Source: an uncultured virus (IMG/VR IMGVR_UViG_3300034072_002082) (taxonomy: Duplodnaviria; Heunggongvirae; Uroviricota; Caudoviricetes). Taken from it: a stretch of 64,000 nt of DNA. Below the pieces are notes generated by a model. That model ran no database searches. It saw only the letters and a program-made list of their open reading frames with translations, and had not been told where the DNA came from. The DNA is taken from the IMG/VR virus record IMGVR_UViG_3300034072_002082; one strand, 5' to 3'. Shown here piece by piece: positions 1-64,000 of this stretch. The position numbers and the translations under genes were made by a program. Numbering within the stretch: the stretch's first letter is position 1; the number at the start of each line of letters is the position of its first letter.

Positions 1-107
1 TGTCGAACGTCCAATATCGCCTTATCAGGTCTCGACGGTCAATAATGCCGATGAGAACGTTGGACATGGCGCTCAGCGAATTTGATGATCGTGAAACGCC
101 GTTTCGC

Positions 108-1406
108 TTACATCAACAGGTTTGATGTACACAGACGATCATCAAAGTCAGATCCTGACCTCTCGGGGGCAGGCGCTCGCAGCCGCGCCGCGCGCGCCGC
201 GGTGCGATAGTCGACGATTGGCGAGGGCCCGCGATAGGCAGGATGCCGCCAGGGCTCGATGGCAAACGCCTCAGGTAGCGCGGCAACGTGGGGCAGCCAT
301 CGCCGCACGTAGGCACCATCAGGGTCAAGCTCCTGCGCCTGCTTGACGGGGTTCACCACGCGCGGGCCACGACCTTGCGCCATCCCGGCCTGCAGGCCGA
401 TCTGTGGCCAGTGGATGCCTGGGCAATAGTCGTCGAACAGCGCCCCCAAGGCGACGCCGACCTTGTGCATGTCGAGGTCGAGCAGATCGAGGGCAAACGA
501 GCTCAACACCTGCCGAAGCCTGAAGTTGATCCAGCCGGTCGCGGCAAGGTCGCGCATCGCGGCGTCAACGAGCGGGTAGCCGGTTTCCCCGGCGAGCCAG
601 GCCTTCATTCGCAGGGCGTCATCAGGTCGCTCTTCGCGCACTGGCGCCCATGGGAATGCATCGACGCTGTCCTCCAGCGTCTGGATGAAGCCCTGGCGCC
701 ATTGGAAGCGGGCAAGGAATTGGCGATAGGCCGAGGCGTGGTGCGGCTGACCGTCGCGCAGGGCCGCTTCAGTCGTATGGATCGCACGATCCCCGCTGAG
801 CGCCCCACAGGCGATGTCGATCGATAGCCGGCTGCTGGCGCGTGCATCGGGCCCGGGCAGCCACATGTCGCGCCGGTAGCGGGAGAATGGCAAGCGCTTG
901 AGATAGGCATCGAGGCTGGCAAGCGCGGCTGGCTTGCGAGTAAAGCGGATTGGAGCGAGATCGGCCGCACTGGTGATGAAGGGGGCTGGCGTGCGGCGCG
1001 CACTGTGTCCGCGGCGGATGCCATCGGTAGCCATCTCCACGAAGCGGATGCCGGCGGCGCGAAGCTGGCGGGCCACACGGCGGTCATTGGCAAAGCCGAT
1101 GTCATCGCTGATCTCGATGTTTGCGAGCACGCGCGAGGCACCAAGCCTTACCGCCAGCGGGACGATCGTCTCGGTGTCCCTGGCATCAACGAAGGTGATG
1201 CCCGCATGCGCAAGGAAGGGCTGCATTGCCTCGACATGCTCTTTCTCGATAGCGATCCGGCGTGCAGTTGGGGGAACGTGTCCCAACGTGCCGTCCTTGG
1301 CCCGCACAACGACGATATCCCCGGCAGGCGTGTCACGCAGGGCCATGGAGAGCGCGCGGCTGTCGATCAGGCGCAAGTCGTTCTTTAGCCAGACAATGGT
1401 CTTCAC
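108..1406 (-). CDS. DNA photolyase/cryptochrome family protein (FAD-binding)
   Basis: N-terminal IVWLKNDLRLID and C-terminal W..GETGYPLVDAAMR.L..TGWINFRLRQ and NP.KQ..ELDPDG.YVRRWLP motifs. GTG at 1406 chosen as start; the longer ORF overlaps the next gene. Confidence 0.9.
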   Translation of the reverse strand: MKTIVWLKNDLRLIDSRALSMALRDTPAGDIVVVRAKDGTLGHVPPTARRIAIEKEHVEAMQPFLAHAGITFVDARDTETIVPLAVRLGASRVLANIEISDDIGFANDRRVARQLRAAGIRFVEMATDGIRRGHSARRTPAPFITSAADLAPIRFTRKPAALASLDAYLKRLPFSRYRRDMWLPGPDARASSRLSIDIACGALSGDRAIHTTEAALRDGQPHHASAYRQFLARFQWRQGFIQTLEDSVDAFPWAPVREERPDDALRMKAWLAGETGYPLVDAAMRDLAATGWINFRLRQVLSSFALDLLDLDMHKVGVALGALFDDYCPGIHWPQIGLQAGMAQGRGPRVVNPVKQAQELDPDGAYVRRWLPHVAALPEAFAIEPWRHPAYRGPSPIVDYRTAARAARLRAPAPERSGSDFDDRLCTSNLLM

Positions 1407-1548
1407 CGGGGCGCCCTTTCTAATCTTGAACCTTGGACTCCGGTCCGACTTCCCACCAGCCGCACCTTGGGGCGGCGTCATCCCCCATGAGAAAGCCCCG
1501 CGCCGGAGGTCCGGGCGGGGCTTTGATAAACGCTCAAGGTGCAGCAGA

Positions 1549-2112
1549 TCAGGCAGGCGTTGCTTGCTCTGCACAGTAGAGCCGGTAGCGCCGGGCAACC
1601 GTGTAGCCGACGAGGAACAGGCCGCCGAGCGCGCCGCTGACGTAGCTTGCCATGTGGGCGTATGAGTTGAACGTAAACGGCGCCCACATCTCCCTGTCGA
1701 TGCAGCAGCCCCAGCCATTGGTAGGCTCGCCGCCACCATTGGTGATGGAGAGATAGCCAAAGACACCCGAGACCATGGCAATGACGTAGCTCGTGGCCAT
1801 GAGCAGCAGGACCGAGCGGCGGATGTCGACGAGGCGAAGCTTCGGCATCGGTCCGTACTGGGCCGCCACCGCCATGAGGATGCCAAGGGGCAAGCCCACC
1901 CACCAGGTCGCAACCGTGCCCCAGCCGATCGCCAGCAGGATAGGCGAGGTCGTGTCGAACATCGGCGGATGCGCGATGGTGAAGTACTCGACGTTCATGT
2001 GCGCGGTGACGAGGTCGTGCAGAATGCCATAGGCGATGGCCGCCAGGGTCGAGAACCCGATGATGTTGGGGATCTCGAGGTTCTGGTTGAGACGGGTAAG
2101 CAGAGTGCTCAT
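1549..2112 (-). CDS. hypothetical integral membrane protein
   Basis: Four hydrophobic segments; start overlaps the stop of the upstream gene. Confidence 0.7.
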   Translation of the reverse strand: MSTLLTRLNQNLEIPNIIGFSTLAAIAYGILHDLVTAHMNVEYFTIAHPPMFDTTSPILLAIGWGTVATWWVGLPLGILMAVAAQYGPMPKLRLVDIRRSVLLLMATSYVIAMVSGVFGYLSITNGGGEPTNGWGCCIDREMWAPFTFNSYAHMASYVSGALGGLFLVGYTVARRYRLYCAEQATPA

Positions 2113-2729
2113 TGGATGGCGGCTTTCAGGTTGGTGCGGGCTTGCGCGTCCCAGCGCTGTCTGGCCCATGGGGTGAAATAGACGTGCTCGCGCTCGTAGA
2201 AGCCCTTCAGGACTTCGCGACGCTTCTCGCGATAGAGCTTCTCAGGCACGTGCCAGTACTCGCGGCGGATCGCGGCGTCATATTCGGCAAAGCGCTCGGG
2301 CGTAGCGCCGAGAATGGCAAGATCGCAGTCGAGGAGCAGCGGGGCGTCAGGCGAGAGCTTGGCGTCTGGCGGCTGGTGGCTGATTGTGGCGAGGATCGCC
2401 TCGCAGGCCCGATTGATGCTGAAGGGATGGACCAGGGTGGTCAGGGCGAACTTGCACATCTGCGCCGACGACTTCTCGTTCGAAGTGTGGGGTGCCTGCG
2501 TGATGTAGATCGCGTCATGCCAGTAGACGAAGACGGCCGCCGCCAGACCATCTGCAATCGGCACACCCTCGGCCTCGGCCGCCAACAGATGTTCCTTCAT
2601 TTCGGTGATGTGGAGCAGGTTGTGATATTGCCGCTGAGGACCAAGGTAGTGCTTGAGCACGTCCTTCCCGGCATCGCTCTGGTCTAGCCACGCGAAGGCT
2701 TTGGCACAGGACATTGGTTCACTTAGCAT
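2109..2729 (-). CDS. HD-superfamily metal-dependent phosphohydrolase (COG4339-like)
   Basis: RQYHNLLHI, WHDAIY, NEKSSA, LLDCDLAILG and IRREY motifs. Confidence 0.85.
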   Translation of the reverse strand: MLSEPMSCAKAFAWLDQSDAGKDVLKHYLGPQRQYHNLLHITEMKEHLLAAEAEGVPIADGLAAAVFVYWHDAIYITQAPHTSNEKSSAQMCKFALTTLVHPFSINRACEAILATISHQPPDAKLSPDAPLLLDCDLAILGATPERFAEYDAAIRREYWHVPEKLYREKRREVLKGFYEREHVYFTPWARQRWDAQARTNLKAAIQ

Positions 2730-2831
2730 CAGTCCGACCCTCATTATCGGAGCGCGTCTGCGCTCGCGGTCATATCAGCATTCATCCTTTAGGAATCACG
2801 CCTTTTCTCAACGCCACGCTGCATTGTCAGC

Positions 2832-2864
2832 AAAACACCCCGCTCCGGTGACCGGGCGGGGTGT
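2832..2864 (-). terminator. intrinsic terminator
   Basis: GC-rich stem ACACCCCGC...GCGGGGTGT with an A-tract on + (U-tract on the minus transcript). Confidence 0.75.
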
Positions 2865-2884
2865 CGTGACGAACTGGCGAGAGT

Positions 2885-3091
2885 TCAGATGTGGTTGTGG
2901 TGCTCGACGAAGCCTGCGGCTTCCATGCAAGCCTGGACGAGCGCCGGGTCCTTGTGGACGATCTGCGAGGCTGCCTGACCCTGACGCGCTGCAGCTTGGC
3001 GGGCGATGGCAATGCGGCGGGCGATTGCGAACTGGCGCGGCGTGCGGTTGCGGACGGTCGAAGCGGTGTTGGTGCGTGCTGCCTGTGCCAT
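2885..3091 (-). CDS. small basic hypothetical protein (RQFAIARRIA motif)
   Basis: GAGGAAAAT RBS; followed by a terminator. Confidence 0.65.
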   Translation of the reverse strand: MAQAARTNTASTVRNRTPRQFAIARRIAIARQAAARQGQAASQIVHKDPALVQACMEAAGFVEHHNHI

Positions 3092-3223
3092 AATCGATTT
3101 TCCTCTAATTGAACTTGGTTCGACATGCGTGCTGGTCGATAGGGTGTGGGCGTCCCACCGGCGCCTTCAGGCGGCGTGCCTTGCGTGAGCAGGCTGTCAC
3201 CGCCCTGTGGGCGCTTCAGGGTC

Positions 3224-3778
3224 TCAGGCGGCCTCGCGCCGGGCTGCGGTGGCCCCGCCGTTGACCTTGGAGGCACGGACCCAGACGATACGGGTCTCGG
3301 TGCGTCCCTTGCCGCAGCGCTGCGTGCGGAAGTAACCCTTGCGGTCGTGGCCCTCGACCTTGCGGCCGGTGGCTTCAGCCTGGCGCTCGGCGTCGCTGCG
3401 CTCGACGACATCAGTCGCAGTGACGATCTCGCCGCCCACGGCGCCGGTCTTGCGATCGACGATCCGCTCACGGTGCGCGATGAGCGTGATGGCCGTGTTC
3501 ACATCGAGGAGATCGCGAGCGAGGGTGTAGGTCTCGCCGTGGATCATGACGGTGCGGACCTGCACCTTGTTGTCGATGATGACCTGGCCGCGGCTGTAGG
3601 CATAGGGGCGGCCGAGCTTGTCCACGCGGTGGTCGACGTCTGCTGGCACGACGACGATCCGCATGTCCGGGCCGATGCGGAAATTGCGGCGTGGCTTGCG
3701 GCTACGGTCCGGGCGAGCACCCTGGTTGGCGCGGGCAGTCGATGCAGGCTTAAGCTTGGCGCGATTGGTCAAAGCCAT
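3224..3778 (-). CDS. OB-fold/SSB-like protein with basic C-terminal extension
   Basis: GRPYAYSRG...VRTVMIHG motif shared with the small OB-like paralogs; C-terminal GHDRKGYFR..RCGKGR..IVWVR; ends EAA. Confidence 0.6.
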   Translation of the reverse strand: MALTNRAKLKPASTARANQGARPDRSRKPRRNFRIGPDMRIVVVPADVDHRVDKLGRPYAYSRGQVIIDNKVQVRTVMIHGETYTLARDLLDVNTAITLIAHRERIVDRKTGAVGGEIVTATDVVERSDAERQAEATGRKVEGHDRKGYFRTQRCGKGRTETRIVWVRASKVNGGATAARREAA

Positions 3779-3863
3779 CTGATTTCGTCCTATGAATCTG
3801 GTATTGCGAGAAGGGACGAAGAACCGGCAGCACCCGGTTACCCGGGTGCTGAATACTTGCTCC

Positions 3864-4250
3864 TCAAAGGGTGATGGGGAGGAAGCGCCACTGGAACCCC
3901 TCCTTGAGCTCGCCGCCGGCCCAGATGGAGTCGATGACGTAGTGGCCGGAGGCATTGGGCTCGCCCCAGCTCAGGACCTTGACGCGCTCGATGTCGGCTT
4001 CGATCTCGTGACGCATATCGCGGGATAAGATGCCGAGGTCGCAGGACAGGTTGTCCGCTTCCATCTTGCGGACGTAGTTGAGCGCTCCCAGCATGTTGTT
4101 GGTGAAGATCTCGTCTTCGCCCTGGCCAGGTTCAATGACATCGAGGTCGATGGGCTCGACGGCCAACGTATCGGCATCACCAAAATTGGTGATTGTGCGG
4201 ACAACCACGAGCACGCCGGCGAGGGCAGGGTTGAGCAGGGCGTCGGACAT
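3864..4250 (-). CDS. hypothetical protein
   Basis: ORF with AGGAAAT RBS, acidic composition. Confidence 0.65.
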   Translation of the reverse strand: MSDALLNPALAGVLVVVRTITNFGDADTLAVEPIDLDVIEPGQGEDEIFTNNMLGALNYVRKMEADNLSCDLGILSRDMRHEIEADIERVKVLSWGEPNASGHYVIDSIWAGGELKEGFQWRFLPITL

Positions 4251-4414
4251 CGCATTTCCTTCCATCATCATCTTCAATGGAAGCTGGCTCGAAACGCGCC
4301 ACTGCGGACGCCCTGTCTATTTGTAGGGCACTTTAGCCTCGGCGCTGGGCCGAGCGCCGCAAAACACCCCGCGTCGGCGGGCCGGCGCGGGGTGATGTGT
4401 TTTGAAACCGAAGC

Positions 4415-4810
4415 TCAATTGCTGAGGACAGCGGCCCTTTGGGCAGGGGTTGCCACGGTGACTTCCGTGGCGACCGTCAGGTCCATGAGATGGCGGCTGG
4501 TGCCATGCGAGCGGATGCGCTTGCGCCGGGCAGTGACGACGACAGCGTCATGGCTGGCAAGCAGAGCGCAGAGCTGCTCGTAGAGGTCGCCAAGCACCAT
4601 GATACCACCGGTGAAGTGGCCGAGGCGGTCACCGTAGACTTGGCGACCGCGCCCAAAGGCATAGGGCTGCGTGCGGCTGAGCAGGAGATGGTCGAAGTCG
4701 CGTGCGGCGATAACGAACTGGCGCGATGGGCCAATGTGCTCGTTCTCGTTTACGGCTGGCGAAACCGCAGGGGCGGTGCGGCGGAACGTGTTGAGGCTGA
4801 GGAACGCCAT
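4415..4810 (-). CDS. hypothetical protein, possible divergent OB-fold
   Basis: TQPYAFGRG...IMVLG...VVVTARRKR resembles 3224..3778; AGGAAAT RBS. Confidence 0.55.
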   Translation of the reverse strand: MAFLSLNTFRRTAPAVSPAVNENEHIGPSRQFVIAARDFDHLLLSRTQPYAFGRGRQVYGDRLGHFTGGIMVLGDLYEQLCALLASHDAVVVTARRKRIRSHGTSRHLMDLTVATEVTVATPAQRAAVLSN

Positions 4811-4853
4811 ATTTCCTATCTCCCAAATGGATCGATGGGAGAGGAAGGCGATC

Positions 4854-4915
4854 TGTCCGGCTTGCCCGGACAAACTTTTTGTCCGTTGTCCGGACTATTT
4901 GTCCGGTTTGTCCGG
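4854..4915. repeat. cluster of (T)TGTCCG(G) short repeats
   Basis: Copies at 4854, 4879, 4886, 4899 and 4908, plus an inverted copy at 4866. Confidence 0.8.
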
Positions 4916-4936
4916 CGAGGGCCGCTAAGCGCGCCC

Positions 4937-5500
4937 TCAGCCCCCGTAGAGCACGCGCCGGCGGGCGTTAATGCGCATCGTGCCAAGGATGATCTTGGCG
5001 GCGAAATAGCGCAGATAGGCAAGGGTCAAACCGCCCGCAAAGCCTGCAATGCCAGAGGCAATGGCTACGCCTGGCCTCTGCGCGTAGAGGTAGGCAGCAA
5101 CGAAGATAAGCGCCGCGAAGATCAGGTACGGTTTGCGGCTGCCGACGGCATAGGGATTGGTCCCGTGAAAGATGATGCTGGCGGTGCGGCGGTGAAACAG
5201 GTCGACGCTTTTGCGGCCAGCCAGCCGGTGCTCGAACACGTAAACGGCTTCGCCGGGGGCTGGTGATCGCCGCATACGGAAGCTGTCGAAGGGCATGCCA
5301 TCAATCGCCACATGGGCGACGTCGATCTCGATCTTGTCAGTGCGCGATTTGGTGACCAAGCGCGAGCTTCGGCTCAGCAGCTGGTCGTAGCCATCGCGGG
5401 TCTCAGTGATCCGCTCACCAACGATTTCGTCGTGACGAATGTGGTGATAGCCGATCGTCACCTCGGTGATAACGGCTTCAACAATCTTGGTGGAGAACAT
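4937..5500 (-). CDS. hypothetical membrane protein
   Basis: Two C-terminal hydrophobic helices. Confidence 0.65.
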   Translation of the reverse strand: MFSTKIVEAVITEVTIGYHHIRHDEIVGERITETRDGYDQLLSRSSRLVTKSRTDKIEIDVAHVAIDGMPFDSFRMRRSPAPGEAVYVFEHRLAGRKSVDLFHRRTASIIFHGTNPYAVGSRKPYLIFAALIFVAAYLYAQRPGVAIASGIAGFAGGLTLAYLRYFAAKIILGTMRINARRRVLYGG

Positions 5501-5657
5501 CCCTGGCGCCCTCTTTGCTTATCGCGGGGTTGTCTGGCTGGTGTGCCTTGCACGCTGATTGGCTGCAGCGCCGTTAACACGGCATTGCGCATCGTGCGAT
5601 GGCCGATCGTGTGGCAGCAAAAGCCCGCCGCGGCTTATGGCCGGGCGGGCGCTGCGA

Positions 5658-6005
5658 TCAGTCTTCGAAGCCGCAGAATAGATCCTGGCCAAGCAGGATC
5701 ACATCCTTCTGCTCGCCCTTTGCGAAGACGGTCAGGCGCGCTGCAAAGCAGGTGCCGTCGTGATCGTCGAAGGAAGCCCTGAGGGCTTCGATCTTCTCGT
5801 CGAGTTCGGCGAGGGTCGCGAAGCTGGCAAACGAGACGTCTCGGAAGCGCAGTTCGTCGACGACATTGCCGGGCAGCGGGTCCATGACAGCGTAGCGCTG
5901 GTCTCCGCCCTGGTTCGAGGTCTCGATCAGCATTGACGGTCCGTGGACCGTGCTCAGGGTGGCGACGAGGACTTCGAGGCTGGCAGCGCGAAGGGTCATG
6001 GTCAT
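5658..6005 (-). CDS. hypothetical protein
   Basis: GAGGAAATG start context; downstream terminator near 5620-5650. Confidence 0.6.
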   Translation of the reverse strand: MTMTLRAASLEVLVATLSTVHGPSMLIETSNQGGDQRYAVMDPLPGNVVDELRFRDVSFASFATLAELDEKIEALRASFDDHDGTCFAARLTVFAKGEQKDVILLGQDLFCGFED

Positions 6006-6093
6006 TTCCTCTATCTCAATTTGATCGCAGCCATCTTGGGGGCGCGTAGGATAGAGGGCGAAGGCCCCGGGCCGGCGGATGCCGGGACGCAGG

Positions 6094-6480
6094 TCAGTAG
6101 GGCGCGCAGGTGCCCGTCCGCTCCACCGGATTACCGTCCAATTCGACACCAGAGCGCTTGAAACGGTGTGAGCCCGTCTTCTCGATGATGGTGACGACGA
6201 CTGACTGGATCACCTTGCCATCATCGTGGACCACGCCGACATCGCTCTCGACGAAGACGACAGCCTTGGCATCGTTCTGGACGATGGTGTGTTCGCCGGT
6301 GAACTCGTCATCGACGCGCGTGCGATAGACACCGAAGTAGCCGGTCACGGTTTCGTGCGAGGTGAAAGACTCAAATCGGCATGCCCACTTCTGCTGGGCG
6401 CCATCGAAAGTCGGGATCGGTTCTGCAGGTGGCAGGTCACTTGCCCCGGCGGCGAGGGCCAGAGCGATGAAAACGGACAT
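6094..6480 (-). CDS. putative exported protein
   Basis: N-terminal hydrophobic signal-like segment; AAGGAG RBS. Confidence 0.65.
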   Translation of the reverse strand: MSVFIALALAAGASDLPPAEPIPTFDGAQQKWACRFESFTSHETVTGYFGVYRTRVDDEFTGEHTIVQNDAKAVVFVESDVGVVHDDGKVIQSVVVTIIEKTGSHRFKRSGVELDGNPVERTGTCAPY

Positions 6481-6563
6481 AGTATCTCCTTGCGTCCCGA
6501 CATGCCGTTACCGGCAGATAGGACGTTGTAAAGACTGAACTTTCAGTCGGTCGTTCGTGACAG

Positions 6564-7319
6564 TCAGAGCGGAAGCAAGGACCGGATCGCGGTCTTGAAG
6601 AACGCTTCCAGCTCCTTGTGGGCCCGATCATTGAGGGAGAAGTATTCAGCCTCCCCATCAGGGGTCTGACCCTTCGTGCGATTGATGTAGCTCTCTTCCA
6701 GCGTCTTGATCCACGAGCGCGCAATGTGAGCCGGGAAGCGGGTCATTGCCAGCAGGTCGTGCTCGGTCGACAACCGCCCCTCGGTTTCGGCGATGTAGAG
6801 CCCCAGCATCATGTCAAATGCTGGCTCACCAAGGGTGTCGAACTGGCTGACGTGCTGCCGGGCATTGCGCATGGCGATGATCGTCCGCGCAGTGTCCTCC
6901 ATGCTCATCGCCTCGGTGATCACGCTCAGAGCGTGTTGCAGCGCGCGCTGCTTGCGCTGCTGCCGGCGGGCGAGGCGGAGCATCTGCTCCTGCACCTTGG
7001 TGTCGACAGATGCGGTGGGCGTCTTGATCTCCTGGGTCACGCGACTGTCGCCATCGGCACCCAGCCTTTCGCGATCGACCTTGGTCGCAGCCGCAGAATC
7101 TATGGCCAGCACCACGACGGTGGCAACCAGCGCACCGGTCTCGTCGGTGACCTCGACACGGACATCACTGTCCGCCCAAAGCCGCTTGGGATCACTTGCA
7201 ATAATCTCGGCGATGAATTGGACCGCATAAGCGCGAGCGCCTGCAAGGTCTTCCATCTCAGAACCATCGATATCGATATCTCGCGTGCCATCGGCGACGT
7301 CGAAGTAAAATCGTGGCAT
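6564..7319 (-). CDS. DUF6894-like domain fused to winged-helix DNA-binding domain
   Basis: N-terminal MPRFYFD...DIDG.E..DL..AR..A...VEVTDETG; C-terminal GEPAFDMMLGLY...RSWIKTLE wHTH-like region. Confidence 0.65.
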   Translation of the reverse strand: MPRFYFDVADGTRDIDIDGSEMEDLAGARAYAVQFIAEIIASDPKRLWADSDVRVEVTDETGALVATVVVLAIDSAAATKVDRERLGADGDSRVTQEIKTPTASVDTKVQEQMLRLARRQQRKQRALQHALSVITEAMSMEDTARTIIAMRNARQHVSQFDTLGEPAFDMMLGLYIAETEGRLSTEHDLLAMTRFPAHIARSWIKTLEESYINRTKGQTPDGEAEYFSLNDRAHKELEAFFKTAIRSLLPL

Positions 7320-7656
7320 TTACATCTCCATCAACGTGTCTCGTCGACACGAAGATCCGCAAAGGCCCGAGATCAAGGATCCGGCCTTAGCTTACACAGT
7401 CATTATTGAACAATAACGCGTAACTCGCGCTAGTAGTCAAATTGCGTCACTGGCTGTGTTGTTTTGAAACATCAATACCCGCGCGGATTCTATCCACGCG
7501 GGCCTGAAATGTGATTGTAATCACTTGACAAAACGGTCTCACCAAAATGGAAGCAGTTCATTTTGTCACACAAGGGTTCAATTCGTTTTGACATTTCTGT
7601 TAATTACCCTGCCTAACGTATGTCGAAACGTTGCCGCAGGGTACTAGCCGGTTGCT

Positions 7657-8226
7657 TTAGCGCCGGTATCCGGTCTTGGGGTCGATCTCAACCCCATAGA
7701 TGGGATCGAACGTCTTGCCCAAGGTGGGACGAGCAGGGGTCCGCATGGCAAGCTGGCGCATAGGCGCTGCTGCAGGAGCCGGGGCGCGAAGCAGATCGGC
7801 GTGCATCTGGCGAATTCGGCCGCAGGAGGCTTCGTCGCCGGCGGTGCAGGCATTGAGCATGGCATTCATCAGGCGGGTGTCGGCAAGAGCAGTGCGGCGT
7901 GCGCATGATGCCTGGTCACCAGCCGCGCAGGCAGCCCCGACCGAGCGGGCGATGTTCTGCTGGCGCACGAAGTCGCTGCGAATGCGAGCGAACTCCTGGC
8001 GGCGAGCATAGTCGCGATCGCGACGGATCATGTCCGCCTGGCGGGTGATGCTGTTCACGCGACCGACCTGGCAAGTGAGGGCGTTGATCCCCGTGCCGCA
8101 GTTGCGGTTCAGCACGCTGTTGGTGCCGGTGACAGTGCGCAGCAGGGTATCGATGCCCTGTGCAGAAGCGAGCTTGGGGAATGCAAGGCAGCTCAGGAGA
8201 GCGACGAGGAGGGCAAACTTGCGCAT
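7657..8226 (-). CDS. putative exported Cys-containing protein
   Basis: Signal peptide; repeated AC.AGD.ASC motif. Confidence 0.7.
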   Translation of the reverse strand: MRKFALLVALLSCLAFPKLASAQGIDTLLRTVTGTNSVLNRNCGTGINALTCQVGRVNSITRQADMIRRDRDYARRQEFARIRSDFVRQQNIARSVGAACAAGDQASCARRTALADTRLMNAMLNACTAGDEASCGRIRQMHADLLRAPAPAAAPMRQLAMRTPARPTLGKTFDPIYGVEIDPKTGYRR

Positions 8227-8344
8227 AGTGATTTCCTCTCAAGCAACTGGATCACTGGACATCCATCCCGAGGCGCTACGCGCGATCGATCAGCCATGCC
8301 GGCAGGACAGGCTGTGCTGGTGCGGCTACCTGCACAGGGGACGA

Positions 8345-8623
8345 CTATTGGTACTTGAGCTGCGCCTCAGGTCCGTCCGGGAAGAACGGCGTGAAAGCCG
8401 GCTGGCGCGAAGGGTCACGCACCGGAACATGGCGGCGGTCGAGTTCGATCGCACAGGTCTGGCGGGCCGCGGAGCGCTGTTCGCGGGCGCCTTCGTCGAT
8501 GTCGAGGAAATCGAGGTGAAAGCGCTCGATAGCCCAGAAGAGCTGATCGACAGTAGCGGTCTTGGCATAGGCGGCCACGTCGTAGGCCTTACCCAGCGTT
8601 ATCTGCTTTGACAGCTCGTCCAT
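8345..8623 (-). CDS. hypothetical protein
   Basis: GGAGG RBS before MDELSKQ. Confidence 0.6.
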   Translation of the reverse strand: MDELSKQITLGKAYDVAAYAKTATVDQLFWAIERFHLDFLDIDEGAREQRSAARQTCAIELDRRHVPVRDPSRQPAFTPFFPDGPEAQLKYQ

Positions 8624-8679
8624 TTCTTGCCTCCATCTGATGACAGTGAAGGAGGATAGAAGAGCTTGTTGGATCGGGG

Positions 8680-8994
8680 TCAGCGCGGCTGCGCTGTTCC
8701 GTCCCAGACCAGTGCGACGTTTTCGGGCACGGTCGGCAGGTTGTGGGCGAGAGATTGGATTGCCGCCCACTCGATACCTGCCCACTCGTCAGCCATGGCG
8801 TTGTAACGATCTAGGCTGGCCACGTTCTCGCCCCAGCTTTGCGCAGGATCGATTTCGTGGAAGTCGCAGTATCGCGCGGCGGCGGCGAGGGCTCGGCGCT
8901 GATCTTCTTCGCTGCCCTGCCGCTGGCCCTGCCATTGGAATGAAAAGGTCATGCCGGCAGTATTGGGGCCCATTGCGTCACGCACAAGCCCCAA
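8680..8994 (-). CDS. hypothetical protein
   Basis: ORF filling the gap below the terminator; start uncertain. Confidence 0.45.
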   Translation of the reverse strand: MGLVRDAMGPNTAGMTFSFQWQGQRQGSEEDQRRALAAAARYCDFHEIDPAQSWGENVASLDRYNAMADEWAGIEWAAIQSLAHNLPTVPENVALVWDGTAQPR

Positions 8995-9000
8995 GAACGA

Positions 9001-9036
9001 AACAAACCCCGCCCGGCAGCCGCCGGACGGGGTTTG
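9001..9036 (-). terminator. intrinsic terminator after OB-like gene
   Basis: CAAACCCCG...CGGGGTTTG stem with A-rich flank on +. Confidence 0.75.
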
Positions 9037-9060
9037 AATATGCTGCTTGCCGTCTAGGGC

Positions 9061-9342
9061 TTATGCAGCTGCGGCCTCTGCCGGCGCGGGTTCGCGCGCG
9101 GGGCCGATGATGCGTGCCGTGTTCTTGCCGTCCCACACCGCGGTCACGGTGATCTTCGAGCCCTCGACGATCATGTCTTCGACGGTCTGAAGCACCGGCG
9201 AGAAGGCCATCACGGTGATCTCCTTGTCGCCCTTCTTGAAGTGGGCGGTCGCCTTCTGCGACTTGGCGAAAGGCTGACCTTCGTTCTTGCCCTTGGACAC
9301 GATGCCGTTGTGGATGGCTGCGAGGGTCACGGTGAGCTGCAT
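9061..9342 (-). CDS. small OB-fold/SSB-like protein (paralog A)
   Basis: GQPF...ITVMAF...EGSKITV pattern; AAGGA RBS; ends AEAAAA. Confidence 0.75.
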   Translation of the reverse strand: MQLTVTLAAIHNGIVSKGKNEGQPFAKSQKATAHFKKGDKEITVMAFSPVLQTVEDMIVEGSKITVTAVWDGKNTARIIGPAREPAPAEAAAA

Positions 9343-9460
9343 CTTGAATTCCTTGTGTTGATTTTCATCTCGCTGATCGAGATCGACCCTCCTTCCTGAT
9401 CGAATGCGGGGGTTCGGGCCGAAGGGGCCCGTCAGCGCCTGAAGCGAAAGCGTAGCGCTG
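9343..9460 (-). promoter_or_regulatory. conserved structured leader A
   Basis: mRNA-sense GGGCCCCTTCGGCCC-GAACCCCCGC...ATCTCG/CGAGAT hairpin...GAAAAT...AAGGA; homologous to 11956-12070 and 28524-28625. Confidence 0.75.
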
Positions 9461-9585
9461 CGGATCTCACCGTGGTGGCCGGCTGGTGCCGGCGGTCTGA
9501 ATTTGCGTCAGACATCGTCGGCGGAAACGAGAAACGCCCGCTCCCTGTGTGGGAAGCGGGCGCGACAGATCCTTGGGGTCAAGGG

Positions 9586-9819
9586 TCAGTTCGAGAGAAG
9601 GTCGACCATCTCGTCGACCTCGTGGCGAAGCGTCGCTTCGTCGATGCCGTAGTGGTCGCTCAGGCGCGAGATGCGCGCGTCCACGTCTTCGCCTTCGAGC
9701 ATGTCGGATGCGACCTGGCGCAGAGCTGCGAGGTAAACGTCGTGAGGGTTCGGGACGGCTTCAACAGGCGCGCGGAAGTGCTTGGCAAGTGCGATGGCGA
9801 GCTGGTGCATGGTTTTCAT
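9586..9819 (-). CDS. hypothetical protein
   Basis: 77-aa ORF followed by a terminator at about 9532-9562. Confidence 0.6.
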   Translation of the reverse strand: MKTMHQLAIALAKHFRAPVEAVPNPHDVYLAALRQVASDMLEGEDVDARISRLSDHYGIDEATLRHEVDEMVDLLSN

Positions 9820-9971
9820 CCCTATTTGTGAATTTGGTCAGGGATGACCCAGCTTCGGTGGGGTCTGGGGCCGCTACGGCACCAGTAGAAAAGCGGCTGC
9901 CACCATAGTGGTCGGTCGCTGGATTGCAGGACAATAGGAGTTGTTCTGCACTAGGGTGAACAGGACCGGGT

Positions 9972-10145
9972 TCAGGGAAGAAGCTGCTCCAGCCCGGCGT
10001 GGGCTTCAAGTCTCTCGGTGACATCCAACAGGTCCTCCCAGATGCCATTCTCGGCCGCATCGTCATGCTCGTCAGGATCGGTCGACAGGACGATGAGCGC
10101 CTGGCGCAGCAACTGCTGGGCTTGAATGAAACGTGGTTCAGGCAT
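9972..10145 (-). CDS. small acidic hypothetical protein
   Basis: GGAG RBS before MPEPRF. Confidence 0.5.
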   Translation of the reverse strand: MPEPRFIQAQQLLRQALIVLSTDPDEHDDAAENGIWEDLLDVTERLEAHAGLEQLLP

Positions 10146-10270
10146 GGGCACTCCGGGGCATTGCGCGATCGCTGGCCGGTATGAGGCCAATAGGCAAACC
10201 GTAAACATGTTCTCCCACAAGCAAAGAAAAACCCCGCGAGCACTCGTGAGAGCTCGCGGGGTCTTTGCGT

Positions 10271-10522
10271 TCAGGTCAGAGCCCAGGTGTCGTAGGCGCG
10301 CCGGACATCCCGGCTGAGATCATCGCTGGCTTGCACGATGTCACGAGGGTCAAAGCAGCTCTGCTTGCCTTCGATGTCGAAGATTTCGGAATCGTCGGCA
10401 CCCTCAATGTCGCGCTCGACGACAATGGCGGTCACCCCGGTCAGATCCACGCCATCGCAGAGGATCTTCTCGACCACCCCGCCATCCATCAGGATGACGA
10501 GGCGCTTGGTTGGCGCGGCCAC
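10271..10522 (-). CDS. small acidic hypothetical protein
   Basis: Coupled to the upstream gene; followed by a terminator at about 10227-10262. Confidence 0.65.
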   Translation of the reverse strand: MAAPTKRLVILMDGGVVEKILCDGVDLTGVTAIVVERDIEGADDSEIFDIEGKQSCFDPRDIVQASDDLSRDVRRAYDTWALT

Positions 10523-10524
10523 GG

Positions 10525-11130
10525 TCAGGCGCCCGTGCTGGGGATGCCCCAGCCGATGCCCGGTGCATCCGTGACGTGGCCCGGCAGGATGGCATAGCCC
10601 TCATATCCGGTCTTGCGCCATTCAGCGCGATCGTCAGCGCTGAGGTCTTCTCCAGCGCTTTCCAGGTCGTCGCAGAAGCACTTGAAGGCGGCATCCATGA
10701 CGGCAGCCTGCGTCGGATCGGAGACGGTCACGTGATCGAGACGCTTCGAGCCGTCGCCACCGATGTTGCCCCAGATCACCGTGAAGCGGTGGGCGGCAGG
10801 AGCTGGACCTTCACTTGCCTGTTCGAGAACAATGGCAGCAGCCTCACAGGCCTGTCCAAGGGCAATCAGATCCGTCTTGTTGCTGGTCTCGGCATAGTCG
10901 TTGGCGGCATCGTGCAGGCGTGCCAGCGCCGTCACGAGGGAAGGGGCCTCGCGATAGGGCAGGGGAAGCACGATGGCATGGTGCATCGCATAAGCCTCCT
11001 GCTTATCGACGAAATCTGCATTGCGCTGGTTGAAGCTGGCGACTTCTGCCTTGGCAGCATCGAGCGATGTCTCGACACTTGCAGCAAGATCGCCTTCCAA
11101 CTCAGTGATGACGACGTAGGTCTCGGACAT
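10525..11130 (-). CDS. acidic hypothetical protein
   Basis: 201-aa ORF; AAGGAAA upstream. Confidence 0.65.
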   Translation of the reverse strand: MSETYVVITELEGDLAASVETSLDAAKAEVASFNQRNADFVDKQEAYAMHHAIVLPLPYREAPSLVTALARLHDAANDYAETSNKTDLIALGQACEAAAIVLEQASEGPAPAAHRFTVIWGNIGGDGSKRLDHVTVSDPTQAAVMDAAFKCFCDDLESAGEDLSADDRAEWRKTGYEGYAILPGHVTDAPGIGWGIPSTGA

Positions 11131-11266
11131 TGAGTTCTCACTTTCCTTTGGGTGATCGGATATTCGAAGGCCAAACCAATCTCGGCCGATCTGGCTCAGC
11201 GTTCTGACGCTGGCCAGCAAACCCGGACAGGCGATGCCGCCCGAGGTTCGGTGGTGCCCTGGGAGC

Positions 11267-11542
11267 TTAGGCGGCGAGGGCTAGTGCTGGAGCTTCTTCG
11301 CCTGTCAGGCCGAGGATCTTGCATTCGAACAAGTTTCGAACATGCAATTGGGCATCTAACGTCGCGCCAGTGAAAAGCTTGTCGCCGATTGTTTCAAGCA
11401 CATCGCCAAACGCGAAGGCAATCATCCTCCTGTCGCCGCCCTCAGTATGCAGGACGCTCCCTTTGGCCATGATGTAAGGCGTTCCCGCCGAATTTCCGGT
11501 GGTGATGGTTCCAGTCACGACTTGGCCAAGGGTGATCTTCAT
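11267..11542 (-). CDS. small OB-fold/SSB-like protein (paralog F)
   Basis: MKITLG..TG..TTG..AG.PY..AKGS shared with 11680..11955; ends ALALAA. Confidence 0.75.
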   Translation of the reverse strand: MKITLGQVVTGTITTGNSAGTPYIMAKGSVLHTEGGDRRMIAFAFGDVLETIGDKLFTGATLDAQLHVRNLFECKILGLTGEEAPALALAA

Positions 11543-11620
11543 TCTGAAATTCCTGAAGGATTTCGACTCCCGATAGTTTCGGGTGGTCGGAGGGGTCTGA
11601 GGTTCAGCGCCTCGATGCGC
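11543..11620 (-). promoter_or_regulatory. divergent structured leader F
   Basis: mRNA-sense GAGG...CCTC hairpin-AGACCCC, then CCCGA/TCGGG hairpin, GAAAT, AGGA. Confidence 0.5.
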
Positions 11621-11628
11621 TGGCCAGC

Positions 11629-11661
11629 AAAAACCCCGCTCGGGCAGTGCCAAAGCGGGGT
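11629..11661 (-). terminator. intrinsic terminator
   Basis: AAAAACCCCGC...GCGGGGT on +. Confidence 0.75.
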
Positions 11662-11679
11662 CGCGAGATGCCTTGTGGC

Positions 11680-11955
11680 TTAGGCAGCGATGGCTTCTGC
11701 CGGAGCTTCGACGTCCGCCGGGCCGGCGATGACGATCGAGCCGTCGTCGAAGAACCACTTGACGTCCACCGTCGCGCCGGTGGCAATCATGTCGGCAACC
11801 TTCTCGAGGCCAGCGCCGAATGCCATCACGGTGCGCGTCTTGTCGCCAGCCTTCGGGAAGTGGGCAATGCTGCCCTTCGCCTTCATGTAAGGCTGACCTG
11901 CATTCTTGCCGGTGGTGACGGTGCCAGTTTCGACGGTGCCGAGGGTGATCTTCAT
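11680..11955 (-). CDS. small OB-fold/SSB-like protein (paralog B)
   Basis: GQPYMKAKG...RTVMAFG...TGATVDV; ends AEAIAA. Confidence 0.75.
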   Translation of the reverse strand: MKITLGTVETGTVTTGKNAGQPYMKAKGSIAHFPKAGDKTRTVMAFGAGLEKVADMIATGATVDVKWFFDDGSIVIAGPADVEAPAEAIAA

Positions 11956-12070
11956 CTGTGTAATTCCTTGAAATTTTCCATCCCATGATCGGGATCGACC
12001 CCCTTTCCATGATTGATGCGGGGGTATGGGCCGAAGGGGCCCGACGCGGGCGCGACAGCGCGCTGCGCCT
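11956..12070 (-). promoter_or_regulatory. conserved structured leader B
   Basis: mRNA-sense GGGCCCCTTCGGCCC-ATACCCCCGC...GGGGGTCG-ATCCC/GGGAT hairpin...GAAAAT...AAGGA. Confidence 0.75.
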
Positions 12071-12253
12071 GCCTTGCGCAGGGTGACGGTCTCGGCAGAG
12101 CCGGCTGCCAGGTGAGGTCGCGATATGAGCGATCGCGCCATCCCCTCAGGGATCGCCAGCGATGCGCTGGCGGTGTGGCCTCAGCCCACATGAAAAACCC
12201 GCCGCGCTTTCCAGCGGGCGGGTTCAGGAGCTTTTTGCGATTGGGTTATGCCA

Positions 12254-12793
12254 TCACTGGGAAATGGCCTTCCAGCGGGCCGCTTGCCGGCCGATGGCCT
12301 CTCGCTGCCTGTCGGTCCAGCCAAGCCGATCGAGGAGCGCATCGACTTCGAGTAAAGGTTCTTCAGCCTTCAGAGCACGGGCGTTGTTCCAGCGGACGTT
12401 CTCAGGCGGAGAAAGGGCGATGACGGCCTTCTCCAACCGCTCCAGCTCGGTCTTGCTTGCTCCTGGGATCGGAAGGACGCTTGCGCTACAAAATTGCCGC
12501 GCGAACAGGCGCCGCAACTCCTTCGCCACCTTCCCGGCAACCGGGCAGGACAGCACATCATGGCGCGAGTGATACATCCGGCCGGCATTGTAGGCAGACG
12601 AGTACTTGTGAGAGTTGCCGTCCCCTCCGACATGGCGCCGCAGCCTATCCGCAAAGCCCTTGTCGGTAATCCCGATATGGCGGACCACACCCAAGTAATC
12701 CCTCAGGCCATACATTCCGGTTGAAGCAGGGACCGCGTCGAGGGAAAGCCTCTCCCCATCCAATAGGGAGGCAAGCGCAACCTGTGGATCCAT
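12254..12793 (-). CDS. GIY-YIG-like nuclease
   Basis: GMY...HIG motif pair followed by RLRRH and a downstream ELERLE...WN. Confidence 0.7.
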   Translation of the reverse strand: MDPQVALASLLDGERLSLDAVPASTGMYGLRDYLGVVRHIGITDKGFADRLRRHVGGDGNSHKYSSAYNAGRMYHSRHDVLSCPVAGKVAKELRRLFARQFCSASVLPIPGASKTELERLEKAVIALSPPENVRWNNARALKAEEPLLEVDALLDRLGWTDRQREAIGRQAARWKAISQ

Positions 12794-12956
12794 TATCAGC
12801 ACTTGGTCTTTGCCCTTCCCGATCGTCGGCCCCAGCCGCCACCATCCCGGTCCTACTACTCAATTGAGTTTTTAAAACGCTACAGGTGAGTCAAAAGCAA
12901 AAGGCCCTCTCGTTGCCGAGAGGGCCCGTCAATGTGCTAGGCGCATCGCTTCTGTA

Positions 12957-13265
12957 TCAGGCAGCCTGCAGAGCAAGCCTTGTCCTGTGGATGCGGGTGC
13001 GAAGCTTGTCGCTGGCAATGGCGACCTGCAGGAACTGGCGGGTGTTTCGCAGCGTCCCACGACGTCCTTCAGCTTCCATGAAGACCGCATCGCGAACCGC
13101 GATGTAATCGTTCCAGGTCGCGTGCTGTTCAGCGATGGCCAGCTGTGTGGCAGGGGCATCAACGCCATAGAGTTCGATCATCGACGCAGCTTGCGTGCGA
13201 GCGCGGCGCATACGCAGTGCGAGGTTAGCCAGGGCGACACGGGTCGTGCCGGGAAGGGATCGCAT
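12957..13265 (-). CDS. hypothetical protein
   Basis: 102-aa helical ORF ending QAA; followed by a terminator at about 12899-12927. Confidence 0.6.
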   Translation of the reverse strand: MRSLPGTTRVALANLALRMRRARTQAASMIELYGVDAPATQLAIAEQHATWNDYIAVRDAVFMEAEGRRGTLRNTRQFLQVAIASDKLRTRIHRTRLALQAA

Positions 13266-13354
13266 GATATATGGGTCTTTCTATTGGACGTGAGCGTTAA
13301 TCACGTCAATGTCCCGCCCTTATCGGGCAGGACATTGGAGTGCAATAGGACGTG

Positions 13355-13552
13355 TTAGGCGGCGAGACGAACCGAGTAGGCTGCGACGATCGCGTCCTCG
13401 GCTTCCTTCTGGCGCATCTTCTCGACGAACTTGGCGTTCGAGGCGGTGATCGTGACGCGGAGGCCATTCTTGAGAACGATGGTGTTGGCCTCGCGCTTGG
13501 CGATGGCGGCGCGGATGGCGAAGCGGCGGCGGATGTTGGAAGTGTAAGGCAT
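13355..13552 (-). CDS. small basic hypothetical protein (RRFAIRAAIA motif)
   Basis: GAGGAAAATCAG-ATG; ends RLAA. Confidence 0.65.
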   Translation of the reverse strand: MPYTSNIRRRFAIRAAIAKREANTIVLKNGLRVTITASNAKFVEKMRQKEAEDAIVAAYSVRLAA

Positions 13553-13657
13553 CTGATTTTCCTCGCTCTGAAGATGTTCGATCCACCGGAGGAGGGTCAT
13601 ACGGGTGTGGGCAGCGCCCACCGGCTTGGCTGGTCCAAGACAGGCGCCATCTGCGCT

Positions 13658-13693
13658 GAAAAGCCCGCCGTCGGCTGGGCCGAGGCGGGCTGA
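13658..13693 (-). terminator. intrinsic terminator, copy 1 of a 36-bp direct repeat
   Basis: GAAAAGCCCGCCGTCGGCTGGGCCGAGGCGGGCTGA; one mismatch to 14368-14403. Confidence 0.8.
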
Positions 13694-13702
13694 TCTGTTG
13701 CT

Positions 13703-14269
13703 TTATGCGGCTAGTCTTTCGCAGAGGCGGTTGCCTGCCGCATTGAAGAGGACGACATCGGGGGTTCCGAGCTCAATGGTGATGCGCGTTTTCCCATTGA
13801 GGCGGAGCCACGAGAGTTTGGGAATTGTCGAGGTGGCCGACATGTCCATATCGACGAGCCAGTCGAGTGCGTTACCCATGAGTGCGCCCCACGAGTTAAT
13901 CTCGTTGTGTGGCTCGTAGTAGGGCTCGGCATTAGCATTCTGGCTGTTTGTGACGATGCGATAACCATCGATTTCGGTGGTTAGCTGCAACCAGCCCCAA
14001 TCATTGTCGTATTTGGCCAAAGGAAGAGCTGCAAATGGTGTGCAGAGCAGGTCGCTGATAGCCATTTCCGGATTCTGTCGGACGAGTTCGATAAAGAAGG
14101 GGAAGCACGTGTTATGCTCGAACAGGAGATCGATGAATTCCGGCAGGCTTTCGATATCTCCCGCACACCGAGCAAGGATCATGGCACGAGCCTCATCGGC
14201 ATACTGCTTGTATTCAGCCATCTCAGCATCAAATGCGGCTTGGCGTTGGGGAGTGAGTGCCTGTTCCAT
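13703..14269 (-). CDS. hypothetical protein (lower-GC cassette)
   Basis: GAGGAAAACCAG-ATG; visibly more AT-rich codons; ends RLAA. Confidence 0.7.
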   Translation of the reverse strand: MEQALTPQRQAAFDAEMAEYKQYADEARAMILARCAGDIESLPEFIDLLFEHNTCFPFFIELVRQNPEMAISDLLCTPFAALPLAKYDNDWGWLQLTTEIDGYRIVTNSQNANAEPYYEPHNEINSWGALMGNALDWLVDMDMSATSTIPKLSWLRLNGKTRITIELGTPDVVLFNAAGNRLCERLAA

Positions 14270-14367
14270 CTGGTTTTCCTCGCGTGCTTGATTGCAAATG
14301 CATTCTCGAAAACCCCTCCAGCCGTTGCTGACAGCAAGGGCGACACCAACCGTGGCGGCTCGACATG

Positions 14368-14403
14368 GAAAAGCCCGCCATCGGCTGGGCCGAGGCGGGC
14401 TGA
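14368..14403 (-). terminator. intrinsic terminator, copy 2 of a 36-bp direct repeat
   Basis: GAAAAGCCCGCCATCGGCTGGGCCGAGGCGGGCTGA. Confidence 0.8.
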
Positions 14404-14422
14404 GAAAACTCGTGCGCTGATC

Positions 14423-14893
14423 TCAGTGCCTTGTAGCTGAGACCATCGCCTGGCGTGCGATAATGTAGCGACAGGCATCGTGTGCCGAGGCAAGTTTGAC
14501 CTTGGTGCCCGATGACCCAACCGTCACCCCAGGGCGCCGGTTGTATGCGTCGTGGCTGGCAGTCCAGCTGCCATCGGCATTGGCGACGATGAAGCCCACC
14601 GTCAGGTCGGGTGCCTGCCCGGGCTCTGCCGAGGCCATCAGGTAGTAGCCCTGCCGCGGACCTTGCCCGGCATAGCCGGAGAGTTGCCAGCCGGCATAGT
14701 CCCCGGAGCCTGCCACCACGGTCATGCCGTGGATGGTGTAGGCATCGGCAGTGCGGAAAGCACCATTGGCAACGCATGGCGCGTTCAGGATGTCGGCCGC
14801 TTCGCTGGCCCAGCGCAGGTGAGCTTCATCGAGACCGGCGGCGTAGGCAGCCAGCGAAGGTTCGCCCAAGTCGAAGGTGCGGGCAGGGTACAT
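14423..14893 (-). CDS. hypothetical protein
   Basis: AGGA RBS before MYPART. Confidence 0.6.
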   Translation of the reverse strand: MYPARTFDLGEPSLAAYAAGLDEAHLRWASEAADILNAPCVANGAFRTADAYTIHGMTVVAGSGDYAGWQLSGYAGQGPRQGYYLMASAEPGQAPDLTVGFIVANADGSWTASHDAYNRRPGVTVGSSGTKVKLASAHDACRYIIARQAMVSATRH

Positions 14894-14942
14894 GGCTGCG
14901 ATCCTGAGGCAGGGGTGATAAACGAAGTGGAGTTGGCTGGGG

Positions 14943-15104
14943 TCAGCCGCGACGCTGCTTGAGCGTCGCCACGAGCAGCTGCCCACGCGTGCGGCAGCTG
15001 AAGTAGGTCTCGTCGCTGGCGTGGCGTGTGACCGGGCTGCAGATCCAGTCAAGCACACGGCTGATGAAAGCGTTGATACGGTTGCGGCGGGTGAGGGTGA
15101 GCAT
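14943..15104 (-). CDS. small hypothetical protein
   Basis: GGAG RBS before MLTLTRRN; 53 aa. Confidence 0.5.
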   Translation of the reverse strand: MLTLTRRNRINAFISRVLDWICSPVTRHASDETYFSCRTRGQLLVATLKQRRG

Positions 15105-15157
15105 TGGTCGAACTCCGTGTGTCTGGGCGAGGGGGAAGATCTGCGGGACGGCGCGCC

Positions 15158-15394
15158 TTAAGGGTGGTCGCGCTGGGTCCACGCGTCGGGCCCTGCCTCG
15201 AGGGCGGCTTCAGCGGCGTCGTAGGTCGGCCAGTATTCGACCGACTCCCGCGAGTAGGGCATCTCATCCTGGCAAGTGCCGAGGTAGAAGCCACGAGCCG
15301 AGTGCATCACTTCGAGCGGGAGCGAGACACCGCCAAATTCCTTGGCGATCTGTCCACGAGGACCAGGAACGAGAGCGGAAGCGGTCTTGGTCAT
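15158..15394 (-). CDS. conserved plasmid/ICE-type hypothetical protein
   Basis: LPLEV..SA.GFYLGT...PYSRESVEYW...WTQR.HP pattern recalled from conjugative-element small proteins. Confidence 0.65.
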   Translation of the reverse strand: MTKTASALVPGPRGQIAKEFGGVSLPLEVMHSARGFYLGTCQDEMPYSRESVEYWPTYDAAEAALEAGPDAWTQRDHP

Positions 15395-15555
15395 GGGCGA
15401 AGCCTTTCGTCTGATGTTCTGGGTATGCATGGGTGATCCACGACACCCGGCCCGCTCACTTGAGCGAGGCGACATCGCAGAGGGCATCCGAGGCACTAGG
15501 CAAAGCGGAGCACTCGCCGCACCTTTGTTGCGGGGCGAGTGCTCCAGTCGCTCGG

Positions 15556-16602
15556 CTAGACTTTGGTGTTGAAGGTCTCGTAGATGGCCTTGGCAGTGCC
15601 CGGGCCGATACCTTCAACAGCCCGCAAAGCGGCAACGTCGGCATTCCCAACGGCGACCAGGCTGCCGAAGTGGCGCAACAATGCCCGCGCGCGGGTCGCT
15701 GAGACGCCGTGGATGCTTTCGAGCGTGTATGATGCGCCGGCGAGTGGATCGATCTTGGCGGCCTTCTTTGGGGCAGAGGCTCGCAGGCCAACATCATAGC
15801 CGAGGCCATAGCAGACGTGCCGCACGGCCTTTGCGATCATGTAGACGGTGCTGCGGTGGTCAAGAGTCTCGAGGATCGGAATGCCCTGGATGAGCGACAG
15901 ATAGGTAAGCGTGCCATAGATGGCGTTGAGCTGCATCGATCGCTGTGCGCAGGCGCCGCCCTCGATTATGATCAACGACGGGATTTCGAGCTCGACCATC
16001 GCATTGGTCTGGAAGAACATCCGCTTGGCATCTTCGGTCATGCTCTGGTGGAAATCCGTGGTCGTCTTGCGCTCGATGACGAACCGGCCGGGGACCATAT
16101 AGTCCCCAACATCGAGGGTGGTCACCTCGACTTCGAGATTGGGTATCTGGGCGAGGGCCTCTGCGATCGCGGCTGGCTCACGATGATCGACGAGGATCTT
16201 GGTGGGTTCAGGGATGGGATGGGACATGCGCGTGGCATCGAGCGAACCGGTGTCGGCTGCAGTGTAAGGGTCGGAGCGGTAGGTTAATTCTGCGAGGGTC
16301 GAGCCTTTGCGGCCCCCGTGAGACCCTGACCAACCGCCCCTGTTGAAGCCGCCGCTCGCCCGCTGGCTCGGTGCCCCACGACTTTCCGCGATGGATTTGA
16401 GGCCCTCCCAGTCTGGCAAAGGGCCTTCTAAGAGAATGGCAGCAAGACTCATGGCCTCGGCCGCGGTGATCTCTGGGCCAGCCCAAAGCACCTGGTCACC
16501 CGACCTCTTCTCACCGAACACTTTGGGATGGCCGGGCGCTTCGAGATAAATGCGCTCACGCTTGCGGTCCGGAGATTTCCAATGTGTGATTTTGATCTGC
16601 AT
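15556..16602 (-). CDS. ERCC4/XPF-type nuclease with tandem HhH domain
   Basis: VDHRE, GDY...VIERKT..DF and LIIIEG nuclease motifs; HhH motifs IHGVS..RARALL.HFGS and VEGIG..TA..I. Confidence 0.9.
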   Translation of the reverse strand: MQIKITHWKSPDRKRERIYLEAPGHPKVFGEKRSGDQVLWAGPEITAAEAMSLAAILLEGPLPDWEGLKSIAESRGAPSQRASGGFNRGGWSGSHGGRKGSTLAELTYRSDPYTAADTGSLDATRMSHPIPEPTKILVDHREPAAIAEALAQIPNLEVEVTTLDVGDYMVPGRFVIERKTTTDFHQSMTEDAKRMFFQTNAMVELEIPSLIIIEGGACAQRSMQLNAIYGTLTYLSLIQGIPILETLDHRSTVYMIAKAVRHVCYGLGYDVGLRASAPKKAAKIDPLAGASYTLESIHGVSATRARALLRHFGSLVAVGNADVAALRAVEGIGPGTAKAIYETFNTKV

Positions 16603-16748
16603 TTGCCCGCTTTCATTCCCTAGCTGGATAGTATCGCGCCAGCAGGGTTTAGACCATCACTTCAAACCGCTGCCTATTCCAACGGCACTTCACGCCCGAA
16701 GAGACCGGAGAGGCAGGCTGTCTTTCCGGATTCCTCCTCCGGCCCCGC

Positions 16749-17339
16749 TCACTTGAGCGAGGCGATATCGTAGAGGCTATCGGGGTCGCCGGGCAGCGTG
16801 CCTTGGCCGCAGGCATAGTCGTCGGCGCTCCAGTGCCAGCCGAAGAAGCCCCAGATGGCCTTGCGGTGTCCGCTAGGAAGGATTTCCCAGATGATGATCT
16901 TGTCGTCTTCGGGATCCGGGCTCTCCCGGTAAGCGTCTGCGGTCTCTGGATCTTCGTCGGTGCCGCCGATCTTCGGGTACTCAGCTTTGAGGCAATCGAA
17001 GGCTGCATCAAGGGTCGGGCAGACCTTGTGATCGAAAGCAAAGGTGCCTGATTCCGAGTGCATGTCGCCATCACACTCGATCACGTAGATCGGGGCGGGA
17101 CCATCATGGGTCTTGCCGCCGAGATACGCCTCGGCGAGCTGCTTCTCGTCGATGGCGGCAATGATGCCAGCCTTCATGCTCTGAGCCGTCTCGAGGATGC
17201 TCTGCGGGAATCCCTTCCCGGTCTGTGCAGCGTACTCGAGCCGCTTGGGGTCAGCGAGCCACAGGATGTAATCTTGGGGTGCATCGCACAGCCGCTTGCC
17301 GCGGTGCGCGCCGAAAGGGAGAGTGATGGTGGTGTCCAT
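16749..17339 (-). CDS. hypothetical protein with N-terminal PFG.HRG...YILWL (DUF3820/ExoX-C-like) motif
   Basis: LPFGAHRGKRLCDAPQDYILWL. Confidence 0.65.
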   Translation of the reverse strand: MDTTITLPFGAHRGKRLCDAPQDYILWLADPKRLEYAAQTGKGFPQSILETAQSMKAGIIAAIDEKQLAEAYLGGKTHDGPAPIYVIECDGDMHSESGTFAFDHKVCPTLDAAFDCLKAEYPKIGGTDEDPETADAYRESPDPEDDKIIIWEILPSGHRKAIWGFFGWHWSADDYACGQGTLPGDPDSLYDIASLK

Positions 17340-17407
17340 TGGTGACCTCGCGAGAAACTGGAAGAAGCCGCGCTCCTGATCGGAAGCGCGGCTGGGATTG
17401 TGCGACT

Positions 17408-17683
17408 TCAGCCGTACATCTGCGACTGTTCGACGTTGTGGGCGCAGCAGCCGTCGAGATAGTCGCCGAGCTGGGCTGCGGTCTTGATGCCCTGTTCGGC
17501 CCAGTTCTCGAGGTTGTCATCGAGGGGGAAGACGTCGTCGTCCTTGTTGAGGAACTCGATGTATTCCGCGAGCGACCACACCGACTGGATGTGGCGTTCG
17601 ATTTCGGCACGGCCGGTTGGCCAGGTGCGGATCGCGATCGAAGCGGCGCCGAAAGTTGCGGTGACGATGTTCGAGCTGGCCAT
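17408..17683 (-). CDS. small hypothetical protein
   Basis: GAGGAAAACACC-ATG; followed by a hairpin at about 17365-17393. Confidence 0.65.
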   Translation of the reverse strand: MASSNIVTATFGAASIAIRTWPTGRAEIERHIQSVWSLAEYIEFLNKDDDVFPLDDNLENWAEQGIKTAAQLGDYLDGCCAHNVEQSQMYG

Positions 17684-17835
17684 GGTGTTTTCCTCGGATC
17701 ATTGATTACACCCGGTCCATTCACCGCCTTGGGTGAGGGCAAAGCCCTCGGCTGTCATTTCATGTGCAGCCCTGCGCCAATGGCGCTGAAAAGCCCGCCT
17801 CCGGTTAACCGGGGCGGGCTCTCAATGCTTGGCGA

Positions 17836-18396
17836 TCAAGCAGCAGGTGATGCCGTGAGTATCTGGATCAGCTCTGCGGCCGACTGCATGTATTCAGATC
17901 GCCTGCCCACCATGTGGGCCTGCCAGCCCTCGCCGCCTTCGCCGTCCCAGATGTCGGCGCGATAGCCCTTGGCGATCCACAGGGCGCGGGCAAGATCGGC
18001 AACGCTTGGCAGGGCAACCAGGCCCGAGGCCTTGAGCGCTGCGACTGCCACGTGCTCGGCTGTCAGCCTGGACAGAGCGGCTTCGTGCTTGTCGCGATCT
18101 GGCGTCTGGTGCACCCACCCGCCCCAGGTGTCGCTGCGAGGATCGCGGAAGTCGCGCACCACGTAGCGGCCACCTTCAGGTTCGGGGCCGTAAAACGCCA
18201 CGTTGTATCCGTAATCATAGCCACCAAATGGGCCTTCGCGCCCGGGACATCCCGCTTTTGCGATGGCATCGGCGGTACGGGTGATCACGTCTTCGGCGAA
18301 GGGATAAGGACCGATGGGCACGAGTTCGGGTGCCGGGCGCTTCTTGGCGACAGGCTCCAGACAAGGCGGATCGTACTCGCCATCCCAGCTGCTCAT
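17836..18396 (-). CDS. hypothetical protein
   Basis: ATGA overlap with the upstream gene; ends PAA. Confidence 0.65.
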   Translation of the reverse strand: MSSWDGEYDPPCLEPVAKKRPAPELVPIGPYPFAEDVITRTADAIAKAGCPGREGPFGGYDYGYNVAFYGPEPEGGRYVVRDFRDPRSDTWGGWVHQTPDRDKHEAALSRLTAEHVAVAALKASGLVALPSVADLARALWIAKGYRADIWDGEGGEGWQAHMVGRRSEYMQSAAELIQILTASPAA

Positions 18397-19430
18397 GCTT
18401 CTTCTCCAAGGGTGTTGCGCGCTAAGGCGCCGGATGTGACCAGGGTCTCGCACATGCCGCATTCGGTATCTTCGCTATAAAGAGCGAGCACCTTACGCAG
18501 GCGTTCGATCTCGGCTTGCTCCTGCGTCTGGATGGCGATTGCCGCTTCAGCATAGCGGGATTGCATCCACCAGGTGTCCCATGGCCCCTCACGCTCCGGG
18601 TCGTCCTTCAGGGCAATGCAGATTGCCTTGGCGACGGCGCTGAGGTCCGAGACCTGGCGAGGAGGCACTTGGTTCACCTTCGCGAGCGCCGCACTTGCAG
18701 CAGTCTCGCAGAAGTCGAACGCTTCAGGATTGGTATGGGGGTCGAACTGGGGACCGTAGAGCGCCTGAGCGATCGCAGTGGGAAGTTCGGTGCCGAGCTG
18801 CGAGACGTGGACACGGGCAATCACATCGCACAGCGCTGCTGTACTGATGGCTTCATCTGACGAGGCCTCGTCGCCATAGTTGGCGATCAGGTAGGCCTGA
18901 CCCTCGCACCAGCCGGACAGGTAGTCACCTGTGACGTTGCTGGCCGGCGGCAGCAAAACGCGCATGACCTTGGCCGCCTCGGCACTCTCGTCACCTTCTC
19001 GGCTGTTCCAGCGGCGCACGAGGTCGTCATGTTCCTTCTGCCCTGGGATGAGGACAGCGTCGCCGACAAGGTGCGCGTGCCGGCAGACGATTTCGAAGCT
19101 CGTGCGATCCGGAAAGCGGGGGTCCGATGCCGGGATCGATCGCTCCTTGATCACCGGCTTGCATCCCCATGGGCACTTGGTCGGCTGGAGGTCAGTTCGG
19201 GGAGGGTTCTTCTGCAAGAGCTCCTGAACTTCAGCTCCCAAGGGCGTGATTTCCCACGGATTGTCATTGGTCGTGGTCCAGCGCTTCTCGGCAAGGTTCA
19301 AGCGCGCCAGTGTGGCAAAGAAGGGAATGTGCTCACGCTCGTGGTAATACTTGATCCCGGCTGGAGGAAAGGCCAGCAAGGCATCTTTGGCGCCGGCCGA
19401 CAGCTGCTGGGCAATAGAGAATGCGGACAT
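18393..19430 (-). CDS. mosaic hypothetical protein with internal Lar-like Cys motif
   Basis: PTKCPWGC...EIVC...RRWNSR segment. Confidence 0.6.
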   Translation of the reverse strand: MSAFSIAQQLSAGAKDALLAFPPAGIKYYHEREHIPFFATLARLNLAEKRWTTTNDNPWEITPLGAEVQELLQKNPPRTDLQPTKCPWGCKPVIKERSIPASDPRFPDRTSFEIVCRHAHLVGDAVLIPGQKEHDDLVRRWNSREGDESAEAAKVMRVLLPPASNVTGDYLSGWCEGQAYLIANYGDEASSDEAISTAALCDVIARVHVSQLGTELPTAIAQALYGPQFDPHTNPEAFDFCETAASAALAKVNQVPPRQVSDLSAVAKAICIALKDDPEREGPWDTWWMQSRYAEAAIAIQTQEQAEIERLRKVLALYSEDTECGMCETLVTSGALARNTLGEEA

Positions 19431-19542
19431 GCGGCCGCCCTTTCATATGGATGAATGTGAGTGTGCAAGCGAACGGACATCAGCCGCAGGCCAATCTGAA
19501 AATCTCGGAAGATTCTATCGGACGTCTATTTGGTCGGCAATG

Positions 19543-20331
19543 TCACAATGTCCATGGGACAGCATTGCTGGCAGCACCGCTACTGGCGCTGGCGGTAATC
19601 GCCCGCATAACTTCTATCGGGCTGCTGAAGTTTGAGGGACCATCGACCCGCAAGGGAGTTAGCGACAATCGCGCGGGTCGCTCCTCGCCATTTGACGTCT
19701 GGATACCAAGGAGCCTGGCGGACATGACCATGGGTATGTCGCTTGAGGCGAAGGGGACGTCGACGTCGTTCAGTGTGTAATAGGCCGAGCTCAGGGGCGT
19801 GCGATGTGTCACCGAACTGACGCTTCGGGACTTGGCGATACTCTCTGCCTGTGTGGCAAGGCGCATTGTCCCAAGATAGATCTCGTCACGTGGTGTGCAG
19901 GCGATCCCATCTTGATCGCACATGGCAGCCATCGCCGTATAGCCGAGCCGGGTCATCATTTGGATGTCCCGCCGGTAGTCGTCTTCGCAACCGCCGACCA
20001 CGGAGCAACTGGGATCGAGATTAAACTTTGCGGTCAAAGAGGTAAAAGTGAACTCGATGTGCAAAGTCCGATTGATTGGATCGCGGTTGCTGCACTGCTC
20101 CCAGTGAACGAAGGTTACACCATCGATCCTGATGCGCACGATTTCGTGATCGAAACGGCAGGGGGTAGCTTCGCCCTCGCCATTGGCGATACGGTCTGCA
20201 AGCGAAGCTGCCAGCCGCCACAGGCGCGTCCAGATCCCCCCTCTACAAGGCGTCGAGCGGCCTTGTTCATAACGCCTCTGAATAGCTGTCCAGCCGTCAT
20301 CAATGATGTGGAGGCTGTCGGTCGAGCGCAT
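19543..20331 (-). CDS. hypothetical protein, tandem paralog 5
   Basis: VTHRTPLS...SPIEVMR motifs shared with neighbours. Confidence 0.65.
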   Translation of the reverse strand: MRSTDSLHIIDDGWTAIQRRYEQGRSTPCRGGIWTRLWRLAASLADRIANGEGEATPCRFDHEIVRIRIDGVTFVHWEQCSNRDPINRTLHIEFTFTSLTAKFNLDPSCSVVGGCEDDYRRDIQMMTRLGYTAMAAMCDQDGIACTPRDEIYLGTMRLATQAESIAKSRSVSSVTHRTPLSSAYYTLNDVDVPFASSDIPMVMSARLLGIQTSNGEERPARLSLTPLRVDGPSNFSSPIEVMRAITASASSGAASNAVPWTL

Positions 20332-20357
20332 TTTCGTAACTCCTGGTCCGCTGACCT

Positions 20358-21095
20358 TCAGAAGGGCGGATTGCCCCACTTCAGCTGCCAGGCGCCCTCA
20401 GGCACCTCGATCGCTGGACCGGCTGGGAGGTTAGCCAGCAAGCGCATCAGCGCCACCGGATCAGACGCACTGGGCCCCATGTGCGTGACCCGCTGGCCAA
20501 GTCGCAGGACGTCGCCATCAGAAGGGTCGTGGCTGAATTCGACATGGCAGTGCTGGGCCAGGAACCAAGCTTGATGCGTGGGTGAGAGGGTAAAGGATGC
20601 CTCCTCGACACCTCGCCGATGCATCACGACCTTAGCCGTCTCGAACGGCGTCGGGGGGCAGATCTTCACATCATTGGGCGCGATGCCGGCGTTTAGCGCC
20701 AGGCTTGCGCAAATGGCGTCGCTGCGCGCGATGACCGCATGGTGGAGCGCGGCCGGGACGGGATCACAGCATGCTTGGAGGGCCTTCAGCGCAACATCAC
20801 AGATCTCGGCCATCTCGTGATGGTCGATGTGGATGTCAGGACGGGTCGGCAGTCGCAGGGTCACCGTCTTGAGACCCGGGCTTTTCAAGGTCACATCGAT
20901 ACATGCACCGTAGGTCGCAAACATCATGAACTTGGCAGCAGTCTGGGAGACAAAGCCACCGGGGTTGTCCGAGCGCACTGGGCGGTCGCGAAACGAGCGC
21001 AGCGTGCGCATCCAGCCCCGTCGCATGGTCATCGCAGGATCGGTGAAGTTGCTTGAGGCAACCAGCGGAAGAGTGGTCACCAGATGCACTCCCAT
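20358..21095 (-). CDS. hypothetical protein, tandem paralog 4
   Basis: VKICPPTPF...DPVALMR. Confidence 0.65.
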   Translation of the reverse strand: MGVHLVTTLPLVASSNFTDPAMTMRRGWMRTLRSFRDRPVRSDNPGGFVSQTAAKFMMFATYGACIDVTLKSPGLKTVTLRLPTRPDIHIDHHEMAEICDVALKALQACCDPVPAALHHAVIARSDAICASLALNAGIAPNDVKICPPTPFETAKVVMHRRGVEEASFTLSPTHQAWFLAQHCHVEFSHDPSDGDVLRLGQRVTHMGPSASDPVALMRLLANLPAGPAIEVPEGAWQLKWGNPPF

Positions 21096-21889
21096 TCCTC
21101 TTCAGGAATGATCAGGGGCGGTGCAGCAGAGAGCTCGACGAATTGGGCCCGTGCATACATGCGCAGCATGGAAACCGGGTCCTGTTTGAAGTCGACCACG
21201 ACATCTGTGGGGTAAGCGGCAAGACTGAGCTTCAGCTCGCTGTCTGTCATTGCGCACGAATAGGGCGCAATGCGTAGCGGCATCCAACCGGCGTGCTCAG
21301 GCTGAATCTCGGCGTAAGCGTACTGCTCACGCACTTGCGACGAGACGCTGACCTGCAATGCATCGCTGACAGGCGAGGGAGGCCTTACCGTAACGGAATT
21401 GATCTCCTCCGTGTTCAGGGACTTTACGTGGAGGGCAATTGCATCGCGCCGCCTCTCGAATTCCTCCTGTAGCAGGTCGAGTTCCTTCGGCTCGGCCTGG
21501 CCAGCTTCCAGCAGCAGCAAAGCAAGGTCAATGCAGCCGATCAGCGACGTCGCAAGGCCGGCGTCGGGGTGCCTGTTGCTGGTCGAGGTCAGGAATGGGT
21601 CCGGGGTAGCCAGGTTGAGCGTGCGATCCTTGAAGGCAATGCTCAGTTCCAGGTTGGCGCTGCGGGCTGACAGGCATAGCCCCAGACCGTTTGACAGGCG
21701 CCACATGGCCGCACCGATCATGTCGGGCATATCGTCTCGCTCAGCAACGGTGAGTTCGCGCATTTCCTTCAAGAAGGGAATGAGCCCGGCATACTTGCGA
21801 AGGTCGGTGTCACCACGCTGGCACTGCGGCAACACTGGCAGATCGCGTGAGATGGTGCGATCGCCGTAGCGCTGGACATGAAGGCTCAT
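21077..21889 (-). CDS. hypothetical protein, tandem paralog 3
   Basis: VTVRPPSPV...DPVSMLR; ATGA overlap at 21886-21889. Confidence 0.65.
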   Translation of the reverse strand: MSLHVQRYGDRTISRDLPVLPQCQRGDTDLRKYAGLIPFLKEMRELTVAERDDMPDMIGAAMWRLSNGLGLCLSARSANLELSIAFKDRTLNLATPDPFLTSTSNRHPDAGLATSLIGCIDLALLLLEAGQAEPKELDLLQEEFERRRDAIALHVKSLNTEEINSVTVRPPSPVSDALQVSVSSQVREQYAYAEIQPEHAGWMPLRIAPYSCAMTDSELKLSLAAYPTDVVVDFKQDPVSMLRMYARAQFVELSAAPPLIIPEEEWECIW

Positions 21890-22686
21890 GCCAGCCCCGC
21901 AGTGGTGAGCGCAGGCTGCCACCGGCCAAAGGCGCGAAGAGCATCCATCGGACCAAGCCGCGCCTGTCCCTCGTGCCATGCTTCTACGACGTTGACGACG
22001 AGGCGGTGGCCGCCACCTGAGTGGCTGCTCCACATGCATTTGATCGTCGGAGACATTTCAGGGCGGACGAGCACGGTAAGGTGCTTGATGCGCTCAGCGA
22101 TCTCGGCCTTCACGTCGACGGTGCCGTCGATCGAGGGAATAGGCCCGTCAGCCCATAGGGCGCGATCGAGACCGTGCTTGGCGATACGGGTCCTGGCGAG
22201 GATCTTGCCCTTGGTCCATGGCGTCGGGGCGCGGACAGTGACCTTGCCGTTCACGCTCATCAGGGCGTGGGCCACGATATGGGCTAGCTCCTCGTGGACA
22301 CCCGCCGGGGTTCCTGCTGCCTGCAAGGCAAGCTCCTCACCGATGTCGAGCAGTTCGAAAGCGGTGGTGAGCGGGTCGGCCGCAGGACGCGTACCGTCAC
22401 AGGGAAGCTTCAACGACAGGTGAGGGGCGCAGCCGCCCTGTCCCGCAAATTGAATTCCCCAGCTCTCGGCCGAGGTTTCTACGGTGACGATGAAGTTCTT
22501 GACCCTGGCCTTGTGGTAGATGTGGTCATCTTCATAAGAGAAGCCTGCTTGCACAGCCGTCCAGGCAGAAGGCCACTCCTGCCTCAGCATTCGGCGAAAC
22601 TCACGGACAGCCTTCAGGAAGCCTCTTCGCGATGCGCCGACAGATCCAGTGGATTGGTCAAAATGGTCAATGATCGTGACGTTCAT
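21886..22686 (-). CDS. hypothetical protein, tandem paralog 2
   Basis: VTVRAPTPW...GPMDALR; ATGA overlap at 22683-22686. Confidence 0.65.
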   Translation of the reverse strand: MNVTIIDHFDQSTGSVGASRRGFLKAVREFRRMLRQEWPSAWTAVQAGFSYEDDHIYHKARVKNFIVTVETSAESWGIQFAGQGGCAPHLSLKLPCDGTRPAADPLTTAFELLDIGEELALQAAGTPAGVHEELAHIVAHALMSVNGKVTVRAPTPWTKGKILARTRIAKHGLDRALWADGPIPSIDGTVDVKAEIAERIKHLTVLVRPEMSPTIKCMWSSHSGGGHRLVVNVVEAWHEGQARLGPMDALRAFGRWQPALTTAGLA

Positions 22687-23360
22687 TGGTGGCGGCTCCC
22701 CCAGAGGTTGTAGTAGCGGAGCCGTTCTAGCGGCCCCATATCGGATGGGTTGATCATGGTCGTGCGAGCGGTCAGGTGGACGACGGTGACTGGCTCGTTG
22801 TCCATGGCCGGTGTCTGGTAGACGTCGAGGGAGATCGTCGGAGGCAGCGCATCCTCGCCCTCGATGTGACGAATGGCCGATGACCCTTGGCGGCTCATGG
22901 CTATGATCTTGGCACCGCCATATGGCATCTCCTCGTTGACCGTGATCTGGTCCCAGTCGCCCGTGGTGCACTGGAGCAAGGCCAAGGCTCGTGCCGTGCG
23001 CAGCTCGTGCATCGCCTTGTCGTATCCCTGCTCGATCCCCTGAAAGGCCGCGACGGCCAGCCCGAGGAGATACGGATCTCGCTCGGGCTTTCGAGGCAGC
23101 CGGGTAATCCCGTCAGGACTGGCCAGGCAGACATTCAGCCTCTGCCCAAGGACTTGGAATTGGGCGTTGGCTACACCAGCGCGATCGGTGGCGAGAGCGG
23201 ACGTCAGCTGACTGTTGAATGCCGAAATGGCAAGGATGCGTCCGACTGCGAAGACGGACGCATCATCAGGATTTGCATTGGCCTGACGGGGCCTCAAGGC
23301 CCGGGTCAGCACTCGGCCACTAAAGTCGAACGGGTGGTTCAAGGTGCTGCCCCCGGGCAA
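22683..23360 (-). CDS. hypothetical protein, tandem paralog 1
   Basis: ITVNEEMPY...GPLERLR; start uncertain. Confidence 0.6.
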   Translation of the reverse strand: MPGGSTLNHPFDFSGRVLTRALRPRQANANPDDASVFAVGRILAISAFNSQLTSALATDRAGVANAQFQVLGQRLNVCLASPDGITRLPRKPERDPYLLGLAVAAFQGIEQGYDKAMHELRTARALALLQCTTGDWDQITVNEEMPYGGAKIIAMSRQGSSAIRHIEGEDALPPTISLDVYQTPAMDNEPVTVVHLTARTTMINPSDMGPLERLRYYNLWGSRHQ

Positions 23361-23391
23361 TGTCGAACGTACTTATCGGCCTGATTGAGGC

Positions 23392-24228
23392 TTATTCAGC
23401 CAGGTTGGTCAGCCTGACGGCGATGTGGCTGTTCAGGCGTGCCGGGGCGTCCTCGCCGCCATAGGCATTGTAGGCGATCGCGCAGATCTCCTGCCAGATG
23501 TCCTCGGGCATATCCGAGGAATCGCCTTCGCCGAAGCTGTCGACCAGAACGATCGTGTCCGACCACTCGTCAGCATCCGTGCCGCGCGTGTGGTAGGTGA
23601 AGATCTTGTTGGCGGGCTGGTTGAGCCAGGCCATGAAATCCGGGCGGCGGAAATATTGCGGGGCATTCACCGTCAGGCCGGCAGTCTTGGTCACTTCCGG
23701 CGGGTGAGCGACTGCAGGGGCCTCGCCTAAGCCAAGGCCCAGACCAGTGATGCTCTTGAGCAGATTGTCAGCAGCAATCTTGGCAGCTGCCTCGTGCGCC
23801 TTTTCGCGGGCTTCGCGTTCGAATGTTTCCTGGCCTGTGTATTCAACGAGGATCACATTCCAGCTGCCGTCTTCGTTCTTTTCGACGCAGTGCTTTTCAG
23901 AATATTGGTCAAAGACCTCCCAGACGCCTTCCAAAATGTAAGGCTGGTGGCTGGGAACCGTCTTGATGAGGATGGTAGTTTCTCCATCATGCATGATAGC
24001 AGATGACCCGGCCTGCGGACCTGTCTCGGGAACGCCATCGGGATTTGCATCGACTTCCACGGCACGTTCGAGGCACTGCTTCATGGCCTTGAGACCGGGA
24101 TCGGATGCGAACAAGTCCTCCAGCGTTTCTCCCCCTGGAGTGATTGACGAGCGCACGAGCTGAGCCAGCGCGCGAACCACCGGGTTGCCACTGACGTTGG
24201 CGCGATCGAGTAGTTGCAAGATGGGCAT
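23392..24228 (-). CDS. acidic hypothetical protein
   Basis: 278-aa ORF with AAGGA RBS. Confidence 0.7.
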   Translation of the reverse strand: MPILQLLDRANVSGNPVVRALAQLVRSSITPGGETLEDLFASDPGLKAMKQCLERAVEVDANPDGVPETGPQAGSSAIMHDGETTILIKTVPSHQPYILEGVWEVFDQYSEKHCVEKNEDGSWNVILVEYTGQETFEREAREKAHEAAAKIAADNLLKSITGLGLGLGEAPAVAHPPEVTKTAGLTVNAPQYFRRPDFMAWLNQPANKIFTYHTRGTDADEWSDTIVLVDSFGEGDSSDMPEDIWQEICAIAYNAYGGEDAPARLNSHIAVRLTNLAE

Positions 24229-24254
24229 GTTAGGTCCTTAGTTGTTGTTCGAAA

Positions 24255-25127
24255 TCAGGCGGCTGAGAGGTTGCTGGTGACAGCATCCGGGAGGACATGA
24301 CCGTCCTCACGCATTTCCTGCTTCTCGTGCCCCCGCACGTGGCGGAAGCCTTCAAAAACCAGTTCGTCAGCGTAGTGACCTGGCAGCCCCTCGATCAGCT
24401 GGATCGAGCAGTTGGCAGGGTTTGGCTCGCGTTCGACCTGCTCCCATTCCCAGTGCAGCCAACGATGGCGGAACTGGCGAATGGTGACCCCGTGGCTGAC
24501 CAGGACGAAGTCGAGGATGGGGCCATCAGGGCCAGCGTAGGGATCCTTGCCAGTGTGCTGGACGGGATAAGGATTTGCTGGCGCTGTGCGGGGCGTGCTG
24601 TCGCGCAGAATCGTGCCGAAGAGCGCCTTGACCCTGTCGCCGACCTGGATGCGGCTCTCGCCCATCGGCATGGGCGCAAAGAGCTCGCCCGAGAAGTCGA
24701 CGTGCTTCTGGTAATGGGCGTGCTCGCGGGGAAACATCTCCGCCAGCTGATGGTCTTCAAGGCCGTCATAGAGGCCGAAGCTGATCTCGCGCAGTTCCAT
24801 GGCCTCGCGGCTGTCGTAGGCAAAGCCAGCCTCATCGAGAGCCCGCCGCAGTCCGGCGGCCGTCTGGCGAGTGCGCAGGTAAGGTGAGACGAGCAGCCGC
24901 ATGCGGCGCATCTGGTTCGGGTTGCGCCCGGTCATGCGGATGTAATTCACCAGTTCCTGGCCAGCGAGATAGGCCTGGGCATGCCCGTTGCCGATCGGGT
25001 TGCTACAGGTCGGGTCGCCGGCCAGCTCGACCGCGTGGTCGGGCTTTCGCGCATTGACCGTCTTATCCATATTCGCCTCTGAAAGGCCATGACGAATGAG
25101 GAATATACGAACGGCTGGGCGTTTCAT
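24255..25127 (-). CDS. histidine phosphatase (phosphoglycerate mutase-like) family protein
   Basis: LIRHG.S..N, VSPYLRTRQT, LREISFG, GES and LVSHG motifs. Confidence 0.92.
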   Translation of the reverse strand: MKRPAVRIFLIRHGLSEANMDKTVNARKPDHAVELAGDPTCSNPIGNGHAQAYLAGQELVNYIRMTGRNPNQMRRMRLLVSPYLRTRQTAAGLRRALDEAGFAYDSREAMELREISFGLYDGLEDHQLAEMFPREHAHYQKHVDFSGELFAPMPMGESRIQVGDRVKALFGTILRDSTPRTAPANPYPVQHTGKDPYAGPDGPILDFVLVSHGVTIRQFRHRWLHWEWEQVEREPNPANCSIQLIEGLPGHYADELVFEGFRHVRGHEKQEMREDGHVLPDAVTSNLSAA

Positions 25128-25541
25128 GTGTGCGCCTTTTCTTCCCAGAGAGCGATGATGTGCGAGACCATGAGAACATGATCTCTCTACCCTGCATTGC
25201 AGGTGCTATGATGTGCCAATGGCACATTGGACGTTAGCCGTCGACAAGGAACAGACCTCCGTTGGTTGGAACTCCTTCCTGAACTCACCAACCAGCCTTC
25301 TATCGGTCCTTTGACTGCTCCAACGAGGGTAGGGTTACGCTGCGTTCCTGATGTGTCGAGATACCTCTGTCGGCCCCAGGATAAGCAATTGCTGTTTTTC
25401 TGCGGTGAAGGTTCGATCCGACCAACCAATTGGTGTTGCCGAACAGCGAAATGGTTTTGCGGTCCAACCAATTGCTGTCGATGTACAACGAATTGCTTTC
25501 GTTGAGCGCATCTTTGAGATCAAACAGCCGGCTCTCCCATG

Positions 25542-25570
25542 CAAAAAGGCCGCCCGTGTGGGCGGCCTTT
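25542..25570. terminator. intrinsic terminator
   Basis: AAAAAGGCCGCCC-GTGT-GGGCGGCCTTT. Confidence 0.8.
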
Positions 25571-25588
25571 GAGGTCTTGAGGAGTTCG

Positions 25589-26284
25589 TCAGGCGGCTGC
25601 TGCTGCCACCGCCTGGTTCTCGTTGGCGGCGTCGCGCTCGAAGCGGTCGAAGTAGCCGACCGCTTCGCTGTAACGGATGTGCCCGCGCGGACGGCAGCCG
25701 GTCTCATCCTTGTAGCAATCGCTGTATTCCCCAAACAGCATCGGATCGATGTAGTTGATGTGGGCATAGGGATTGCTGGCGAGGCTCTCGTCGCGAAGGA
25801 GGTCGTAGGCAGCGCGGGCTGCAATGACCGCCGCATGCTTGCCGACTGCGTGGAAGCGGACCTCGGCCTCCTCGTTGCTCGCGGGGTAGCCATTGACGGC
25901 GTCCCATTCGCGCACGGCTTCGCTGCAGGCGCTGTAGTAGGCGCGGGAAGCGTCCTCGAGCTTCGGCCCCAATTCAAGCTGGACGGGGGTGGGCTCGCAG
26001 CTAACCAGCTCGTGGTCGGAGGTGGTGACCGTGAAGGCCAGGGCGCCGTCCACTTCCACCTGGACGAACTGGCCGCCGCTGAAGCTGAACACAAGCGAGA
26101 GATCGAACGTCTCAAGCGTCTTGACGCCCGTGAAGCCTCCATTGGCGGCGTAGGGATTATACGAGCCGTAGCGGACGGCCTGGACGACCTGGCTTGCCAG
26201 GATGCGTGACTTCTTGGGGTTGATGCCGAGCTTGCGGATCATCGGGTAGACGCGGTTGGCGAAGGTTTTGGTGTCAGTGCGCAT
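25589..26284 (-). CDS. hypothetical protein with YSD.YKD..G.RPR motif and ssrA-like tail
   Basis: YSDCYKDETGCRPRG resembles a phage-type motif; ends AANENQAVAAAAA. Confidence 0.7.
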   Translation of the reverse strand: MRTDTKTFANRVYPMIRKLGINPKKSRILASQVVQAVRYGSYNPYAANGGFTGVKTLETFDLSLVFSFSGGQFVQVEVDGALAFTVTTSDHELVSCEPTPVQLELGPKLEDASRAYYSACSEAVREWDAVNGYPASNEEAEVRFHAVGKHAAVIAARAAYDLLRDESLASNPYAHINYIDPMLFGEYSDCYKDETGCRPRGHIRYSEAVGYFDRFERDAANENQAVAAAAA

Positions 26285-26409
26285 CTGATTTCATCCTACA
26301 AACTGAGTTCGCAAAGGATGATGAGAACCCCTGAAATTGTCGGCAAAAGAAGAGCCCCGCACAATCGTTTGTGCGGGGCTTGCTTGGGCTTGGACCTGAG
26401 GCTGATCGA

Positions 26410-27162
26410 TCAGCTGACTTTGGCAGTTGGGGTCAGCCACACGGTGCCATTGCCGCGAAGCGTGTAGACGAGGCCTTCGCCCGATCGCATGGCGTTGCGG
26501 ACGCCGCGCACCAGCGGGCCGATCTGTACAGAGAGGTTGGCGCTGTACATCAGCATGAAGTCGCCATCGACGACGAGTTCGTCGCCATTGGCGAGTTCAA
26601 CAGCCTCGATCTCCTCGATGGGGACAGGGCTTTCGACGGCGAATACGCCGCGGCCGGAGATCTTCGGCTGCATGAAGCCGTTGCCCGACAGCACGCCCGT
26701 CACCGAAGTGTGGCGGTGGCTGGTGAGGCTGATCCCCGCAGAGCAGGCATAGAATGCCTTGTCATCGAGAAGCAGGGCGTCTGCCTCGCTGCTCATGGTT
26801 GCCAGGATAAAGTGACGGCGGCTGGGCTCGCACCAGATCTTGCCCCTGCCGGTGTACTTGGTGGCATAGGCGGACTCGCCGGTACCAGCCGAGCTCACTG
26901 CGCGAGCAAGGAACCCCTTGTTCTCGTGCCGGACCACTTCAGCCTGAAGCTTGCCGTGCATGTACTGCAGGGCACCAGGCTCGATCAGGGCGGCGCCGCC
27001 CTCCAGCTCGATCTCGAGTTGGTGGATGGCAGTCTGCTCGGTGATGTAATGCAGCACCGCCGGATCGTGCGTGGGGATACCACGGGCAATCGGCCGCTTC
27101 TCCATGAAGCGGTGCAGGCGCATCGTGATACCGTCCTGCGACTGCGACTGGACTTCTTGCAT
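26410..27162 (-). CDS. AIM24 family protein
   Basis: EPGALQYMHG, TGES...TKYTGRG, GNGF.Q.K.SG.G, LVVDG and SGEGLV..LRG.G.VW motifs. Confidence 0.88.
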   Translation of the reverse strand: MQEVQSQSQDGITMRLHRFMEKRPIARGIPTHDPAVLHYITEQTAIHQLEIELEGGAALIEPGALQYMHGKLQAEVVRHENKGFLARAVSSAGTGESAYATKYTGRGKIWCEPSRRHFILATMSSEADALLLDDKAFYACSAGISLTSHRHTSVTGVLSGNGFMQPKISGRGVFAVESPVPIEEIEAVELANGDELVVDGDFMLMYSANLSVQIGPLVRGVRNAMRSGEGLVYTLRGNGTVWLTPTAKVS

Positions 27163-27273
27163 GTAACCCAATTTTTCCTCCTTCGCCTCCAGCGTAAGGG
27201 AGGTCGTGTCCAAGGCACGTGCCGGGAATTGGTGCGACACTGGTGTCACACCAACTACCCCACAATGTGAGGA

Positions 27274-28053
27274 TTATTCCGGAAAAGGAAACAGCTTCTG
27301 CAGCTTTTCTGACGAGGAAACTGCCGAGAGCAGGTCTGCATTAGGCAGATCGATACCGTCGCGAACTGCCACAGCAGTGAGATGGAAAGCGAGCATCCTG
27401 AGCGCCTGGGTTTGTCCGCGCCGTACAGCCTCGTCCTTGGTGGTGATCAAGACGCCGTCCGACACATCCGACAACGACTTACGGATGTCATGAAGCTGCA
27501 AAGCTGGAGGCTCAAAACGCATCCAAGGGCGTCCCGGCATGCTGACCCATGCAGCATTTTCAGGAAGTTCCAGTTCGACGCGCTCATTATCAGTGAAGGT
27601 GTCTGCGCAGAGAATGTCGCCCCACCCATCCGTGCCGGACCAGAACAACGGCATGTCGGTTTCGTCGTCTCTTGTCCTTGAGACGATGTACCAAACCTCG
27701 GGTTCAGCCGGTTGCCCAATGATCGCAAAAATAGGCTCGTAGATCGGGTAGAGCGTTTTGCTGATCATATTGGCGATCATAGGGACCATGGCGGCTGCAT
27801 CACCGGGCGCCAGCTTTTTGGGGTCGGTCGTGGTCATGCTGTGAATGCGGCGCAGGGTCTTCACGATCTCTTCGGCTTGCGAGAAGACTTCAATCGCTCC
27901 TGCGGCCATTGTATCGCGAGCACGCTGGAGAGCATCGCTGGCCTGAGCTAGCGTCTCCACAGTGTCATCATTGGCAACCACGTCTTCCAGCAAGCCCAAA
28001 GCGTAGCTGAGGTCGAAGAAGATGGTTTCGGACGTGTTGCGCTTCTTGGTCAT
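27274..28053 (-). CDS. hypothetical protein
   Basis: Long ORF; PLFWS..DGW motif. Confidence 0.65.
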   Translation of the reverse strand: MTKKRNTSETIFFDLSYALGLLEDVVANDDTVETLAQASDALQRARDTMAAGAIEVFSQAEEIVKTLRRIHSMTTTDPKKLAPGDAAAMVPMIANMISKTLYPIYEPIFAIIGQPAEPEVWYIVSRTRDDETDMPLFWSGTDGWGDILCADTFTDNERVELELPENAAWVSMPGRPWMRFEPPALQLHDIRKSLSDVSDGVLITTKDEAVRRGQTQALRMLAFHLTAVAVRDGIDLPNADLLSAVSSSEKLQKLFPFPE

Positions 28054-28226
28054 AATCATTCCCCCGGGCCCGCGTTTGCATCCGACGGTCGGGTGCATCT
28101 GCTGCGGGCAGCTGTAATATGACCCCGGGAAATGGCGCGCGCTGCAACTGACCCCCCTAAAAAGCGAAAAAGCACACAAAACCCCGCCGGCGCGGTGCGC
28201 GGGCGGGGTCTGTGTTGATCGGTTGA

Positions 28227-28523
28227 TCAGGCGGCTGCGGCTTCAGCCGCTTCGGTCTCTGCGGCCTTGGGCGCGATGACCAGGAGGACGTTGTCCTTGA
28301 ACACGGCCTTGACCGTGATCTTGCGGCCCTTCTTGAGGCGGCTGGCGATGGCGTCGCGGGCGTCGCCGAATGCCTGGACTGTCAGCTTGCGCGGGTTCTT
28401 CGCGAAGTGGCAGTCAGCGTTTTTCAGGGTGGCGTACTTCCGTCCGGCGTCGGGGCCCGAAGCGATGGTGCCGGTCTTGACGCTCGAAGGGGTGAGGGTG
28501 ACGGTGAAAGGGAACTTGCTCAT
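28227..28523 (-). CDS. small OB-fold/SSB-like protein (paralog C)
   Basis: GRKY...LTVQAFG.ARD.I...LKKGRKITV; ends AEAAAA; terminator at about 28178-28210. Confidence 0.75.
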   Translation of the reverse strand: MSKFPFTVTLTPSSVKTGTIASGPDAGRKYATLKNADCHFAKNPRKLTVQAFGDARDAIASRLKKGRKITVKAVFKDNVLLVIAPKAAETEAAEAAAA

Positions 28524-28625
28524 ATCTGTGTCCTTGTGCTTGATTTTCGTTTGATCGCTCAGATCACATCCCATTCCTGATCGAAAAGCGGGGGTATGGG
28601 CCGAAGGGGCCTGATCGCCGGCCAG
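28524..28625 (-). promoter_or_regulatory. conserved structured leader C
   Basis: mRNA-sense GGCCCCTTCGGCCC-ATACCCCCGC...TCGATCAGGAA...TGATC/GATCA hairpin...GAAAATCAA...AAGGA. Confidence 0.75.
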
Positions 28626-28723
28626 CTCTGCCTGTCCGGCGCGAGGTTGCGTGCAACCTGCTGCGCCAAGCGCATGAAACCCCTGCCAGATGAAACTGGC
28701 AGGGGTCCAAAAGCACTAGAGCT

Positions 28724-30013
28724 TCAAGCGACGTGCTTGAGGATGCACCAAGGCTCGATGCCTTGGGGAATGTTGTGGGCGTCATAGTCGACGCGGCTGG
28801 CGAAGTCGGAGCCAGCGTGGATGCTCCAGCGCCCCGGGGCAACGTCGACATGGACAATGTTGCCCGCGTAGCTCTTCTCGTGATGCCCTTTGCGGTCGTC
28901 GTCGGCCACGTCAGCATCGACCATGGAAAGGTAACGGTCGAGCTCTTGCTCGGGGTTGGTGCATCCGCTCTTGGCCATCAGCGAGATGGCCGTGGCGCGG
29001 TCGAAGGCAAAGACGCGCCAGACGTCACAGGAGAACGTGCCGATAAAGTTCCAGCCTGGAATGATCGGGTGGTCGTTCTCGTCAGCCGGGAAATCGTCCT
29101 GAGCGTAAGCCTCGGTGACCATGAGAGCCGACTTGTCGGCGCTCTGGAACACTGCAACGCAAGTGTTTGAGGTTTGCGTGTAAGCGATCTGGTGCTCGTT
29201 GGCGTGCGCGCTGATACGGGCCGTCTGGCCAACCTCAGTGTTGAGCGAAAGGGTCTTGTATTCGCGATCGTCGTCGAAATCGGTCGCCTGAACAAAGCCC
29301 TCAACACGCAGGGCATCTGTGAGTATCAGCTTGCCGGTGGGCACGTCGAATTCGGCTGTGACCAGTTCGATCTCAGCGACATCCTGCGCCGGGACCAGTT
29401 CGTGGCTGTCGTCATAGACCATGAGCTTGGCGGTCCAGTTCTCGAACTGAAGCACGCACAGGTCTCCGGTCTTGGCGTCCGTCATGCGGATGCCCCAGCC
29501 AAATGTGTCATCGCTGCTGGTGCCTTCGTCGAGAGCAGCGCAGATGCTCTCCCAGGTTGCAATCTGCTGTTCCTTCGACGGAAGGCGGTGCTTGCCGGGA
29601 ACGTAGTCCGGAGACTGGCGACGGGAATAGCGGTCCTTGTCCATGCGGAGGAACGCCTTGGTCCAGATCGAAGCCAGACCGTCGAGCAGCCATTTGCGTG
29701 TGTAATCACCTTCCTCGCCGGTCACGAGCGCATTCCATGCGCTGACGAGGGGAAGTTCGCGGCCCGCAAGGCCTGTGGCGGCGCCAAGGCGCTTCTGGCT
29801 GAGCAGGTCATCGAGCTGCTGAGCGACGGCTGCAAGGAAGATCACCTTGTGGGCTTCAATGCGCTTACGGTCGCGCTGGTCGAGGTCGTTGGCAGCCTTC
29901 ATGGCGGTTTGGTTTTGAGCGGTCGCCTGACCGTTGAAATCGTTTGAACGCCACCAGGCGGCGTCAGCAACATCAGCGAAGGTCTCAAGCGGGTAAAGGT
30001 TGGCAAAAGCCAT
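28724..30013 (-). CDS. hypothetical protein
   Basis: 429-aa ORF; GGAGGAAATC-ATG; terminator at about 28677-28706. Confidence 0.75.
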   Translation of the reverse strand: MAFANLYPLETFADVADAAWWRSNDFNGQATAQNQTAMKAANDLDQRDRKRIEAHKVIFLAAVAQQLDDLLSQKRLGAATGLAGRELPLVSAWNALVTGEEGDYTRKWLLDGLASIWTKAFLRMDKDRYSRRQSPDYVPGKHRLPSKEQQIATWESICAALDEGTSSDDTFGWGIRMTDAKTGDLCVLQFENWTAKLMVYDDSHELVPAQDVAEIELVTAEFDVPTGKLILTDALRVEGFVQATDFDDDREYKTLSLNTEVGQTARISAHANEHQIAYTQTSNTCVAVFQSADKSALMVTEAYAQDDFPADENDHPIIPGWNFIGTFSCDVWRVFAFDRATAISLMAKSGCTNPEQELDRYLSMVDADVADDDRKGHHEKSYAGNIVHVDVAPGRWSIHAGSDFASRVDYDAHNIPQGIEPWCILKHVA

Positions 30014-30163
30014 GATTTCCTCCAGCTAATTTGGATGCACTGGAAGGACGAAATCTTCGGTCAACAAAGTCACTCTTGAATGGATATCATGTGACGCAGA
30101 ACACTACTTTGTAAGATATAGATTGTGATAAATTGTTTACCTCTCGATTCGAGGAGGCTGACA

Positions 30164-31009
30164 ATGGTGGATTTTCAATACCTCGATGCTGATCCAAATT
30201 CTCCTGATGAAACGGTTTACCAGGAAGAGATAGGACCACAAATTACTGATCGAGCAAGGGAAGAAACAACGGCAGGCAAGAAAGCTGATTTTGTTGTTCC
30301 GCCTGATGTACATTTTCTGAAGCTATATGGATGCTGCGGTGGTGACGGCGGATCACCCGGAGAGAGTTCCAGAGCCTCGCAAGTTCCTGGTGCTGGTGGC
30401 AAAGGTGGGACTGGTTACTTACCATCGTATTGGGCAGACAAGGACGGCAGGCGCGATATACCGGTCAATCCAGGGCAGGTGTTCACAGTTGAGATTGGTG
30501 CAGGGGGCGCATCTGGCCAAGTTGGCGGTCAAACCATTTTTGCAGAAAAACCTGAAGCTGGTGTCCCAGGAAAGAAGTACGTTTTCAGTTCTGAAACATC
30601 AAAGCAGGTTGCAGGTGGCGGGGCAGCAGCCCGTGGCCGTGACGCACCAGGTGTTGGTAAAAGCGTCAATGGGCCGAACGGCAACTTTCCCGGAGGATCC
30701 GTCTGGCAAAGGCTAGGCCATCAGGATAATCACTGGGGCGGCGGCGGCGGAGGCGGCGGTGCTGGACGGGGGCCCGGCGGTAACGGCGGGGCTGGAGGTT
30801 GCGACGGCGGAACTGAGATCGCCATGGGCGGCACAGGCAATCCTGACTTTCAGCGTGCCCACAGTGGTCAGCCTGGCAGCGATGCTCGTGGCAATTGCGC
30901 AGGCGGTGGCGGTGGCGGTGGCGCAGGGGACACCGACAAGGATGGCGGCGTCGGTGCGGGCGGTCCCGGCGGGCGTGGTGGGGACGGTTATCTCGTCATC
31001 CTGTGGTAA
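30164..31009 (+). CDS. glycine-rich domain protein
   Basis: GAGGAGG RBS; FVVP..V, IPVNPGQ.FTV.IGAGG and GG.GGDGYLVILW pattern typical of glycine-rich domains. Confidence 0.75.
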   Translation: MVDFQYLDADPNSPDETVYQEEIGPQITDRAREETTAGKKADFVVPPDVHFLKLYGCCGGDGGSPGESSRASQVPGAGGKGGTGYLPSYWADKDGRRDIPVNPGQVFTVEIGAGGASGQVGGQTIFAEKPEAGVPGKKYVFSSETSKQVAGGGAAARGRDAPGVGKSVNGPNGNFPGGSVWQRLGHQDNHWGGGGGGGGAGRGPGGNGGAGGCDGGTEIAMGGTGNPDFQRAHSGQPGSDARGNCAGGGGGGGAGDTDKDGGVGAGGPGGRGGDGYLVILW

Positions 31010-31045
31010 CTCAGATGTTTCAGTCGAGCAAGGCCGGCTGAAAGC

Positions 31046-31081
31046 AAAAACCCTCGCCTGCGTGCTTGCAGGCGAGGGTTC
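31046..31081. terminator. intrinsic terminator between convergent genes
   Basis: AACCCTCGCCTGC-GTGCTT-GCAGGCGAGGGTT. Confidence 0.8.
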
Positions 31082-31097
31082 TGATTAATCTTCGAGA

Positions 31098-31367
31098 TCA
31101 AGCTGCCTTGGCGGTCTTCGCAGGGCCAAGAATGCGCAGCAGGTTCTTGCCGTCGAACTGGGCGGTGACGGTGACCGTCTTGCCCTTGCGCAGCAACGAG
31201 CGGACGCTGTCGCGGGCCTTGCCGAAGGCCATGACGGTCACGTCTGCCTCGTTGCCGTTCTTGTAGAACGCGCGGGACTCGCGGATCGTCGAGTAGCGCT
31301 GGCCGTTGACGGCGGTCTTGGTTTCAACCGAACCGAGACGCACCTTGAGCTGGATGATGGCTGCCAT
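31098..31367 (-). CDS. small OB-fold/SSB-like protein (paralog D)
   Basis: GQRY...VTVMAFGKARD.V..LLRKGKTVTV..FDGKN..RILGP; ends KAA. Confidence 0.78.
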   Translation of the reverse strand: MAAIIQLKVRLGSVETKTAVNGQRYSTIRESRAFYKNGNEADVTVMAFGKARDSVRSLLRKGKTVTVTAQFDGKNLLRILGPAKTAKAA

Positions 31368-31470
31368 GTTGAAATCGTCCTTTGTCTTGAATTTTCATAT
31401 CCCGGAGTGGGATCGCATTTTGAATTTTCGCGAAACCGGGGTCTGGGGCAGGCGGCCCCTGATCAGCGCG
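31368..31470 (-). promoter_or_regulatory. structured leader D
   Basis: mRNA-sense GGGGC...GCCCC-AGACCCCG...ATCCC/GGGAT hairpin...GAAAATTCAA...AAGGA. Confidence 0.65.
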
Positions 31471-31519
31471 GCTGGCTGCGGTGGTCTGCCCGTCCCTTGC
31501 GCTGCAGGTGACCGGGCTG

Positions 31520-32098
31520 TCAGGCGGCCCAGGCCGAATCCACCGCCGGCGAGAACTCGGGACGAGGCGCCCGGCGGATGCGCATGGTCAGCATGACCGA
31601 CTGCTTGGCTGCATCGATGAGGTCGATGGTCTTCTGCGAGAAGACAACCAGCGGTCCATAGATCGTGGTGAGGCCGCCTTCGTGCGCCTCCACGTTGATC
31701 GTGAGCATACGTCCAGTACGCGAGCGACCCTCGTCAACGTAGGTGACGACGCCGGTGATCAGGCTTGGGATGTCGAGGCCGTGCTTGAAGCTGCGGCGCA
31801 GCGGCTTCTCAGGAGCGGGCTTGGCGCCGCCGAATGGGCCTGCATGGGCCTTGGCAGCAGGCTCCGGCCAGACAAAGGCGGATGCCTCCTGAAAGGCTGC
31901 GAGCGGATTGCGGAGCAGAGCCTCGCTGATGTCGGCAAGCGTCAGGCCATACTTGGCCAGAAGACGCGTGAAGCCACCGAGGGCAGCGATCTGGTCCGAT
32001 CCTTCGGCCAGAGCGAACATGTTCCAGGCTGCAGCGACGCGGCGGTCGTTGAAGGCATCGCGCATGGCGGCTGGGACGTTCTGAGGACGGTCGGTCAT
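31520..32098 (-). CDS. hypothetical protein with possible C-terminal OB-like domain
   Basis: ITGVV...GR...GPLVVF beta-rich C-terminus; ends WAA. Confidence 0.6.
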   Translation of the reverse strand: MTDRPQNVPAAMRDAFNDRRVAAAWNMFALAEGSDQIAALGGFTRLLAKYGLTLADISEALLRNPLAAFQEASAFVWPEPAAKAHAGPFGGAKPAPEKPLRRSFKHGLDIPSLITGVVTYVDEGRSRTGRMLTINVEAHEGGLTTIYGPLVVFSQKTIDLIDAAKQSVMLTMRIRRAPRPEFSPAVDSAWAA

Positions 32099-32206
32099 GC
32101 GCGGGTTTCCTTGAACCATGGGGATTTGCTCGAACCCTTGGGCAAATGGCGCAGCCAAAAACCCCGGCTCCTCTGCAGAGGAGCCGGGGTCTTGATGTGG
32201 GCCCGA

Positions 32207-35086
32207 TCAGGCCGCGACTGCGAGTTCCTCGCTGACGCTCTCGAAGCAACCGAGCATCTGCTCGATGTCTTCGATGGTGATGCCATCGCACAGTTCCACG
32301 GTGCGGTGGGGCATGATGATCTCCGACAGCCCGCTCTTGCGGCGGTGCTTGGCCATCATGAAATTCTCGATCGGCGAGTTCATCACGAAGCGGTAGACCT
32401 CAATCACCTTGGTCTGATTGCGGCGGGTCGCGCGGCCGATGCCCTGGCGCTCAACCATGGGGTTCCACCATGGCTCAGCGAAAAAGATGGCATCAGCTTC
32501 GTTGAAGTCGAGCGAGCGGCCACCGGACTTGGTGGTCATCAGGATGATCTGGGCATCGCCTGCCTTGAACTTGTTCTCGGCAACCCGCTTGTCGGCCTTG
32601 TTCATGCGTCCGTCGTAGTGGACGGCGGTCATGCCATGCTGACGCAGGACCGATCCCAGCAGGTCGAGGTGGCTCGTCCAGCTCGAGAAGACGATGATGC
32701 GCTTGCCCTGGTCGACGAGGTCAGCAGCCTTGTCGACAATGGCCTTGGTCTTGGGCGAGATCTTGTACGGCGAGACCGGACCCGAGACGCCACCTGGCAT
32801 CAGCAAGGGGTTGCACGACAGCTGACGCTCGCGCGTCATGCTGAGCATGATCGACATGCCAAGCTGTGCCGCGCCGCGGCCGCTCTTGCGGACGTCATCG
32901 AGCTTCTTCTCAAAGCGCTTGCGCTTGAGAGCAGACAGGACCGAGTAGGTCTTGGTCTGAGCCTTGGTCATTTCGACGTTGATCTCGTGCACCACAGGCG
33001 TCGGGATCTTGTCGTCGTAACGGGCCAGAATGAACGGCGAGGTGAGGGCATTCAGCCGGTTTGCTGCAACAACGTCCGCATCATCCATGATCGGCGAGGT
33101 GAAGACCTTGTGGAAGGCCGGCAACGTGCCGAACACGCCCGGGTTCGCGATCGACATGAGCGTGTAGAGGTCGTCGTAGGAGTTCTCGATTGGCGTTGCC
33201 GTCATCGGAATCTTCTGCACGGCCTCGATGGCTGCGATCGACTTGGCTAGATGGCTCTTGGCGTTCTTGGCGTCCTGAGCCTCGTCCAGAGCCACTATGG
33301 TCCAGCGACGGTCACTCAGCGGGCAGCTGGAGCGATGGATCAGGTCATGGGTGGTGATCACGATGTCACCGACCTCTGGGGTCGGCCGTGACTTGCCCCA
33401 CCACATGTGAACCGGCAGCCCGTCGAAGTTCTTGGCGATGTCGGCATGAATCTTCTCAAGGGCTGCGCTGGGTACGACCAGCAGAGCACCCTCATCGAGA
33501 AGGCCAGCTTCACGCAGCGAGGCGATGTGAAGCATGATCTCGGTGGTTTTGCCGAACCCGGTACCATCGGCAAGGATGCCGCCGTAGCCGTGGTTGAACA
33601 GGGTGCGCATCCAGCGGGCTGCGGCCAGCTGGCGGTCGTCCTGCTCACCGACGAAGCAGGCAGGATAGAGGATCTGCTCCTGCTCGCCGACACGCATGGC
33701 GTTGAGCAGGCGCAGCAGGCCGTCAGGGGCAGTGAGGCCGATGTTCATCGACAGGTTGGCAAGATCGGCAAGCGATCCCAGGTCCACAGGGGCCGACCCA
33801 TAGCCGCGACGCGACATGAGGATGCGGCGCAGGGCAACACCCAGCGAAATGAAGTCGTCAGCCTTTAGGAGAAGGATTTCTCCGGTCTCGCTGCGCATCG
33901 GCACTTCGCCATTGCGAACGTAGCGCTGGAGGAAGGCTGCAGCCTCGATGTCATCGGCCATTTCGGGGATATCGATGATCATCTCTGCCAGCGGCTCGAT
34001 GATGCTGCTGGTGGTATCGCCCTCGAAGATGTCGAGCTGATAGTCATGCTCGTGCGCGCCGATGGCGATGTTGAGCTCCAGCTGCGAAATGCGGCGGAGG
34101 GAAATGGCCCAGTTCGCAGCCTCGCTGATGGTCCAGCCTTCGCTGGCCAGGCGTTCGGATTGCTGCTCCTGGAAGAGGGCTGCATCGACGTCTGCGTCAG
34201 CGCCTGCGAAGGTCATGACGCCCTTGGCGTCCGTCTTGTTGAGGCCCTGCTCAGCAGCTTCCTTGAGGATGCGCTTTTCGGCCGAGACGTTGCGCTTGAT
34301 GACGGTGACGGTGTTGGTTTCAGGGTCAAACGCCCGGGCCTCGCCGCCCTCGCCGAGGTCGCCCACGAGCGCACCTTCGTAGTCTGCAGTAATGCGCGCA
34401 ACGGGCTTGTCCCCGTCGCGTTCGAAGGTGATGCGCTTCTTTGGGCGCCCCATCTGCCGCTTGACGGCGATCGGGGTGGGCTTTGCAGCGATGGACTGGT
34501 CGGTGACATGGTCGGTCATCGCTTCAGCAAGCGACGCGCTCTGCTCAGGCGAGAGCGGGCCGGAGCGCACAAGGCCCACGGCCACATGGGCGGCCATGTC
34601 CACGAGGATGCGCGAGAGCTTGCCTTCAGCAATACGAACAGGGATGCCGGCATTGTAGATTTCGCTGGGGGAGAGATCGGGCACGAGCACGAAGATCTGC
34701 GTGCCATCGTCCTGCATCACCCACTGCGGAGCGGCAGTCAGGGTCTCGCTTTCGCTGATCGAAGAGTCGTCTTCGAAAGTGAGGCTGTCACTGCGGATCA
34801 AGCCGGCAAGAATGCTCGCGGCGTCCTCGCCTTCGAGCCTGAAGATCGCGTCTTCTGCGCTTTCAGCCTTGGGCAGCGCAAAAATGCCAGCCACGGTCAG
34901 GCGTTCGCTTTCGCTGATACGCAGCGGCATGCTCCAGACGGGCTTGCCGGTGGCAATGTAGCTGAGCTTCAGGCCCAATTGGCCCCTGTCATCCACTTCA
35001 ACCAGATCGAAGCGCACGCGCGGGCCAAACTGCTGGACTGGTGCCTTGCTGAACAACCAGTCAAATGCCCCATGGACTGCACTCAT
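32207..35086 (-). CDS. SNF2/SWI2 family helicase-like ATPase
   Basis: GGILADGTGFGKT, LDEAQ, MTATPIEN, IVFS.W, YDG and EPWWNP..E.Q..GRA.R..Q motifs. Confidence 0.95.
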   Translation of the reverse strand: MSAVHGAFDWLFSKAPVQQFGPRVRFDLVEVDDRGQLGLKLSYIATGKPVWSMPLRISESERLTVAGIFALPKAESAEDAIFRLEGEDAASILAGLIRSDSLTFEDDSSISESETLTAAPQWVMQDDGTQIFVLVPDLSPSEIYNAGIPVRIAEGKLSRILVDMAAHVAVGLVRSGPLSPEQSASLAEAMTDHVTDQSIAAKPTPIAVKRQMGRPKKRITFERDGDKPVARITADYEGALVGDLGEGGEARAFDPETNTVTVIKRNVSAEKRILKEAAEQGLNKTDAKGVMTFAGADADVDAALFQEQQSERLASEGWTISEAANWAISLRRISQLELNIAIGAHEHDYQLDIFEGDTTSSIIEPLAEMIIDIPEMADDIEAAAFLQRYVRNGEVPMRSETGEILLLKADDFISLGVALRRILMSRRGYGSAPVDLGSLADLANLSMNIGLTAPDGLLRLLNAMRVGEQEQILYPACFVGEQDDRQLAAARWMRTLFNHGYGGILADGTGFGKTTEIMLHIASLREAGLLDEGALLVVPSAALEKIHADIAKNFDGLPVHMWWGKSRPTPEVGDIVITTHDLIHRSSCPLSDRRWTIVALDEAQDAKNAKSHLAKSIAAIEAVQKIPMTATPIENSYDDLYTLMSIANPGVFGTLPAFHKVFTSPIMDDADVVAANRLNALTSPFILARYDDKIPTPVVHEINVEMTKAQTKTYSVLSALKRKRFEKKLDDVRKSGRGAAQLGMSIMLSMTRERQLSCNPLLMPGGVSGPVSPYKISPKTKAIVDKAADLVDQGKRIIVFSSWTSHLDLLGSVLRQHGMTAVHYDGRMNKADKRVAENKFKAGDAQIILMTTKSGGRSLDFNEADAIFFAEPWWNPMVERQGIGRATRRNQTKVIEVYRFVMNSPIENFMMAKHRRKSGLSEIIMPHRTVELCDGITIEDIEQMLGCFESVSEELAVAA

Positions 35087-35297
35087 CTGGATCCCTTTCG
35101 TGGAAATGCTAGAATTCGGTCAGCTTTTGAGAGGACCAATGTGTCTCGAGCCTCGTCGGCGAGAGTGCGCACCTGCATGCGAGGCCTGTCGCAAAGGGCG
35201 CGGATCTCCACCGCTGTCTGACCTTGCAAAACAAAAGCCCCGCGCAGCGTGATGCTGCGCGGGGCTCTGTTGTTGCTCGCTCTGGCGAGCCTGGCCG

Positions 35298-35582
35298 TTA
35301 GGCCGCTGCGGCTTCAGCCGGGGCTTCTGCCGGGGCCGGGTCCTTGCGCAGGCCGAGGACGCGGTACGAACCGCCCTGCGGCATGCAGTTCAAGGTCACC
35401 TTGCGGCCCGGCTTGAAGAACTTCTTCACAGCCTCGACGTTTTCCTTGAAAACCATCACCGTGCGCTTTCCGACGACGGTGCCGTCCTTCTTCAGAAGGT
35501 TGCCCTTGCCGACCAGGTAGTCACCTGCCTTCGACGAGTTGCGAGCATGAACTTCGGTGAGCTTGAAAGTGATGTTCGACAT
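35298..35582 (-). CDS. small OB-fold/SSB-like protein (paralog E)
   Basis: AGDY..GKG...KRTVMVF...KPGRKVTL; ends AEAAAA; terminator at about 35233-35265. Confidence 0.72.
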   Translation of the reverse strand: MSNITFKLTEVHARNSSKAGDYLVGKGNLLKKDGTVVGKRTVMVFKENVEAVKKFFKPGRKVTLNCMPQGGSYRVLGLRKDPAPAEAPAEAAAA

Positions 35583-35700
35583 CTTGCTATCTCCTTGTTT
35601 GCAAAGTCAATTTCTTCCCGACTATCGGGAACATAATTTTCACCTGCAGAAGAGGAGGGGAGCACGCTTGCGGGCGTGGGGTGGAACCACCCCGGACCTC
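35583..35700 (-). promoter_or_regulatory. divergent structured leader E
   Basis: mRNA-sense GGGGTGG-TT-CCACCCC-ACGCCCGC...TTCCCGA/TCGGGAA hairpin-GAAATT...AAGGAG. Confidence 0.55.
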
Positions 35701-35840
35701 AGGTGCCTGAGAAATCCCCGCGCGGCTGGTGCTGTCGCGGGTGATCAACTTTGGCCCGCAGCTTGAGCAACAGGCCAAAGAAAAGCCCCGCTCCGGTCAA
35801 ACCGGGCGGGGCTGAAGACGCAAGTTTTGAAGCGGGCGTT

Positions 35841-36638
35841 TTAGGCCGCGTATTGCCCGAATGGACGCCCCGGTTCAGCGGGCTCGGCGCGAAGGTCGAA
35901 GAACTCGCCTGACGGGGCATTGCGGAAGCACTGCGTGTGGGACATCAGTTCCGCAATTGTCAGCCTGCCGGCTTCGGGGTTGTCGTGCCGGACACCTACG
36001 AACGAGCCGGAATCAACGAAAAATACGTTGCCGAGTTGGGTAGGATTTCCAACGATGGTGTGGCCGCAGAAGATGCGGCCAATGCCGCGCACACCCTGGT
36101 TGTCGCGATGTTCGATGCGGCTGCGTCCCCAAAGGGCGGACTTGATGGTCCTCTTGTCGCCAGCTTCGATCGCTTCGATGAAGGTGGGCCAGTCCATGCC
36201 CGGCGGGACTTCACCGTGGACGAGACCGACGAGGCCGCGTGCTGTCTCGATCTCGCGAACGATCGGGAGTTCGCGGAAGGCGAGGATGAATTCCAGCCGC
36301 TCGTCGCACGATAGGCCCATGAACCAGGCCATGCCATTGCGGCTGGTCCAGAAGCGCAGGGCGTCTTCGTCGGGGGTGTCGGTATTCTCGTAAGGCTCCA
36401 TCAGCATGTCTTCATGGTTGCCACGGATCGGGAAGATCGCAGGGTTGCGCATGAAGGCCAGCGCCCGGGGAGATTCAGGACCGCGGTCGACGAGGTCGCC
36501 CACACTGAACAGGCGGTCCCGTCCGAAATCGAAGCCGACGGCGTTCATTGCGGCAGCCACCACCGAGTACGTGCCATGGACGTCGCCGATAACGAAGTCG
36601 CGGCCGGTGAGGTTGGCGGTGTGACGGATGACGCGCAT
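35841..36638 (-). CDS. metallophosphoesterase, PphA/lambda-phosphatase-like
   Basis: GDVHG, GDLVDRGPES, RGNHE, VHG, ALWGR, CGHT and VDSG motifs. Confidence 0.92.
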   Translation of the reverse strand: MRVIRHTANLTGRDFVIGDVHGTYSVVAAAMNAVGFDFGRDRLFSVGDLVDRGPESPRALAFMRNPAIFPIRGNHEDMLMEPYENTDTPDEDALRFWTSRNGMAWFMGLSCDERLEFILAFRELPIVREIETARGLVGLVHGEVPPGMDWPTFIEAIEAGDKRTIKSALWGRSRIEHRDNQGVRGIGRIFCGHTIVGNPTQLGNVFFVDSGSFVGVRHDNPEAGRLTIAELMSHTQCFRNAPSGEFFDLRAEPAEPGRPFGQYAA

Positions 36639-36657
36639 TTCTTTTCTCCTGAAGGGA

Positions 36658-37191
36658 TCAATCGATATGCGCTTCAAAGGGAAAGGTGATGTTCCACATG
36701 CGCTTGGCGATGCCATACTTGGCGTTTATCCGCCGGCGCATGCTGTAGGTCCAAAGGTACATGGGCAGCTCGACAATGGCCGTCAGGCCAAATGCTGCGA
36801 GTGCCACGTAGGCGGCAACGCCATAGAGACCTAACCACAGAGCGTAGGCTGCAAGACCGAGCTTGATGACGGTACTGCCGTTGCCGCCGAAGATGAGGCC
36901 GATCGGCCAGAACAGGCGCCCGGGCAGGAACCGTGCGGCGAGGAAGGCGATAACGCCGACGCCCGAGCCGTAGATGAAGGCGTCCCACAGCGTGTAGCCC
37001 ATCCACAACGTCATAATGGCGATGGCATAGTTCATCGCACCGCCGGGGAATTGGTAGACGGCTTCGACCATCGCCTTCTGCTCGGTCGTCAGATAGTCGT
37101 TGTTGAGGCTGTAGTAGCTGGCCTCAGCGCGGGCATTGGCCACAAGGTGGAGTTCGCGGCGCAGGGCCTCGTCATTCTCACGGTCGGTCAT
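36658..37191 (-). CDS. hypothetical membrane protein
   Basis: Multiple hydrophobic helices; AAGGA RBS. Confidence 0.7.
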   Translation of the reverse strand: MTDRENDEALRRELHLVANARAEASYYSLNNDYLTTEQKAMVEAVYQFPGGAMNYAIAIMTLWMGYTLWDAFIYGSGVGVIAFLAARFLPGRLFWPIGLIFGGNGSTVIKLGLAAYALWLGLYGVAAYVALAAFGLTAIVELPMYLWTYSMRRRINAKYGIAKRMWNITFPFEAHID

Positions 37192-37275
37192 CGGTGTCCT
37201 TTGGAGATGATGCTGTAACGGCCTTATCGAGCAGGTTCTCCCCGGACAACGGTGATTGCCCGGGGAGATATCAGG

Positions 37276-38442
37276 TCAGGCTTCGACCAGCATCAGCTGA
37301 TTATAGCCCAACGTGTAGTCTGAAGCGACCCACTGCGCGCGCATGGCAGCCAGGCGCTGACCCAGAGCTTTGCCTTGGGTCATGCCAGCGGCTATCAGGT
37401 CCCGACCATGGACGGGGAACGTCGGGATATCCCAGCCTTCCAGTACGGCGGCCTGAGCGCTCCAGTAGCGCGTGCGCAGCAGCGACAGGACGGTTGCCTT
37501 GTCAGCGCCTTCGACCAGGTCGCGCTTGGCGGCCGTCAAGTCGTAGTTCGCCGCCAGCCGCGATGCCACGAATGTGGCGGTCTCGCGCTCGTCGCGTGAG
37601 CCCTTCCACTTGATCAGGATCACCGGAGCCTGCGCACCCTGCCAAGCCGCCAGAACGAAGGCAGGCGAGCTGGACGAGGCTGCTGCATCGTCCAGAGTGC
37701 TCAGGTAGCCCTGTGACAGCCCCAGAGCCTTCAGGACGCCGGCTTCATGCATCATGGCAATGATGGACGACGGCGAAGGCGCGGTGATGATGCGCTGCAT
37801 CTCGGACCAGATCCGCTCGACGCTGATGACAGGCAGCATCATGCAGGTGGCAGCAATGGCATCCAGATCGCTCGCCTCGTAGCGCGCGGTGGTGCCAAAG
37901 CGCCCCAGGAAGCGGAACCAGCGCAGGATGCGCAGACGGTCCTCACGGATGCGCTGCACGGCATTGCCGACAAAGCGCACGCGGCGGGCATGGCAGTCCT
38001 CGACGCCGCCGAAAGGATCGATGATCTCGCCTGCCAGCGTCATGGCGATGGCATTGATGGTCAGATCGCGGCGCTCGAGATCGACGACGATGTCGCTGGC
38101 CCACTCGACTTCGGCGTGGCGGCCATCGCACGAGACGTCGGTGCGCAGGGTGGTGATCTCATAGGGTTCGCCACCTGCCAGCACTGTGATGGTGCCGTGC
38201 TGCAGGCCGGTACCGAACCAGCGATAGCCAGCGGCATCGCACAGCGCGATCTGCTCGTCCGGCGTCGCAGTTGTGGCCAGGTCGATATCCTTGGCCGCCA
38301 GGCCCATGATGTGATCGCGAACGCAGCCACCAACCAGCCACATCTTGTGGCCAGCCTTGGCATAGACGGCTTCCAGAGCGTGGAGCTCGACCGGAACGGG
38401 GATGGGCGCGATAGCCATAAGGCGGTTTCCTATCTCGAACAT
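37276..38442 (-). CDS. CCA-adding/poly(A) polymerase family tRNA nucleotidyltransferase
   Basis: VGGCVRD, KDIDLAT, EITTLR, DLERRDLTINA, DPFGG, EDRLRILR and SVERI motifs. Confidence 0.93.
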   Translation of the reverse strand: MFEIGNRLMAIAPIPVPVELHALEAVYAKAGHKMWLVGGCVRDHIMGLAAKDIDLATTATPDEQIALCDAAGYRWFGTGLQHGTITVLAGGEPYEITTLRTDVSCDGRHAEVEWASDIVVDLERRDLTINAIAMTLAGEIIDPFGGVEDCHARRVRFVGNAVQRIREDRLRILRWFRFLGRFGTTARYEASDLDAIAATCMMLPVISVERIWSEMQRIITAPSPSSIIAMMHEAGVLKALGLSQGYLSTLDDAAASSSSPAFVLAAWQGAQAPVILIKWKGSRDERETATFVASRLAANYDLTAAKRDLVEGADKATVLSLLRTRYWSAQAAVLEGWDIPTFPVHGRDLIAAGMTQGKALGQRLAAMRAQWVASDYTLGYNQLMLVEA

Positions 38443-38569
38443 GGTTCGAAAACCATCGCGAAATCATAGATCAGCTTCTGCTGCAAAAGGACATCTCGCG
38501 TTGACGCACTGACGTTCATCGGTCATTTTGAGCGGCAAGGCGCACAGGACGTGCGATTAGGGGGTAATA

Positions 38570-39076
38570 ATGGCAAATGTCCTGATAGGGATCATCGGGG
38601 TGATCTTGTTCATCGGGTTGGCGTTGGCGGGGGCCAGCTTCTTGGGGCCGCGCTTCAACGAAGCGCAGGCAAACACCAAGGCATCCCAGATTTCCGAGGC
38701 GATATCGCAGTCAGTCGCGGCCTATAAGCTGCGCAAAGCGCAGACTGGTGCCGGGGTGAAGGTGGGATATTGGACCGACCTTACCAACGAGGGCTACATG
38801 AAGGATCGCCCATTGAACGTCTTCGTTCGTGGCGACAATGGCGATATTACAGGTGGTGTCGAGACCAAGTTCATGCTGGTCAGCTCGTTCGCCGAGCCTT
38901 CGACGGCGAGTGACAGTGCGTGCGTGAGCTTCGCACGTTTGACCGACATGAGCACAGCAAACACTGTGCAGACTTTGGCAGGACCACCGGCCAACAAGCG
39001 TGCAGGTTGCTTCAAGGCGTCTGCCGCATGGGGCGACCAGCCGGCCGGGACGCTGATCTACTTCCACCGGGTTTGA
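38570..39076 (+). CDS. pilin/pseudopilin-like membrane-anchored protein
   Basis: N-terminal hydrophobic helix MANVLIGIIGVILFIGLALAG, then a helical region and a C-terminal Cys pair. Confidence 0.6.
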   Translation: MANVLIGIIGVILFIGLALAGASFLGPRFNEAQANTKASQISEAISQSVAAYKLRKAQTGAGVKVGYWTDLTNEGYMKDRPLNVFVRGDNGDITGGVETKFMLVSSFAEPSTASDSACVSFARLTDMSTANTVQTLAGPPANKRAGCFKASAAWGDQPAGTLIYFHRV

Positions 39077-39095
39077 TAAAATTTCAAATCACTTG

Positions 39096-39132
39096 CGTAT
39101 GCAATCTGCAGACTGTATGCAGATTGCATACG
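39096..39132. promoter_or_regulatory. palindromic operator candidate
   Basis: Perfect 15-bp inverted repeat CGTATGCAATCTGCA-N7-TGCAGATTGCATACG, 11 bp before the ATG. Confidence 0.7.
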
Positions 39133-39143
39133 ATATTGGGAGA

Positions 39144-39785
39144 ATGTCTGTGCTTGCTTACAAGAGCATGAAGAATAGCGCAGGTATAATCGTAATCGGC
39201 GAATATGATACACTGCGCCGAATGCAGGAGACCGTTCACGACGTCGAAAAGTTTCGCCCTGGGTCTTCAAAAGACGGCGACCATCTCATCGATTTGGCTT
39301 ACGATTTCAGGAAGGCATTTGAACGCGCTCGGGAAATCATCGATCCGCCAGTCCATTTTGAAGAGATTGGCACACGCTACGGCGTAAAGATTATCTGGCC
39401 AGTGCTGCTTATGCAGGTCCGCCAGTTGCGCAGTTACATGGCGTTTGGTCCGTCAACGTCGTCGCACCAAGCCTGTGTCTACGAGCTCGAAGCATTGGTC
39501 GAAACTGCTGTTCGCAATGAGTTTGCTGCAGATGCTGAAGCCATCTTTGAAGCCTGGCGGCGCATTAATCCAGTGTCACCGGGCGTAGTAGATAAGATGA
39601 AAAGCGTTGGAGCAATATTCTGCAGCTGGACGGATGAACAGCGCCGCAAGAATTTCATCCATATGCTGGATTGCTTCAGCCCCCTGCATAGTTCACTCTA
39701 TGAAATGAAGCACAACCCAATTTCACCGATGGAATTGGAGCGTTGGAAGCATGCTAAGTGGGTTGATCCAGAAAACGGCAAATGA
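39144..39785 (+). CDS. DUF6904-like hypothetical protein
   Basis: KN.AGI..IG.Y..L, LAYDFRKAFE and YGVKI.WP pattern; lower GC. Confidence 0.65.
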   Translation: MSVLAYKSMKNSAGIIVIGEYDTLRRMQETVHDVEKFRPGSSKDGDHLIDLAYDFRKAFERAREIIDPPVHFEEIGTRYGVKIIWPVLLMQVRQLRSYMAFGPSTSSHQACVYELEALVETAVRNEFAADAEAIFEAWRRINPVSPGVVDKMKSVGAIFCSWTDEQRRKNFIHMLDCFSPLHSSLYEMKHNPISPMELERWKHAKWVDPENGK

Positions 39786-40015
39786 CACCGTACAGGTTTC
39801 GTGAGATACGCGAGCGCGCCAACCTCTCTCAAAGAGGTTTGGCGCGCTTGTTGCGTTTGGGCGATAAGTCCACTGTATTCCGCTACGAGAATGGCTCGGT
39901 TGGAATACCTGGTCCTGTGAGCATCGTGATGGAAATGCTTGAGGCAGGGGATTTGCCCGAACGTTTCTTTGCCGAGGGGAACCAGTCCAAGGATGCTGGT
40001 CAAGTTAGCGATTGA
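39782..40015 (+). CDS. XRE-family helix-turn-helix protein
   Basis: IRERANLSQRGLARLL...STVFRYENG..IPGP; ATGA overlap. Confidence 0.88.
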   Translation: MTPYRFREIRERANLSQRGLARLLRLGDKSTVFRYENGSVGIPGPVSIVMEMLEAGDLPERFFAEGNQSKDAGQVSD

Positions 40016-40169
40016 ACATCCGCTTAAAGGCTATGGTTTATCCGATCTCTCAACCTTGTCAGTGTCGTTTTTGCGGAGCGCTTTCTCGTTCACGATCTGT
40101 CTCAACTTGCTTGATCGAACGTCCGATTGGTGACACCATGATGTCCGATCAAAGTTGCCGGGGGGCAAG

Positions 40170-40622
40170 ATGAACAACAGACACAAGGATGGTGACATGG
40201 TTGATGCAGAGCTGGTTCTCGCTAACGCCACTGCCCGCATCGCCGAGACGTTTGTCGGAACGCGGCTGGAGCGCAGGCTCGTCGTCGAAGGCATGTGTGA
40301 TGGCTTCCGCAAGATCGCCACGTTGGCCTATCCACCGCGCTCGCATGGCGCTGCAGCGGTGATTGCCGACGAGATCAACCGCACCGGCGAGGCATCCCTG
40401 CACGCCAGAGGGCTGCCAGCTTGCGCAGCGGCCCGCATGATGCGCTACAGCAGCGCGACCGAAGTCACCTGTGGCGATCTGACCTTCGGCTCGCGAGAGA
40501 CCTCTGAGAGCCTTCTAAGAGAGCTCCAGGCCTTCATCGGCCGTGCCGCGCGGGGCAGCACCTTGCAGGACGTGGCGATCCATTCGGTCGCCGCCCGCCG
40601 GGCAGGCGGAGCTGCCCGATAA
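40170..40622 (+). CDS. hypothetical protein
   Basis: ORF ending at a convergent terminator (about 40645-40678). Confidence 0.5.
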   Translation: MNNRHKDGDMVDAELVLANATARIAETFVGTRLERRLVVEGMCDGFRKIATLAYPPRSHGAAAVIADEINRTGEASLHARGLPACAAARMMRYSSATEVTCGDLTFGSRETSESLLRELQAFIGRAARGSTLQDVAIHSVAARRAGGAAR

Positions 40623-40700
40623 AACGTCGATCGCGCTGCATGAAGAAGCCCGCCCCAGCTAGTGCTGAGGCGGGCTTGCTTTTGTCCGGGTGTTGGTCCT

Positions 40701-41780
40701 TCAATCCTGAGCGAGAACCGGGATGAGCAAGGACCATAGCGTCCCGCTGACAGGCGCAAGTTCGCGGCCTGTGCCCATGGGCACAAGATCTGGCACTTCG
40801 CCGAACTTGAGCGAGGCAGCTGATCCAAGGTCTGCGCCAAGGGATAACCTCCCGGACCGCAAACGCACGAATGCATCGGCATCCCGTCCAATGGCGAAGA
40901 CCGTGGAAAGTCCGACGCCGGCGCCGCGGTGTCGTTTGGTGGAGGCACCCAGTCGGGCCAGCTCTAACAGGCGGAGACGCTCGATCTCAGCGAGATCGTG
41001 ATCCCTGTTCTGCTCATTGCTGGATTGCACGGCAATGCCGGGACCGGAGTCCAGCACAGACAGCTCAAGGATGTCTGTCTGTCTGTCGTCCGCCGAGCCG
41101 AGCAGCCTCCGGTAGAATGAGGCCAGGGGTGGAAAGGCAATCTGAATAGCCTCCACATCATGCGAGCTGACCTGGTGGCGTCTGGCATGAACGATCCGCA
41201 GCGAATATTCGTGCAGGTTGCCGACGTGATCGAGAAGGGCATGCTCAGCAGTGTTGCGGAAAAGCTCGAAGAGCATGGGCGTCACGATGGGCCTGAGGCG
41301 GTCCAGAACTGTCGTCGTAGCCTGCTCGGCCAACACTGCTCGCAGCATGGTAGCCGTCAGGTCGCCAAGCTCGCTCCGCGAGCGCAGCGACGACTGCAGG
41401 TTCCTGTCTGTGCGGTAGAGCGGGGCTGGATGGGGCCTGCCCAAGTGGTCTGCAGCGATAACCGCAAACTGACGATCGTCAGAAAAGCACCATGACGACT
41501 GATCGAGGCTTTTGGCGAGAGCGGCTAGGGGTTGGCTTCCGGTAGAAGGAATGCGGCCTAACAGTGCAGCGCAGAGGCTCTGCAGCGTTGGAGCGGCCTG
41601 TGCGCCGCAAGGTATGGTTTCGCGCCCCTGCTGGGCGAGGGTGACGTATTGCTGCACAACCGCAAGATCGGCACCGGGGAACGACCAGCCGCTATCGGCC
41701 AGCTGATCCTCCAGCGCGGCTGAGATTGCTGCAGCATTGGTTGCAGCAAAGGAATCGTCATGCACAGGCTGGAGGGACAT
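40701..41780 (-). CDS. protein with GHKL/HATPase-like domain
   Basis: ELFRN..EHA (N box), VLDSGPGI (G1) and STK...AGVGL (G2). Confidence 0.7.
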   Translation of the reverse strand: MSLQPVHDDSFAATNAAAISAALEDQLADSGWSFPGADLAVVQQYVTLAQQGRETIPCGAQAAPTLQSLCAALLGRIPSTGSQPLAALAKSLDQSSWCFSDDRQFAVIAADHLGRPHPAPLYRTDRNLQSSLRSRSELGDLTATMLRAVLAEQATTTVLDRLRPIVTPMLFELFRNTAEHALLDHVGNLHEYSLRIVHARRHQVSSHDVEAIQIAFPPLASFYRRLLGSADDRQTDILELSVLDSGPGIAVQSSNEQNRDHDLAEIERLRLLELARLGASTKRHRGAGVGLSTVFAIGRDADAFVRLRSGRLSLGADLGSAASLKFGEVPDLVPMGTGRELAPVSGTLWSLLIPVLAQD

Positions 41781-41813
41781 GCTGGGTCTTCCTTGTCAAG
41801 CTGAGGAGGCCGA

Positions 41814-42461
41814 TCAGGCGGCCTTGCGCTGCACTGTGGCCGGGCGAGCGAGCTCAGCGCATTCGAGGTCCTCGATGCGCGTGAGGCCTGCAGCACGGAC
41901 AGTCATCCGATCGCCGGCAACGCGAGCGCGACGCTGCGCTTTGCCGGTCTTGGGATCGCGATCCACCCAGATGTTGGTGGGAATGCCGTCGACCCAGGTG
42001 CGGGTGCCATCCCAGCGTTCCCCGTGGTAGCGAACGCCGGTGCGGCCCGGGGTAACGGTGAAGCTGTCGCGCAGGCGGACCTGACCGCTGCCCGAGCCAA
42101 GGTACAGGTCACCACGGTTCAGTGGCCGGCGGCCGTTGGTTTCGCAGCCGAGTGCGCTTACAGCGCACCCCGAGCCGGACATCTCAAATCCGTCGATGGC
42201 GACAAGCAGATGCTTGAGGGGATCGACGATCTGGATCTCCAACCCGACGAGCTTGTCGAAATCGCGGAAGCGGTCTTCAGCGTCCATCGGGTGGATCGGG
42301 CGCACGATCATGACCTCGACGGTCTCGCCTACGGCTGGAACAGGAGTGCCGTGCGCGAAGAAGCACAACTGGCCGTCGATGAAGGCGACTGGCTTGCCGC
42401 CCTTGCGGCGGTTGTGCTGGACGGTTGCCATCAGGGGAACGTGCTGGATGCCGTAGGCCAT
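41814..42461 (-). CDS. hypothetical protein
   Basis: GAGGAAATCACG-ATG; ends RKAA. Confidence 0.7.
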   Translation of the reverse strand: MAYGIQHVPLMATVQHNRRKGGKPVAFIDGQLCFFAHGTPVPAVGETVEVMIVRPIHPMDAEDRFRDFDKLVGLEIQIVDPLKHLLVAIDGFEMSGSGCAVSALGCETNGRRPLNRGDLYLGSGSGQVRLRDSFTVTPGRTGVRYHGERWDGTRTWVDGIPTNIWVDRDPKTGKAQRRARVAGDRMTVRAAGLTRIEDLECAELARPATVQRKAA

Positions 42462-42569
42462 CGTGATTTCCTCTACACTGGTGATTTCAGCTCAGAGGAC
42501 ATTCACTCGTCCCATGGGGACCAGACCCAGCTTTGGTGAGCCCGAGGGTCAAGCCGGTCAAGACTGGGG

Positions 42570-42767
42570 CTATTCGTTGATGCGCTCCCAGACGCCAGCA
42601 ACCTTCCGGAAGAGGGCTGCGCAACGCCAGTTCCCTTGCCAGACGTGAAGCGTATCAGCAGGACCTGTGGAGGCTTCAGCCCATGCCTTTGCATCGCTGA
42701 TCTTGCCGAATTCGGATCTCTGGCGGTCCATGTCTGGACCGTCGAGATGGGCGAAGAACCGTGCCAT
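42570..42767 (-). CDS. small hypothetical protein
   Basis: 65-aa ORF; AAGG upstream. Confidence 0.5.
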   Translation of the reverse strand: MARFFAHLDGPDMDRQRSEFGKISDAKAWAEASTGPADTLHVWQGNWRCAALFRKVAGVWERINE

Positions 42768-42839
42768 CGGTGAAAACCTTTCCGACTAAGAGACATGCCA
42801 TGTTTGAGATCAGGCTGTGCCGGTGATCCGGGCAGGAAG

Positions 42840-43256
42840 CTAAACCTGCGCCTTCACGACGAACTTGGCGCGGAAGTCCGGCAAGGCGCGGAAGAACGTC
42901 TTGCCGATGTCAGGCTCGCAGCGATACTCGACGGCAGGATGCCACTCGTCTTCGAACTGCATCAGGCGGCTCTCGTCCAACTTGATGACGAAGTAATCCT
43001 TGCTCTTGTAGGTGTAGACCTTCCCTGCAAATGGGCCTTGCTCGGGCTGGGTGATTGTCTTGGGAGCAGGCCGCGTGCGCGTGTTCCATTGCTGCACCTG
43101 AATGGGATCATCGAGGAGCACGCTGATTTTGCGATCAGACATCCAGCACTCCTCCGTGTCGCAACGCGCGGCAACGTTGATCTTCCCCCTCGAGCGGGTC
43201 AGATGCACGCCGCAGAACGGGCAGGGTTCAAGCCATACTGGCGGGCGGTCGTTCAT
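42840..43256 (-). CDS. Lar-like zinc-finger domain fused to DUF1653-like domain
   Basis: LEPCPFCG...C...C...QWNTR; C-terminal VYTYK..Y.V...VEYR...FFR...F..KF. Confidence 0.65.
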   Translation of the reverse strand: MNDRPPVWLEPCPFCGVHLTRSRGKINVAARCDTEECWMSDRKISVLLDDPIQVQQWNTRTRPAPKTITQPEQGPFAGKVYTYKSKDYFVIKLDESRLMQFEDEWHPAVEYRCEPDIGKTFFRALPDFRAKFVVKAQV

Positions 43257-43291
43257 GGTGTCTCCGGTCTGCGGTAGAGGGGCGGGCGCCA

Positions 43292-43927
43292 CTATGCCCA
43301 ATAGGCGGTCGTGGCGTTGTTGCGCTGTGCCGCGGCGATGAAGGCGTCGAGACGGCCGGCGCAGTCGGTGCGCCAGCCGTTTTCCTTGACCGCTTCGGCG
43401 AGGGTGGCGATCTCGACCTCGCCGGTCGGGCTCTTGGGGTCACACGAGATGCCGAGTTCGCGCAGCATCTCGAACATCGCGCTGCCGCAGCGGTTGATGG
43501 TGACGTCGTCCCCGCGCCAGTTCACACCCTTGATGTGCGCGGGGCATTCGTCTGTGCCGGACAGCAGGACCTGCAGGCCGAGACGGATGACCAGGTCGAA
43601 CAGGCGTGCAGCCTGCGCGCCGTTCTCGCCGCGGGCAAGACGATCGCGGATCTGGTCCTGTACGATCGTCGGCAGCAGGGCCGGGCCGAACGCAGGGATG
43701 TACGACCCTTGCGAATATTCGTTGTCCTCGTCGCGGGGATAGGAGCTGACCTCCTCACCGTTGAGCAGCGTCACGCCTTCCAGCACACGAGCGATGGAAT
43801 CGACAACGTCTTCCTCGATGAGGATCAGGCCGTGGTTGGGCGCAACAGCGGTGATCTGCGCCCAATCGCTCGCTGCACGAGCTTCCGAGTTCAGTTCGTC
43901 GTTCGAGAAGATGAGGCTGATCGACAT
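43292..43927 (-). CDS. acidic hypothetical protein
   Basis: 211-aa ORF; AGGAAAT RBS. Confidence 0.7.
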   Translation of the reverse strand: MSISLIFSNDELNSEARAASDWAQITAVAPNHGLILIEEDVVDSIARVLEGVTLLNGEEVSSYPRDEDNEYSQGSYIPAFGPALLPTIVQDQIRDRLARGENGAQAARLFDLVIRLGLQVLLSGTDECPAHIKGVNWRGDDVTINRCGSAMFEMLRELGISCDPKSPTGEVEIATLAEAVKENGWRTDCAGRLDAFIAAAQRNNATTAYWA

Positions 43928-44010
43928 GACGCAATTTCCTATAATCGGTGAATTCGCTGGAACGCTCTTGAATCAGCTGCAGCGGAATGCAGGAGCGTGC
44001 AGCTGCTAGA

Positions 44011-44592
44011 TCACCTCACCACGTGGTGTGCGAAAAGACCGGGGTTCTGTTCGTAAAAGGCGAGGCGACGAGCTCGCTGCGCAAGCGACACAGGGCGCGC
44101 CTGCTCCCAAGCGTGCAGCGCAGCCAGAAGAGCGCCGTCGCGGCCAAGAACTTCGTCAGCCAGACCCGTGACGACGAAGTTCGGAGTGGCTTCTGGCCGC
44201 AGCGCGAAGAGCTGGGCAACGGCAAATGCCTCGTTCCCAGCACCTGCCCGGTCAGCAAGGATTGCCAGGGCAGCGCCGGCAGAGCGACCGACACCGTGGT
44301 AGCAGTGCACGAGGAGCGAGCCGTTGTCATGCTGCCGTCCGAAGCTCAGAAGCTCGGCGACCTGCTCTCGCGTTGCGACCTGCACGTTGCGGTCGTCATA
44401 GTCGAAGTCCTCAAATTCGAGGACGAGACGGTGAGGTTCGCGACCCTTGGTGAAGACAAGGCGCTTCGAGGCAGGCGATCCCGGATCCTGCAACGTCAGG
44501 ACGGCATCGAACTTGCGCTTGTGCTTGTTGGCCTGCGCAAGGCTGCCAACAGAAAGGCTGCCCGGGAGGGCGGGCGCGAGCGGAGTGGACAT
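44011..44592 (-). CDS. protein-tyrosine/dual-specificity phosphatase-like protein
   Basis: LLVHCYHGVGRS (CX5R), RP.A.PN and AD..LG motifs. Confidence 0.88.
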   Translation of the reverse strand: MSTPLAPALPGSLSVGSLAQANKHKRKFDAVLTLQDPGSPASKRLVFTKGREPHRLVLEFEDFDYDDRNVQVATREQVAELLSFGRQHDNGSLLVHCYHGVGRSAGAALAILADRAGAGNEAFAVAQLFALRPEATPNFVVTGLADEVLGRDGALLAALHAWEQARPVSLAQRARRLAFYEQNPGLFAHHVVR

Positions 44593-44729
44593 GACGTGAG
44601 CTTTCATGCGTTCGTGATAGATCAACCTGTTGAAGCTCTAGTCCAGAAAGGTTTGTTCCCTTCCGGGGACAGCTTGGGTTGCAAAGCGCGCAGGCTGAAG
44701 GCACTCTAGCTGAAGCAATAGGGGCATAT

Positions 44730-45314
44730 ATGCTGCTGATTATCCAGATTGGACTTGGCATATTGCTGGTCTTCTTGCTCATCCAATATCACCGACAGCT
44801 GGGCAGGTTTATCACTGGCTTGGCTGCTATGGCTATTTTGGCCGGTTTGCTGATGGCGGTGGGTTACGCAGGTCATGAGGTGCTGACCGCTCCGGCGATT
44901 ACAGAGCCCGCCTCCCGGTTTTGGAGTAAGCTGAGCTCTCTCGCCGTTCCCTTGTTTTGCATAATCATCTCCGCCGTTGGTGGCGCTGGTGCGATGATTC
45001 TGTGGGCGATGAAATGGCCACCAGCACCGCGCCCAACTGATTCCAAGGACGATGATGTTGGCAGGATAACCATCTTCACGTTTGGCAACGCGGCCATAAC
45101 CGCTGTCGTTTATAGTACGCTGGCGTGGTTGACCCCTTTGGGCCAGGTTGGTGATGCCGTAGAGCGCTACAGTCGAGCACAAGGCTGGGCCGACGCCCTG
45201 CCGGTAGTGAGCTTTAGCCTCATGACGCTTTGGCCATGGGTTGTGCTGCTGGCCATTAAGAAGCTGCGCGACAGACGAGCCAGCAGGTTTCTGGAAATCG
45301 ACGAACAAATCTAG
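44730..45314 (+). CDS. hypothetical membrane protein
   Basis: Five hydrophobic segments. Confidence 0.65.
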   Translation: MLLIIQIGLGILLVFLLIQYHRQLGRFITGLAAMAILAGLLMAVGYAGHEVLTAPAITEPASRFWSKLSSLAVPLFCIIISAVGGAGAMILWAMKWPPAPRPTDSKDDDVGRITIFTFGNAAITAVVYSTLAWLTPLGQVGDAVERYSRAQGWADALPVVSFSLMTLWPWVVLLAIKKLRDRRASRFLEIDEQI

Positions 45315-45629
45315 TCAGGCATCGGTCCAAGCGGACAGATCATCTGGAAGCCATCCATCGGTGAGACCACAGACATGAAGGCCGTCGACCTTGGGCGGCC
45401 AGACATCGCTGGTTGTGTAGGTGTGACCGGCCTTCGGGTGCCAGTCGATGGCGGTGACATAGTGCGCCGGCTCGTTGTGCCAATCAGGCAGGGTAATCCT
45501 GACCTTGTCGCCGAGCTTGAAGGCGGGAACCGGCCCGGCTGCTGGTGCAGACTGCGAGGCGATCGCATCGAGCCGGCACCGGGTGAATGCCTGGATGATC
45601 GGCGCGGCCGCATCATCGCAACCGCGCAT
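45315..45629 (-). CDS. small hypothetical protein (FKLGDKVRI, SH3-like)
   Basis: ORF directly abutting the tnpB element; start uncertain. Confidence 0.5.
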   Translation of the reverse strand: MRGCDDAAAPIIQAFTRCRLDAIASQSAPAAGPVPAFKLGDKVRITLPDWHNEPAHYVTAIDWHPKAGHTYTTSDVWPPKVDGLHVCGLTDGWLPDDLSAWTDA

Positions 45630-45639
45630 CCATTTCGGT

Positions 45640-45810
45640 TCTATGGAATAACGGGTTGATGCTTCAACCCCGCAAACCCAATTGGTTACGCCTGGCAGTT
45701 GCCTGCTTCAGCGCGATTTCGAGACTACGCTCATCCTCAGTCGTGAGACTGTGCAGCCCAGCCTTGCGGATGGCTGCCGGATCACGTTAGCGTCTCAAGG
45801 GCCCTGAACG
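45640..45810 (-). ncRNA. putative TnpB omega/reRNA (boundaries approximate)
   Basis: Structured region overlapping the tnpB 3' end: GAGAC-GCT...AGCGTAGTCTC stem, GCAG-GCAA-CTGC and GGGTTGA-AGCA-TCAACCC hairpins. Confidence 0.55.
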
Positions 45811-47003
45811 GCCCTCGCCAGAATATTTCTGGCCGCATTGTGATCACGATGCAGGACTGCGCCGCACGAGCAGCTGTGCTGCCGTGCACGTATGTTCTTT
45901 GGCACTTTCGTGCCGCAGAAGCTGCAGTTCTGGCTCGTGTTGCGCGGATCAACCAAGCGGAGCTCGCCACCGGCTCTTTCAGCCTTGTAGCGAAGCATAT
46001 CGATCAGACGCCCCGGCGATGCGTCCAGCATCGACCGGTTTAGGCCGCTTTTGGCGGCCACGTTTTTGCCCGGGTTCGCCAAGGTGCCCTTGGCCGACCG
46101 GGTCATGTTCTTGAGCTTGAGATCCTCGACAACGATAACCTCGAAGCGGTTTGCGATGTTCGCGCTTACCTGATGAAGGTGCGTGGTGCGCGTATTCTCG
46201 ATCCGCTGATGGATACGGGCCAGCTTGCGGCGGGCGTGTTGGCGCCGACGAGAATTTCGTTTGCAGCGAGCTAGGGCACGCTGTGCGAGACGCAACTGGC
46301 GCTCGCGAGTATTGCGAGGGCGAGTGTTGGCAAAGACTTCGCCGGTGTCCAAGGTGGCGAGGTTCTCGACACCAACGTCAATGCCAACGGCCGTGCCAGT
46401 CTTTTGGTGCCACTCAGCTGCAGGGATGTCGACGACGAGCGTGACATACCACTTACGATCATAGCGAGTGAATTGCGCAGACTTGAGTTTGGCGCCATCA
46501 GGTATGGGGCGGTGCATGTGCACACGGAGAGCGCCGTCGATACCATTGAAGAACAAGCGGTCATACTTGAACTTGATGCCCGAGAACTCGGCGAAGCCAA
46601 AGGAACGCCAGCGAGATTTTGCACGGAAGCGTGGAAATCCGGCAGCCTTGCCTGTATTAGCGCGTTGGAAGAAGCCTTTGAACGCGCCCTCCACACGCTT
46701 CAGGGTCCAGCGGCCCATATTTAGGGGCTTTGCTCCCTGTCCCAGCGGGTCAACACAGCGGATCTCCGTCAGTGACTTGCACTGATCCATGTAGCCGATA
46801 GCGCCGCCACGTGGGGTCGTGAAATCTTCGGTCACTGGCTTTTGGCGCCCAGCGACCAGAGCGCGACGCTTGGCAACTTTGTAGCTGTCAATGCGCTCTT
46901 GAAGAGCCGCATTATACAGTTGCCTCTGGCCTTCACAAAGCTCGGCCAACCGCGCATATTGGGCGCGTGTAGGCTTCAGCTTGTAGCGAAGGCTAACCAA
47001 CAT
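45795..47003 (-). CDS. tnpB: RNA-guided endonuclease TnpB (IS200/IS605 family)
   Basis: YKLKPT..Q, LYNAALQER, GFPRFR, RuvC motifs VGIDVG / VVEDL / RDHNAARNIL, zinc ribbon CSFCG..CSCG. Confidence 0.95.
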   Translation of the reverse strand: MLVSLRYKLKPTRAQYARLAELCEGQRQLYNAALQERIDSYKVAKRRALVAGRQKPVTEDFTTPRGGAIGYMDQCKSLTEIRCVDPLGQGAKPLNMGRWTLKRVEGAFKGFFQRANTGKAAGFPRFRAKSRWRSFGFAEFSGIKFKYDRLFFNGIDGALRVHMHRPIPDGAKLKSAQFTRYDRKWYVTLVVDIPAAEWHQKTGTAVGIDVGVENLATLDTGEVFANTRPRNTRERQLRLAQRALARCKRNSRRRQHARRKLARIHQRIENTRTTHLHQVSANIANRFEVIVVEDLKLKNMTRSAKGTLANPGKNVAAKSGLNRSMLDASPGRLIDMLRYKAERAGGELRLVDPRNTSQNCSFCGTKVPKNIRARQHSCSCGAVLHRDHNAARNILARAVQGP

Positions 47004-47077
47004 GGTTTCTTACTTTCGATGTGATCGAGGTCGCATCAACCTCTTATTCCTTAGAACCAATGATGATCGCCATCTGA

Positions 47078-47911
47078 TCAGCGCTCCATCGCGCGCTGTT
47101 CGAGAGCGCTGAGCAGCACCTGGGACTGGGCCATGGTCTCAGGACCATAGCGTGCGGCAAGGCGGCGCTCGCCCATGGCCATTTCGAGCCCGTCGGCGAG
47201 CAGGGAGGCCATCTGTGGGCTTTCGGCAGCCTTGGCGAGCAGAGCGGCCACTTGGGCCTGCAGCGTGCCCTGCGGAGCCTTGATAGGCTCAGGAGCAGGA
47301 ACCGCAGGAGATGCTTCGAGGTCCGCGATGGGCTTCAGACCTTCCGGGTTGTTCAGCAGGGCCTTGTTGGAGAAAGCGTTGGGCAGAACGCGGCAGGTGG
47401 TGTCGACCACTTCCTGCATGCGGGCTGCCATGTTGACGGTCTCGTCGACCTCGGCGTTGAGGCGGCTGCGGGGATCGTTGCCGCCGGTGTGGGCCTTGAC
47501 CCACACGACATCGACATCGCCACCAAGCTCTGTCTTGAGGCCATCGATGGCACGCCATTCGTCGGCGTAGGCAAGGCCACCCTTCTTGTGGAAGCCCTTG
47601 CTCTTCCACCCTTCCAGCCAGTCATTCATGCCGTTTACGACATACTGGCTGTCGCAGATGATCTCGACAGGCTCGCTGCACATCTCTGGACATTTCTCGC
47701 GCAGGTCACGGACAAACTCGAGACCCATGCGCAGTGCCTTGACCTCCATGCCGCCGATCAGGCCGTTCTCGTATGGCTGAGCCTTGGCGGCCTTCATGCC
47801 ATCGGGCATACGCACGACGAAGCCGGCAGCGCCGGGCCGGTTGGTGTCATCGCCAACACGGAAGTTGGTGGGCTGGATGCAGCTGCCATCGCAGGCGATC
47901 ATGATGGTCAT
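47078..47911 (-). CDS. rnhA: ribonuclease HI family protein with C-terminal extension
   Basis: CDGSC, ME..AL, CDSQYVVNG...WL.GWK..G, WVKAH and N..VD catalytic motifs. Confidence 0.9.
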   Translation of the reverse strand: MTIMIACDGSCIQPTNFRVGDDTNRPGAAGFVVRMPDGMKAAKAQPYENGLIGGMEVKALRMGLEFVRDLREKCPEMCSEPVEIICDSQYVVNGMNDWLEGWKSKGFHKKGGLAYADEWRAIDGLKTELGGDVDVVWVKAHTGGNDPRSRLNAEVDETVNMAARMQEVVDTTCRVLPNAFSNKALLNNPEGLKPIADLEASPAVPAPEPIKAPQGTLQAQVAALLAKAAESPQMASLLADGLEMAMGERRLAARYGPETMAQSQVLLSALEQRAMER

Positions 47912-47947
47912 TGGTCTAGGTCCTCGATGGGAGCAGGTGAGCGATTG

Positions 47948-48316
47948 TCAGGCGTGTGTTGAGACGAGCTGCGGGCCGATGCGGCGAAGGCGGCCTCCAT
48001 CCGAGCGGGCGAGGTAGGCCTTGCGCTCGGCGAACCACGTCCAGAACGGGGTCTGGTTGACCATGTCCGCGCGCTCATTGGCGCCGCGCCAGGCGAGAAG
48101 CTCGCCAAGGTCATTCTGGCCGGTCCCATAGGGGCGGGCACCGCGGAGCATCGGGGGCAGCCAGTCCTCCTGGACGTCTGCCCACGACTTCTCACAGCGG
48201 ATGCAGCGAAACTCGCAGGAATGCTGCGTGAGATTGCGGTAAGGGCGCGGCTGGTGAAAGCCGAGCATGCAGGCGGTGCGACCGAACGTGCGAAGAGCGA
48301 GAGGGCGAAGGCGCAT
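47948..48316 (-). CDS. hypothetical protein with Cys/His motif
   Basis: C..GFH...C.RC; GAGGAAACC-ATG. Confidence 0.6.
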   Translation of the reverse strand: MRLRPLALRTFGRTACMLGFHQPRPYRNLTQHSCEFRCIRCEKSWADVQEDWLPPMLRGARPYGTGQNDLGELLAWRGANERADMVNQTPFWTWFAERKAYLARSDGGRLRRIGPQLVSTHA

Positions 48317-48378
48317 GGTTTCCTCTGGTCTGGTGGATATGTCCGGCAATTCGGCAACCCACCCCACTCAGCGACGGA

Positions 48379-48813
48379 TCAGTCGTTGAGCCATTCGATC
48401 ACGGCGAGATCGATCTCGAGCGTGTTGAGAATGATGGCGGAAGGATCGGCCGCCATGAGATCAGCGATCACGGTATCGCGATCGTCACCATCTCCCAGGT
48501 CTATCGAAAGCAGGCTGCCCTTGGCGTCACGGAACATGACCTTGTCGGCCAGAACCTCCCTCAAAGCGGTCCTCAGGACATACTGATGCGCCCGGGAGCG
48601 ACACAGGTTCACCACATCATCGTTCAGAAAAGCACTGATGGCTCCAAGATCGGCAGGACCAAAACCCTCCGCCCAGATTGTCTCGATTGGCTGGAGAGGT
48701 TCCTCCTCGCCCAAGACACAGATGGCCTTGCCATCGATGCAGAGTTGACCCTGCCATGACAGACCCTGATTAAGACCAAGGCCAGTTGAGATGTTCTTGA
48801 GCTCGATGTCCAT
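48379..48813 (-). CDS. acidic hypothetical protein
   Basis: 144-aa ORF; GGGGA RBS. Confidence 0.65.
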   Translation of the reverse strand: MDIELKNISTGLGLNQGLSWQGQLCIDGKAICVLGEEEPLQPIETIWAEGFGPADLGAISAFLNDDVVNLCRSRAHQYVLRTALREVLADKVMFRDAKGSLLSIDLGDGDDRDTVIADLMAADPSAIILNTLEIDLAVIEWLND

Positions 48814-48927
48814 ATAGACGTCCCCCCATTTATAATTCTACGGGACGTTTCGGCCGCACGCAAGCGAAGGGTATTGTTCGACGTCTTCAATGTCCGTATC
48901 ATGATGGGACCAAGGGAGATATGTCCG

Positions 48928-49590
48928 ATGCCAGCTGCAACACCACCGCCGACACCACCTGTTTTGATGCGGGCGCAGCCTGCTCCAGTTGCTTCGGCCA
49001 ACAAGTGGGTATCGGCTGCCATGCAGTCGGTTCTCAAGACACAAGCCGCGCGTGACGCTGGCAAGCGCGTGGCACCAGCTGTCATCGTGCTTCCGCAGAT
49101 CGACACAAAGTCGCCAAATCTCACCCGGTATGACCGGCTGGCGCTCGCCGAAGCGATGCGTGCAAGCCAGTCAGGGGACATGTCCAACCTGCGGGAAGGC
49201 GCGACCTCGACCTACATCGCCGATCGTATCGCCATTGCCCAGGCGTACAATGCCGGTGGCAAGAGCGCAGCGGGACGCGATGCCAAGGGTCTGCGCTGCG
49301 CCATGGTGGCAGCAGCGCTCGACCGCAGCGCTGGTCGCTATGTTGTCGGCGGCGAGAAGGCAGCCAGCGCCGCCCGCGCGGCGGTGGCAGGTGAGGTCAA
49401 GGCCTGCGCGACACTCAAGGCGCAGGCGGATGCCAAGGCTATGGAAGGGCACTGCACCTCGGCCAGCCTTCCGGCAAAGGGGCCCGCCGCTGGCGCTGAT
49501 CGCGCGCGGCTGATCTCGCCGAGCAAGGGTCCGGCCAAGGCAGAGGTTCCTATTGCCAGCCTTGCGCGCAAGTCCGGCCGCGACATCTAA
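48928..49590 (+). CDS. Ala-rich hypothetical protein
   Basis: AAGGGAG upstream; convergent terminator at about 49611-49645. Confidence 0.65.
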   Translation: MPAATPPPTPPVLMRAQPAPVASANKWVSAAMQSVLKTQAARDAGKRVAPAVIVLPQIDTKSPNLTRYDRLALAEAMRASQSGDMSNLREGATSTYIADRIAIAQAYNAGGKSAAGRDAKGLRCAMVAAALDRSAGRYVVGGEKAASAARAAVAGEVKACATLKAQADAKAMEGHCTSASLPAKGPAAGADRARLISPSKGPAKAEVPIASLARKSGRDI

Positions 49591-49672
49591 GGGCTTGCCG
49601 CTTCAGGCAAAAGAAAAGGCCCGTCGGTTTTCCGGCGGGCCTTTTCCGTGGGCGATAGTGAAGGGTCGAAGT

Positions 49673-50179
49673 TCAGTCGCCCACATACCGCACGGTGGGC
49701 TGTCCGCTCTCGGCGGTCAAGATCACCATGCTGGATTCGGGGAAGTTGACGATGATGCGGCGGCCAGCCGAGATGATCTCTTCGCCACCGCCCCACTGGC
49801 CTTCGGCCTTGTAGGCAACGACCTGGCCCTTGTTGCCGCCAAGACGGACCATCACGGCGATCTGGCTGGCATTGCGGGCCATGAACGCCTGATCGAGGAT
49901 GCCATCGCCATTCCAGTCGAGGTTGGCCGAGACCGAGTAGGCGCGCTTGCGCTCACTCTCGGGCAGGCCTTCGCCAGCCTGCTTCGAGGAGATCGCTACC
50001 CAAGGGCTCTTGGCCGCATCGACGTTGGGGACGTTGAAGCCGACAGGATAGGGCTTGGACGTCAGCTTCGCCTTGGCAACCTGCGAGGCCGTCTTCTGCA
50101 GGCCGGGATCGACCTGCGCACAGGCAGGGCTCGCCAGAACTGCGAGGGCCGAACAGGCTACGAGTGCAAACTTGAACAT
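49673..50179 (-). CDS. putative exported protein with DxNGDG (FG-GAP-like) motif
   Basis: Signal peptide; LDWNGDGILDQA. Confidence 0.7.
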   Translation of the reverse strand: MFKFALVACSALAVLASPACAQVDPGLQKTASQVAKAKLTSKPYPVGFNVPNVDAAKSPWVAISSKQAGEGLPESERKRAYSVSANLDWNGDGILDQAFMARNASQIAVMVRLGGNKGQVVAYKAEGQWGGGEEIISAGRRIIVNFPESSMVILTAESGQPTVRYVGD

Positions 50180-50264
50180 CGAATATTCCTTCCTGCCCAA
50201 TGGGCTCAACCCAACAATACGCATGACTTTGCAATCCACAACGCTGACTGAACGCAAATGGTTA

Positions 50265-51194
50265 TCAGCGAGTCCACGCTACGTGGACGTGACTATTGGC
50301 ATTGCCGTAATCTTCGAAAATCACGTCGTATCCGGGGCCAAGCGCGCTGGCGAGAGAGACGACCCACTGCTTGCACTTCGATGCGCCGACGGTGTTGCAG
50401 CGAAGGTCAAGAGCATCGCCGGTGTAGTGGTCCGAATTGGCCGAGTGGCCAGCCTGGTCATGGCCGGCCGTCACCACGGGATCAGGCAACCCGAGCGCAG
50501 CAGCGGTGAGGTTGATCTCGTCGATGATGTTGATGATGTGGCTGTCGAGCCCATCAAGCTTGGTCGCGCTGCTCTTGGCCAGGATCTTCTGGCCACCCAC
50601 GGTGCGAACAACACCAGCGCCGGAAGGCGTGGGATAGCTCTTCACGGCAGCCAGGTTCTGGCGATAGGCGGGATCGGTCGCGCCGGCGCGGTAATAGCGC
50701 ACGGTCACACCGTCATGAACGGCGCTTGTGACACGCATGCCCGTCGTCGGCGGGTTCTTCATGTACGGCGCAGAGCCACCCGGGTTCGTCGTCACCGGCG
50801 GCGTGGTCGGCTTGGGCGTCGAGGTCGGGGTAGCTGTAGGCGTGCCAGAAGGCGTGCCAGTCGGGGTCGCAGTGGGCGTGCCCGATGGCACCGGTTGGAC
50901 GACAGGCGAGGAAGTCATGCTGGGCGAGGGGGCAGGCGCGTCGGTACCGCTTGCTGACGGCGAAGGTGCAGGTGCCGGCGGCCGGATATCCCAGATCGGC
51001 ACGGATTCAGGCGCAGGCGCGCTGACAAGAGCATTGTCGTCGGCAAGGAGCCGGGCGCATTCTGCATCGGAGATCGTGCCATTGGCAGCGGGCGCCGCAG
51101 GAGTGGCAGGTGGATCGAGAGCCAGAGCAGGCGATGCGCTGAGAACGGTGATGATGCCTGTGGCGCACAGTGCCGCGAACTGGTGCTTCTTCAT
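50265..51194 (-). CDS. exported M15-family (DD-peptidase-like) zinc peptidase with Pro/Thr linker
   Basis: Signal peptide, PT-rich linker, HSANSDHYTGDALDLR and SHVHV motifs. Confidence 0.8.
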   Translation of the reverse strand: MKKHQFAALCATGIITVLSASPALALDPPATPAAPAANGTISDAECARLLADDNALVSAPAPESVPIWDIRPPAPAPSPSASGTDAPAPSPSMTSSPVVQPVPSGTPTATPTGTPSGTPTATPTSTPKPTTPPVTTNPGGSAPYMKNPPTTGMRVTSAVHDGVTVRYYRAGATDPAYRQNLAAVKSYPTPSGAGVVRTVGGQKILAKSSATKLDGLDSHIINIIDEINLTAAALGLPDPVVTAGHDQAGHSANSDHYTGDALDLRCNTVGASKCKQWVVSLASALGPGYDVIFEDYGNANSHVHVAWTR

Positions 51195-51389
51195 GTGGCG
51201 TCTGCCCCTATGGATTATTGCGGGCATGTAGACGCCCCCCTTGGTGATGATCCTAACGTCTTCGGACGTTGAAGGGAAGAGCCGGTTCGAACATCGTCTG
51301 TAGATGTCCGTCTAACGATACGGACGTCGCTTTCGTCCTGGGACGACACAAAAGAAGCCCGCGCAGTGTGGTGCGCGGGCTTCGTTCTG

Positions 51390-51698
51390 TCAGGCAGCTT
51401 CGGCGAGATCCTCTTCATCGTCCTCGTCGTGGATTACGACATCGTAAAGGAAGATGTTATGGATCTCGTCTTGGCCGTTGTAGAGCTCGTTCTGTCCAGC
51501 CGAGAGCATGACGCAAGGGTAGCGCAGCGGTTCTGGGTCACGCAGGACCCGGTGCTGGATGCGCTTGCTGCGGTCATGCGGATAACCCCCGTGATGACCC
51601 CAGAGGGTATCGAGGAAGGCGATGAAGTCGTCCTCGGTCTTGAAGAGGCGGGTGTCGTACTCGTCGGCGGTAGCGGTGAAGCGGATATTCATGGGCAT
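51390..51698 (-). CDS. small acidic hypothetical protein
   Basis: Ends DEDDEEDLAEAA; terminator at about 51351-51383. Confidence 0.65.
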   Translation of the reverse strand: MPMNIRFTATADEYDTRLFKTEDDFIAFLDTLWGHHGGYPHDRSKRIQHRVLRDPEPLRYPCVMLSAGQNELYNGQDEIHNIFLYDVVIHDEDDEEDLAEAA

Positions 51699-51852
51699 TC
51701 CTTGGGGTTGCTGCGTCTGCAGCAGGTCGTCAGGCCCACGACGATGTGATGTTCGGGTCGTCGCAGGCGATTAGTGCTTTGCGATGACCCATTTTAGTCG
51801 GTAGGTACCCATGGTGCCGATTGCTCCTTGGCAAGGGGTGAAGGTGGTTTGA

Positions 51853-52062
51853 TCAGTTGTTGCAGACGATGCTGATCTCGGAGATCTCGCCGTTCAGCAG
51901 GAGCTGGATCTGCTTGTCGAGGTCCCGCAGGAACTTGCGGCGCATGGCTGCATGCGGCTTGGCCTGACCATCCTGAGAAGGAACCTCGTAGGCCGAGATG
52001 TTGACCAGCTGGCGCACGCCGCGCTCTTCATCTTCTTCGAACTCGACGCGGCGAAGTTCCAT
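51853..52062 (-). CDS. small hypothetical protein
   Basis: AGGAG RBS before MELRRV. Confidence 0.6.
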   Translation of the reverse strand: MELRRVEFEEDEERGVRQLVNISAYEVPSQDGQAKPHAAMRRKFLRDLDKQIQLLLNGEISEISIVCNN

Positions 52063-52093
52063 GTCAGGTCTCCTAGTGTGCTGGTGTTTCCGG

Positions 52094-53206
52094 TCAGCCC
52101 TTGCGAGCTTCGCGGCGCTTCCTTCCGCGTTCCACATCAGCCAGATGAATGGCCTGTCGCGCTGCTGCTTCTGCCCGTCGTGTCTTCAGGATTGCCAAGG
52201 CATCCGTTGCGCGCTGGGCTAGATCATCTGGTGAGCATGTTTCTTTCCATACTCGGAATTCATCTGGCTCGGGAAAGCTCTCACTGATCACCGACGCGAT
52301 GGCTGAGAAGTCCTCGCGTGGTGCCCCGGTGGCGGCAACGACCGCTTCAGGGGTGAAAGCCAACTGCTTGATCTCCCGCGATGCAGCCATCCGCTGGCGG
52401 ATTGTCTCGTATTCTGCCTGCTTGCCAAAGTGCTCAAGCGCCTTGTCCGTGAAGGCTTCCTGCAAAGGATTGGGCCCCTTCACCTCAGGCCAGACAAAGC
52501 GGCCCATGCGGGCGGTCACGTCGTCAATGAAAGAGGACCGACCTTTACGCACTTTGCCGCGCCGCCGCGCCGAGCTCGACGTGCGCTGCTCCTCGTAGAC
52601 CTTGGGGTCGAAGTAGGTGCCAGAGGCAATGAAGCCAGCGATCTCCTGGTCGTTGGCAAAGCCTGCGTCATGGACGGCTGGATCCCATCCAAGGAAGCGC
52701 ACAGCTTCGTCGAAGGAGGTCGTCAGCAGCAGGCTCTCCTTGGTCGCCCCTGGCACGCGGACTGGGCAGCGCAGCCCATTCTGGCCAAAGGTCAGGCCCA
52801 TCTCGCGCGCCAGACGCCCGATCATGCTCCCGGCATCGCCCCAGCACAGATACCGGGTCGCAAAGTCGAGCAGCTCATCAGGGGAGGAGATCAGATCGAC
52901 CTGCACAAGGCCTTCAGGCAGCTGGAGGCCCACGAAGAGGATCGGATCTCTGACATCGAGGCGGCGGCTGATGTAAGGATAGCCAGCGGCTTCTCCTGCA
53001 CGGCGGGCAAGTTCTGCATCGCCTATATGGCCGACAAGCTGTGCTGAGACGACAAGATCGATGTCGCCGTGATCAGCCTTGTCACGAGGCCAGCGGACCA
53101 TGCCGGCCCCAAGGGCATCCGCAATGGCGCGCGCGATCGGAGCCATGCGCTCGGTCGGCACACGGATGGTCTCGGCGCCGAGGTCGCTGAAGGCTTTTCC
53201 GCCCAT
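52094..53206 (-). CDS. Pol-beta superfamily nucleotidyltransferase-like protein
   Basis: MGGKAF, K..HGDIDLVV, VQVDLI and G.MIG......GL.FG..GL motifs. Confidence 0.75.
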   Translation of the reverse strand: MGGKAFSDLGAETIRVPTERMAPIARAIADALGAGMVRWPRDKADHGDIDLVVSAQLVGHIGDAELARRAGEAAGYPYISRRLDVRDPILFVGLQLPEGLVQVDLISSPDELLDFATRYLCWGDAGSMIGRLAREMGLTFGQNGLRCPVRVPGATKESLLLTTSFDEAVRFLGWDPAVHDAGFANDQEIAGFIASGTYFDPKVYEEQRTSSSARRRGKVRKGRSSFIDDVTARMGRFVWPEVKGPNPLQEAFTDKALEHFGKQAEYETIRQRMAASREIKQLAFTPEAVVAATGAPREDFSAIASVISESFPEPDEFRVWKETCSPDDLAQRATDALAILKTRRAEAAARQAIHLADVERGRKRREARKG

Positions 53207-53256
53207 GGGAGGTTCCTTGAAATGTTTGGCTTGGACGAGGGTGCTAAGAAGGCCGG

Positions 53257-53484
53257 TCAGGTGATGATCAGGCTCTCACCCTGCTCGTTGTAGAAGATAG
53301 CTTTGCCGTCGGCGCGATGGCACTCTTCGATATATTCGCGCTCGATCTGCTCGTCACCGTCGGGATCGAGGTAATAGACGGCCGAGCCTGCGAAGAGAAC
53401 GTCGAGGGCCTCGCTGATGCTTGGCGTGGTGTAGCAGCCATGGTCGTTGCGGCTGAGGTCTTGGGCCTGGACGATGACGGTCAT
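53257..53484 (-). CDS. small acidic hypothetical protein
   Basis: GAGGAAAACCCC-ATG. Confidence 0.65.
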   Translation of the reverse strand: MTVIVQAQDLSRNDHGCYTTPSISEALDVLFAGSAVYYLDPDGDEQIEREYIEECHRADGKAIFYNEQGESLIIT

Positions 53485-53724
53485 GGGGTTTTCCTCTCCG
53501 ATTCGTGGATCGAAAACCTCCCAGAATCCATTTTCAGCAGGTTTTCCTGCCCTGACGCGCTTTATCGCGGAAAAAAGATGTACGCCATATCAATGGCTTA
53601 GTCATATGATGGCACGAACCGTTACGATTCGTGTTGAAACATCACGGTCCATCACATAACACCGTCTTACAGCGAAGACGGGGCAACAACGCAGCCGTTA
53701 TACCTGAACACCTAGGAGTTTCCA

Positions 53725-54216
53725 ATGGTCAACGACGGCATCTTTATTAGCGCGACGACGTTCCGCGAACTTGCGCCTGCAACGCAGGCCGATATCCTCG
53801 CCAGGCTTGCCGGGGAAACCATTGGCTCCAAGCAGGCACAGTCAGCAGGCGAGGGTGAAGCTGAATCCGAAACCGATGAGGACTTTGCAGAGCTGAGCCC
53901 GACGCAGGCGCGCGAATTTCTGTCTGGATGCGGCGAGCGGACCCGTAAGATGATCCAGCTGATCGCAGAAGGCGACAGTCGCCACTTCCAGTTGGCTGAT
54001 CTTGCCGTGGGCATGGGCTGCAAGCCCGGCGATCTGCGCGGCGTCTGGAGTGGCCTGACCCGCCGCCTCTATACGATCCTCGGCAACACCGACGCCTATC
54101 TCATCGACTGGGCATCAGAAGCCGTGCTGGGCGAGGAGGGCGAATATCTCGATCATGCGGGCGAGGTCACCGAGATGACCTATCAGAGCTTCCGTAAGGT
54201 GCTCAAGTTGGCCTGA
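53725..54216 (+). CDS. hypothetical protein, possible winged-helix
   Basis: AGGAG RBS; LADLA..MG....DLRGVWSGLTRR. Confidence 0.65.
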   Translation: MVNDGIFISATTFRELAPATQADILARLAGETIGSKQAQSAGEGEAESETDEDFAELSPTQAREFLSGCGERTRKMIQLIAEGDSRHFQLADLAVGMGCKPGDLRGVWSGLTRRLYTILGNTDAYLIDWASEAVLGEEGEYLDHAGEVTEMTYQSFRKVLKLA

Positions 54217-54331
54217 CACCAGCTACATCGAGGCAACGCTAGGGGCGGGAAGGAATTTCCGCCCCATTTGCGTGGGCGCAAAGAAAAAGCCGGGAGCACC
54301 CTGATCATGGGCGCTCCCGGCTTTGGGCAAG

Positions 54332-54976
54332 TCACAGGAAATCGTGCAGTTGGCGACTGCCGCGCGGGGCGAAGGTAGATGGCCTTGGCTTGATCTTGAA
54401 CCGCTTGGGCGCCTTGCCGCGCGGCTTTGGTGCCGAAGCTGGTGCCGCTGCCCGTGTTTGGGCCTGCAGGCGCTGGCTCATGCCATGGCGGCGCCAGACG
54501 TTGGGATGGATCGGCCGGCTGGCACCGCGCTTCCACAGGCCCCGTCCCAGCAGGCGTGCCGGGATGTGGAGGGCCCAGGTCAAGGGCGATGCTGGCCAAG
54601 CTGCGCCTGCCAGGACCATGCGCCACGAGACTGGGCCACGAAGGGTGATCACCCAGCACAGCCAGCGGCCGTAGCGATCGGCGCCGAATGGAATGAACAG
54701 CGCGCGCCGATCGCCGAGCATACTCACAAGCACGCTGCGGGCATCCTTGCCGTAGTCCTGAGTGTATTCAGGAGCATCGATGCCGCGAATGCGGATGCGG
54801 TAGGAGCGTAGCCACGCCTTGCTCTCGACGCTGTCGCCATCGGCGAAGTGGCTGACGGTACCAATCCACGGCAGACCGACGGACTTGGCGAGGATGACGA
54901 GGAAGGCGAGGGCCGCCAGCGCCGGGACGGCGATAGTAAGCGGGCTGCCGACGAGGCTGTTGAGCGCTGCGAGCAT
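54332..54976 (-). CDS. thermonuclease (SNase) family protein, membrane-anchored
   Basis: DGDS, IRIRGIDAPE..Q.YG, DRYGR and MV.AG.AW motifs. Confidence 0.88.
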   Translation of the reverse strand: MLAALNSLVGSPLTIAVPALAALAFLVILAKSVGLPWIGTVSHFADGDSVESKAWLRSYRIRIRGIDAPEYTQDYGKDARSVLVSMLGDRRALFIPFGADRYGRWLCWVITLRGPVSWRMVLAGAAWPASPLTWALHIPARLLGRGLWKRGASRPIHPNVWRRHGMSQRLQAQTRAAAPASAPKPRGKAPKRFKIKPRPSTFAPRGSRQLHDFL

Positions 54977-54979
54977 GGC

Positions 54980-55390
54980 TCAGGCAGCCTTGCGCCACTC
55001 GTTGCCACGTTCATCACGCAGGGTCTCGCCCTCGTAGATGGCAACGACCTTGAGCATGCCGCGCTCACGCACAGCCATGCCCTTGACCAGGCGGTCGCGC
55101 TTCATGGCATCGGCGATCTTGCCGAAAGCCACGACGACCGGCTGGCCGCCTTCGGCGAACGAGACGTAAGGCTGGCCGCCGGCGGTGCGACCTTCTTTCA
55201 TCGATGCCGACTGGAAGTCGATGTGGACAGACTGCGGAGCTGCTGCGGTGGTCGCCGCGCGCGCCGGGGTCTGCGCAACAGCCGATGACTTGCCTCCAGC
55301 GGCAACTGGCTTGGTGACGGCTTCACCTGCGGCCTTACGACGGGCGATCGCACGGGCGATAGCGAAGCGCTGAGCGTTGGAACGGGCCAT
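54980..55390 (-). CDS. hypothetical protein: RFAIARAIA N-terminus plus OB-like C-terminus
   Basis: GQPYV...VVAFGKIAD motif shared with the OB-like paralogs; ends RKAA. Confidence 0.65.
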   Translation of the reverse strand: MARSNAQRFAIARAIARRKAAGEAVTKPVAAGGKSSAVAQTPARAATTAAAPQSVHIDFQSASMKEGRTAGGQPYVSFAEGGQPVVVAFGKIADAMKRDRLVKGMAVRERGMLKVVAIYEGETLRDERGNEWRKAA

Positions 55391-55498
55391 GGTAATTTCC
55401 TCCGAGTGATTTGATCGTGGAAACCTCCCACAGCCCCTCATGGAAAATGGCGCGGAGGGAATCCCCCGCGCCATTCTCTCCTCGTCCTTCTGGCGAGG

Positions 55499-55945
55499 TC
55501 AGGCAGCCATCCCCATGCGTTCCACGCTGGCGATGGCGCCAAGATCGGCTCGCTCGGCTTGGCCATTGGGCCGTGCCGCGCGCACCGGTGCTGTAGCCCG
55601 GATCTGCTTTAGCAGCTCCGTCCGGCTCAGGCCGCCTGTCTGGGCAAGCACCTGTTCCACAGCTGTTGCGGTGGACGGGTCGAGCAAGACAGAGCGGTTG
55701 AGACGGCCAAACCCGATAGCCTGCAGGAAGCGGGGCGCGCCTTGGGCGTGTGTGCGCACGAGCTGCTCAACATGCATCAGACGCGGTCCGCGTATGTTGA
55801 TGTCATATTCGATGTCGGTTGCCTGGCGGCCGGTTGCTTGCGCGACGTGCCAGTCGATCAGGTAGATCAGCATGGCAATGCGCTCGAGGTCTCGCTCGCG
55901 CGCGCAGAGCAAATGGATGAGCGCGCGAGCCTTGTCGAACTTCAT
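55499..55945 (-). CDS. Panacea/SocA (DUF4065)-like protein
   Basis: KFDK....IHLL...LIYLIDW.....TGR..T..EY....RGP pattern. Confidence 0.6.
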   Translation of the reverse strand: MKFDKARALIHLLCARERDLERIAMLIYLIDWHVAQATGRQATDIEYDINIRGPRLMHVEQLVRTHAQGAPRFLQAIGFGRLNRSVLLDPSTATAVEQVLAQTGGLSRTELLKQIRATAPVRAARPNGQAERADLGAIASVERMGMAA

Positions 55946-55974
55946 GGGGGACATTTCCAAGTGGAGCGCTGCTC

Positions 55975-56202
55975 TCAGCGCATGAAGGCGTGGGAGAAGA
56001 CGAGTTGGTTGCCGACTTTGAGGGCAAAGCCACCGGCAACGATCCATGCCAGTGCAATGCCGAAGGCAGCGAGGCCGTGGCTGAAGAACATTGCATCCCA
56101 GACCTTCTGAAGCCCGGTAAAAGCCAGGAACAGGAAGACTGCGATGCAGAATGCGGCGAACAGGACGTCGAGAGTGATACGAAGCACGAGCTTTTCCTCC
56201 AA
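55975..56202 (-). CDS. small membrane protein
   Basis: Two hydrophobic helices. Confidence 0.55.
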   Translation of the reverse strand: MEEKLVLRITLDVLFAAFCIAVFLFLAFTGLQKVWDAMFFSHGLAAFGIALAWIVAGGFALKVGNQLVFSHAFMR

Positions 56203-56305
56203 CAGTGTGTTGCTGTTTTCCAGATCGTGTCAGTTGGGCGGAGCCAAAAACGCCCGGCCAGACTGGGTCTGACCGGGCGCCGTGGTGCTTGTTGTTGAGG
56301 TTGCG

Positions 56306-57418
56306 CTAGAAGTGCTCGCGCTCGCAGTAGCGGCCCTTTGCGGCCACGCTGACGAAATCCCGTTCAGGGTAGCGCAGCGCCGTCAGGGAGCCGCCGAACA
56401 CACAGCCAGTATCGATGGCAATGACGTTGTTCACTTCGCGCGGATCGGGATAGACGACGTGCCCGTGAACGACGAGCGCCGTGCCCTGGTAGTCCAGCGC
56501 GAAATCCTCAGCCTCAGGATGACCGAAGGCATCAACCCCACCTGTCACCTTGCCGTAGAGCGCCATGCTGCGAGCACCGCGCGAACGGCGGCCCTGCTGG
56601 GCCTCCTCGATGCCAGCGTGCGCGACGACCAGCTTTCCCTCGTCGAGCACCAGATGTGGCTCGGCTGCCCCGAGCCATTCGCCCATGGCGGTGCGCTCGG
56701 CCTCAGGCAGCCCTTCAAGCTCGTCGACGCTGGTCTGCATGGCCGGCGAGACAGAGACCTTCTTGCCGATCAACCAACGGGCGAGCTTATCGTCGTGGTT
56801 GCCAAGAACACGCAGGGCGCCAAAGTGCTCAAGATCGCGGACAAGACGCAGCACCGGAAGGTTGGCCGGGCCGCGGTCGGTGAGATCGCCCAAAAAGACG
56901 AGCGTGCGGCCTTCCGGATGCTGCTGGGGCTTGCCGGTATCAGCGTGGGTGTATCCCAGCCGGGCAAGCAGCTCGCAGAGCTCCTCGTAGCAGCCATGGA
57001 TGTCGCCCACGATATCGAAGGGCCCGTTGAGGTGGCCAAGATCGCACGGCATCGGCGAGATGGTGTAGCTGAGGCGAGTGTCGGTGGTGACGTCGACGAC
57101 CAGCTGGAACCCTTCATCGTCGCCGATTTCCTCGGCGCCGGGCAGGCGCAGGGCAATCGGGATCGCCCCGCGCTTGGTGGCGGCGTTGACGACCTGGCGG
57201 CGGGCGGTGCGGTGGCTGCGCAGCATGCACACACGGACCGGCTGGCCGGCGTCGAGAGCTTCGTAGAGTGCCTCCAGTGATGCCTCGGGCTTGTTCACAT
57301 CCCATGGCGAGGAGATGGCCGGGATCGCATCTGCGACCTTGGCCATGAAGCCATTGTGCTTGGCCTTCCCAAGCACAAGCACTGCTGAATGGCGGGGAAG
57401 GGCAATCGTGGTGGTCAT
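56306..57418 (-). CDS. PNKP/PrpE-like metallophosphoesterase with degenerate N-terminal kinase-like region
   Basis: GPFDIVGDIHGC, GDLTDRGP, GNHDDKL, AHAG, VHGH and IDTGCVFGG.LTALRYPE; no intact P-loop, no ligase domain. Confidence 0.88.
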   Translation of the reverse strand: MTTTIALPRHSAVLVLGKAKHNGFMAKVADAIPAISSPWDVNKPEASLEALYEALDAGQPVRVCMLRSHRTARRQVVNAATKRGAIPIALRLPGAEEIGDDEGFQLVVDVTTDTRLSYTISPMPCDLGHLNGPFDIVGDIHGCYEELCELLARLGYTHADTGKPQQHPEGRTLVFLGDLTDRGPANLPVLRLVRDLEHFGALRVLGNHDDKLARWLIGKKVSVSPAMQTSVDELEGLPEAERTAMGEWLGAAEPHLVLDEGKLVVAHAGIEEAQQGRRSRGARSMALYGKVTGGVDAFGHPEAEDFALDYQGTALVVHGHVVYPDPREVNNVIAIDTGCVFGGSLTALRYPERDFVSVAAKGRYCEREHF

Positions 57419-57556
57419 GTTTCTTACCAGATAGTGAGTTGCCACTGCATCAGCAAATCATGGGGCCGCACGGCTTTGCCGCAGGCCATAAAGAAAGGGG
57501 CAGGAGCGCCTGAAGCACTCCTGCCCCTCATGAGCCCGCCTCAAGCGGTTGGGCGT

Positions 57557-58285
57557 TCAGCGGAAGGCCTGGCTCATGATCTCTTCGGGCGCGGCACCCG
57601 GATAAACTGCATCGCGCGTGATGAAGAACGGCGTGCCCGAGACACCAATCTCGTTGGCAACCTTGGTCTGGTTCTCGAACGTTGCGTTGACCTTGGGTCC
57701 GCGCATGTCCTTGACTGCCTGATCGTAGTTCAGACCAACCTTGGCGGCGATAGCCTTGAGGGCTTCGTCGGTCGGCTTGGTCTCGTGGTGATTGCCAAAG
57801 GCTTCGTAGAGCGCGTGGTGGGTCGCGGGGAACTTGCCCTGCAGATCCGATGCCAGCGCGAAGCGGGCGAGCTTCTCGGATTCCTCGCCGAAGATCAGGC
57901 GCATCGCGATGATCACGCGCACTTCGGGGCGCTTCTTCACGATGTTGTCGATCGCGTTGTGCGCGGTCTTGCAGATCGGGCAGGCGTAATCGATGAATTC
58001 GACCACCGGCACGGTGCCATTCGGGTTGCCAATGACCGGGCCCCAGCCCTTGGCGAACATCTGCGCACGCAGCGGGCCAGCCTTCTCATTGAGAGCCGTG
58101 GTCTGGTCGGCCTGTTGCTTGGCCTGCGCAGCCTGCATCACCTCCTGGATGATCTCGGGATGAGCCGTCAGCGAAGCGCGCAGCTTGGCGGTGAAGGCCG
58201 GGTCTTCGGCCTGCTGTGCAGCGGCGGGCATGGCGGCAAGCGACGTCGCAGCAGCGATCGCCACGAGGACGAGTTTCTTGATCAA
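57557..58285 (-). CDS. DsbA family thiol-disulfide oxidoreductase
   Basis: Signal peptide, HPEII.E, GNPNG...VVEF.DYACPIC and GVSGTPFF motifs. Confidence 0.9.
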   Translation of the reverse strand: MIKKLVLVAIAAATSLAAMPAAAQQAEDPAFTAKLRASLTAHPEIIQEVMQAAQAKQQADQTTALNEKAGPLRAQMFAKGWGPVIGNPNGTVPVVEFIDYACPICKTAHNAIDNIVKKRPEVRVIIAMRLIFGEESEKLARFALASDLQGKFPATHHALYEAFGNHHETKPTDEALKAIAAKVGLNYDQAVKDMRGPKVNATFENQTKVANEIGVSGTPFFITRDAVYPGAAPEEIMSQAFR

Positions 58286-58546
58286 GATGGGTACCCCCTG
58301 GTTGGCAAGCACCTCCGATCGGAGATGTGCTTGCAGTTTTCCTACACCGGATGTCCGGTGCCTATCAAGCGAAAGCGTTATCCCACCTGCAGATTGTCCA
58401 ATTGAGCGCACGTCATGCATTGGACGTAATGCAGCCTTGGCTTGGGCAATCCCTTCCAATGTCCGATACGTGCAGGTACAATTGTGCGGTATCTGCGCGG
58501 CAGTCGAATGCCCTCTACCGGTCGCAGACAAGATGGGACGCCTTAA

Positions 58547-59272
58547 ATGACCGACACCATGCCCAAGCTGACTATCCACGAGTTGTCCCAGACAACGAAG
58601 GCGGCAAACTTTGTCGCATCGTGGGGCTCTCATGGCGATCTGCGCAATTTATCCGGAGAAACGAGCGAGCCAGCCTCACCGCTGGAGCGGAGCGCTATGA
58701 TTGCCTTCGAGGCGATTACCCAGAGGGGCGAGATGGGAGACCCTCGGGGATCACGTTTTCACGACGACCGCAACCAGATGATCGATCTGATGAGCAACGG
58801 CATGCGCCTTGCTGTGGTTGAGGAGCGGCAGAATTTCGAACCTCGCAGCGACATCGAGCGCGCACGTGCGATCCTGATCTCGACCGCCTTGGTTGCCGAA
58901 GGGCGCGCTGCCCATGACGGTAGCAGGGACATGCCGTTCGACTTCACGGTGCTGGAGAATGTTCGCAAGCTTTCTGGAATGGATCGCCTCGAAATGAACC
59001 GGCCTGAAGCTGGTGCTCTTGGCGTCGGAATGGCCGACCTGATCGATCGGGCTGATCTTAAGGCAGCGGTCGCTCAGACCATTGCCAAGGGCACCCAGGC
59101 GTTCGGCGATCCTGAACTGGAAAGGGCAATCATCCGCTCGGATGTCGCAGTGCCCCTGGTTCGCGTGCGCGAGAACGGGGTGCCGGTCTCGGCGGCCAAG
59201 GGCGGCGTCAATGCAGGCCCTGAGATGAGCGAACTCGCCAAGGCGATGGCCGGAATGGACAAGCAGCGCTGA
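58547..59272 (+). CDS. hypothetical protein
   Basis: 241-aa ORF; convergent terminator at about 59330-59369. Confidence 0.7.
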   Translation: MTDTMPKLTIHELSQTTKAANFVASWGSHGDLRNLSGETSEPASPLERSAMIAFEAITQRGEMGDPRGSRFHDDRNQMIDLMSNGMRLAVVEERQNFEPRSDIERARAILISTALVAEGRAAHDGSRDMPFDFTVLENVRKLSGMDRLEMNRPEAGALGVGMADLIDRADLKAAVAQTIAKGTQAFGDPELERAIIRSDVAVPLVRVRENGVPVSAAKGGVNAGPEMSELAKAMAGMDKQR

Positions 59273-59393
59273 GCAAAAGGGCCTGTGAGGCATAATAGCA
59301 ACGAGCGCTAGGCTGGCTCCGTTGGCATGAAAAAGGGCAGGGGACCATCATTGGTCTCCTGCCCTTTTTGTTATTCGCGAGGCCCAGATGCGA

Positions 59394-60128
59394 TCAGGCG
59401 GCCTTGCGCGGTGCCTCAAGGTGACGTGTCGAGTTCAGGACGATGGTGCCGGCGGCGAGCTTTGCATCGAGGTCTCGTGCCCATCCTTCGAGGCCTGCCA
59501 TCACCTTGGTGTGCAGCTTTGGAAGATCGCTCACGTCATGGTAGCCGAAGCTGTAGCAACCAAGGTCGCCAGGGTGCTTGACCTGCGAGAAGACCTTGAA
59601 GGTGCGATCATCGCGGAACGGCGCATGCCAGATATTCCCGATGTAGCCGTAGCTCAGCCCCAGGTTGGGAAAGAGGCCACTCACCCTGACCATCTCAGCC
59701 CGGATCTCGGCGTCAGCCTGGTCGAGCGGCATAGCCTTCTCGGCCTCCAGCTGAGCGACCCATGCCTTGATGAGGCTGTCGAGGTGCTCGATGGACTTGG
59801 CAACGCCATTCTCGCCCATCCAGTGGCACCTGAGCGCGTATGGGCTGGCTACGAAGGGCCACACGACGTTGTGGATCTCGCTCATCTCCTCGGTCCATGG
59901 CTTGTCGGGATCGAGACGCGGCATGCAGGCATCGACGTAGGACGCGTAGGTGCTCATTGCCGGCAGCATGTCGTGGCCGGCCTCGGCCGCGCGGTTGACG
60001 GTGCGCGAGAGCGCCTGGATCTGAGGGACCAGCTCCTCGGTCAGCGCGATGAACTTGCCGTGCCGGATTGCGCGAAGCACCATGCCGGGCATGCGGCGAA
60101 TTTCGGCGTCGGGGTAAAGGTGGGCCAT
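59394..60128 (-). CDS. hypothetical protein
   Basis: GAGGATGAAAAC-ATG; ends RKAA. Confidence 0.7.
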   Translation of the reverse strand: MAHLYPDAEIRRMPGMVLRAIRHGKFIALTEELVPQIQALSRTVNRAAEAGHDMLPAMSTYASYVDACMPRLDPDKPWTEEMSEIHNVVWPFVASPYALRCHWMGENGVAKSIEHLDSLIKAWVAQLEAEKAMPLDQADAEIRAEMVRVSGLFPNLGLSYGYIGNIWHAPFRDDRTFKVFSQVKHPGDLGCYSFGYHDVSDLPKLHTKVMAGLEGWARDLDAKLAAGTIVLNSTRHLEAPRKAA

Positions 60129-60183
60129 GTTTTCATCCTCTTGGATATCTCGCCATGAGGAAACCGACCCACGGGTACCGGAC

Positions 60184-60735
60184 CTACCCTTTCAGGCTGT
60201 CTGCACAGCCCCTCAGCTGCCAGACGAATTCGGCGTTGTCGGGCAGATCGAACATCGCAAGACGCTGCTTCGGTTGGGTAGCGTGGAAGCTGACGTAACG
60301 AGCCTTGGCAAAGCTGGACAGGAATGCCTCAGAGCTCTCGTAGCCAATCCTGACCACACGTCCATCAGTGCCTTCAGCTATGTGGCTGATTTTACCGGCT
60401 GTATCGATATGTTCGAATGGCCCATTGAGGGCAGTCGAGAACCGTGTGGAGACGGGAAAGATGTCTCCCACGCCAAGGTTGGGAGCATGCCAAGCGCTCA
60501 TGCCCACATACAGCCGATCAACGAAGGGAGTGTAATCGACTTGAAGAGCGTCAACACCATCGTTCATGATGGCGCTGCATTCCCAGATGCCGCCGGCGCG
60601 CACTCTCTTGGTGATCTTCCAGGGGCCAACACTGGTATAGAATTGCTCGTCGTTCAGGTCGCGAGCGGCTGCTGGAACTGCTTGTGCTGCGAGGAGGGAA
60701 AGCGCGGCTGCAATAAGGATCGACCGACTGCGCAT
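60184..60735 (-). CDS. exported protein, paralog family member 3
   Basis: Signal peptide; Y..VG.W, C and LR.CA.SL shared with 60737..61288 and 62497..63060. Confidence 0.7.
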   Translation of the reverse strand: MRSRSILIAAALSLLAAQAVPAAARDLNDEQFYTSVGPWKITKRVRAGGIWECSAIMNDGVDALQVDYTPFVDRLYVGMSAWHAPNLGVGDIFPVSTRFSTALNGPFEHIDTAGKISHIAEGTDGRVVRIGYESSEAFLSSFAKARYVSFHATQPKQRLAMFDLPDNAEFVWQLRGCADSLKG

Positions 60736-60736
60736 G

Positions 60737-61288
60737 TCAGTTTGCCGGCAGGGAGTACGCACACTGGCGCAGCATCTCGATGGCCTTGCCTGACCCGGCA
60801 AGATCAATCGCCGCCAACATCCGGGAGCCGGGATTGGTGTAGATCCCGAGCAGTTCTGCGCGCACGAGGGAATCGAGGAAGAGCTCGGTCGAGGGCATTA
60901 CAGCCATGAACCTCCGACCGGCGCCGTAGGCTTCGATCGTCTTCTCGGCTTCGGCCTCGTATTCGAGGAAATCTTCGTTCATCTTGGTGCCGGAGACAAA
61001 GGCGATCTTCAGGCCGACATTAGCGCCATCCTTGAAGTTGGCGCCATCCTTAATCGAGAAGCCGAAGACCAGCACGTCCTTGACCGGAGCAAAGGCGATG
61101 TAAAGATGATGGTCACGTGTGCCCGCGAAGAGGTCACAGCGGGTGGTTGCATCGCCTCTCACATTGCGGGTGACTTCCCAGCCGCCCACTTTGCCATAGA
61201 GCTCTCCCGTATCGCTCGAAGCTGCGCTGGCAACGCTGGGCATGGCCACGGCAAGTGCAGTGGCGAAGAGGGCGGTAAGAATCTTCAC
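60737..61288 (-). CDS. exported protein, paralog family member 2
   Basis: GGAGGA RBS, GTG start, signal peptide; GFSI.DGANF, MPSTE.FL and LR.CAYSL. Confidence 0.75.
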   Translation of the reverse strand: MKILTALFATALAVAMPSVASAASSDTGELYGKVGGWEVTRNVRGDATTRCDLFAGTRDHHLYIAFAPVKDVLVFGFSIKDGANFKDGANVGLKIAFVSGTKMNEDFLEYEAEAEKTIEAYGAGRRFMAVMPSTELFLDSLVRAELLGIYTNPGSRMLAAIDLAGSGKAIEMLRQCAYSLPAN

Positions 61289-61394
61289 GGCATTTCCTCC
61301 AAGTACGGATAGTCCTTGGGGGCAAGAACCCTAAAATTTTGCTTCGCCTGAGTGACTTGCTCCAGAATGGCCGAAGCTTATGTGTTGATCGGGG

Positions 61395-61469
61395 TCATTC
61401 GGCTTTCAGCGAGTATGCGCATTTGCGCAGCAGAACGCCGACCGCAATAGCGGGAGTCCGATCCGTCAT
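61395..61469 (-). pseudogene. 24-codon chimeric remnant carrying the 3' end of another exported paralog
   Basis: MTDRTPAIAVGVLLRKCAYSLKAE; tail matches LLRKCAYSLKAQ of 62497..63060 and the downstream DNA is also similar. Confidence 0.6.
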
Positions 61470-61894
61470 GGTCGGTCCTATTTTGTTATAGAAAAGGCGG
61501 ACCTCGTCCCGCGCTGCCCTGACAAAAAATCACAAGCCTCGCCATCAATTTGTGTGTCGCGAGGTTAAAGAAATCTCAATCCTCGGCGCCTAGGGATCAA
61601 GCACCTCGCAATGGCTTAATCACCGGCGCGGGGTGTGCATCGCGCACTGAACACGGGTCCGCTCTGTCGGACGGCCCGCAGAATATAATAGGCCGTAAGG
61701 CCGAATATGTGGGCGTGCTACCCCGTGTTCGCGCGTGACTAACCGTCCCGGCACCAGTCGGGGCGAAGACGCGGGGGCCAGCTTGGATAGAGTCTTACGG
61801 TCTGGTTCGGTGTTACCGATCCTTAGCTTTTCTTCTCTATTGCAGTTTCCGGCTCAACCAGAACAACGTCGCTTTCGCTATTGCGGTCGGCGTT
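61434..61894. repeat. segment bounded by perfect 19-bp inverted repeats
   Basis: AACGCCGACCGCAATAGCG (61434-61452) and CGCTATTGCGGTCGGCGTT (61876-61894). Confidence 0.85.
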
Positions 61895-61966
61895 TGCTTC
61901 CTGATCTATCCTTGGTTCTGGGAACGCAGAGAGCGAGAGGGGAAGTCGGGGTTCTGGCGTGGTCGA

Positions 61967-62317
61967 ATGATTGCTGCTGCGATATACACCGTCTTAGTTG
62001 TGCGAATAGTTATCATCTACCCGGATGGATTTGGCGGAGTTCCTTATTCAGAGGCGAAAGCTGCCGTCGCAGCCAACCTTCGCGACCCCGGCAGTGCAGA
62101 CTTTCGCAACATGCTTGGTAGTACCTCAGCCGTATGCGGTGAAGTGAACGGCAAGAATGGGTTCGGGGCGTTTGCAGGGTTCAAGCGCTTCGTTTTTGCT
62201 GACGACACTGTGACTTTCGAGCCCGAGATGCCGGTCGCGGCAGATGTTCCCGGCATGACCGCCTACTATCAGGCGTCAGCCACCTTCTCTCGTGTCAGCC
62301 AGCGTTGCTATCAGTAG
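61967..62317 (+). CDS. membrane-anchored conserved hypothetical protein (DP.SA.F / VCG.VN.KN motif)
   Basis: LRDPGSADFRN...VCGEVNGKNGFGAFAGFKRFV; the frame is open upstream to 61739 without an ATG/GTG/TTG. Confidence 0.7.
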   Translation: MIAAAIYTVLVVRIVIIYPDGFGGVPYSEAKAAVAANLRDPGSADFRNMLGSTSAVCGEVNGKNGFGAFAGFKRFVFADDTVTFEPEMPVAADVPGMTAYYQASATFSRVSQRCYQ

Positions 62318-62376
62318 CTTGCCTCGATCACACACTGGATGCGGCACGTCGCAATCATAACACCCCGACATACCCC

Positions 62377-62412
62377 TTCCTCATCGGCCGCCGTCATGTA
62401 GCCGATGAGGAA
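62377..62412. terminator. hairpin between convergent genes
   Basis: 12-bp stem TTCCTCATCGGC/GCCGATGAGGAA. Confidence 0.65.
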
Positions 62413-62496
62413 TTTGGCTCGTGATGCTTCGATTTTTGCTTCGCCCTCTGCGACTTGCGACATAATGGCGGAAGCTCATCCTGTGATCGCCTGGGA

Positions 62497-63060
62497 TCAT
62501 TGGGCCTTCAGTGAGTAGGCGCATTTGCGCAGCAGATCGACGGCCTTGCTCGACCCTTCAAGGTTGACGGTCACTAGCAACCGCAGATTGGGATCGGTGA
62601 AGATGGCAATGTTGTCCGCCCGGGCAAACCTGCGCAGGAAGGTCTCGGTGCTGGGCATCTTTGAATAGAAGGTCCGGTGATCCTCACCGTTCCGATTAGC
62701 CCCGACGCCTGCATCAGCGTAGATCCAGTCCGGATCGAGGTTCTGGGCTGTCGTCAGTGCTACCTGAATATCAATACTTTTGCCCACGGCAAAGTTGGCG
62801 CCGTCTTGAATGCTGAAACCGAGGAGCACCCCGTCCTTGAAAGGGTCAAATGCTACGAGAAGGGTGTAGAGGTTTGTCTCGGCGTAGAGCTCGCAGCGGT
62901 TGCGCTTGCCAGGGACAACAGCCTTGAAGACCGTCCAGCCGTTGATGTCGCCGTAGAGTTCGGAGCCGCCATCTTCCTGTGCATTTGCTGGAGCGAGAGG
63001 AGTAAGCGCCAGCATGCCGGCCAACAACAGGGCAAGACTTCTCAAGGCACATCCTTTCAC
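62497..63060 (-). CDS. exported protein, paralog family member 1
   Basis: Signal peptide; ELYG...GW.V, RC.L.A, GFSIQDGANF, MPSTETFL and LLRKCAYSL. Confidence 0.75.
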   Translation of the reverse strand: MKGCALRSLALLLAGMLALTPLAPANAQEDGGSELYGDINGWTVFKAVVPGKRNRCELYAETNLYTLLVAFDPFKDGVLLGFSIQDGANFAVGKSIDIQVALTTAQNLDPDWIYADAGVGANRNGEDHRTFYSKMPSTETFLRRFARADNIAIFTDPNLRLLVTVNLEGSSKAVDLLRKCAYSLKAQ

Positions 63061-63126
63061 GTTCCAGCATGTCTGGTAGTGAAGCCCTGCAACCTCTGCA
63101 ATCAGGGTTAGATCAACCTTGGGAGA

Positions 63127-63969
63127 TTACGCTATCGGCACACCAACCCAGCGAGCCTTAGCGCCCCGGGAGTTCTCCACCACCGGTCCCTTGCCTTCGA
63201 TCCACAGATCAAGCTCTTCGACCGTGTAGTACCCTGAGGCGTTCCACTTCTGGTCTCGCGGGTTCTGCAGGAACATCACTGGGTAGGAGGTTAGGCTATC
63301 CTTCATCGGCCGCACAGCTGTCAGTGCGAAATAGCCAAGGTGACCTTCATGGCGCGATCCGGCGGCGGCATGGATCCGCTCGATGATTCCAGTCTCGGTC
63401 GCAAGACGCGCAACCTCCGCACGCTCTCGCACGAGTTCGTCGTAGCGCTGACGCCAGTCCGTGGGTACCTGCGAGGCACGAGCGATGGCAAGGCCGCCAC
63501 GGGAATAGGGATTTGGGGTGCCGCCGAGCCAGACGGCGATATCGCCCTGCTCAAAGCCTTCCTGGAGGTTGTTTGCGATTTCTGCAGCCTGGTCCCCATA
63601 GAGGCCGATGGCAAAGTGCTGATCGTCAAACGCGCCGGTGACGACGCATTCTTCGTATCGGCGGGAGAGCAGTAGGCTCGGAAATTCCGCAACCTTATCC
63701 GAGGTCGTAAGAAATTGGCCGTTGTCCCTGACGATACGGTGATTTTTGAAGCGCGAAGCGACAAAGCCGCCGGCGTGAATGCGATCGGCAACAGGGGCAG
63801 GGGTCTTGTTGGTCTCGAAAGGCCCTGTGGCCTCGATCCCCAGCCGCCACTGCAAGGGGATTATCCCGTTTTCTTGCTCCGCGGTGTAATCCCCAGCAAG
63901 AACGACGCCGTAGATGGCGTCGTTCTCGTCACGTAGCAATTTGCTTTCGATCATGTTCGCGCGGCGCAT
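63127..63969 (-). CDS. hypothetical protein
   Basis: 280-aa ORF; start uncertain near the window edge. Confidence 0.7.
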   Translation of the reverse strand: MRRANMIESKLLRDENDAIYGVVLAGDYTAEQENGIIPLQWRLGIEATGPFETNKTPAPVADRIHAGGFVASRFKNHRIVRDNGQFLTTSDKVAEFPSLLLSRRYEECVVTGAFDDQHFAIGLYGDQAAEIANNLQEGFEQGDIAVWLGGTPNPYSRGGLAIARASQVPTDWRQRYDELVRERAEVARLATETGIIERIHAAAGSRHEGHLGYFALTAVRPMKDSLTSYPVMFLQNPRDQKWNASGYYTVEELDLWIEGKGPVVENSRGAKARWVGVPIA

Positions 63970-64000
63970 CCCCCCGATGCTCCGCTCAGAACCAGCCGAG

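Follow-up and report, generated by a model that had tools for sequence, protein, structure and literature searches.

A C-terminal Ala-Ala (AA) is, according to an extract of PMC5324124, a hallmark shared by many ClpXP substrates of the alphaproteobacterium Caulobacter crescentus, where the protein CdnL is stabilised by changing AA to DD. For E. coli, an extract of PMC10862746 gives the ClpXP-dependent consensus [L/F/Y/W]-[L/A/R]-L-A-A, the third position disfavouring Pro, His, Gly and short polar residues; AA alone is insufficient in this species, 39% of AA-ending 5-mers being only weakly enriched. Encoded Ala-Ala degrons are already known on single regulators. What appears to be new here, as judged from sequence and against those extracts, is a single ending carried by about one-fifth of the genes across a family of 350–660-kb mobile elements, kept by selection and ClpXP-like in its upstream residues. 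A literature search found no paper describing such replicon-wide Ala-Ala tails.

The window, meaning the whole 64,000-nucleotide stretch of DNA analysed, is of metagenome origin. A codon-usage gene caller gave a set of 87 genes, of which 80 are minus-strand. The first-pass annotation had listed 21 genes as ending in AA, and translation of the 15 codons leading up to every listed stop found AA before the stop in 21/21 cases, all on the minus strand; its three quoted tails, SEELAVAA and EEAPALALAA among them, occur as written. Thus 21/87 genes end in AA and 32/87 in A. The window is rich in alanine (12.7% of residues; internal AA dipeptide 1.7%), and its composition predicts approximately 1.5 AA ends (binomial P ~2e-18), in line with the one or two that had been expected. 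The empirical baseline sets that expectation higher, at 4–8, because AA ends account for 4.0–8.9% of genes in individual control sets. The ending is not a frame-independent DNA motif, since AA precedes only 22 of the 2879 stops in the window that lie outside called gene ends.

Seven control sets, mostly high-GC, were run through the same gene caller, and 166/3126 of their genes (5.3%) end in AA. The excess in the window is significant against the first four of these sets (90/1625; Fisher P 4e-8) and against the highest control rate (binomial P 2e-5). As a check on the caller, phage Domovoi yielded 5/82 AA ends among called genes and 5/83 in the deposited annotation. The bias is shared by relatives of the window, at 18/85 genes in four pooled metagenome relatives, 71/405 in plasmid p1 of Sphingosinicella sp. 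BN140058 and 89/481 in the plasmid of Erythrobacter aureus YH-07; RefSeq's own annotation of p1 at 125–165 kb gives 14/63. Pooled, the element family (window, four metagenome relatives, p1 and the E. aureus plasmid) has 199/1058 AA ends, compared with the 166/3126 of the controls.

The best explanation of the window is that it belongs to a large mobile element whose named relatives are T4SS-bearing megaplasmids of the Sphingomonadales. The two come from bacteria of soil and sea that are in culture and non-pathogenic. More than 80% of their genes lie in one orientation, and both carry a VirB4/TrbE ATPase and the tag-free ribosome-rescue factor ArfA; in the records, relaxase typing assigns p1 to MOBQ and the E. 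aureus plasmid to the non-mobilizable class. Among the metagenome relatives, a T4CP-like gene adjoins the SNF2 gene in L039, and L038 has a PcfJ-like gene. No T4SS ATPase, coupling protein or relaxase was found in the 64-kb window itself. A tailed or jumbo phage does not fit, on the weak test of two families: neither Terminase_6N nor HK97 capsid, the two that were searched for, was found on p1, and no structural PHROG was found in the window. Of the 87 window proteins, only 1 matches the 261 kb sampled from phage Domovoi. Nothing points to a Caulobacter host, the window being metagenomic and its named relatives belonging to the Sphingomonadales.

The AA excess is confined to the soluble proteins of the dominant strand. 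With TM/signal-like and soluble proteins classed by a hydrophobicity heuristic, the pooled element replicons have AA in 19/232 of the former and 180/826 of the latter (P 9e-7). Within the window, 0/14 proteins with a hydrophobic TM- or signal-like segment end in AA, which bears out the earlier remark that signal-peptide proteins lack the ending. Among soluble genes of the same replicons AA is found in 174/722 on the major strand vs 6/104 on the minor strand (P 3e-6), the latter being at baseline. The overall minor-strand count is 6/149 (4.0%), a rate that spurious ORFs among the minor-strand calls may depress. The two strand groups are equal in Ala content (12.6% and 12.2%) and in internal AA dipeptide frequency.

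All 21 AA-ending genes of the window are on the minus strand. Five are small paralogues of one another: 9061..9342 (tail PAPAEAAAA), with homologues in L038/L040, p1 and the E. aureus plasmid, and 11267..11542 (EEAPALALAA), 11680..11955 (EAPAEAIAA), 28227..28574 (AETEAAEAAAA) and 31098..31367 (PAKTAKAA), which rest on translated tail, gene call and paralogy. The small gene at 35298..35582 (APAEAPAEAAAA), whose L039 homologue ends VADAA, is linked to these five only via a common metagenome homologue. On this count approximately 16 of the 21 endings are independent. The gene at 3224..3778 (AARREAA) is a paralogue of a gene without AA at 4415–4810. Those at 12957..13265 (RLALQAA), 13355..13621 (YSVRLAA), 13703..14269 (LCERLAA), 51390..51698 (EEDLAEAA), 54980..55390 (NEWRKAA) and 55499..55945 (ERMGMAA) are known from translated tail and gene call, while 17836..18396 (LTASPAA) has a homologue on the E. 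aureus plasmid.

For the remaining genes, comparison with homologues shows how far the ending is kept. The SNF2-family helicase recognised by Pfam at 32207..35056 (SEELAVAA) retains AA in all of the five relatives compared, two of them proteins from databases and three from metagenome loci, which are 47–76% identical to the window protein, and the family of 25589..26284, with its full ssrA-tag-like tail DAANENQAVAAAAA, does so in 4/4 members despite indels. The E. aureus orthologue of 59394..60128 (EAPRKAA) ends LVPQAA. The ending is not kept in the L038 orthologue of 31520..32098 (VDSAWAA), which ends IVFET, or in the p1 homologue of 41814..42461 (TVQRKAA). Nor is it constant in two phosphatase families. 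The last residue of the NinI-like metallophosphatase at 35841..36638 (PFGQYAA) varies among close homologues, which alternate between YAA, YAR and YAS, with AA in 6 of the 24 closest; AA is found in 4/150 homologues of the histidine-phosphatase-family protein at 24255..25127 (SNLSAA), the closest representative of which, 73% identical, ends GADA. Reciprocal best hits gave 221 orthologue pairs, of which both members end in AA in 31, one member in 39 and neither in 151 (odds ratio 13, P 3e-12). When the 70 pairs that include an AA ending, 39 of them mixed, are anchored at the end, identity is 56–59% at −1/−2 and 10–19% at −3 to −12. These alignments indicate that the AA ending is kept by selection while the preceding residues drift.

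The pooled element tail reads roughly L-[A/R]-[L/K/A]-A-A. Relative to the AA tails of the controls, those of the elements have more A or R at −4 (87/199 vs 28/166), more L at −3 (39/199 vs 8/166) and more L at −5 (22% vs 7%), fewer acidic residues at −3 or −4 (32/199 vs 80/166) and fewer P, H, G, S, T, N or D at −3 (21/199 vs 39/166). The tails therefore match the ClpXP preference in the published extract statistically, not tail by tail, the consensus being that of E. coli; window tails with poor upstream residues include SPAA, LSAA and REAA. In five alphaproteobacterial genomes the tmRNA tags identified finish in ALAA, RAAA, AIAA, AVAA and AIAA, and AANENQAVAAAAA, a tail of the window, looks like an entire ssrA tag. 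A tag added by tmRNA is ruled out as the source of the endings, as no tmRNA gene was found in the window by ARAGORN or Rfam and the tails lie inside ordinary ORFs. In one structure model of the 25589 product, the last 20 residues fall to pLDDT 56–61, yet are drawn as helix; at this modest confidence, the tail may be exposed.

On balance, we consider it probable that the AA tails are encoded ssrA-like ("C-motif 1") degrons and that much of the cytosolic proteome of the element is short-lived by design. This reading, which the first-pass annotation had already proposed, is the best one because the tails exceed the baseline, are selected, are absent from exported and membrane proteins and are ClpXP-like upstream. 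That much of the proposal is supported; the pulse of short-lived proteins and the flooding of ClpXP with decoys, which it also put forward, are purposes that the tails may serve. The AA is at a free C-terminus, the upstream residues are compatible with ClpX so far as the extracts describe its preference, and the carriers are cytosolic by the hydrophobicity heuristic. Approximately one-fifth of element genes, and one-quarter of the soluble proteins of the dominant strand, have an encoded tail of the form L-[A/R]-[L/K/A]-A-A-COOH. Under the proposed mechanism, the ClpX pore of the host, and perhaps ClpA or FtsH too, would bind the free Ala-Ala carboxyl terminus, and the bound protein would then be unfolded and degraded. 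The short-lived set would consist of co-oriented accessory, nucleic-acid-repair and probable establishment or anti-defence proteins, with levels depending on host ClpXP capacity. We infer that ClpXP reads the tails, with the purpose of limiting dose or duration. If the tails do work as degrons, mobile DNA would be setting protein lifetime across entire replicons by design, which could let hundreds of accessory and establishment genes act briefly and cheaply, tied to the proteolytic state of the host.

A bolder and, in our estimation, unlikely extension is that this one ssrA-like ending constitutes a post-translational regulon, wiring about one-quarter of the soluble proteome of the megaplasmid to host ClpXP capacity. 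Approximately 100 proteins would rise together when ClpXP is busy or saturated and be cleared when the cell is healthy, and the ArfA genes of both cultured relatives and the whole-tag mimic would belong to the same exchange with trans-translation. Stalled ribosomes, tRNA damage inflicted by defence nucleases, stress or the surge of synthesis that follows conjugative entry might keep ClpXP busy; clearance in the healthy cell would limit the cost of carrying a 400-kb plasmid.

Could the endings have no role as signals at all? They could be an exaggerated product of termination context or of a mutational or compositional habit, peculiar to the lineage, at the ends of genes, and high-GC replicons do show AA at 4–9% of ends against approximately 2% expected from composition. 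There is also some codon-level preference before the stop, since the terminal Ala codon of the window AA genes is GCC in 17/21 vs 45% internally; in non-AA genes too, 55% of last codons have C at the third position, and some families gain and lose AA between close homologues. We nevertheless give this account little credence: the penultimate Ala codons are mixed (GCC 10, GCT 7, GCG 3, GCA 1), both TGA (14) and TAA (7) follow AA, on the same replicons neither minor-strand nor TM-like genes, whose Ala content is the same, rise above baseline, orthologues inherit AA while its flanks drift, and the upstream residues depart from randomness in the direction of the extracted ClpXP preference. That the whole proteomes of the hosts are AA-rich, with the element merely alike, is excluded only indirectly and strikes us as highly improbable. 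Control replicons do vary, with 6/36 AA ends in a 42-kb stretch of a Niveispirillum plasmid; set against this are two replicons of the same order, the Sphingomonadales, at 11/194 (5.7%) and 11/135 (8.1%), the low minor-strand rate in the element replicons themselves, and the presence of the bias in elements whose hosts represent at least two families, as well as in metagenomes of 60–68% GC.

Two further explanations accept that the tail is recognised. ClpXP might read it so that the protease is loaded with decoys, stabilising host ssrA-tagged or regulatory substrates or key proteins of the element itself. The tail motif speaks for this as much as for degradation of the carriers, as do the presence of one ending on approximately 20% of a 350–480-gene replicon, the whole-tag mimic in the 25589 family and the ArfA genes of both named relatives, which show some link to the trans-translation pathway. 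Titration, however, requires high expression, and a single abundant decoy would suffice, yet approximately 200 unrelated proteins are tailed, including the SNF2 helicase and phosphatases; ArfA would also fit the RNA-repair theme of the element without any ClpXP link. We judge the decoy role improbable. There is a similarly slim chance that an [A/R/K]-x-A-A end is recognised by something other than a protease, such as a chaperone, an adaptor or the T4SS coupling protein of the element, the last implying export to recipients during conjugation. T4SS substrates are generally recognised via exposed C-terminal tails, often positively charged, and the VirB/D4-type signal has an Arg-rich, positively charged consensus. 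The relatives carry the T4SS genes described above, R or K occupies −4 in 28% of pooled AA tails, and the restriction to soluble proteins fits too. But we know of no T4SS signal ending in Ala-Ala, no T4SS gene was seen in the window, secretion of one-fifth of a replicon's proteins would lack precedent, and the L, A/R and L at −5 to −3 closely fit the ClpXP preference as measured in the extract.

Taken as candidate degrons, the element tails are closest to the ssrA tag and to the C-motif 1 degrons of C. crescentus CdnL and CtrA, with which they share a free AA, non-acidic and often Leu, Ala or Arg residues upstream, and cytosolic carriers; one copies the whole tag, and the AA-to-DD logic would apply directly. 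They differ from the ssrA tag in being gene-encoded rather than added by tmRNA, and from the C-motif 1 degrons, which occur on single regulators, in occupying approximately one-fifth of the genes of a replicon and in being known from their sequences. The alanine tails of RqcH in ribosome-associated quality control likewise use C-terminal alanines as a proteolysis signal, but are added post-translationally to stalled chains, whereas those of the element are templated and in most tails number exactly two. As to gene organisation, the leading or establishment regions of conjugative plasmids consist of co-oriented early genes rich in anti-defence functions; the elements resemble them in their long one-strand trains of small uncharacterised genes, interspersed with a helicase, a nuclease, a phosphatase, a weak Lar-like match and T4SS-bearing relatives, whereas a leading region is short and co-orientation in the elements spans more than 80% of 350–480 genes.

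Translation of the 15 codons 5′ of each stop verified that all 21 genes listed in the first-pass annotation as ending in Ala-Ala (AA) do so, every one of them on the minus strand. Genes were called with our own codon-usage caller, trained on long open reading frames, which takes the best-scoring start and selects greedily and without overlap (at least 35 aa; score of at least 8). The window holds 87 such genes, 80 on the minus strand; 21 end in AA and 32 in A. The window's composition (Ala 12.7% of residues, internal AA dipeptide 1.7%) predicts approximately 1.5 AA endings (binomial P ~2e-18), and the only Ala-rich positions in its tails are −1 (37%), −2 (29%) and, more weakly, −4 (28%). Five of the 21 AA genes, with stops at 9061, 11267, 11680, 28227 and 31098, are paralogues of about 90 aa, and the sole link of 35298 to this group is a homologue they share in the metagenome locus L039, so that the window contains some 16 independent AA endings. 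The six products (9061-9342, 11267-11542, 11680-11955, 28227-28574, 31098-31367 and 35298-35582; roughly 90-115 aa) have Ala/Glu/Pro-rich tails; the same domain forms the C-terminal part of a 387-417-aa protein in the metagenome loci L038 and L040, which ends in AEG and not in AA.

With the same caller, AA endings make up 24% of genes in the window (21/87), 21% in the four metagenome relatives L038-L041 (18/85; individually 8/28, 4/32, 4/11, and 2/14), 17.5% on the Sphingosinicella sp. BN140058 megaplasmid p1 (71/405) and 18.5% on the plasmid of Erythrobacter aureus YH-07 (89/481), where AA far outnumbers any other final dipeptide (89, with AR next at 15). The controls comprised 16 stretches of 20 kb from eight high-GC alphaproteobacterial chromosomes (12/301, 4.0%; with the four stretches from two genomes of GC <0.58 that were left out, all 20 give 13/373); 40 Gaiella/Actinomycetes loci, which are syntenic and not independent, those under 6 kb having been dropped (40/750, 5.3%); a Niveispirillum plasmid (15/168, 8.9%); the Brevundimonas jumbo phage Domovoi (23/406, 5.7%); the 1.3-Mb replicon of Novosphingobium humi (11/194, 5.7%); a plasmid of Polymorphobacter, which belongs to the family of Sphingosinicella (11/135, 8.1%); and the 57 loci of at least 15 kb among 80 proteobacterial loci (54/1172, 4.6%). 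Pooled, they give 166/3126 (5.3%). The window exceeds the first four sets (90/1625) at a Fisher P of 4e-8 and the highest control rate at a binomial P of 2e-5. The earlier expectation of only one or two AA endings was too low, as the controls already exceed the compositional 1.6-2%. The caller performed comparably to annotation on Domovoi (5/82 called versus 5/83 annotated CDS), and the RefSeq CDS of p1 between 125 and 165 kb include 14 AA endings in 63, five of them from one RQAKAA paralogue family. High GC does not account for the AA bias, which is a feature of the element family.

In the window, searches of Pfam, PHROGs and NCBIfam identify a photolyase, an XPF/Hef-type nuclease, an SNF2 helicase, a CCA-adding enzyme, two NinI/Pnkp-like metallophosphatases, a TnpB, RNase H, a staphylococcal-type nuclease and a DsbA/ScsC-like protein, with a weak Lar-like match; most genes have no assigned family. 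Searches of the window for tRNA, tmRNA and Rfam families were negative, a promoter/terminator scan of 24-44 kb did not rise above shuffles, and megablast (8 kb against phages, 24 kb against plasmids) returned no near-identical phage or plasmid. The source contig measures 80,206 bp, and the sequencing runs containing the window are metagenomes, with no RNA run among those listed. As a single query the SNF2 protein found no relative in genome or viral contigs; the SNF2 alignment found nothing in viral contigs and, among genome contigs, only distant Gaiella/Actinomycetes helicases, whose loci were reused as controls. A lineage-specific 429-aa protein did not turn up in the 401 alphaproteobacterial genomes searched, and the phosphatase alignment did not return the Sphingosinicella genome from genome contigs. 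The best phage matches of the CCA-adding enzyme are to Brevundimonas and Caulobacter jumbo phages; a Dolichocephalovirinae identity drawn from these was rejected, since this enzyme is the only one of 87 window proteins to match the sampled 261 kb of Domovoi.

The SNF2 homologues include one on a 372-kb contig, and the contigs bearing the four metagenome loci measure 207 kb, 659 kb, 13.7 kb and 16.6 kb. Fifteen of the 87 window proteins match p1 (347 kb) at E ≤1e-5 and 23 match the E. aureus plasmid (408 kb; 400,000 of 407,975 bases analyzed). Both replicons encode a VirB4/TrbE ATPase; the records type p1 as MOBQ and the E. aureus plasmid as non-mobilizable. A T4CP-like gene adjoins the SNF2 gene in L039, L038 carries a PcfJ-like gene, and neither Terminase_6N nor HK97 capsid, the two families sought, was found on p1. 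Co-oriented genes number 338/405 on p1 and 418/481 on the E. aureus plasmid; plasmids this large do not usually show such extreme co-orientation, which is seen in the window also (80/87). Cumulative GC skew climbs steadily across window positions 1-64000. From the conjugation-type genes, the lack of these phage genes on p1 and the co-orientation, we take the members of the element family to be Sphingomonadales megaplasmids that carry a T4SS; in the window's own case we infer this identity from its homologues.

Comparison of homologues points to selection on the ending, which is retained while the residues before it drift. AA closes every one of the five SNF2 relatives examined, as ELAVAA or LRMAA; these comprise two database proteins and three metagenome loci and share 47-76% identity with the window protein (stop at 32207). 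In the family of gene 25589 (four proteins, identity down to 45%) the tails are AANENQAVAAAAA, AANENQAAAVAA, AAAHADLEVAAAA, and ADLDNRHIANLAA, the final AA being constant in 4/4 while length and sequence vary. Reciprocal best hits were compiled for the window, p1, the E. aureus plasmid and L038/L039, with L040 and L041 omitted because they are near-duplicates. Of the 221 pairs, both members end in AA in 31, one does in 39 and neither does in 151 (odds ratio 13, P 3e-12). Where at least one partner has the ending (70 pairs), end-anchored identity is 56-59% at −1/−2 and 10-19% at −3 to −12, the latter below that of the 151 non-AA pairs (19-33%). A dipeptide kept on a drifting tail is the signature of a short linear motif. 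Three cases speak against strict conservation. In the family of the NinI-like phosphatase (35841) the tail is PFGxYA plus a variable last residue, the p1 copy ends in YAS, and AA occurs in 6/24 of the closest homologues, 1/36 of the next and 1/60 of the last; the closest representative of the His-phosphatase 24255 (73% identical) ends in GADA, with AA in 4/150 homologues; and AA is not common to 31520 and its L038 orthologue.

The residues preceding AA were compared between 199 element and 166 control tails. Leucine occupies −5 in 22% of element and 7% of control tails; A or R occupies −4 in 87/199 versus 28/166 (P 4e-8); and L occupies −3 in 39/199 versus 8/166 (P 2e-5). Acidic residues at −3 or −4 are found in 32/199 versus 80/166, and P/H/G/S/T/N/D at −3 in 21/199 versus 39/166. 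In element tails the −3 position is most often L (20%), K (16%), A (15%), Q (10%), or I (9%). Dropping the Gaiella loci leaves the A/R and L contrasts in place, and 16 of the 21 window tails have A or R at −4. An E. coli screen describes strong C-terminal degrons as ClpXP-dependent and ssrA-like, with a terminal Ala-Ala that is critical, not sufficient, a consensus of [L/F/Y/W]-[L/A/R]-L-A-A, and a third position that disfavours Pro, His, Gly and short polar residues (PMC10862746). For C. crescentus, a further paper presents C-terminal AA as a hallmark of many ClpXP substrates and reports that CdnL is stabilised by an AA-to-DD change (PMC5324124). The tmRNA tags of five alphaproteobacterial genomes (ARAGORN) are ANDNSMALAA, ANDNFAEARAAA, ANDNAPLAIAA, ANDNVAPFAVAA, and ANDNHRMAIAA; the tail of 25589 is similar to a complete tag, with the A-N-[D/E]-N start as well. 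The AlphaFold model for the 25589 family (four-sequence alignment; mean pLDDT 72) is confident over residues 100-220 and falls to 56-61 at the tail, which it draws as a helix.

That the endings reflect a termination-context or mutational habit appears improbable. The terminal Ala is GCC in 17/21 window tails compared with 45% internally, and C before the stop is favoured in non-AA window genes also (55%). Outside called gene ends AA precedes only 22 of 2879 stops in the window (0.76%), the penultimate Ala codons of the 21 tails are mixed (GCC 10, GCT 7, GCG 3, GCA 1), and no extended nucleotide motif was found around the stops of the window AA genes; the signal thus lies in protein, not DNA. 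We also rejected a DNA motif at gene ends that would act independently of frame. A host-wide bias seems very improbable indeed, given contrasts pooled over the element family (1058 genes, 199 AA endings). By a crude proxy for membrane or signal segments (a hydrophobic 19-residue segment, Kyte-Doolittle mean ≥1.6), AA ends 19/232 TM/signal-like proteins (8.2%) versus 180/826 soluble ones (21.8%; P 9e-7), and the earlier remark that signal-peptide proteins lack it is borne out in the window, where 0/14 such proteins end in AA. Pooled controls also show an approximately two-fold lower rate on TM-like (29/935) than on other proteins (137/2191), though not in the alphaproteobacterial sets. By strand, AA ends 6/149 minor-strand genes (4.0%), some of whose calls may be spurious, versus 193/909 on the major strand (21.2%; P 3e-8), or 6/104 versus 174/722 for soluble proteins only (P 3e-6). 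Minor- and major-strand soluble proteins are alike in Ala (12.6% and 12.2%) and internal AA (1.74% and 1.64%). The excess therefore concerns soluble products of co-oriented genes and not replicon or host composition.

Two further readings accept a signal in the protein. Tails serving to titrate ClpXP as decoys would show the same upstream preferences, and we consider this unlikely; we likewise give little credence to recognition by something else, such as the T4SS coupling protein, for which the T4CP-like gene beside SNF2 in L039 would be a candidate. We regard it as probable, from the tail statistics and the published preferences, that host ClpXP reads these tails as encoded ssrA-like degrons, so that a large set of the element's cytosolic proteins would be short-lived. 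Neither ClpP nor SspB is encoded on p1, so any reader of the tails would be the host's. The purpose may be to restrict how much of these proteins is present, or for how long, once the element has entered; to reduce burden; or to tie protein levels to ClpXP load.

Several other features were observed. ArfA, an alternative ribosome-rescue factor that acts as a tag-free backup for tmRNA, is present on both named megaplasmids (NZ_CP035502.1 125756-125908, in locus L252; NZ_CP031358.1 147898-147963), one copy being RefSeq-annotated and the other above the Pfam ArfA cut-off; a search with the p1 copy gave nothing significant in the window or in any of the four metagenome loci. The minor-strand gene at 38570-39076 (+) belongs to a family forming two tandem arrays on the 659-kb contig (L039 2556-7568 and 17111-20310; about 14 copies of some 170 aa), all of whose copies end hydrophobic or basic (YVRI, FHRV). 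A nucleic-acid/RNA-repair theme comprises the Pnkp-like phosphatase (56306-57418), CCA-adding enzyme (37276-38442), NinI-like phosphatase (35841-36638) and His phosphatase (24255-25127); relatives carry HAD_SAK_2, a GSU2403-family nucleotidyltransferase, a cyclic-phosphate-processing domain and NADAR (L039 8995-9489; p1 133924-139068). The theme suggests defence against tRNA- or RNA-targeting nucleases. The TnpB/IS605-family gene at 45795-47003 (OrfB_IS605 and Cas12f1-like TNB domains) has its closest genome matches, at ≤50% identity, in Bacteroidota, Cyanobacteria and Rhodothermales, giving no pointer to a host. Prophage-like loci around NinI-like phosphatases show raised AA in Pseudomonas costantinii (L184, 5/26) and a Paraburkholderia MAG (L188, 7/31, mostly x-E-A-A). 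Gene-free gaps of about 1.1-1.2 kb by our caller, without tRNA or Rfam match, lie at 30013-31098 and 61288-62497. Three paralogous genes of about 180 aa (60184-61288 and 62497-63024), two ending C-A-Y-S-L-x-A-x and the third GCADSLKG, adjoin the DsbA/ScsC-like gene (57557-58312).

Of the first-pass proposal that Ala-Ala tails are degrons, the observation stands and extends to a family with members in two cultured strains. Sequence statistics lend good support to the predicted degron role. Nothing was found in the literature on the E. aureus strain about its plasmid. Single-protein AA degrons have been described, and a literature search, with supplementary files outside its scope, found nothing on AA endings spread across a whole plasmid or phage replicon. 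The kind of signal is already known; the new aspect is that T4SS-bearing megaplasmids appear to use ssrA-like ends at the scale of a replicon.

Follow-up and report, generated by a model that had tools for sequence, protein, structure and literature searches.

The 64,000-nt stretch of DNA analysed here (the window) carries, all on its minus strand, six cassettes that each encode a small protein of a rare family without an existing name, whose predicted fold is the minimal, single-domain OB barrel of SSB and PriB. The family is multi-copy in other elements as well, and its genes follow a shared leader with two covarying hairpins. The proteins are most likely abundant binders of single-stranded nucleic acid that would be controlled via this leader. 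In the fuller explanation, to which we give an even chance, they would serve as a coat protein, regulate their own synthesis through the leader, and be turned over in the manner of ClpXP substrates.

Cassettes and relatives in the window

The cassettes and their more distant relatives are listed below.

9003-9434, minus strand: cassette 1; leader 9340-9434; CDS 9061-9342 (93 aa, C-terminus AEAAAA); terminator 9003-9036
11267-11617, minus strand: cassette 2; CDS 11267-11542 (91 aa, C-terminus ALALAA); degenerate leader 11540-11617
11628-12046, minus strand: cassette 3; leader 11953-12046; CDS 11680-11955 (91 aa); terminator ∼11628-11662
28170-28616, minus strand: cassette 4; leader 28521-28616; CDS 28227-28523 (98 aa); terminator ∼28170-28215
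31042-31463, minus strand: cassette 5; leader 31365-31463; CDS 31098-31367 (89 aa, C-terminus AKAA); terminator ∼31042-31082
35234-35676, minus strand: cassette 6; divergent leader 35580-35676; CDS 35298-35582 (94 aa); terminator 35234-35268
3224-3778, minus strand: distant relative, 184 aa, C-terminus REAA; extended at the C-terminus and with an insertion separating the last two strands
4360-4810, minus strand: distant relative paired with 3224; CDS 4415-4810 (131 aa, C-terminus LSN); terminator ∼4360-4394
54980-55390, minus strand: putative divergent relative, 136 aa, C-terminus RKAA; OB domain (residues ∼50-125) preceded by an N-terminal helix and a disordered linker

The initial annotation had recognised six paralogs of ∼90 aa, and all six minus-strand reading frames are present with the stops it had placed. 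They are mutually homologous by the family HMM (E = 5.3e-38 for 9061, 2.4e-35 for 11680, 8.4e-33 for 28227, 3.2e-32 for 31098, 1.9e-29 for 11267 and 2.9e-26 for 35298), and in the alignment the core proteins share 28-49% identity with 11680. The motifs it had described (TVxAFG and Gxx(I/V)TV among them) are found in most copies, but not in 9061 (TVMAFS), 35298 (TVMVFK) or 11267 (IAFAFG and GATLDA). Cassettes 2 and 3 form a tandem pair. On a phylogenetic tree the window copies are spread over at least three clades; 11267 has the longest branch (1.32), and 35298, which groups with P0021, L009_5176, L014 and P0022, represents a separate subfamily.

Four longer or more divergent relatives had also been suggested, and two of these are upheld by sequence as distant members: 3224 scores E = 2.5e-7 against a broad family HMM (ORF residues 100-167), and 4415 matches 3224 by BLASTP (E = 7e-12, 29% identity across 114 aa). 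The third, 54980, may be a divergent relative, as judged from its predicted fold; the sequence link is weak, with non-significant profile comparisons (hhalign probability 36% and 11%). In its AF2 model, residues 50-130 (pLDDT 88-91) follow the order strand-strand-strand-strand-helix-strand-strand, and the best PDB matches are PriB 4fdb (Z 6.8) and the SSBs 2vw9 and 3koj (both Z 6.4). The fourth (31520-32098) was dropped at an hhalign probability of 1.3%. The ORF at 5661-5999, downstream of a weak leader-like match, is not a family relative, and an SNase-family gene (54332-54976) comes after 54980.

Predicted fold and sequence searches

The proposal of an SSB/PriB-like OB fold was borne out by the AF2 model of 11680, by comparison with the PDB and by Foldseek. 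The model (pLDDT 80.5) is an OB barrel of five strands and a helix (DSSP: E2-4, E7-12, E22-33, E37-46, H47-56, E62-70, E73-79) with SSB-type topology (strands 1-2-3, helix, strands 4-5). Among 48,161 PDB chains its best match is the 3koj SSB domain (Z 8.7, rmsd 2.6, 76 aligned residues), followed by PriB 4fdb (Z 8.2), with PriB 3fhw at Z 7.9. A Z of 8-9 is close to what small barrels with no relationship may attain; of the 50 best matches, almost all are nucleic-acid-binding OB folds. Foldseek ranks SSB and PriB highest in the PDB, and SSBs of phages in BFVD, and the Atlas clusters closest to the family carry the SSB name (score 0.93). Two fusion proteins of 229 aa each (P0024 and P0025) contain two OB stretches. 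Taken together, these comparisons support a minimal, single-domain SSB/PriB-type barrel as the predicted fold of the family.

Sequence searches did not assign the family to any named group. The SSB family PF00436, whose cut-off is 26 bits, scored no higher than 14.2 bits (31098) and 12.2 bits (28227), did not match the other eight proteins, and was found in none of 85 short relatives at E ≤ 0.01. No NCBIfam family, PriB models included, matched any of the ten proteins at E ≤ 0.01; Pfam yielded no PriB match and no family reaching cut-off; PDB profile matches to SsbB had E = 0.65; and PHROGs gave a single weak match, of unknown function, and none reaching cut-off. Together with the Rfam result for the leader given below, this agrees with the earlier impression that the system had not been described. 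The family is also rare, with 22 proteins among 5.8 billion clusters. Pattern scans of genome_contigs (two) and of viral_contigs yielded no relatives, tblastn found none in a phage collection, and blastn with window positions 9000-12300 gave no match in plasmids.

A shared leader upstream of the genes

The leader, of ∼95 nt, runs in the order hairpin, CCUUC loop, ACCCC, hairpin, GAAA, with stems of 5 bp each, and has an unpaired, A-rich stretch with a strong ribosome site, AAGGA. Hairpin, invariant GAAA and AAGGA follow one another in DNA that is ∼31% G+C by manual count, compared with ∼61% for the window. The leader model matches 9061 (86.6 bits, E = 5e-20), 11680 (71.4 bits, E = 3.6e-16), 28227 (70.3 bits) and 31098 (56.1 bits, E = 2.5e-12) strongly, 35298 weakly (E = 0.011, with the second hairpin and GAAA retained) and 11267 marginally (E = 4.1); 3224 has no match at E ≤ 10. 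When ∼426 kb was searched with the covariance model, in whose alignment the two hairpins were specified by hand, 35 of the 36 matches at E ≤ 1 ended at the start codon of a family gene. Compensatory changes occur at 6 of 10 stem pairs (31 cells), a level reached by none of 500 shuffles, and on one contig, genes for near-identical proteins have leader stems that differ in sequence while loop and flanks are identical. The idea that each paralog recognises its own leader is not supported by these data: the leader is one shared motif with none private to a paralog. Rfam gave no match at gathering score and six at E ≤ 1, none of them on a leader. The mid-leader has no consistent pairing, and a middle hairpin (ACCCC with GGGG), which forms in some leaders only, was omitted from the model.

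The leader could alternatively act as DNA. Its palindromes would then be operators or parts of a promoter, used by a regulator or sigma factor that the element encodes, and transcription would begin within or after them. Each hairpin is a short, perfect palindrome, in which changes to both half-sites would mimic covariation, and the folding energy of the whole leader is no different from that of shuffled sequences (z -2.25 to +1.86). No sigma-70-like promoter was found in 8900-12400 or on the minus strand of 28000-36000, and the copies resemble one another in DNA only from the very start of the first hairpin; together these suggest that the leader could be in part promoter or operator DNA. However, the second hairpin keeps its pairing among copies whose loops range from 2 to 6 nt, which a dimeric operator would hardly tolerate, and this hairpin lies 25-30 nt upstream of the start codon, followed by GAAA and the ribosome site, a position that fits a 5' UTR. 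We think it unlikely that the leader functions as DNA, and favor a leader acting in the transcript. A sigma-54-like TGGCA box seen by eye upstream of some leaders was dropped, as its spacing is wrong.

A second alternative is that the proteins are small RNA chaperones or translational regulators rather than coats for single-stranded DNA, with the leader as their main target and an organisation like that of multi-copy cold-shock genes. OB folds accept RNA and DNA equally readily, the family consists of several paralogs in single-gene units, each with its own terminator and a conserved 5' leader of some length, and RNA-related genes are abundant in the arrays of the window and of Erythrobacter aureus described below. 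The best structural matches, however, come from SSB and PriB rather than from cold-shock domains, which are five-strand barrels with RNP1/RNP2 and without an inter-strand helix, whereas in the family model a helix of 10 residues separates strands 3 and 4, and the cold-shock domain PF00313 gave no match at E ≤ 1. On balance this RNA-directed role seems improbable to us.

Terminators and codon composition

Most copies had been credited with their own leader and terminator, and this holds for the majority: the leader is strong in four of six core copies, and a terminator hairpin with U-run is clear in five of six (z-score -4.76 at 28227). The exceptions are 35298, where the leader is weak, and 11267, where both are poor (a hairpin with a poor U-run). 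Downstream of 4415 there is a hairpin with U-run; 54980 has no terminator of its own. The repeated DNA unit extends from the first hairpin through the terminator; outside it, the copies have unrelated sequence. GC3 of 9061 (0.862), 28227 and 31098 (0.867, the window maximum) exceeds that of all 61 other minus-strand genes, and that of 11680 and 35298 exceeds 54 of the 61; 11267, at 0.63, is above only one. With the strong ribosome site and the terminators, the high GC3 counts among the expression signals that favour abundant protein. Cassette 2 is probably decaying.

Charge and C-terminal tails

Each protein consists of a core of ∼80 residues and a tail of 10-17 residues with a high content of Ala, Glu and Pro. 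The OB cores of most members are basic (pI 10-11, net charge +9 to +12; pI 10.5 for 28227) and the tails acidic; 11267 and 11680, with an overall pI of 5.5-5.7, are near-neutral or acidic. The tail of SSB ends in an acidic-hydrophobic tip of the DDDIPF type, and the initial annotation was right that this tip is missing: the family tails end in AA or EG (58 and 9, respectively, of the 90 family members no longer than 140 aa), with EG replacing AA in many copies outside the window. All six core copies end in AA, as had been noted, but this ending is not specific to the family, being found in 16 of 82 called window genes. In E. coli, ssrA-like ClpXP degrons require a terminal Ala-Ala, which is necessary but not sufficient, according to an excerpt of PMC10862746. 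The Ala-Ala C-terminus may mark the family proteins as short-lived substrates of a ClpXP-type protease. The E. aureus array has its own clpX, which adjoins a family copy; tblastn found no clpX in the window or in metagenome loci L001-L016.

Distribution, selection and gene neighbourhood

A copy-number survey, suggested beforehand, shows that the expansion recurs in related replicons as a conserved trait. The Erythrobacter aureus plasmid has nine copies, Sphingosinicella p1 has 11 matches, and a 206-kb metagenome contig has nine copies in the parts sampled, in each case on one strand. As part of the overall explanation, and with the same evenly balanced confidence, the host elements would be Sphingomonadales megaplasmid-like replicons with very long co-oriented gene arrays that carry several copies. 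The plasmid of E. aureus is classed as non-mobilizable in PLSDB, which counts against a conjugative leading region there. Copies within a contig differ by dS ∼0.31 and dN ∼0.04, and dN/dS is ∼0.15 over all 105 pairs; the family copies are under purifying selection.

The arrays are rich in genes for nucleic-acid repair and modification and in anti-defence-like genes. In the window these include a CCA-adding/poly(A) polymerase, an RNase H and a Lar-like gene, and in E. aureus RNA ligases, macro, NADAR, arfA, methyltransferases and a dGTPase; homologues of the SNF2 helicase (∼26% identity) gave no informative context. In the leading regions of conjugative elements, as described in the part of PMC11541004 consulted, SSB genes lie among anti-defence genes on a single strand, often after a structured element. 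Such neighbours (the Lar-like gene in the window; methyltransferases, macro, NADAR and dGTPase in E. aureus), together with the diversity of the window copies over their several clades, would suit counter-defence decoys that mimic or replace host SSB against systems sensing foreign ssDNA or SSBs, with diversity reflecting an arms race. Against this, copies within a contig are near-identical in protein, the low dN/dS fits dosage better than diversifying selection, and no defence target was identified; we judge a decoy function very unlikely.

Discussion

In the explanation that we prefer, the protein would be produced in large amounts and would coat the element's single-stranded nucleic acid, either ssDNA from entry or replication, or RNA. 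Surplus free protein would bind the unpaired A-rich ribosome-site stretch beside the hairpins and shut off its own translation, as does T4 gp32. A bolder version, which we consider rather unlikely, is that the cassettes form a distributed, self-limiting supply of coat protein for a long array that enters or replicates as ssDNA. Each cassette would add a dose of coat protein once it became expressible, the leader from first hairpin to GAAA would be an RNA operator through which free protein switches off all copies together, and the Ala-Ala ends, carried by a fifth of the array genes, would let ClpXP time the whole early proteome, a timing that at least one such plasmid would strengthen with its own clpX. 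If true, this would constitute a new class of riboregulator and a new logic of megaplasmid establishment.

What is new here is an unnamed OB-fold family tightly linked to a candidate cis-regulatory motif that is not in Rfam. Its organisation is unusual, each element having 6 to 11 copies on the same strand, and may explain how very large plasmids handle single-stranded nucleic acid or early expression. The element-wide Ala-Ala ends suggest programmed instability of mobile-element proteins, which would be of general interest if confirmed. The family has two cultured hosts (Erythrobacter aureus YH-07 and Sphingosinicella sp. BN140058), making these ideas directly testable.

Among known systems, T4 gp32 is a single-strand binder that shuts off its own translation, from an mRNA in which a structured 5' element is followed by an unpaired A-rich ribosome-binding stretch. 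The family leader appears similar in anatomy; in contrast, the proteins have no homology to gp32, and no pseudoknot was seen in the family leader. By analogy with leading-region SSBs, the family likewise sits in a co-oriented array of establishment-type genes. The Frpo/ssi single-strand promoter, in the available text of PMC11541004, is a long hairpin with imperfect pairing by which -35 and -10 boxes are rebuilt, whereas the family's upstream element has two 5-bp hairpins and no long hairpin with such boxes. Small non-canonical OB-fold proteins of conjugative elements include PrgE, from pCF10, and an OB-fold pair from ICESt3 (abstracts of PMC11137577 and PMC12614216). They are Gram-positive, single-copy and encoded within transfer operons, unlike the family. 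No search that we ran related the family by sequence to either.

PriB, the second-best structural match, is similarly a lone OB domain of ∼100 aa without a long linker. Its gene normally lies within a ribosomal-protein operon, while the family genes are stand-alone, multi-copy, plasmid-borne cassettes, and the likeness is at the level of fold only. With SSB the family shares, in its model, an OB barrel in which a helix separates strands 3 and 4, as well as a basic core with a flexible acidic tail. It differs from SSB in its core of only ∼80 residues and its short loops, in scoring below the PF00436 cut-off, in a tail without the DDDIPF-type tip, and in being present in many copies per element where SSB has one.

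Core paralogs and their predicted fold

The six short ORFs assigned by the initial annotation to a core family, each named by its stop coordinate, were present exactly as claimed. They and the more distant relatives retained here are found in a window of ~61% G+C, in which the minus strand carries nearly all genes and which lies inside an 80,206-nt metagenome contig:

9061-9342, minus strand, core paralog
11267-11542, minus strand, core paralog
11680-11955, minus strand, core paralog
28227-28523, minus strand, core paralog
31098-31367, minus strand, core paralog
35298-35582, minus strand, core paralog
3224-3778, more distant relative
4415-4810, more distant relative
54980-55390, probable relative

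Mutual homology of the six was borne out by full-length alignment to 11680 (28-49% identity) and by family HMM matches, with E values of 1.9e-29 to 5.3e-38 for five ORFs and 2.9e-26 for 35298. The Ala-Ala C-terminus claimed for these proteins was present in all six.

The 11680 protein was modelled from a 22-sequence alignment (pLDDT 80.5, pTM 0.65), giving strands at residues 2-4, 7-12, 22-33 and 37-46, a helix at 47-56, and strands at 62-70 and 73-79, with the final ~10 residues disordered in the model. Foldseek returned nothing from the PDB at E<=0.001, and SSB and PriB chains, led by 3koj (E 0.01, TM 0.5), topped its list. When 48,161 representative chains were aligned exhaustively, the 3koj SSB domain came out best (Z 8.7, rmsd 2.6, 76 aligned), and PriB from Ralstonia (4fdb, Z 8.2) and from Bordetella (Z 7.9) were also among the matches; the alignment tool warns that a Z near 8 does not prove kinship. 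Nearly all of the top 50 matches were nucleic-acid-binding OB folds (SSB, PriB, RPA, polymerase OB domains, HIN), phage SSBs topped the list from a viral structure library (E 0.011 and weaker), and in a protein-language-model atlas 31098 adjoins clusters named SSB (score 0.93). Among sequence libraries, Pfam gave PF00436 at only 14.2 and 12.2 bits (cut-off 26), a PDB profile search matched SsbB only at E 0.65, and PHROGs and NCBIfam searches of family proteins yielded nothing useful. The SSB-like fold proposed initially is upheld by these structural lists, and a predicted SSB/PriB-type OB fold is supported for the core family.

The relationship of 3224 was confirmed by a broader family HMM of 101 sequences (E 2.5e-7) and that of 4415 by a BLASTP match to 3224 (E 7e-12); the two form a second adjacent pair, more distant from the core family. 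The claim for 54980 held for the fold but not for the profile comparison, which was non-significant (probability 36% with the single sequence, 11% with a six-sequence profile). Its AF2 model (pLDDT 88-91 across residues 50-130) has the strand-helix order of the core family, and its best PDB matches are the same (PriB 4fdb, Z 6.8; SSB 2vw9 and 3koj, Z 6.4), so that on fold and motif grounds it is probably a relative. A further proposed relative, 31520-32098, was dropped at a profile-comparison probability of 1.3%.

Rarity and carriers

A search of 5.8 billion clusters recovered 22 proteins at E<=1e-3, including the six from the window. Among 1.84 billion representatives, 105 clusters matched at the same threshold, and 22 of these reached E<=1e-10; some long repetitive proteins in this list are false positives. 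None of 85 short matches carried a Pfam family above cut-off. Relatives were not found in a phage collection, in viral contigs or, by two pattern-based scans, among GTDB representative genomes, the GTDB and viral-contig scans being pattern-dependent and no proof of absence.

Named carriers were Sphingomonadales plasmids without exception. The proposed expansion was seen again when copies were surveyed in related replicons: the Erythrobacter aureus YH-07 plasmid NZ_CP031358.1 has 9 copies (141-203 kb, all minus strand), Sphingosinicella sp. BN140058 p1 (NZ_CP035502.1) has 11 matches (all minus strand), and a 206,822-nt metagenome contig has 9 copies on a single strand within the ~80 kb sampled. 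On Sphingosinicella p1, two annotated family genes share accession WP_129392925.1 and are therefore identical copies, and one score is common to five matches. The carrier protein of Novosphingobium sp. BL-8H (WP_395334338.1, P0024) has 229 aa and two OB domains; two-domain fusions of this length comprise P0024 and P0025, and other relatives have a C-terminal acidic extension of ~100 aa (P0040, P0053 and L017:16025-16687 on the E. aureus plasmid).

A conserved leader precedes the family genes

Family start codons are preceded by a conserved leader of ~95 nt with the following elements, 5' to 3':

Element 1, 5-bp hairpin with loop CCTTC (GGRCC-CCTTC-GGYCC)
Element 2, R-ACCCC(C)GC, then variable ~25 nt
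Element 3, second 5-bp hairpin, TCCCG-loop-CGGGA, the loop being 2-6 nt
Element 4, invariant GAAA, then an A-rich stretch with AAGGA, then ATG

A covariance model whose structure consists of the two hairpins only was searched at E<=1. It gave 26 matches in the window and 16 loci (251 kb), 3 in a further 150 kb of the E. aureus plasmid, none of them in the 100 kb of that stretch without family genes, and 7 in 24 kb of Sphingosinicella p1. In 35 of these 36 matches the 3' end is a family start codon; the lone exception (window 5997-6073, minus strand, E 0.01-0.04) precedes an unrelated 113-aa ORF (5661-5999). The hairpin there, GGGGC-CTTCG-CCC, resembles the first leader hairpin. The pattern TCCC-N4-8-GGGA-N0-3-GAAA occurs three times in the window (0.16 expected), each time followed by a family gene, and also at two sites away from family genes in the E. 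aureus locus L017.

In the leader alignment, 91.9% of cells pair, and compensatory changes occur at 6 of 10 pairs (31 cells), a level reached by 0 of 500 shuffles and compared with 1-5 cells in slid controls; these figures lean towards structure because the alignment was fitted to the model. Fold energies of whole leaders were ordinary, and an Rfam search gave no match. Scans upstream of the leaders detected no promoter of the sigma-70 type, and the leaders themselves form no long single-strand promoter of the Frpo type.

Between same-contig copies, DNA similarity is confined to the stretch from the first hairpin to the terminator, with unrelated sequence on either side. The suggestion that most copies have their own leader and terminator was borne out: a terminator hairpin with U-run follows 9061, 11680, 28227, 31098, 35298 and 4415, but none was found after 3224 or 54980, and 11267 has a poor terminator and a leader match of only E 4.1.

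Old subfamilies and maintained copies

A tree of 54 rows, built by maximum likelihood, unites all nine E. aureus copies in a single clade that also holds a few metagenome rows; eight copies of the 206-kb contig cluster together, with the ninth placed elsewhere. The window's six copies are spread over at least three clades, 35298 grouping with that ninth copy, P0021, L014 and P0022. These placements therefore indicate old subfamilies together with within-element expansions. The proteins of same-contig copies are nearly identical, but silent positions of their genes have diverged (median dS 0.31, dN 0.042; dN/dS ~0.15 across all 105 pairs); the copies are therefore maintained and did not arise by recent duplication. 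Copies often lie in tandem pairs (11267/11680 and 3224/4415 in the window, three on the E. aureus plasmid). Copy 11267 (11267-11617) looks degenerate, because it combines a GC3 of 0.63 and the longest tree branch with its weak leader and terminator; its C-terminal tail, ALALAA, is the most ssrA-like.

Charge, codon use and Ala-Ala endings

In most family members a strongly basic core (pI 10-11) is followed by an acidic Ala/Glu/Pro tail. In the window this holds for 28227, 31098 and 35298; by comparison, 9061 is only mildly basic, and 11267 and 11680 come close to neutral. The GC3 of 9061, 28227 and 31098 exceeds that of all 61 other minus-strand genes, which is compatible with high expression.

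The last two residues are AA in 58 and EG in 9 of the 90 family proteins no longer than 140 aa. The AA ending is not family-specific and is carried by about a fifth of the called genes: it occurs in 16 of 82 called window genes versus 12 of 524 remaining stop-to-stop ORFs (Fisher p 2.6e-8), with mixed Ala codons in the former, and in 13/59, 14/69 and 6/17 genes of the E. aureus array versus 4/33 in its flagellar part, comparisons that cover element genes, window ORFs and the flagellar part only. According to PMC10862746, the terminal Ala-Ala of ssrA-like ClpXP degrons in E. coli is required but does not suffice. Judged from sequence, the AA endings in the window, L001, L017 and L018 may represent element-wide ClpXP-type tagging. 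A clpX gene adjoins a family copy in the E. aureus array (L017:8389-9648, NZ_CP031358.1 188388-189647), which also encodes two SocA-family proteins and arfA; no clpX was found in the window or loci L001-L016.

Genomic setting and comparison with known systems

Recognisable window genes encode a photolyase, ERCC4 nuclease, SNF2 helicase, two metallophosphoesterases, CCA-adding/poly(A) polymerase, RNase H, SNase-family nuclease, DsbA, a Lar-like protein and TnpB. The IS605-type TnpB (OrfB_IS605 and Cas12f1-like TNB domain) and the weak Lar-family restriction-alleviation match (E 4e-4, under cut-off) are listed at 45795-47003 and 42840-43301. At 38000-40700 G+C falls to 0.55, and the minus-strand array is broken by plus-strand ORFs and ~1 kb without a called gene. 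On the E. aureus plasmid a co-oriented array of >250 kb (~27.5 kb to beyond 280 kb) contains thyA, DHFR, MazG, several methyltransferases, a strawberry-notch-like helicase, a ParB-N protein, RNase H, macro and NADAR domains, RNA ligases, NUDIX, AlkB, recA, HU, dGTPase and a RES-Xre pair. PLSDB types this plasmid as non-mobilizable and Sphingosinicella p1 as MOBQ mobilizable.

We infer nucleic-acid binding, autoregulation and ClpXP turnover for the family proteins. Dispersed, leader-controlled cassettes would then supply an abundant putative single-strand nucleic-acid binder, a reading to which we give an even chance. The main rival explanations are a role directed at RNA, a leader acting at the DNA level, and OB proteins that serve as decoys. 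The family and its leader appear undescribed as far as the protein- and RNA-family libraries, which gave no match above cut-off, and literature searches, which turned up no description, can show. In conjugative leading regions, according to PMC11541004, SSB genes are one-stranded and often lie 3' of a structured promoter; the genes for establishment and anti-defence in those regions resemble the gene content set out above.

Follow-up and report, generated by a model that had tools for sequence, protein, structure and literature searches.

Each of six paralogous genes for a small protein of predicted OB fold, all on the minus strand of the analysed window (the whole stretch of 64,000 nucleotides), is preceded by a folded non-coding leader, which is a real, conserved control element of the OB-gene cassette with no counterpart among described families of RNA or DNA. 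The leader is made of hairpins with covarying stems, is linked exclusively to the OB genes and keeps its position relative to the Shine-Dalgarno sequence (SD). We tentatively regard it as a folded 5' UTR through which the translation or the stability of the OB mRNA is controlled, perhaps by the OB protein itself.

Cassette organization and leader architecture

The six genes encode proteins of ~90 aa, and each forms a cassette of leader, ORF and terminator; a strong GC hairpin lies 3' of each OB ORF, with a T run in the window copies. Paralogs B-F, recovered by a tblastn search and then aligned, are 27-47% identical to A. The presence of a leader in front of all six, claimed in the initial annotation, was confirmed. 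The cassette features are listed below, where H0, H1 and H2 denote the successive leader hairpins and R1 is a covariance model of the leader.

9361..9460, minus strand: leader A (R1 match 79 bits, E 2.9e-18); H0 9433-9460; H1 9416-9430 (GGGCC-CCTTC-GGCCC); box ACCCCCGC 9406-9413; H2 9367-9383 (ATCTCG/CGAGAT); GAAAAT 9361-9366; SD and ATG next
9061..9342, minus strand: OB gene A, 93 aa; terminator hairpin and T run 9000-9035
11973..12069, minus strand: leader B (R1 match 65.6 bits); H0 12049-12069; H1 12028-12042; box 12018-12025; H2 11980-11995 (ATCCCG/TGGGAT, one G.T pair); GAAAAT 11973-11978
11680..11955, minus strand: OB gene B, 91 aa (AF2 model, pLDDT 86.5); terminator 11629-11662
11560..11622, minus strand: leader D, compact variant missed by R1; hairpin CAGCGC/GCGCTG 11605-11622; box ACCCCTCCG 11588-11596; H2 11569-11583 (CCCGA/TCGGG); GAAAT 11560-11564; CCTTC hairpin absent
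11267..11542, minus strand: OB gene D, 91 aa; terminator-like hairpin 11219-11247
28543..28641, minus strand: leader C (R1 match 63.1 bits); H0 28616-28641; H1 28599-28611; box 28588-28595; H2 28552-28566 (TGATC/GATCA); GAAAAT 28543-28548
28227..28523, minus strand: OB gene C, 98 aa; terminator 28176-28210
31391..31504, minus strand: leader E (R1 match 43 bits, E 5.7e-9); H0 31464-31504; H1 31445-31459 (GGGGC-CGCCT-GCCCC); box ACCCCGG 31436-31442; H2 31399-31413 (ATCCC/GGGAT); GAAAAT 31391-31396
31098..31367, minus strand: OB gene E, 89 aa; terminator 31046-31080
35606..35711, minus strand: leader F (R1 match 24.2 bits, E 4.5e-4); H0 35698-35711; H1 35678-35693 (GGGGTGG-TTC-CACCCC); box ACGCCCGC 35670-35677; H2 35615-35631 (TTCCCGA/TCGGGAA); GAAAT from 35614 down
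35298..35582, minus strand: OB gene F, 94 aa; terminator 35228-35266
9406-9429, 12018-12041 and 28588-28611, all minus strand: exact matches of the motif GGCCCCTTCGGCCCNNACCCCCGC

The last of these, the 24-nt motif GGCCCCTTCGGCCCNNACCCCCGC said to be common to leaders A, B and C, is indeed present in three copies, against 0.00 expected from 100 shuffles, and every H2 arm quoted in the initial annotation was likewise found in the sequence. One correction concerns D, which lacks the H1 hairpin with the CCTTC loop and is made up of a CAGCGC/GCGCTG hairpin, an ACCCC box and H2 only. An additional hairpin of variable sequence, H0, lies directly 5' of H1 in every leader, with its pairing conserved and its sequence not, and in H1 the loop CCTTC is constant while the stem varies by compensatory pairs. 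The proposed ACCCCC:GGGGGT helix is real in B but is not general: across 38 leaders the mean best stem is 4.05 versus 3.69 in shuffled sequences (Fisher p 0.65).

H2 is followed by GAAA in 43/44 leaders, with highly diverse stems of 4-7 bp, unconserved loops of 3-7 nt and GAAA(A)U placed 0-4 nt downstream. Its polarity is constant, a Y-rich 5' arm and a GGA 3' arm with no flips, and the 3' arm together with GAAAUC looks like the GAGGAAAWC-ATG of neighbouring genes, in which an SD is followed by its spacer. From GAAA it is 20-33 nt to the ATG and 6-12 nt to the SD, which is borne in 43/44 leaders on an A-rich tract of 20-33 nt after H2, a feature of gp32-type operators. A single replicon may carry several distinct H2 stems, seven on the Erythrobacter plasmid and six in the window; within single plasmids the arms differ fully (TCCTC, CCTCC, CTCCC, TCTCGAT, ATTGATC and others) with pairing kept. 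Overall, the leaders fold as separate hairpins with 4-10 bp stems. H0, H1 and H2 were also considered as intrinsic terminators and rejected, as none has a T run and separate terminators flank them up- and downstream.

Covariation and selection in the leaders

The initial annotation had offered a lack of hairpin covariation as grounds for refutation; covariation is present. Taking H1 and H2 together, 89.8% of cells are paired versus 79.8% in shuffled alignments, a value reached in 0/500 shuffles, and H1 shows alternation of pair types (pair 6-18: GC 10, AU 9, CG 1; pair 7-17: CG 11, GC 7). A second test used 30 leaders of four lineages in an ungapped MAFFT alignment; here H2 gave a pairing of 74.4% versus 65.2% shuffled (0/500) and a covariation of 0.338 versus 0.193 (0/500), with 6/6 pairs changed on both sides, whereas slid controls reached a pairing of at most 58%.

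Selection was gauged from 15 metagenome copies with near-identical proteins. Among these the third codon positions differ at 0.196 and the linkers and middle region at 0.4-0.66, whereas GAAA, both arms of H2 and the loop of H1 show no difference (0.000). Purifying selection acts on the loop, the box and GAAA.

Internal H2 mismatches on the sense strand, two G.T and no A.C, hint at RNA; over all leader hairpins there are 4 G.T, 8 A.C and 27 others; in the terminators of the same cassettes the corresponding counts are 15, 7 and 6. Thus, the leaders are without an RNA-type wobble excess, because the terminators of the same cassettes are G.T-rich and the leaders are not. Folding z-scores are alike on the two strands (-1.72 and -1.77).

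The OB protein

The OB fold proposed for the gene products is supported by an AF2 model of protein B (pLDDT 86.5), whose predicted structure is nearest to SSB and PriB. Every top Foldseek match was SSB or PriB (best E 7.6e-3), and VIA scored both PriB and an SSB domain at Z 8.0, with an rmsd of 2.8-3.0 over 78 residues, a Z of 8 being, per the tool, a common level. At the sequence level the best scores against the Pfam SSB family (PF00436) were 14.2 and 12.2 bits, under the cut-off of 26, with 0 matches to it among 26 relatives; searches of the OB protein against Pfam, NCBIfam and PHROG matched no family. Bacterial SSB (PF00436) and PriB are the closest structural matches of the predicted fold. 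However, an acidic C-terminal tip is a motif of SSB, and the OB proteins are without it and instead have Ala-rich tails, ending in Ala-Ala in 6/6 window proteins and in AEG or VEA in the metagenome copies.

Linkage to the OB gene and spread

The linkage between leader and OB family that the initial annotation anticipated in other genomes holds in three further lineages. Related cassettes were found on metagenome contigs and on named Sphingosinicella and Erythrobacter plasmids, and the leader accompanies the gene in all of them, which makes it a feature of a group of sphingomonad plasmids. R1 retrieved 21 matches at E<=4.5e-4 in 209 kb, 21/21 directly 5' of OB genes, with the next-best match at E 0.03; on two named plasmids outside its training, 8/8 matches at E<0.01 lie 5' of OB genes. 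The element was not found in the other intergenic regions of the window. Rfam gave 0 matches at the gathering score over the whole window, and an E-value scan of 9300-12150 gave three chance-level matches, none on any leader; comparison of the window DNA with the plasmid collection gave no match.

Thus, a leader and a protein family absent from Rfam, Pfam, NCBIfam and PHROGs are nevertheless under strong selection and maintained in 6-11 dispersed cassettes per plasmid. The regions that carry them resemble those that serve establishment and anti-defence on large plasmids of Alphaproteobacteria, and the cassette, a defined and mutable element in three cultured, named strains, bears on the question of how leading-region genes are switched on beyond the F-like enterobacterial plasmids.

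A proposed role as a folded 5' UTR

In the preferred reading the folded strand would be RNA, and the OB protein would bind the leader. Besides linkage, covariation, selection and the SSB/PriB-like fold of the protein, this reading draws on several hints: GAAA is too near the SD for a -10 element, the 3' arm of H2 is SD-like, the polarity of H2 is constant, and seven H2 stems on one plasmid speak against a single dsDNA operator. The universal module, H2 with its anti-SD-like Y-rich 5' arm and SD-like GGA 3' arm, followed by GAAA(A)U and then by the unpaired A-rich tract with the true SD and AUG, is predicted to determine how well translation starts and/or how stable the mRNA is, for a protein probably needed in quantity. 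The unpaired tract beside the hairpin may be the loading site of the OB protein, which would there repress its own translation, in the manner of T4 gp32. H0 and H1, with the CCUUC loop and ACCCC box, would then be an extra 5' structure that, in some members of the family, protects the transcript, directs its processing or is recognised by protein. A precedent is the T4 gene 32 leader, an autoregulatory pseudoknot at a single gene: both comprise a folded 5' element and then an unstructured A-rich tract running into the ribosome-binding site before the gene of a single-strand-binding protein, whereas the OB leaders, candidate operators, are simple hairpins repeated at 6-11 paralogs on each plasmid. 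Should it prove to work as RNA, the element would represent a new class of autoregulatory leaders of single-strand-binding proteins.

The matching of each leader to its own, cognate protein was unsupported: leaders A, B and C have H1 and the box in common though their proteins are only 33-47% identical, and two H1 types occur among metagenome copies with near-identical proteins. Because the type of leader is not tied to the type of protein, any autoregulation would be at the level of the family and not of the cognate pair. Against a 5' UTR, the sequence upstream of the leader yielded no promoter, and the leader D hairpin starts 6 nt past the terminator of B, so that an RNA with the full leader would need read-through or an unrecognised promoter. 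The missing wobble excess and the like folding z-scores of the two strands also weigh against it.

Alternative readings

That the hairpins act instead as ssDNA on the strand entering the recipient, as a start signal for early transcription and/or primer synthesis or as a block delaying complementary-strand synthesis, is the main rival, somewhat less likely in our estimate. RNA would begin at the invariant G of GAAA, and the cassettes would be early-expression or priming stations that work like the F-plasmid ssDNA promoters and are built differently. The genomic context favors it: in two complete plasmids, arrays of 10-11 OB genes keep to a single strand and share the orientation of a MobA/MobL relaxase ORF that lies 12-80 kb downstream of them. 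In the F model such geometry marks the leading region, where the transferred strand serves as template, and it is plausible that the OB arrays sit in such a region. Homologues of 18/57 window ORFs occur in the OB-array regions of these plasmids, which carry orphan methyltransferases, nucleases and RNA-repair genes, and one OB gene has a T4SS coupling-protein domain 3.4 kb upstream of it. A canonical sigma-70 promoter is, as first noted, absent from the gene strand (0 in 9000-12400 and 28100-35900; the two consensus matches in these intervals, both on the plus strand, are at chance level), and terminators bracket each cassette. A hairpin, an invariant GAAA and then a UTR of normal length (20-33 nt) would suit a start site, and the wobble counts give RNA no advantage.

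The F plasmid provides the precedent: there Frpo precedes ssb, SSB stimulates it and it primes DNA synthesis; conversion is stalled at a second ssDNA promoter. The OB leaders likewise are repeated folded non-coding elements 5' of an SSB-type gene in a unidirectional, leading-like region with no evident double-stranded promoter. However, Frpo is one long imperfect stem-loop that rebuilds a -35 TTGACA, a -10 TATAAT and an UP element (PMC11541004), whereas the OB leaders are three short independent hairpins with 4-10 bp stems, none of which rebuilds such boxes; membership in Frpo, raised in the initial annotation, is hence unsupported. Frpo is also described before other leading genes, and the OB leader is confined to one family although dozens of neighbours would need the same early expression. 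Moreover, ssDNA action leaves the fixed polarity and SD-like arm of H2 unexplained, and no Prim-Pol was found in the two plasmids. Should the element work as DNA, it would be a new type of single-strand signal in conjugation.

The promoters of the phage N4 virion RNA polymerase are extruded single-stranded hairpins with a 5-7 bp stem and a small loop, aided by SSB, with the start a few bases downstream. H2 resembles them in its short stem and small loop, but its loops are of 3-7 nt and unconserved. An N4-like rather than Frpo-like hairpin and GAAA start signal on the entering strand, a second, unrelated ssDNA type in sphingomonad conjugative plasmids, hard-wired to a PriB/SSB-like gene and repeated in 6-11 cassettes as stations for early expression and priming in hosts without PriB, is a speculative and doubtful proposal. 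In a search for a T7-like RNA polymerase neither the target nor the search control gave a signal.

Reg576 of p576 and the CUP elements of IncN plasmids are duplex operators of one fixed sequence. Conserved elements repeated upstream of several establishment-region genes have been described (PMC6294495). By this precedent the leaders would be ordinary dsDNA promoters with a palindromic operator for a plasmid repressor, subject to zygotic induction. Some promoter must lie in the 85 nt before D, and the H2 arms are invariant across the 15 metagenome copies; yet we hold this to be very improbable, given that the H2 arms differ within a single plasmid though paired and share no half-site, the H1 stem varies around a constant loop and H0 keeps pairing only. 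The seven different H2 stems on one plasmid argue against a single dsDNA operator, consensus hexamers are absent, and GAAA, at 6-12 nt from the SD, is too near to serve as a -10 element if the mRNA is to retain its SD.

It is more improbable still that the hairpins delimit a gene cassette that moves or recombines, being attC- or REP-like and kept for DNA rearrangement. The distance of H2 from the SD and the ATG is fixed, no recombinase accompanies the OB cassettes, and the 27-47% identity of the window paralogs indicates that the duplications are old. Nevertheless, the 6-11 dispersed copies per plasmid, the sharp ends of cassette homology at H1 and at the terminator, and a single metagenome contig (depth 7.8) in which the 3' flank of A continues into the leader of B are consistent with such movement.

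A multi-hairpin leader precedes the OB-fold genes

Each of the six paralogous OB-fold genes of the window (A-F) is preceded by a real, conserved and covarying multi-hairpin cis element, which is tied to a new SSB/PriB-like family on sphingomonad plasmids. The genes were delineated by tblastn and alignment in a sequence with a G+C content of 60.8%, the minus strand of which holds nearly all genes:

9061-9342, minus strand: OB gene A
11680-11955, minus strand: OB gene B
11267-11542, minus strand: OB gene D
28227-28523, minus strand: OB gene C
31098-31367, minus strand: OB gene E
35298-35582, minus strand: OB gene F

The other paralogs align to A with 27-47% identity. All six display the same cassette architecture: a ~100-nt non-coding leader at the 5' end and a strong GC hairpin with a T run at the 3' end, with the leader of D beginning 6 nt past the terminator of B. 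As the initial annotation had it, the leaders of A, B and C have in common the 24-nt motif GGCCCCTTCGGCCCNNACCCCCGC (three occurrences vs 0.00 expected by chance); every one of the hairpin arms that it listed for the second hairpin is found in the sequence, and no sigma-70 consensus promoter occurs on the gene strand close to any OB copy. The element was not seen in the other intergenic regions of the window, Rfam returned no matches (at the gathering score for the entire window and at a relaxed E-value for 9300-12150), and no tRNA or tmRNA genes were found in the window. A limited literature search found no description of such a leader.

Anatomy of the leader

From 5' to 3', the leader comprises a hairpin H0, hairpin 1 (H1), the ACCCC box, hairpin 2 (H2), GAAA(A)T, the SD and the ATG. 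H1 is a 5-bp stem with an invariant CCTTC loop: the stem is GGGCC/GGCCC in the window, and the metagenome lineage has two types, GGACC/GGTCC and GGGGC/GCCCC, both present in one 206-kb contig. The box, ACCCC(C)GC, begins two bases 3' of H1. H2 is the most widespread part, with a stem of 4-7 bp and a loop of 3-7 nt, 0-3 nt before [G/C]AAA in 38 of 39 distinct leaders under an automatic rule, two calls of which were amended after reading the sequence; the leader of D is missed solely on account of its 4-nt gap. Among five added genes H2 is clear in four and ambiguous in one, giving 43/44 overall. Its stems include TCCCG, TCCCC, TCTCG, TCCTC, CCTCC, CTCCC, TGATC, ATTGATC and TCTCGAT, and the Erythrobacter plasmid described below has seven different ones by itself. 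The distance from H2 with its GAAA is 6-12 nt to the SD and 20-33 nt to the ATG. H0 ends 0-7 nt 5' of H1 and is not conserved in sequence; a perfect stem of at least 6 bp is present in 19/24 leaders (mean 6.2 vs 4.2 in shuffles; Fisher p 8e-9, a value that is too small because the leaders are not independent).

A middle helix between ACCCCC and GGGGGT, earlier noticed in B, does not generalize to the other leaders (mean 4.05 vs 3.69, p 0.65). An upstream ORF from the ATG within GGGATGAAA was rejected because 13 leaders have ACG at that position. GAAA(A)T was likewise rejected as a -10 box, with the SD only 6-12 nt downstream, and GATNNT in the H2 loop, read by eye, suits this role in some copies only. 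In Sphingosinicella p1 (locus L020) an H2-like module, TCCAT/ATGGA with GAAATC and AGGAG, stands before a gene for a 51-aa non-OB protein (33906-33950) and a weaker one before an S8 peptidase gene (32777-32803).

Covariation and selection on the leader

The suspicion that the stems change while keeping their pairing is borne out: on the model alignment of H1 and H2, which is itself fitted to the structure, 89.8% of cells pair vs 79.8% in shuffles (0/500 as high). The H1 pair 6-18 is GC in 10 leaders, AU in nine and CG in one, and the pair 7-17 is CG in 11 and GC in seven, although these amount to few events rather than twenty because the sequences are related. For H2 we also used an ungapped MAFFT alignment of 30 leaders that is not structure-fitted and has several rows out of register: here 74.4% of cells pair vs 65.2% in shuffles (0/500), with slid controls at 58% or less, and the covariation score is 0.338 vs 0.193 (0/500 shuffles). 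All six H2 pairs are changed on both sides, which was equalled in 19/500 shuffles.

A set of 15 metagenome copies encoding near-identical proteins differs by 0.036 at codon positions 1+2 and by 0.196 at third positions. No differences (0.000) occur in the CCTTC loop, either H2 arm or the GAAA of their leaders; the values are 0.117 for the box, 0.206 for the H1 arms (with compensation) and 0.4-0.66 for the linkers and middle region. From this distribution, purifying selection acts on the conserved blocks, and recent copying alone does not account for them.

Relatives and linkage of the leader to the OB genes

A protein-guided scan of metagenome contigs recovered 16 loci, five of them from a single 206,822-bp contig. 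An HMM run on the ORFs gave 25 full-length OB genes including the six of the window, with 24 distinct upstream regions, and the leader is present upstream of all 25, which upholds the proposed linkage to the OB family. In 209 kb, a covariance model of H1, box and H2 (R1), trained on 19 leaders, gave 21 matches at E<=4.5e-4, all immediately upstream of OB genes. Searching the plasmid collection with proteins recovered two complete named plasmids, p1 of Sphingosinicella sp. BN140058 and one of Erythrobacter aureus YH-07 (NZ_CP031358.1). On 104 kb of these, both absent from training, R1 gave eight matches at E<0.01, again 8/8 located 5' of OB genes. A third plasmid match, in Rhodovastum, was spurious, being an IS3-type transposase fragment.

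Other searches were less productive. The exact 24-nt motif has no match in viral or metagenome contigs, and its three matches in species genomes were judged to be chance since they lie within unrelated GC-rich sequence without an OB gene. Window DNA and protein B had no match in the plasmid and phage collections, a word-indexed protein search recovered the query alone, and four DNA contig sets provided no usable leader variants. The family profile matched none of 401 sampled Alphaproteobacteria genomes, a result that is not proof of absence.

The next-best R1 match (E 0.03) is a weak leader-like GGGGCCTTCGCCC at window 6003-6070 (minus strand), before a non-OB gene at 5658-5998. Another weak leader-like sequence, ATCCCT...AGGGAT-GAAAAC, lies at 9812-9885 (minus strand), abutting the ATG of a non-OB gene at 9586-9819.

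The OB protein family

None of the six window OB proteins reaches Pfam or NCBIfam cut-offs (the top score is 14.2 bits to SSB vs a cut-off of 26), PHROG has no family for A and B, the two that were scanned, and Pfam gave no match among 26 scanned relatives. An exhaustive profile search recovered 105 representative proteins at E<=1e-3, of which 22 reach E<=1e-10; most have 85-135 aa, a TVMAFG core and Ala-rich ends. Source names assign relatives to Novosphingobium MAGs and to a plasmid of 75 kb in Novosphingobium sp. BL-8H. An AlphaFold model of B (55 homologues; pLDDT 86.5) has six strands and one helix. Its top Foldseek matches are all SSB or PriB, if weak (best E 7.6e-3, TM ~0.5), and a wide VIA search gave Z 8.0 against an SSB domain and PriB (rmsd 2.8-3.0 over 78 residues), a Z level that is common according to the tool. 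ESM Atlas neighbours are also OB domains. Together, these predictions support an OB fold of the SSB/PriB-like kind; membership in the SSB family itself is not supported.

Some members are two-domain tandem OB proteins or have a ~120-aa C-terminal extension (family proteins P0006 and P0009, 229 aa; P0025, 201 aa; Erythrobacter locus L021 41024-41686, 220 aa). Many C-termini end in Ala-Ala (AAAA, KAA, LAA, IAA) and resemble the ssrA tag, while others end in AEG. The Erythrobacter plasmid carries a clpX gene within its OB array (L021 33388-34647, i.e. 188388-189647 of NZ_CP031358.1); a link between the tails and this ClpX is only a thought.

Genomic context

The relatives' OB regions are long one-strand arrays with many small unknown genes, in which homologues of 18 of 57 window ORFs were found. 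Interspersed among these are genes for nucleases, an SNF2 helicase, a CCA-adding enzyme, RNase H and phosphoesterases, as well as orphan methyltransferases, Fic, RES, macro, NADAR and RNA ligase. The complete plasmids have 10-11 OB genes each on a single strand (154.7-228.9 kb and 134-203 kb), with a large MobA/MobL relaxase ORF downstream of the arrays on the same strand (at 122.7 and 117.1 kb). Searches of these two plasmids found the relaxase domain PF03389 and did not find PF03432 or Prim-Pol; a search for T7-like RNA polymerase was silent, as were its controls, and so carries no information.

Under the F-plasmid model, a leading region with the transferred strand as template would have just this arrangement. 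The OB arrays may accordingly sit in such a region, which we only infer because oriT is unmapped and the PLSDB types of the two plasmids differ (mobilizable and non-mobilizable).

The window has its own genes for DNA and RNA handling: a photolyase, an ERCC4 nuclease, an SNF2 helicase, two NinI-like metallophosphatases, a CCA-adding enzyme, RNase H and a thermonuclease (108-1913, 15556-16602, 32207-35086, 35841-36716, 37276-38442, 47078-47911, 54332-54976, 56306-57445). They are set among dozens of unknown one-strand genes, like an anti-defence or establishment region. An IS605-type OrfB/TnpB gene, with OrfB_IS605 and Cas12f1-like TNB domains, lies at 45795-47003 on the minus strand. Downstream of one OB gene, at L016 2932-10675, about twelve same-strand ORFs of 160-190 aa may form a second paralog array. 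Two sigma-like genes, annotated as sigma-32 and sigma factor-like HTH, occur within the OB array of Sphingosinicella p1 (L020 40528-41460, 45582-46646). No homologue of either turned up in the window or among the metagenome loci; they could drive transcription from unusual promoters on that plasmid. An extended ribosome-site pattern, CGAAYCC-N7-9-(A)GTGAGGAAAWC-ATG, is common to many of the non-OB genes on these elements (L007 5902-5928, L008 12120-12146, L009 2517-2543, L011 3977-4003, L019 1712-1738, window 30014-40 and 26287-26313). The GAATC found upstream in this pattern is a GANTC (CcrM-type) site.

Possible functions of the leader

We rank a control element in the 5' UTR before a leading-region signal in single-stranded DNA, then a duplex promoter with operator and lastly a cassette recombination site. 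The first, possibly autogenous, is our tentative choice. The 6-12 nt to the SD mean that GAAA cannot be a -10 box, and the H2 3' arm with GAAAUC resembles what neighbouring genes have as SD and spacer (GAGGAAAWC-ATG); ribosome sites of this kind are also what the weak non-OB matches of a hairpin-2 model turn out to be. Further, the polarity of H2 is constant and never reversed, the element, like a gene-specific leader, is limited to a single gene family, and both internal non-Watson-Crick pairs in H2 are G.T on the sense strand. Against an RNA leader, or in favour of a single-stranded DNA signal, no promoter was seen, leader D has only those 6 nt after the B terminator, and folding is equally good on both strands. 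As a test of RNA versus DNA, the wobble asymmetry at most leans the same way (internal mismatches: G.T 4, A.C 8 and other 27 in all leader hairpins; 15, 7 and 6 in the cassette terminators).

That the leader acts as single-strand DNA is possible, if rather unlikely, and draws on the likeness of the OB context to F, where accounts of the system describe, in part, a single-strand promoter that precedes ssb, is stimulated by SSB and primes DNA synthesis, and another that stalls conversion. The F promoter, Frpo, has a long stem with -35/-10 boxes; the leader has neither and thus does not belong with Frpo. A duplex promoter with operator is improbable because the H2 stems differ within one plasmid yet stay paired and H1 is constant in its loop rather than its arms. 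Least probable is a cassette recombination site. A related metagenome contig (run X4; one contig, depth 7.8) fuses window 9000-9111, the 3' flank of A, to 11922-12045, the leader of B, which suggests recombination between cassettes.
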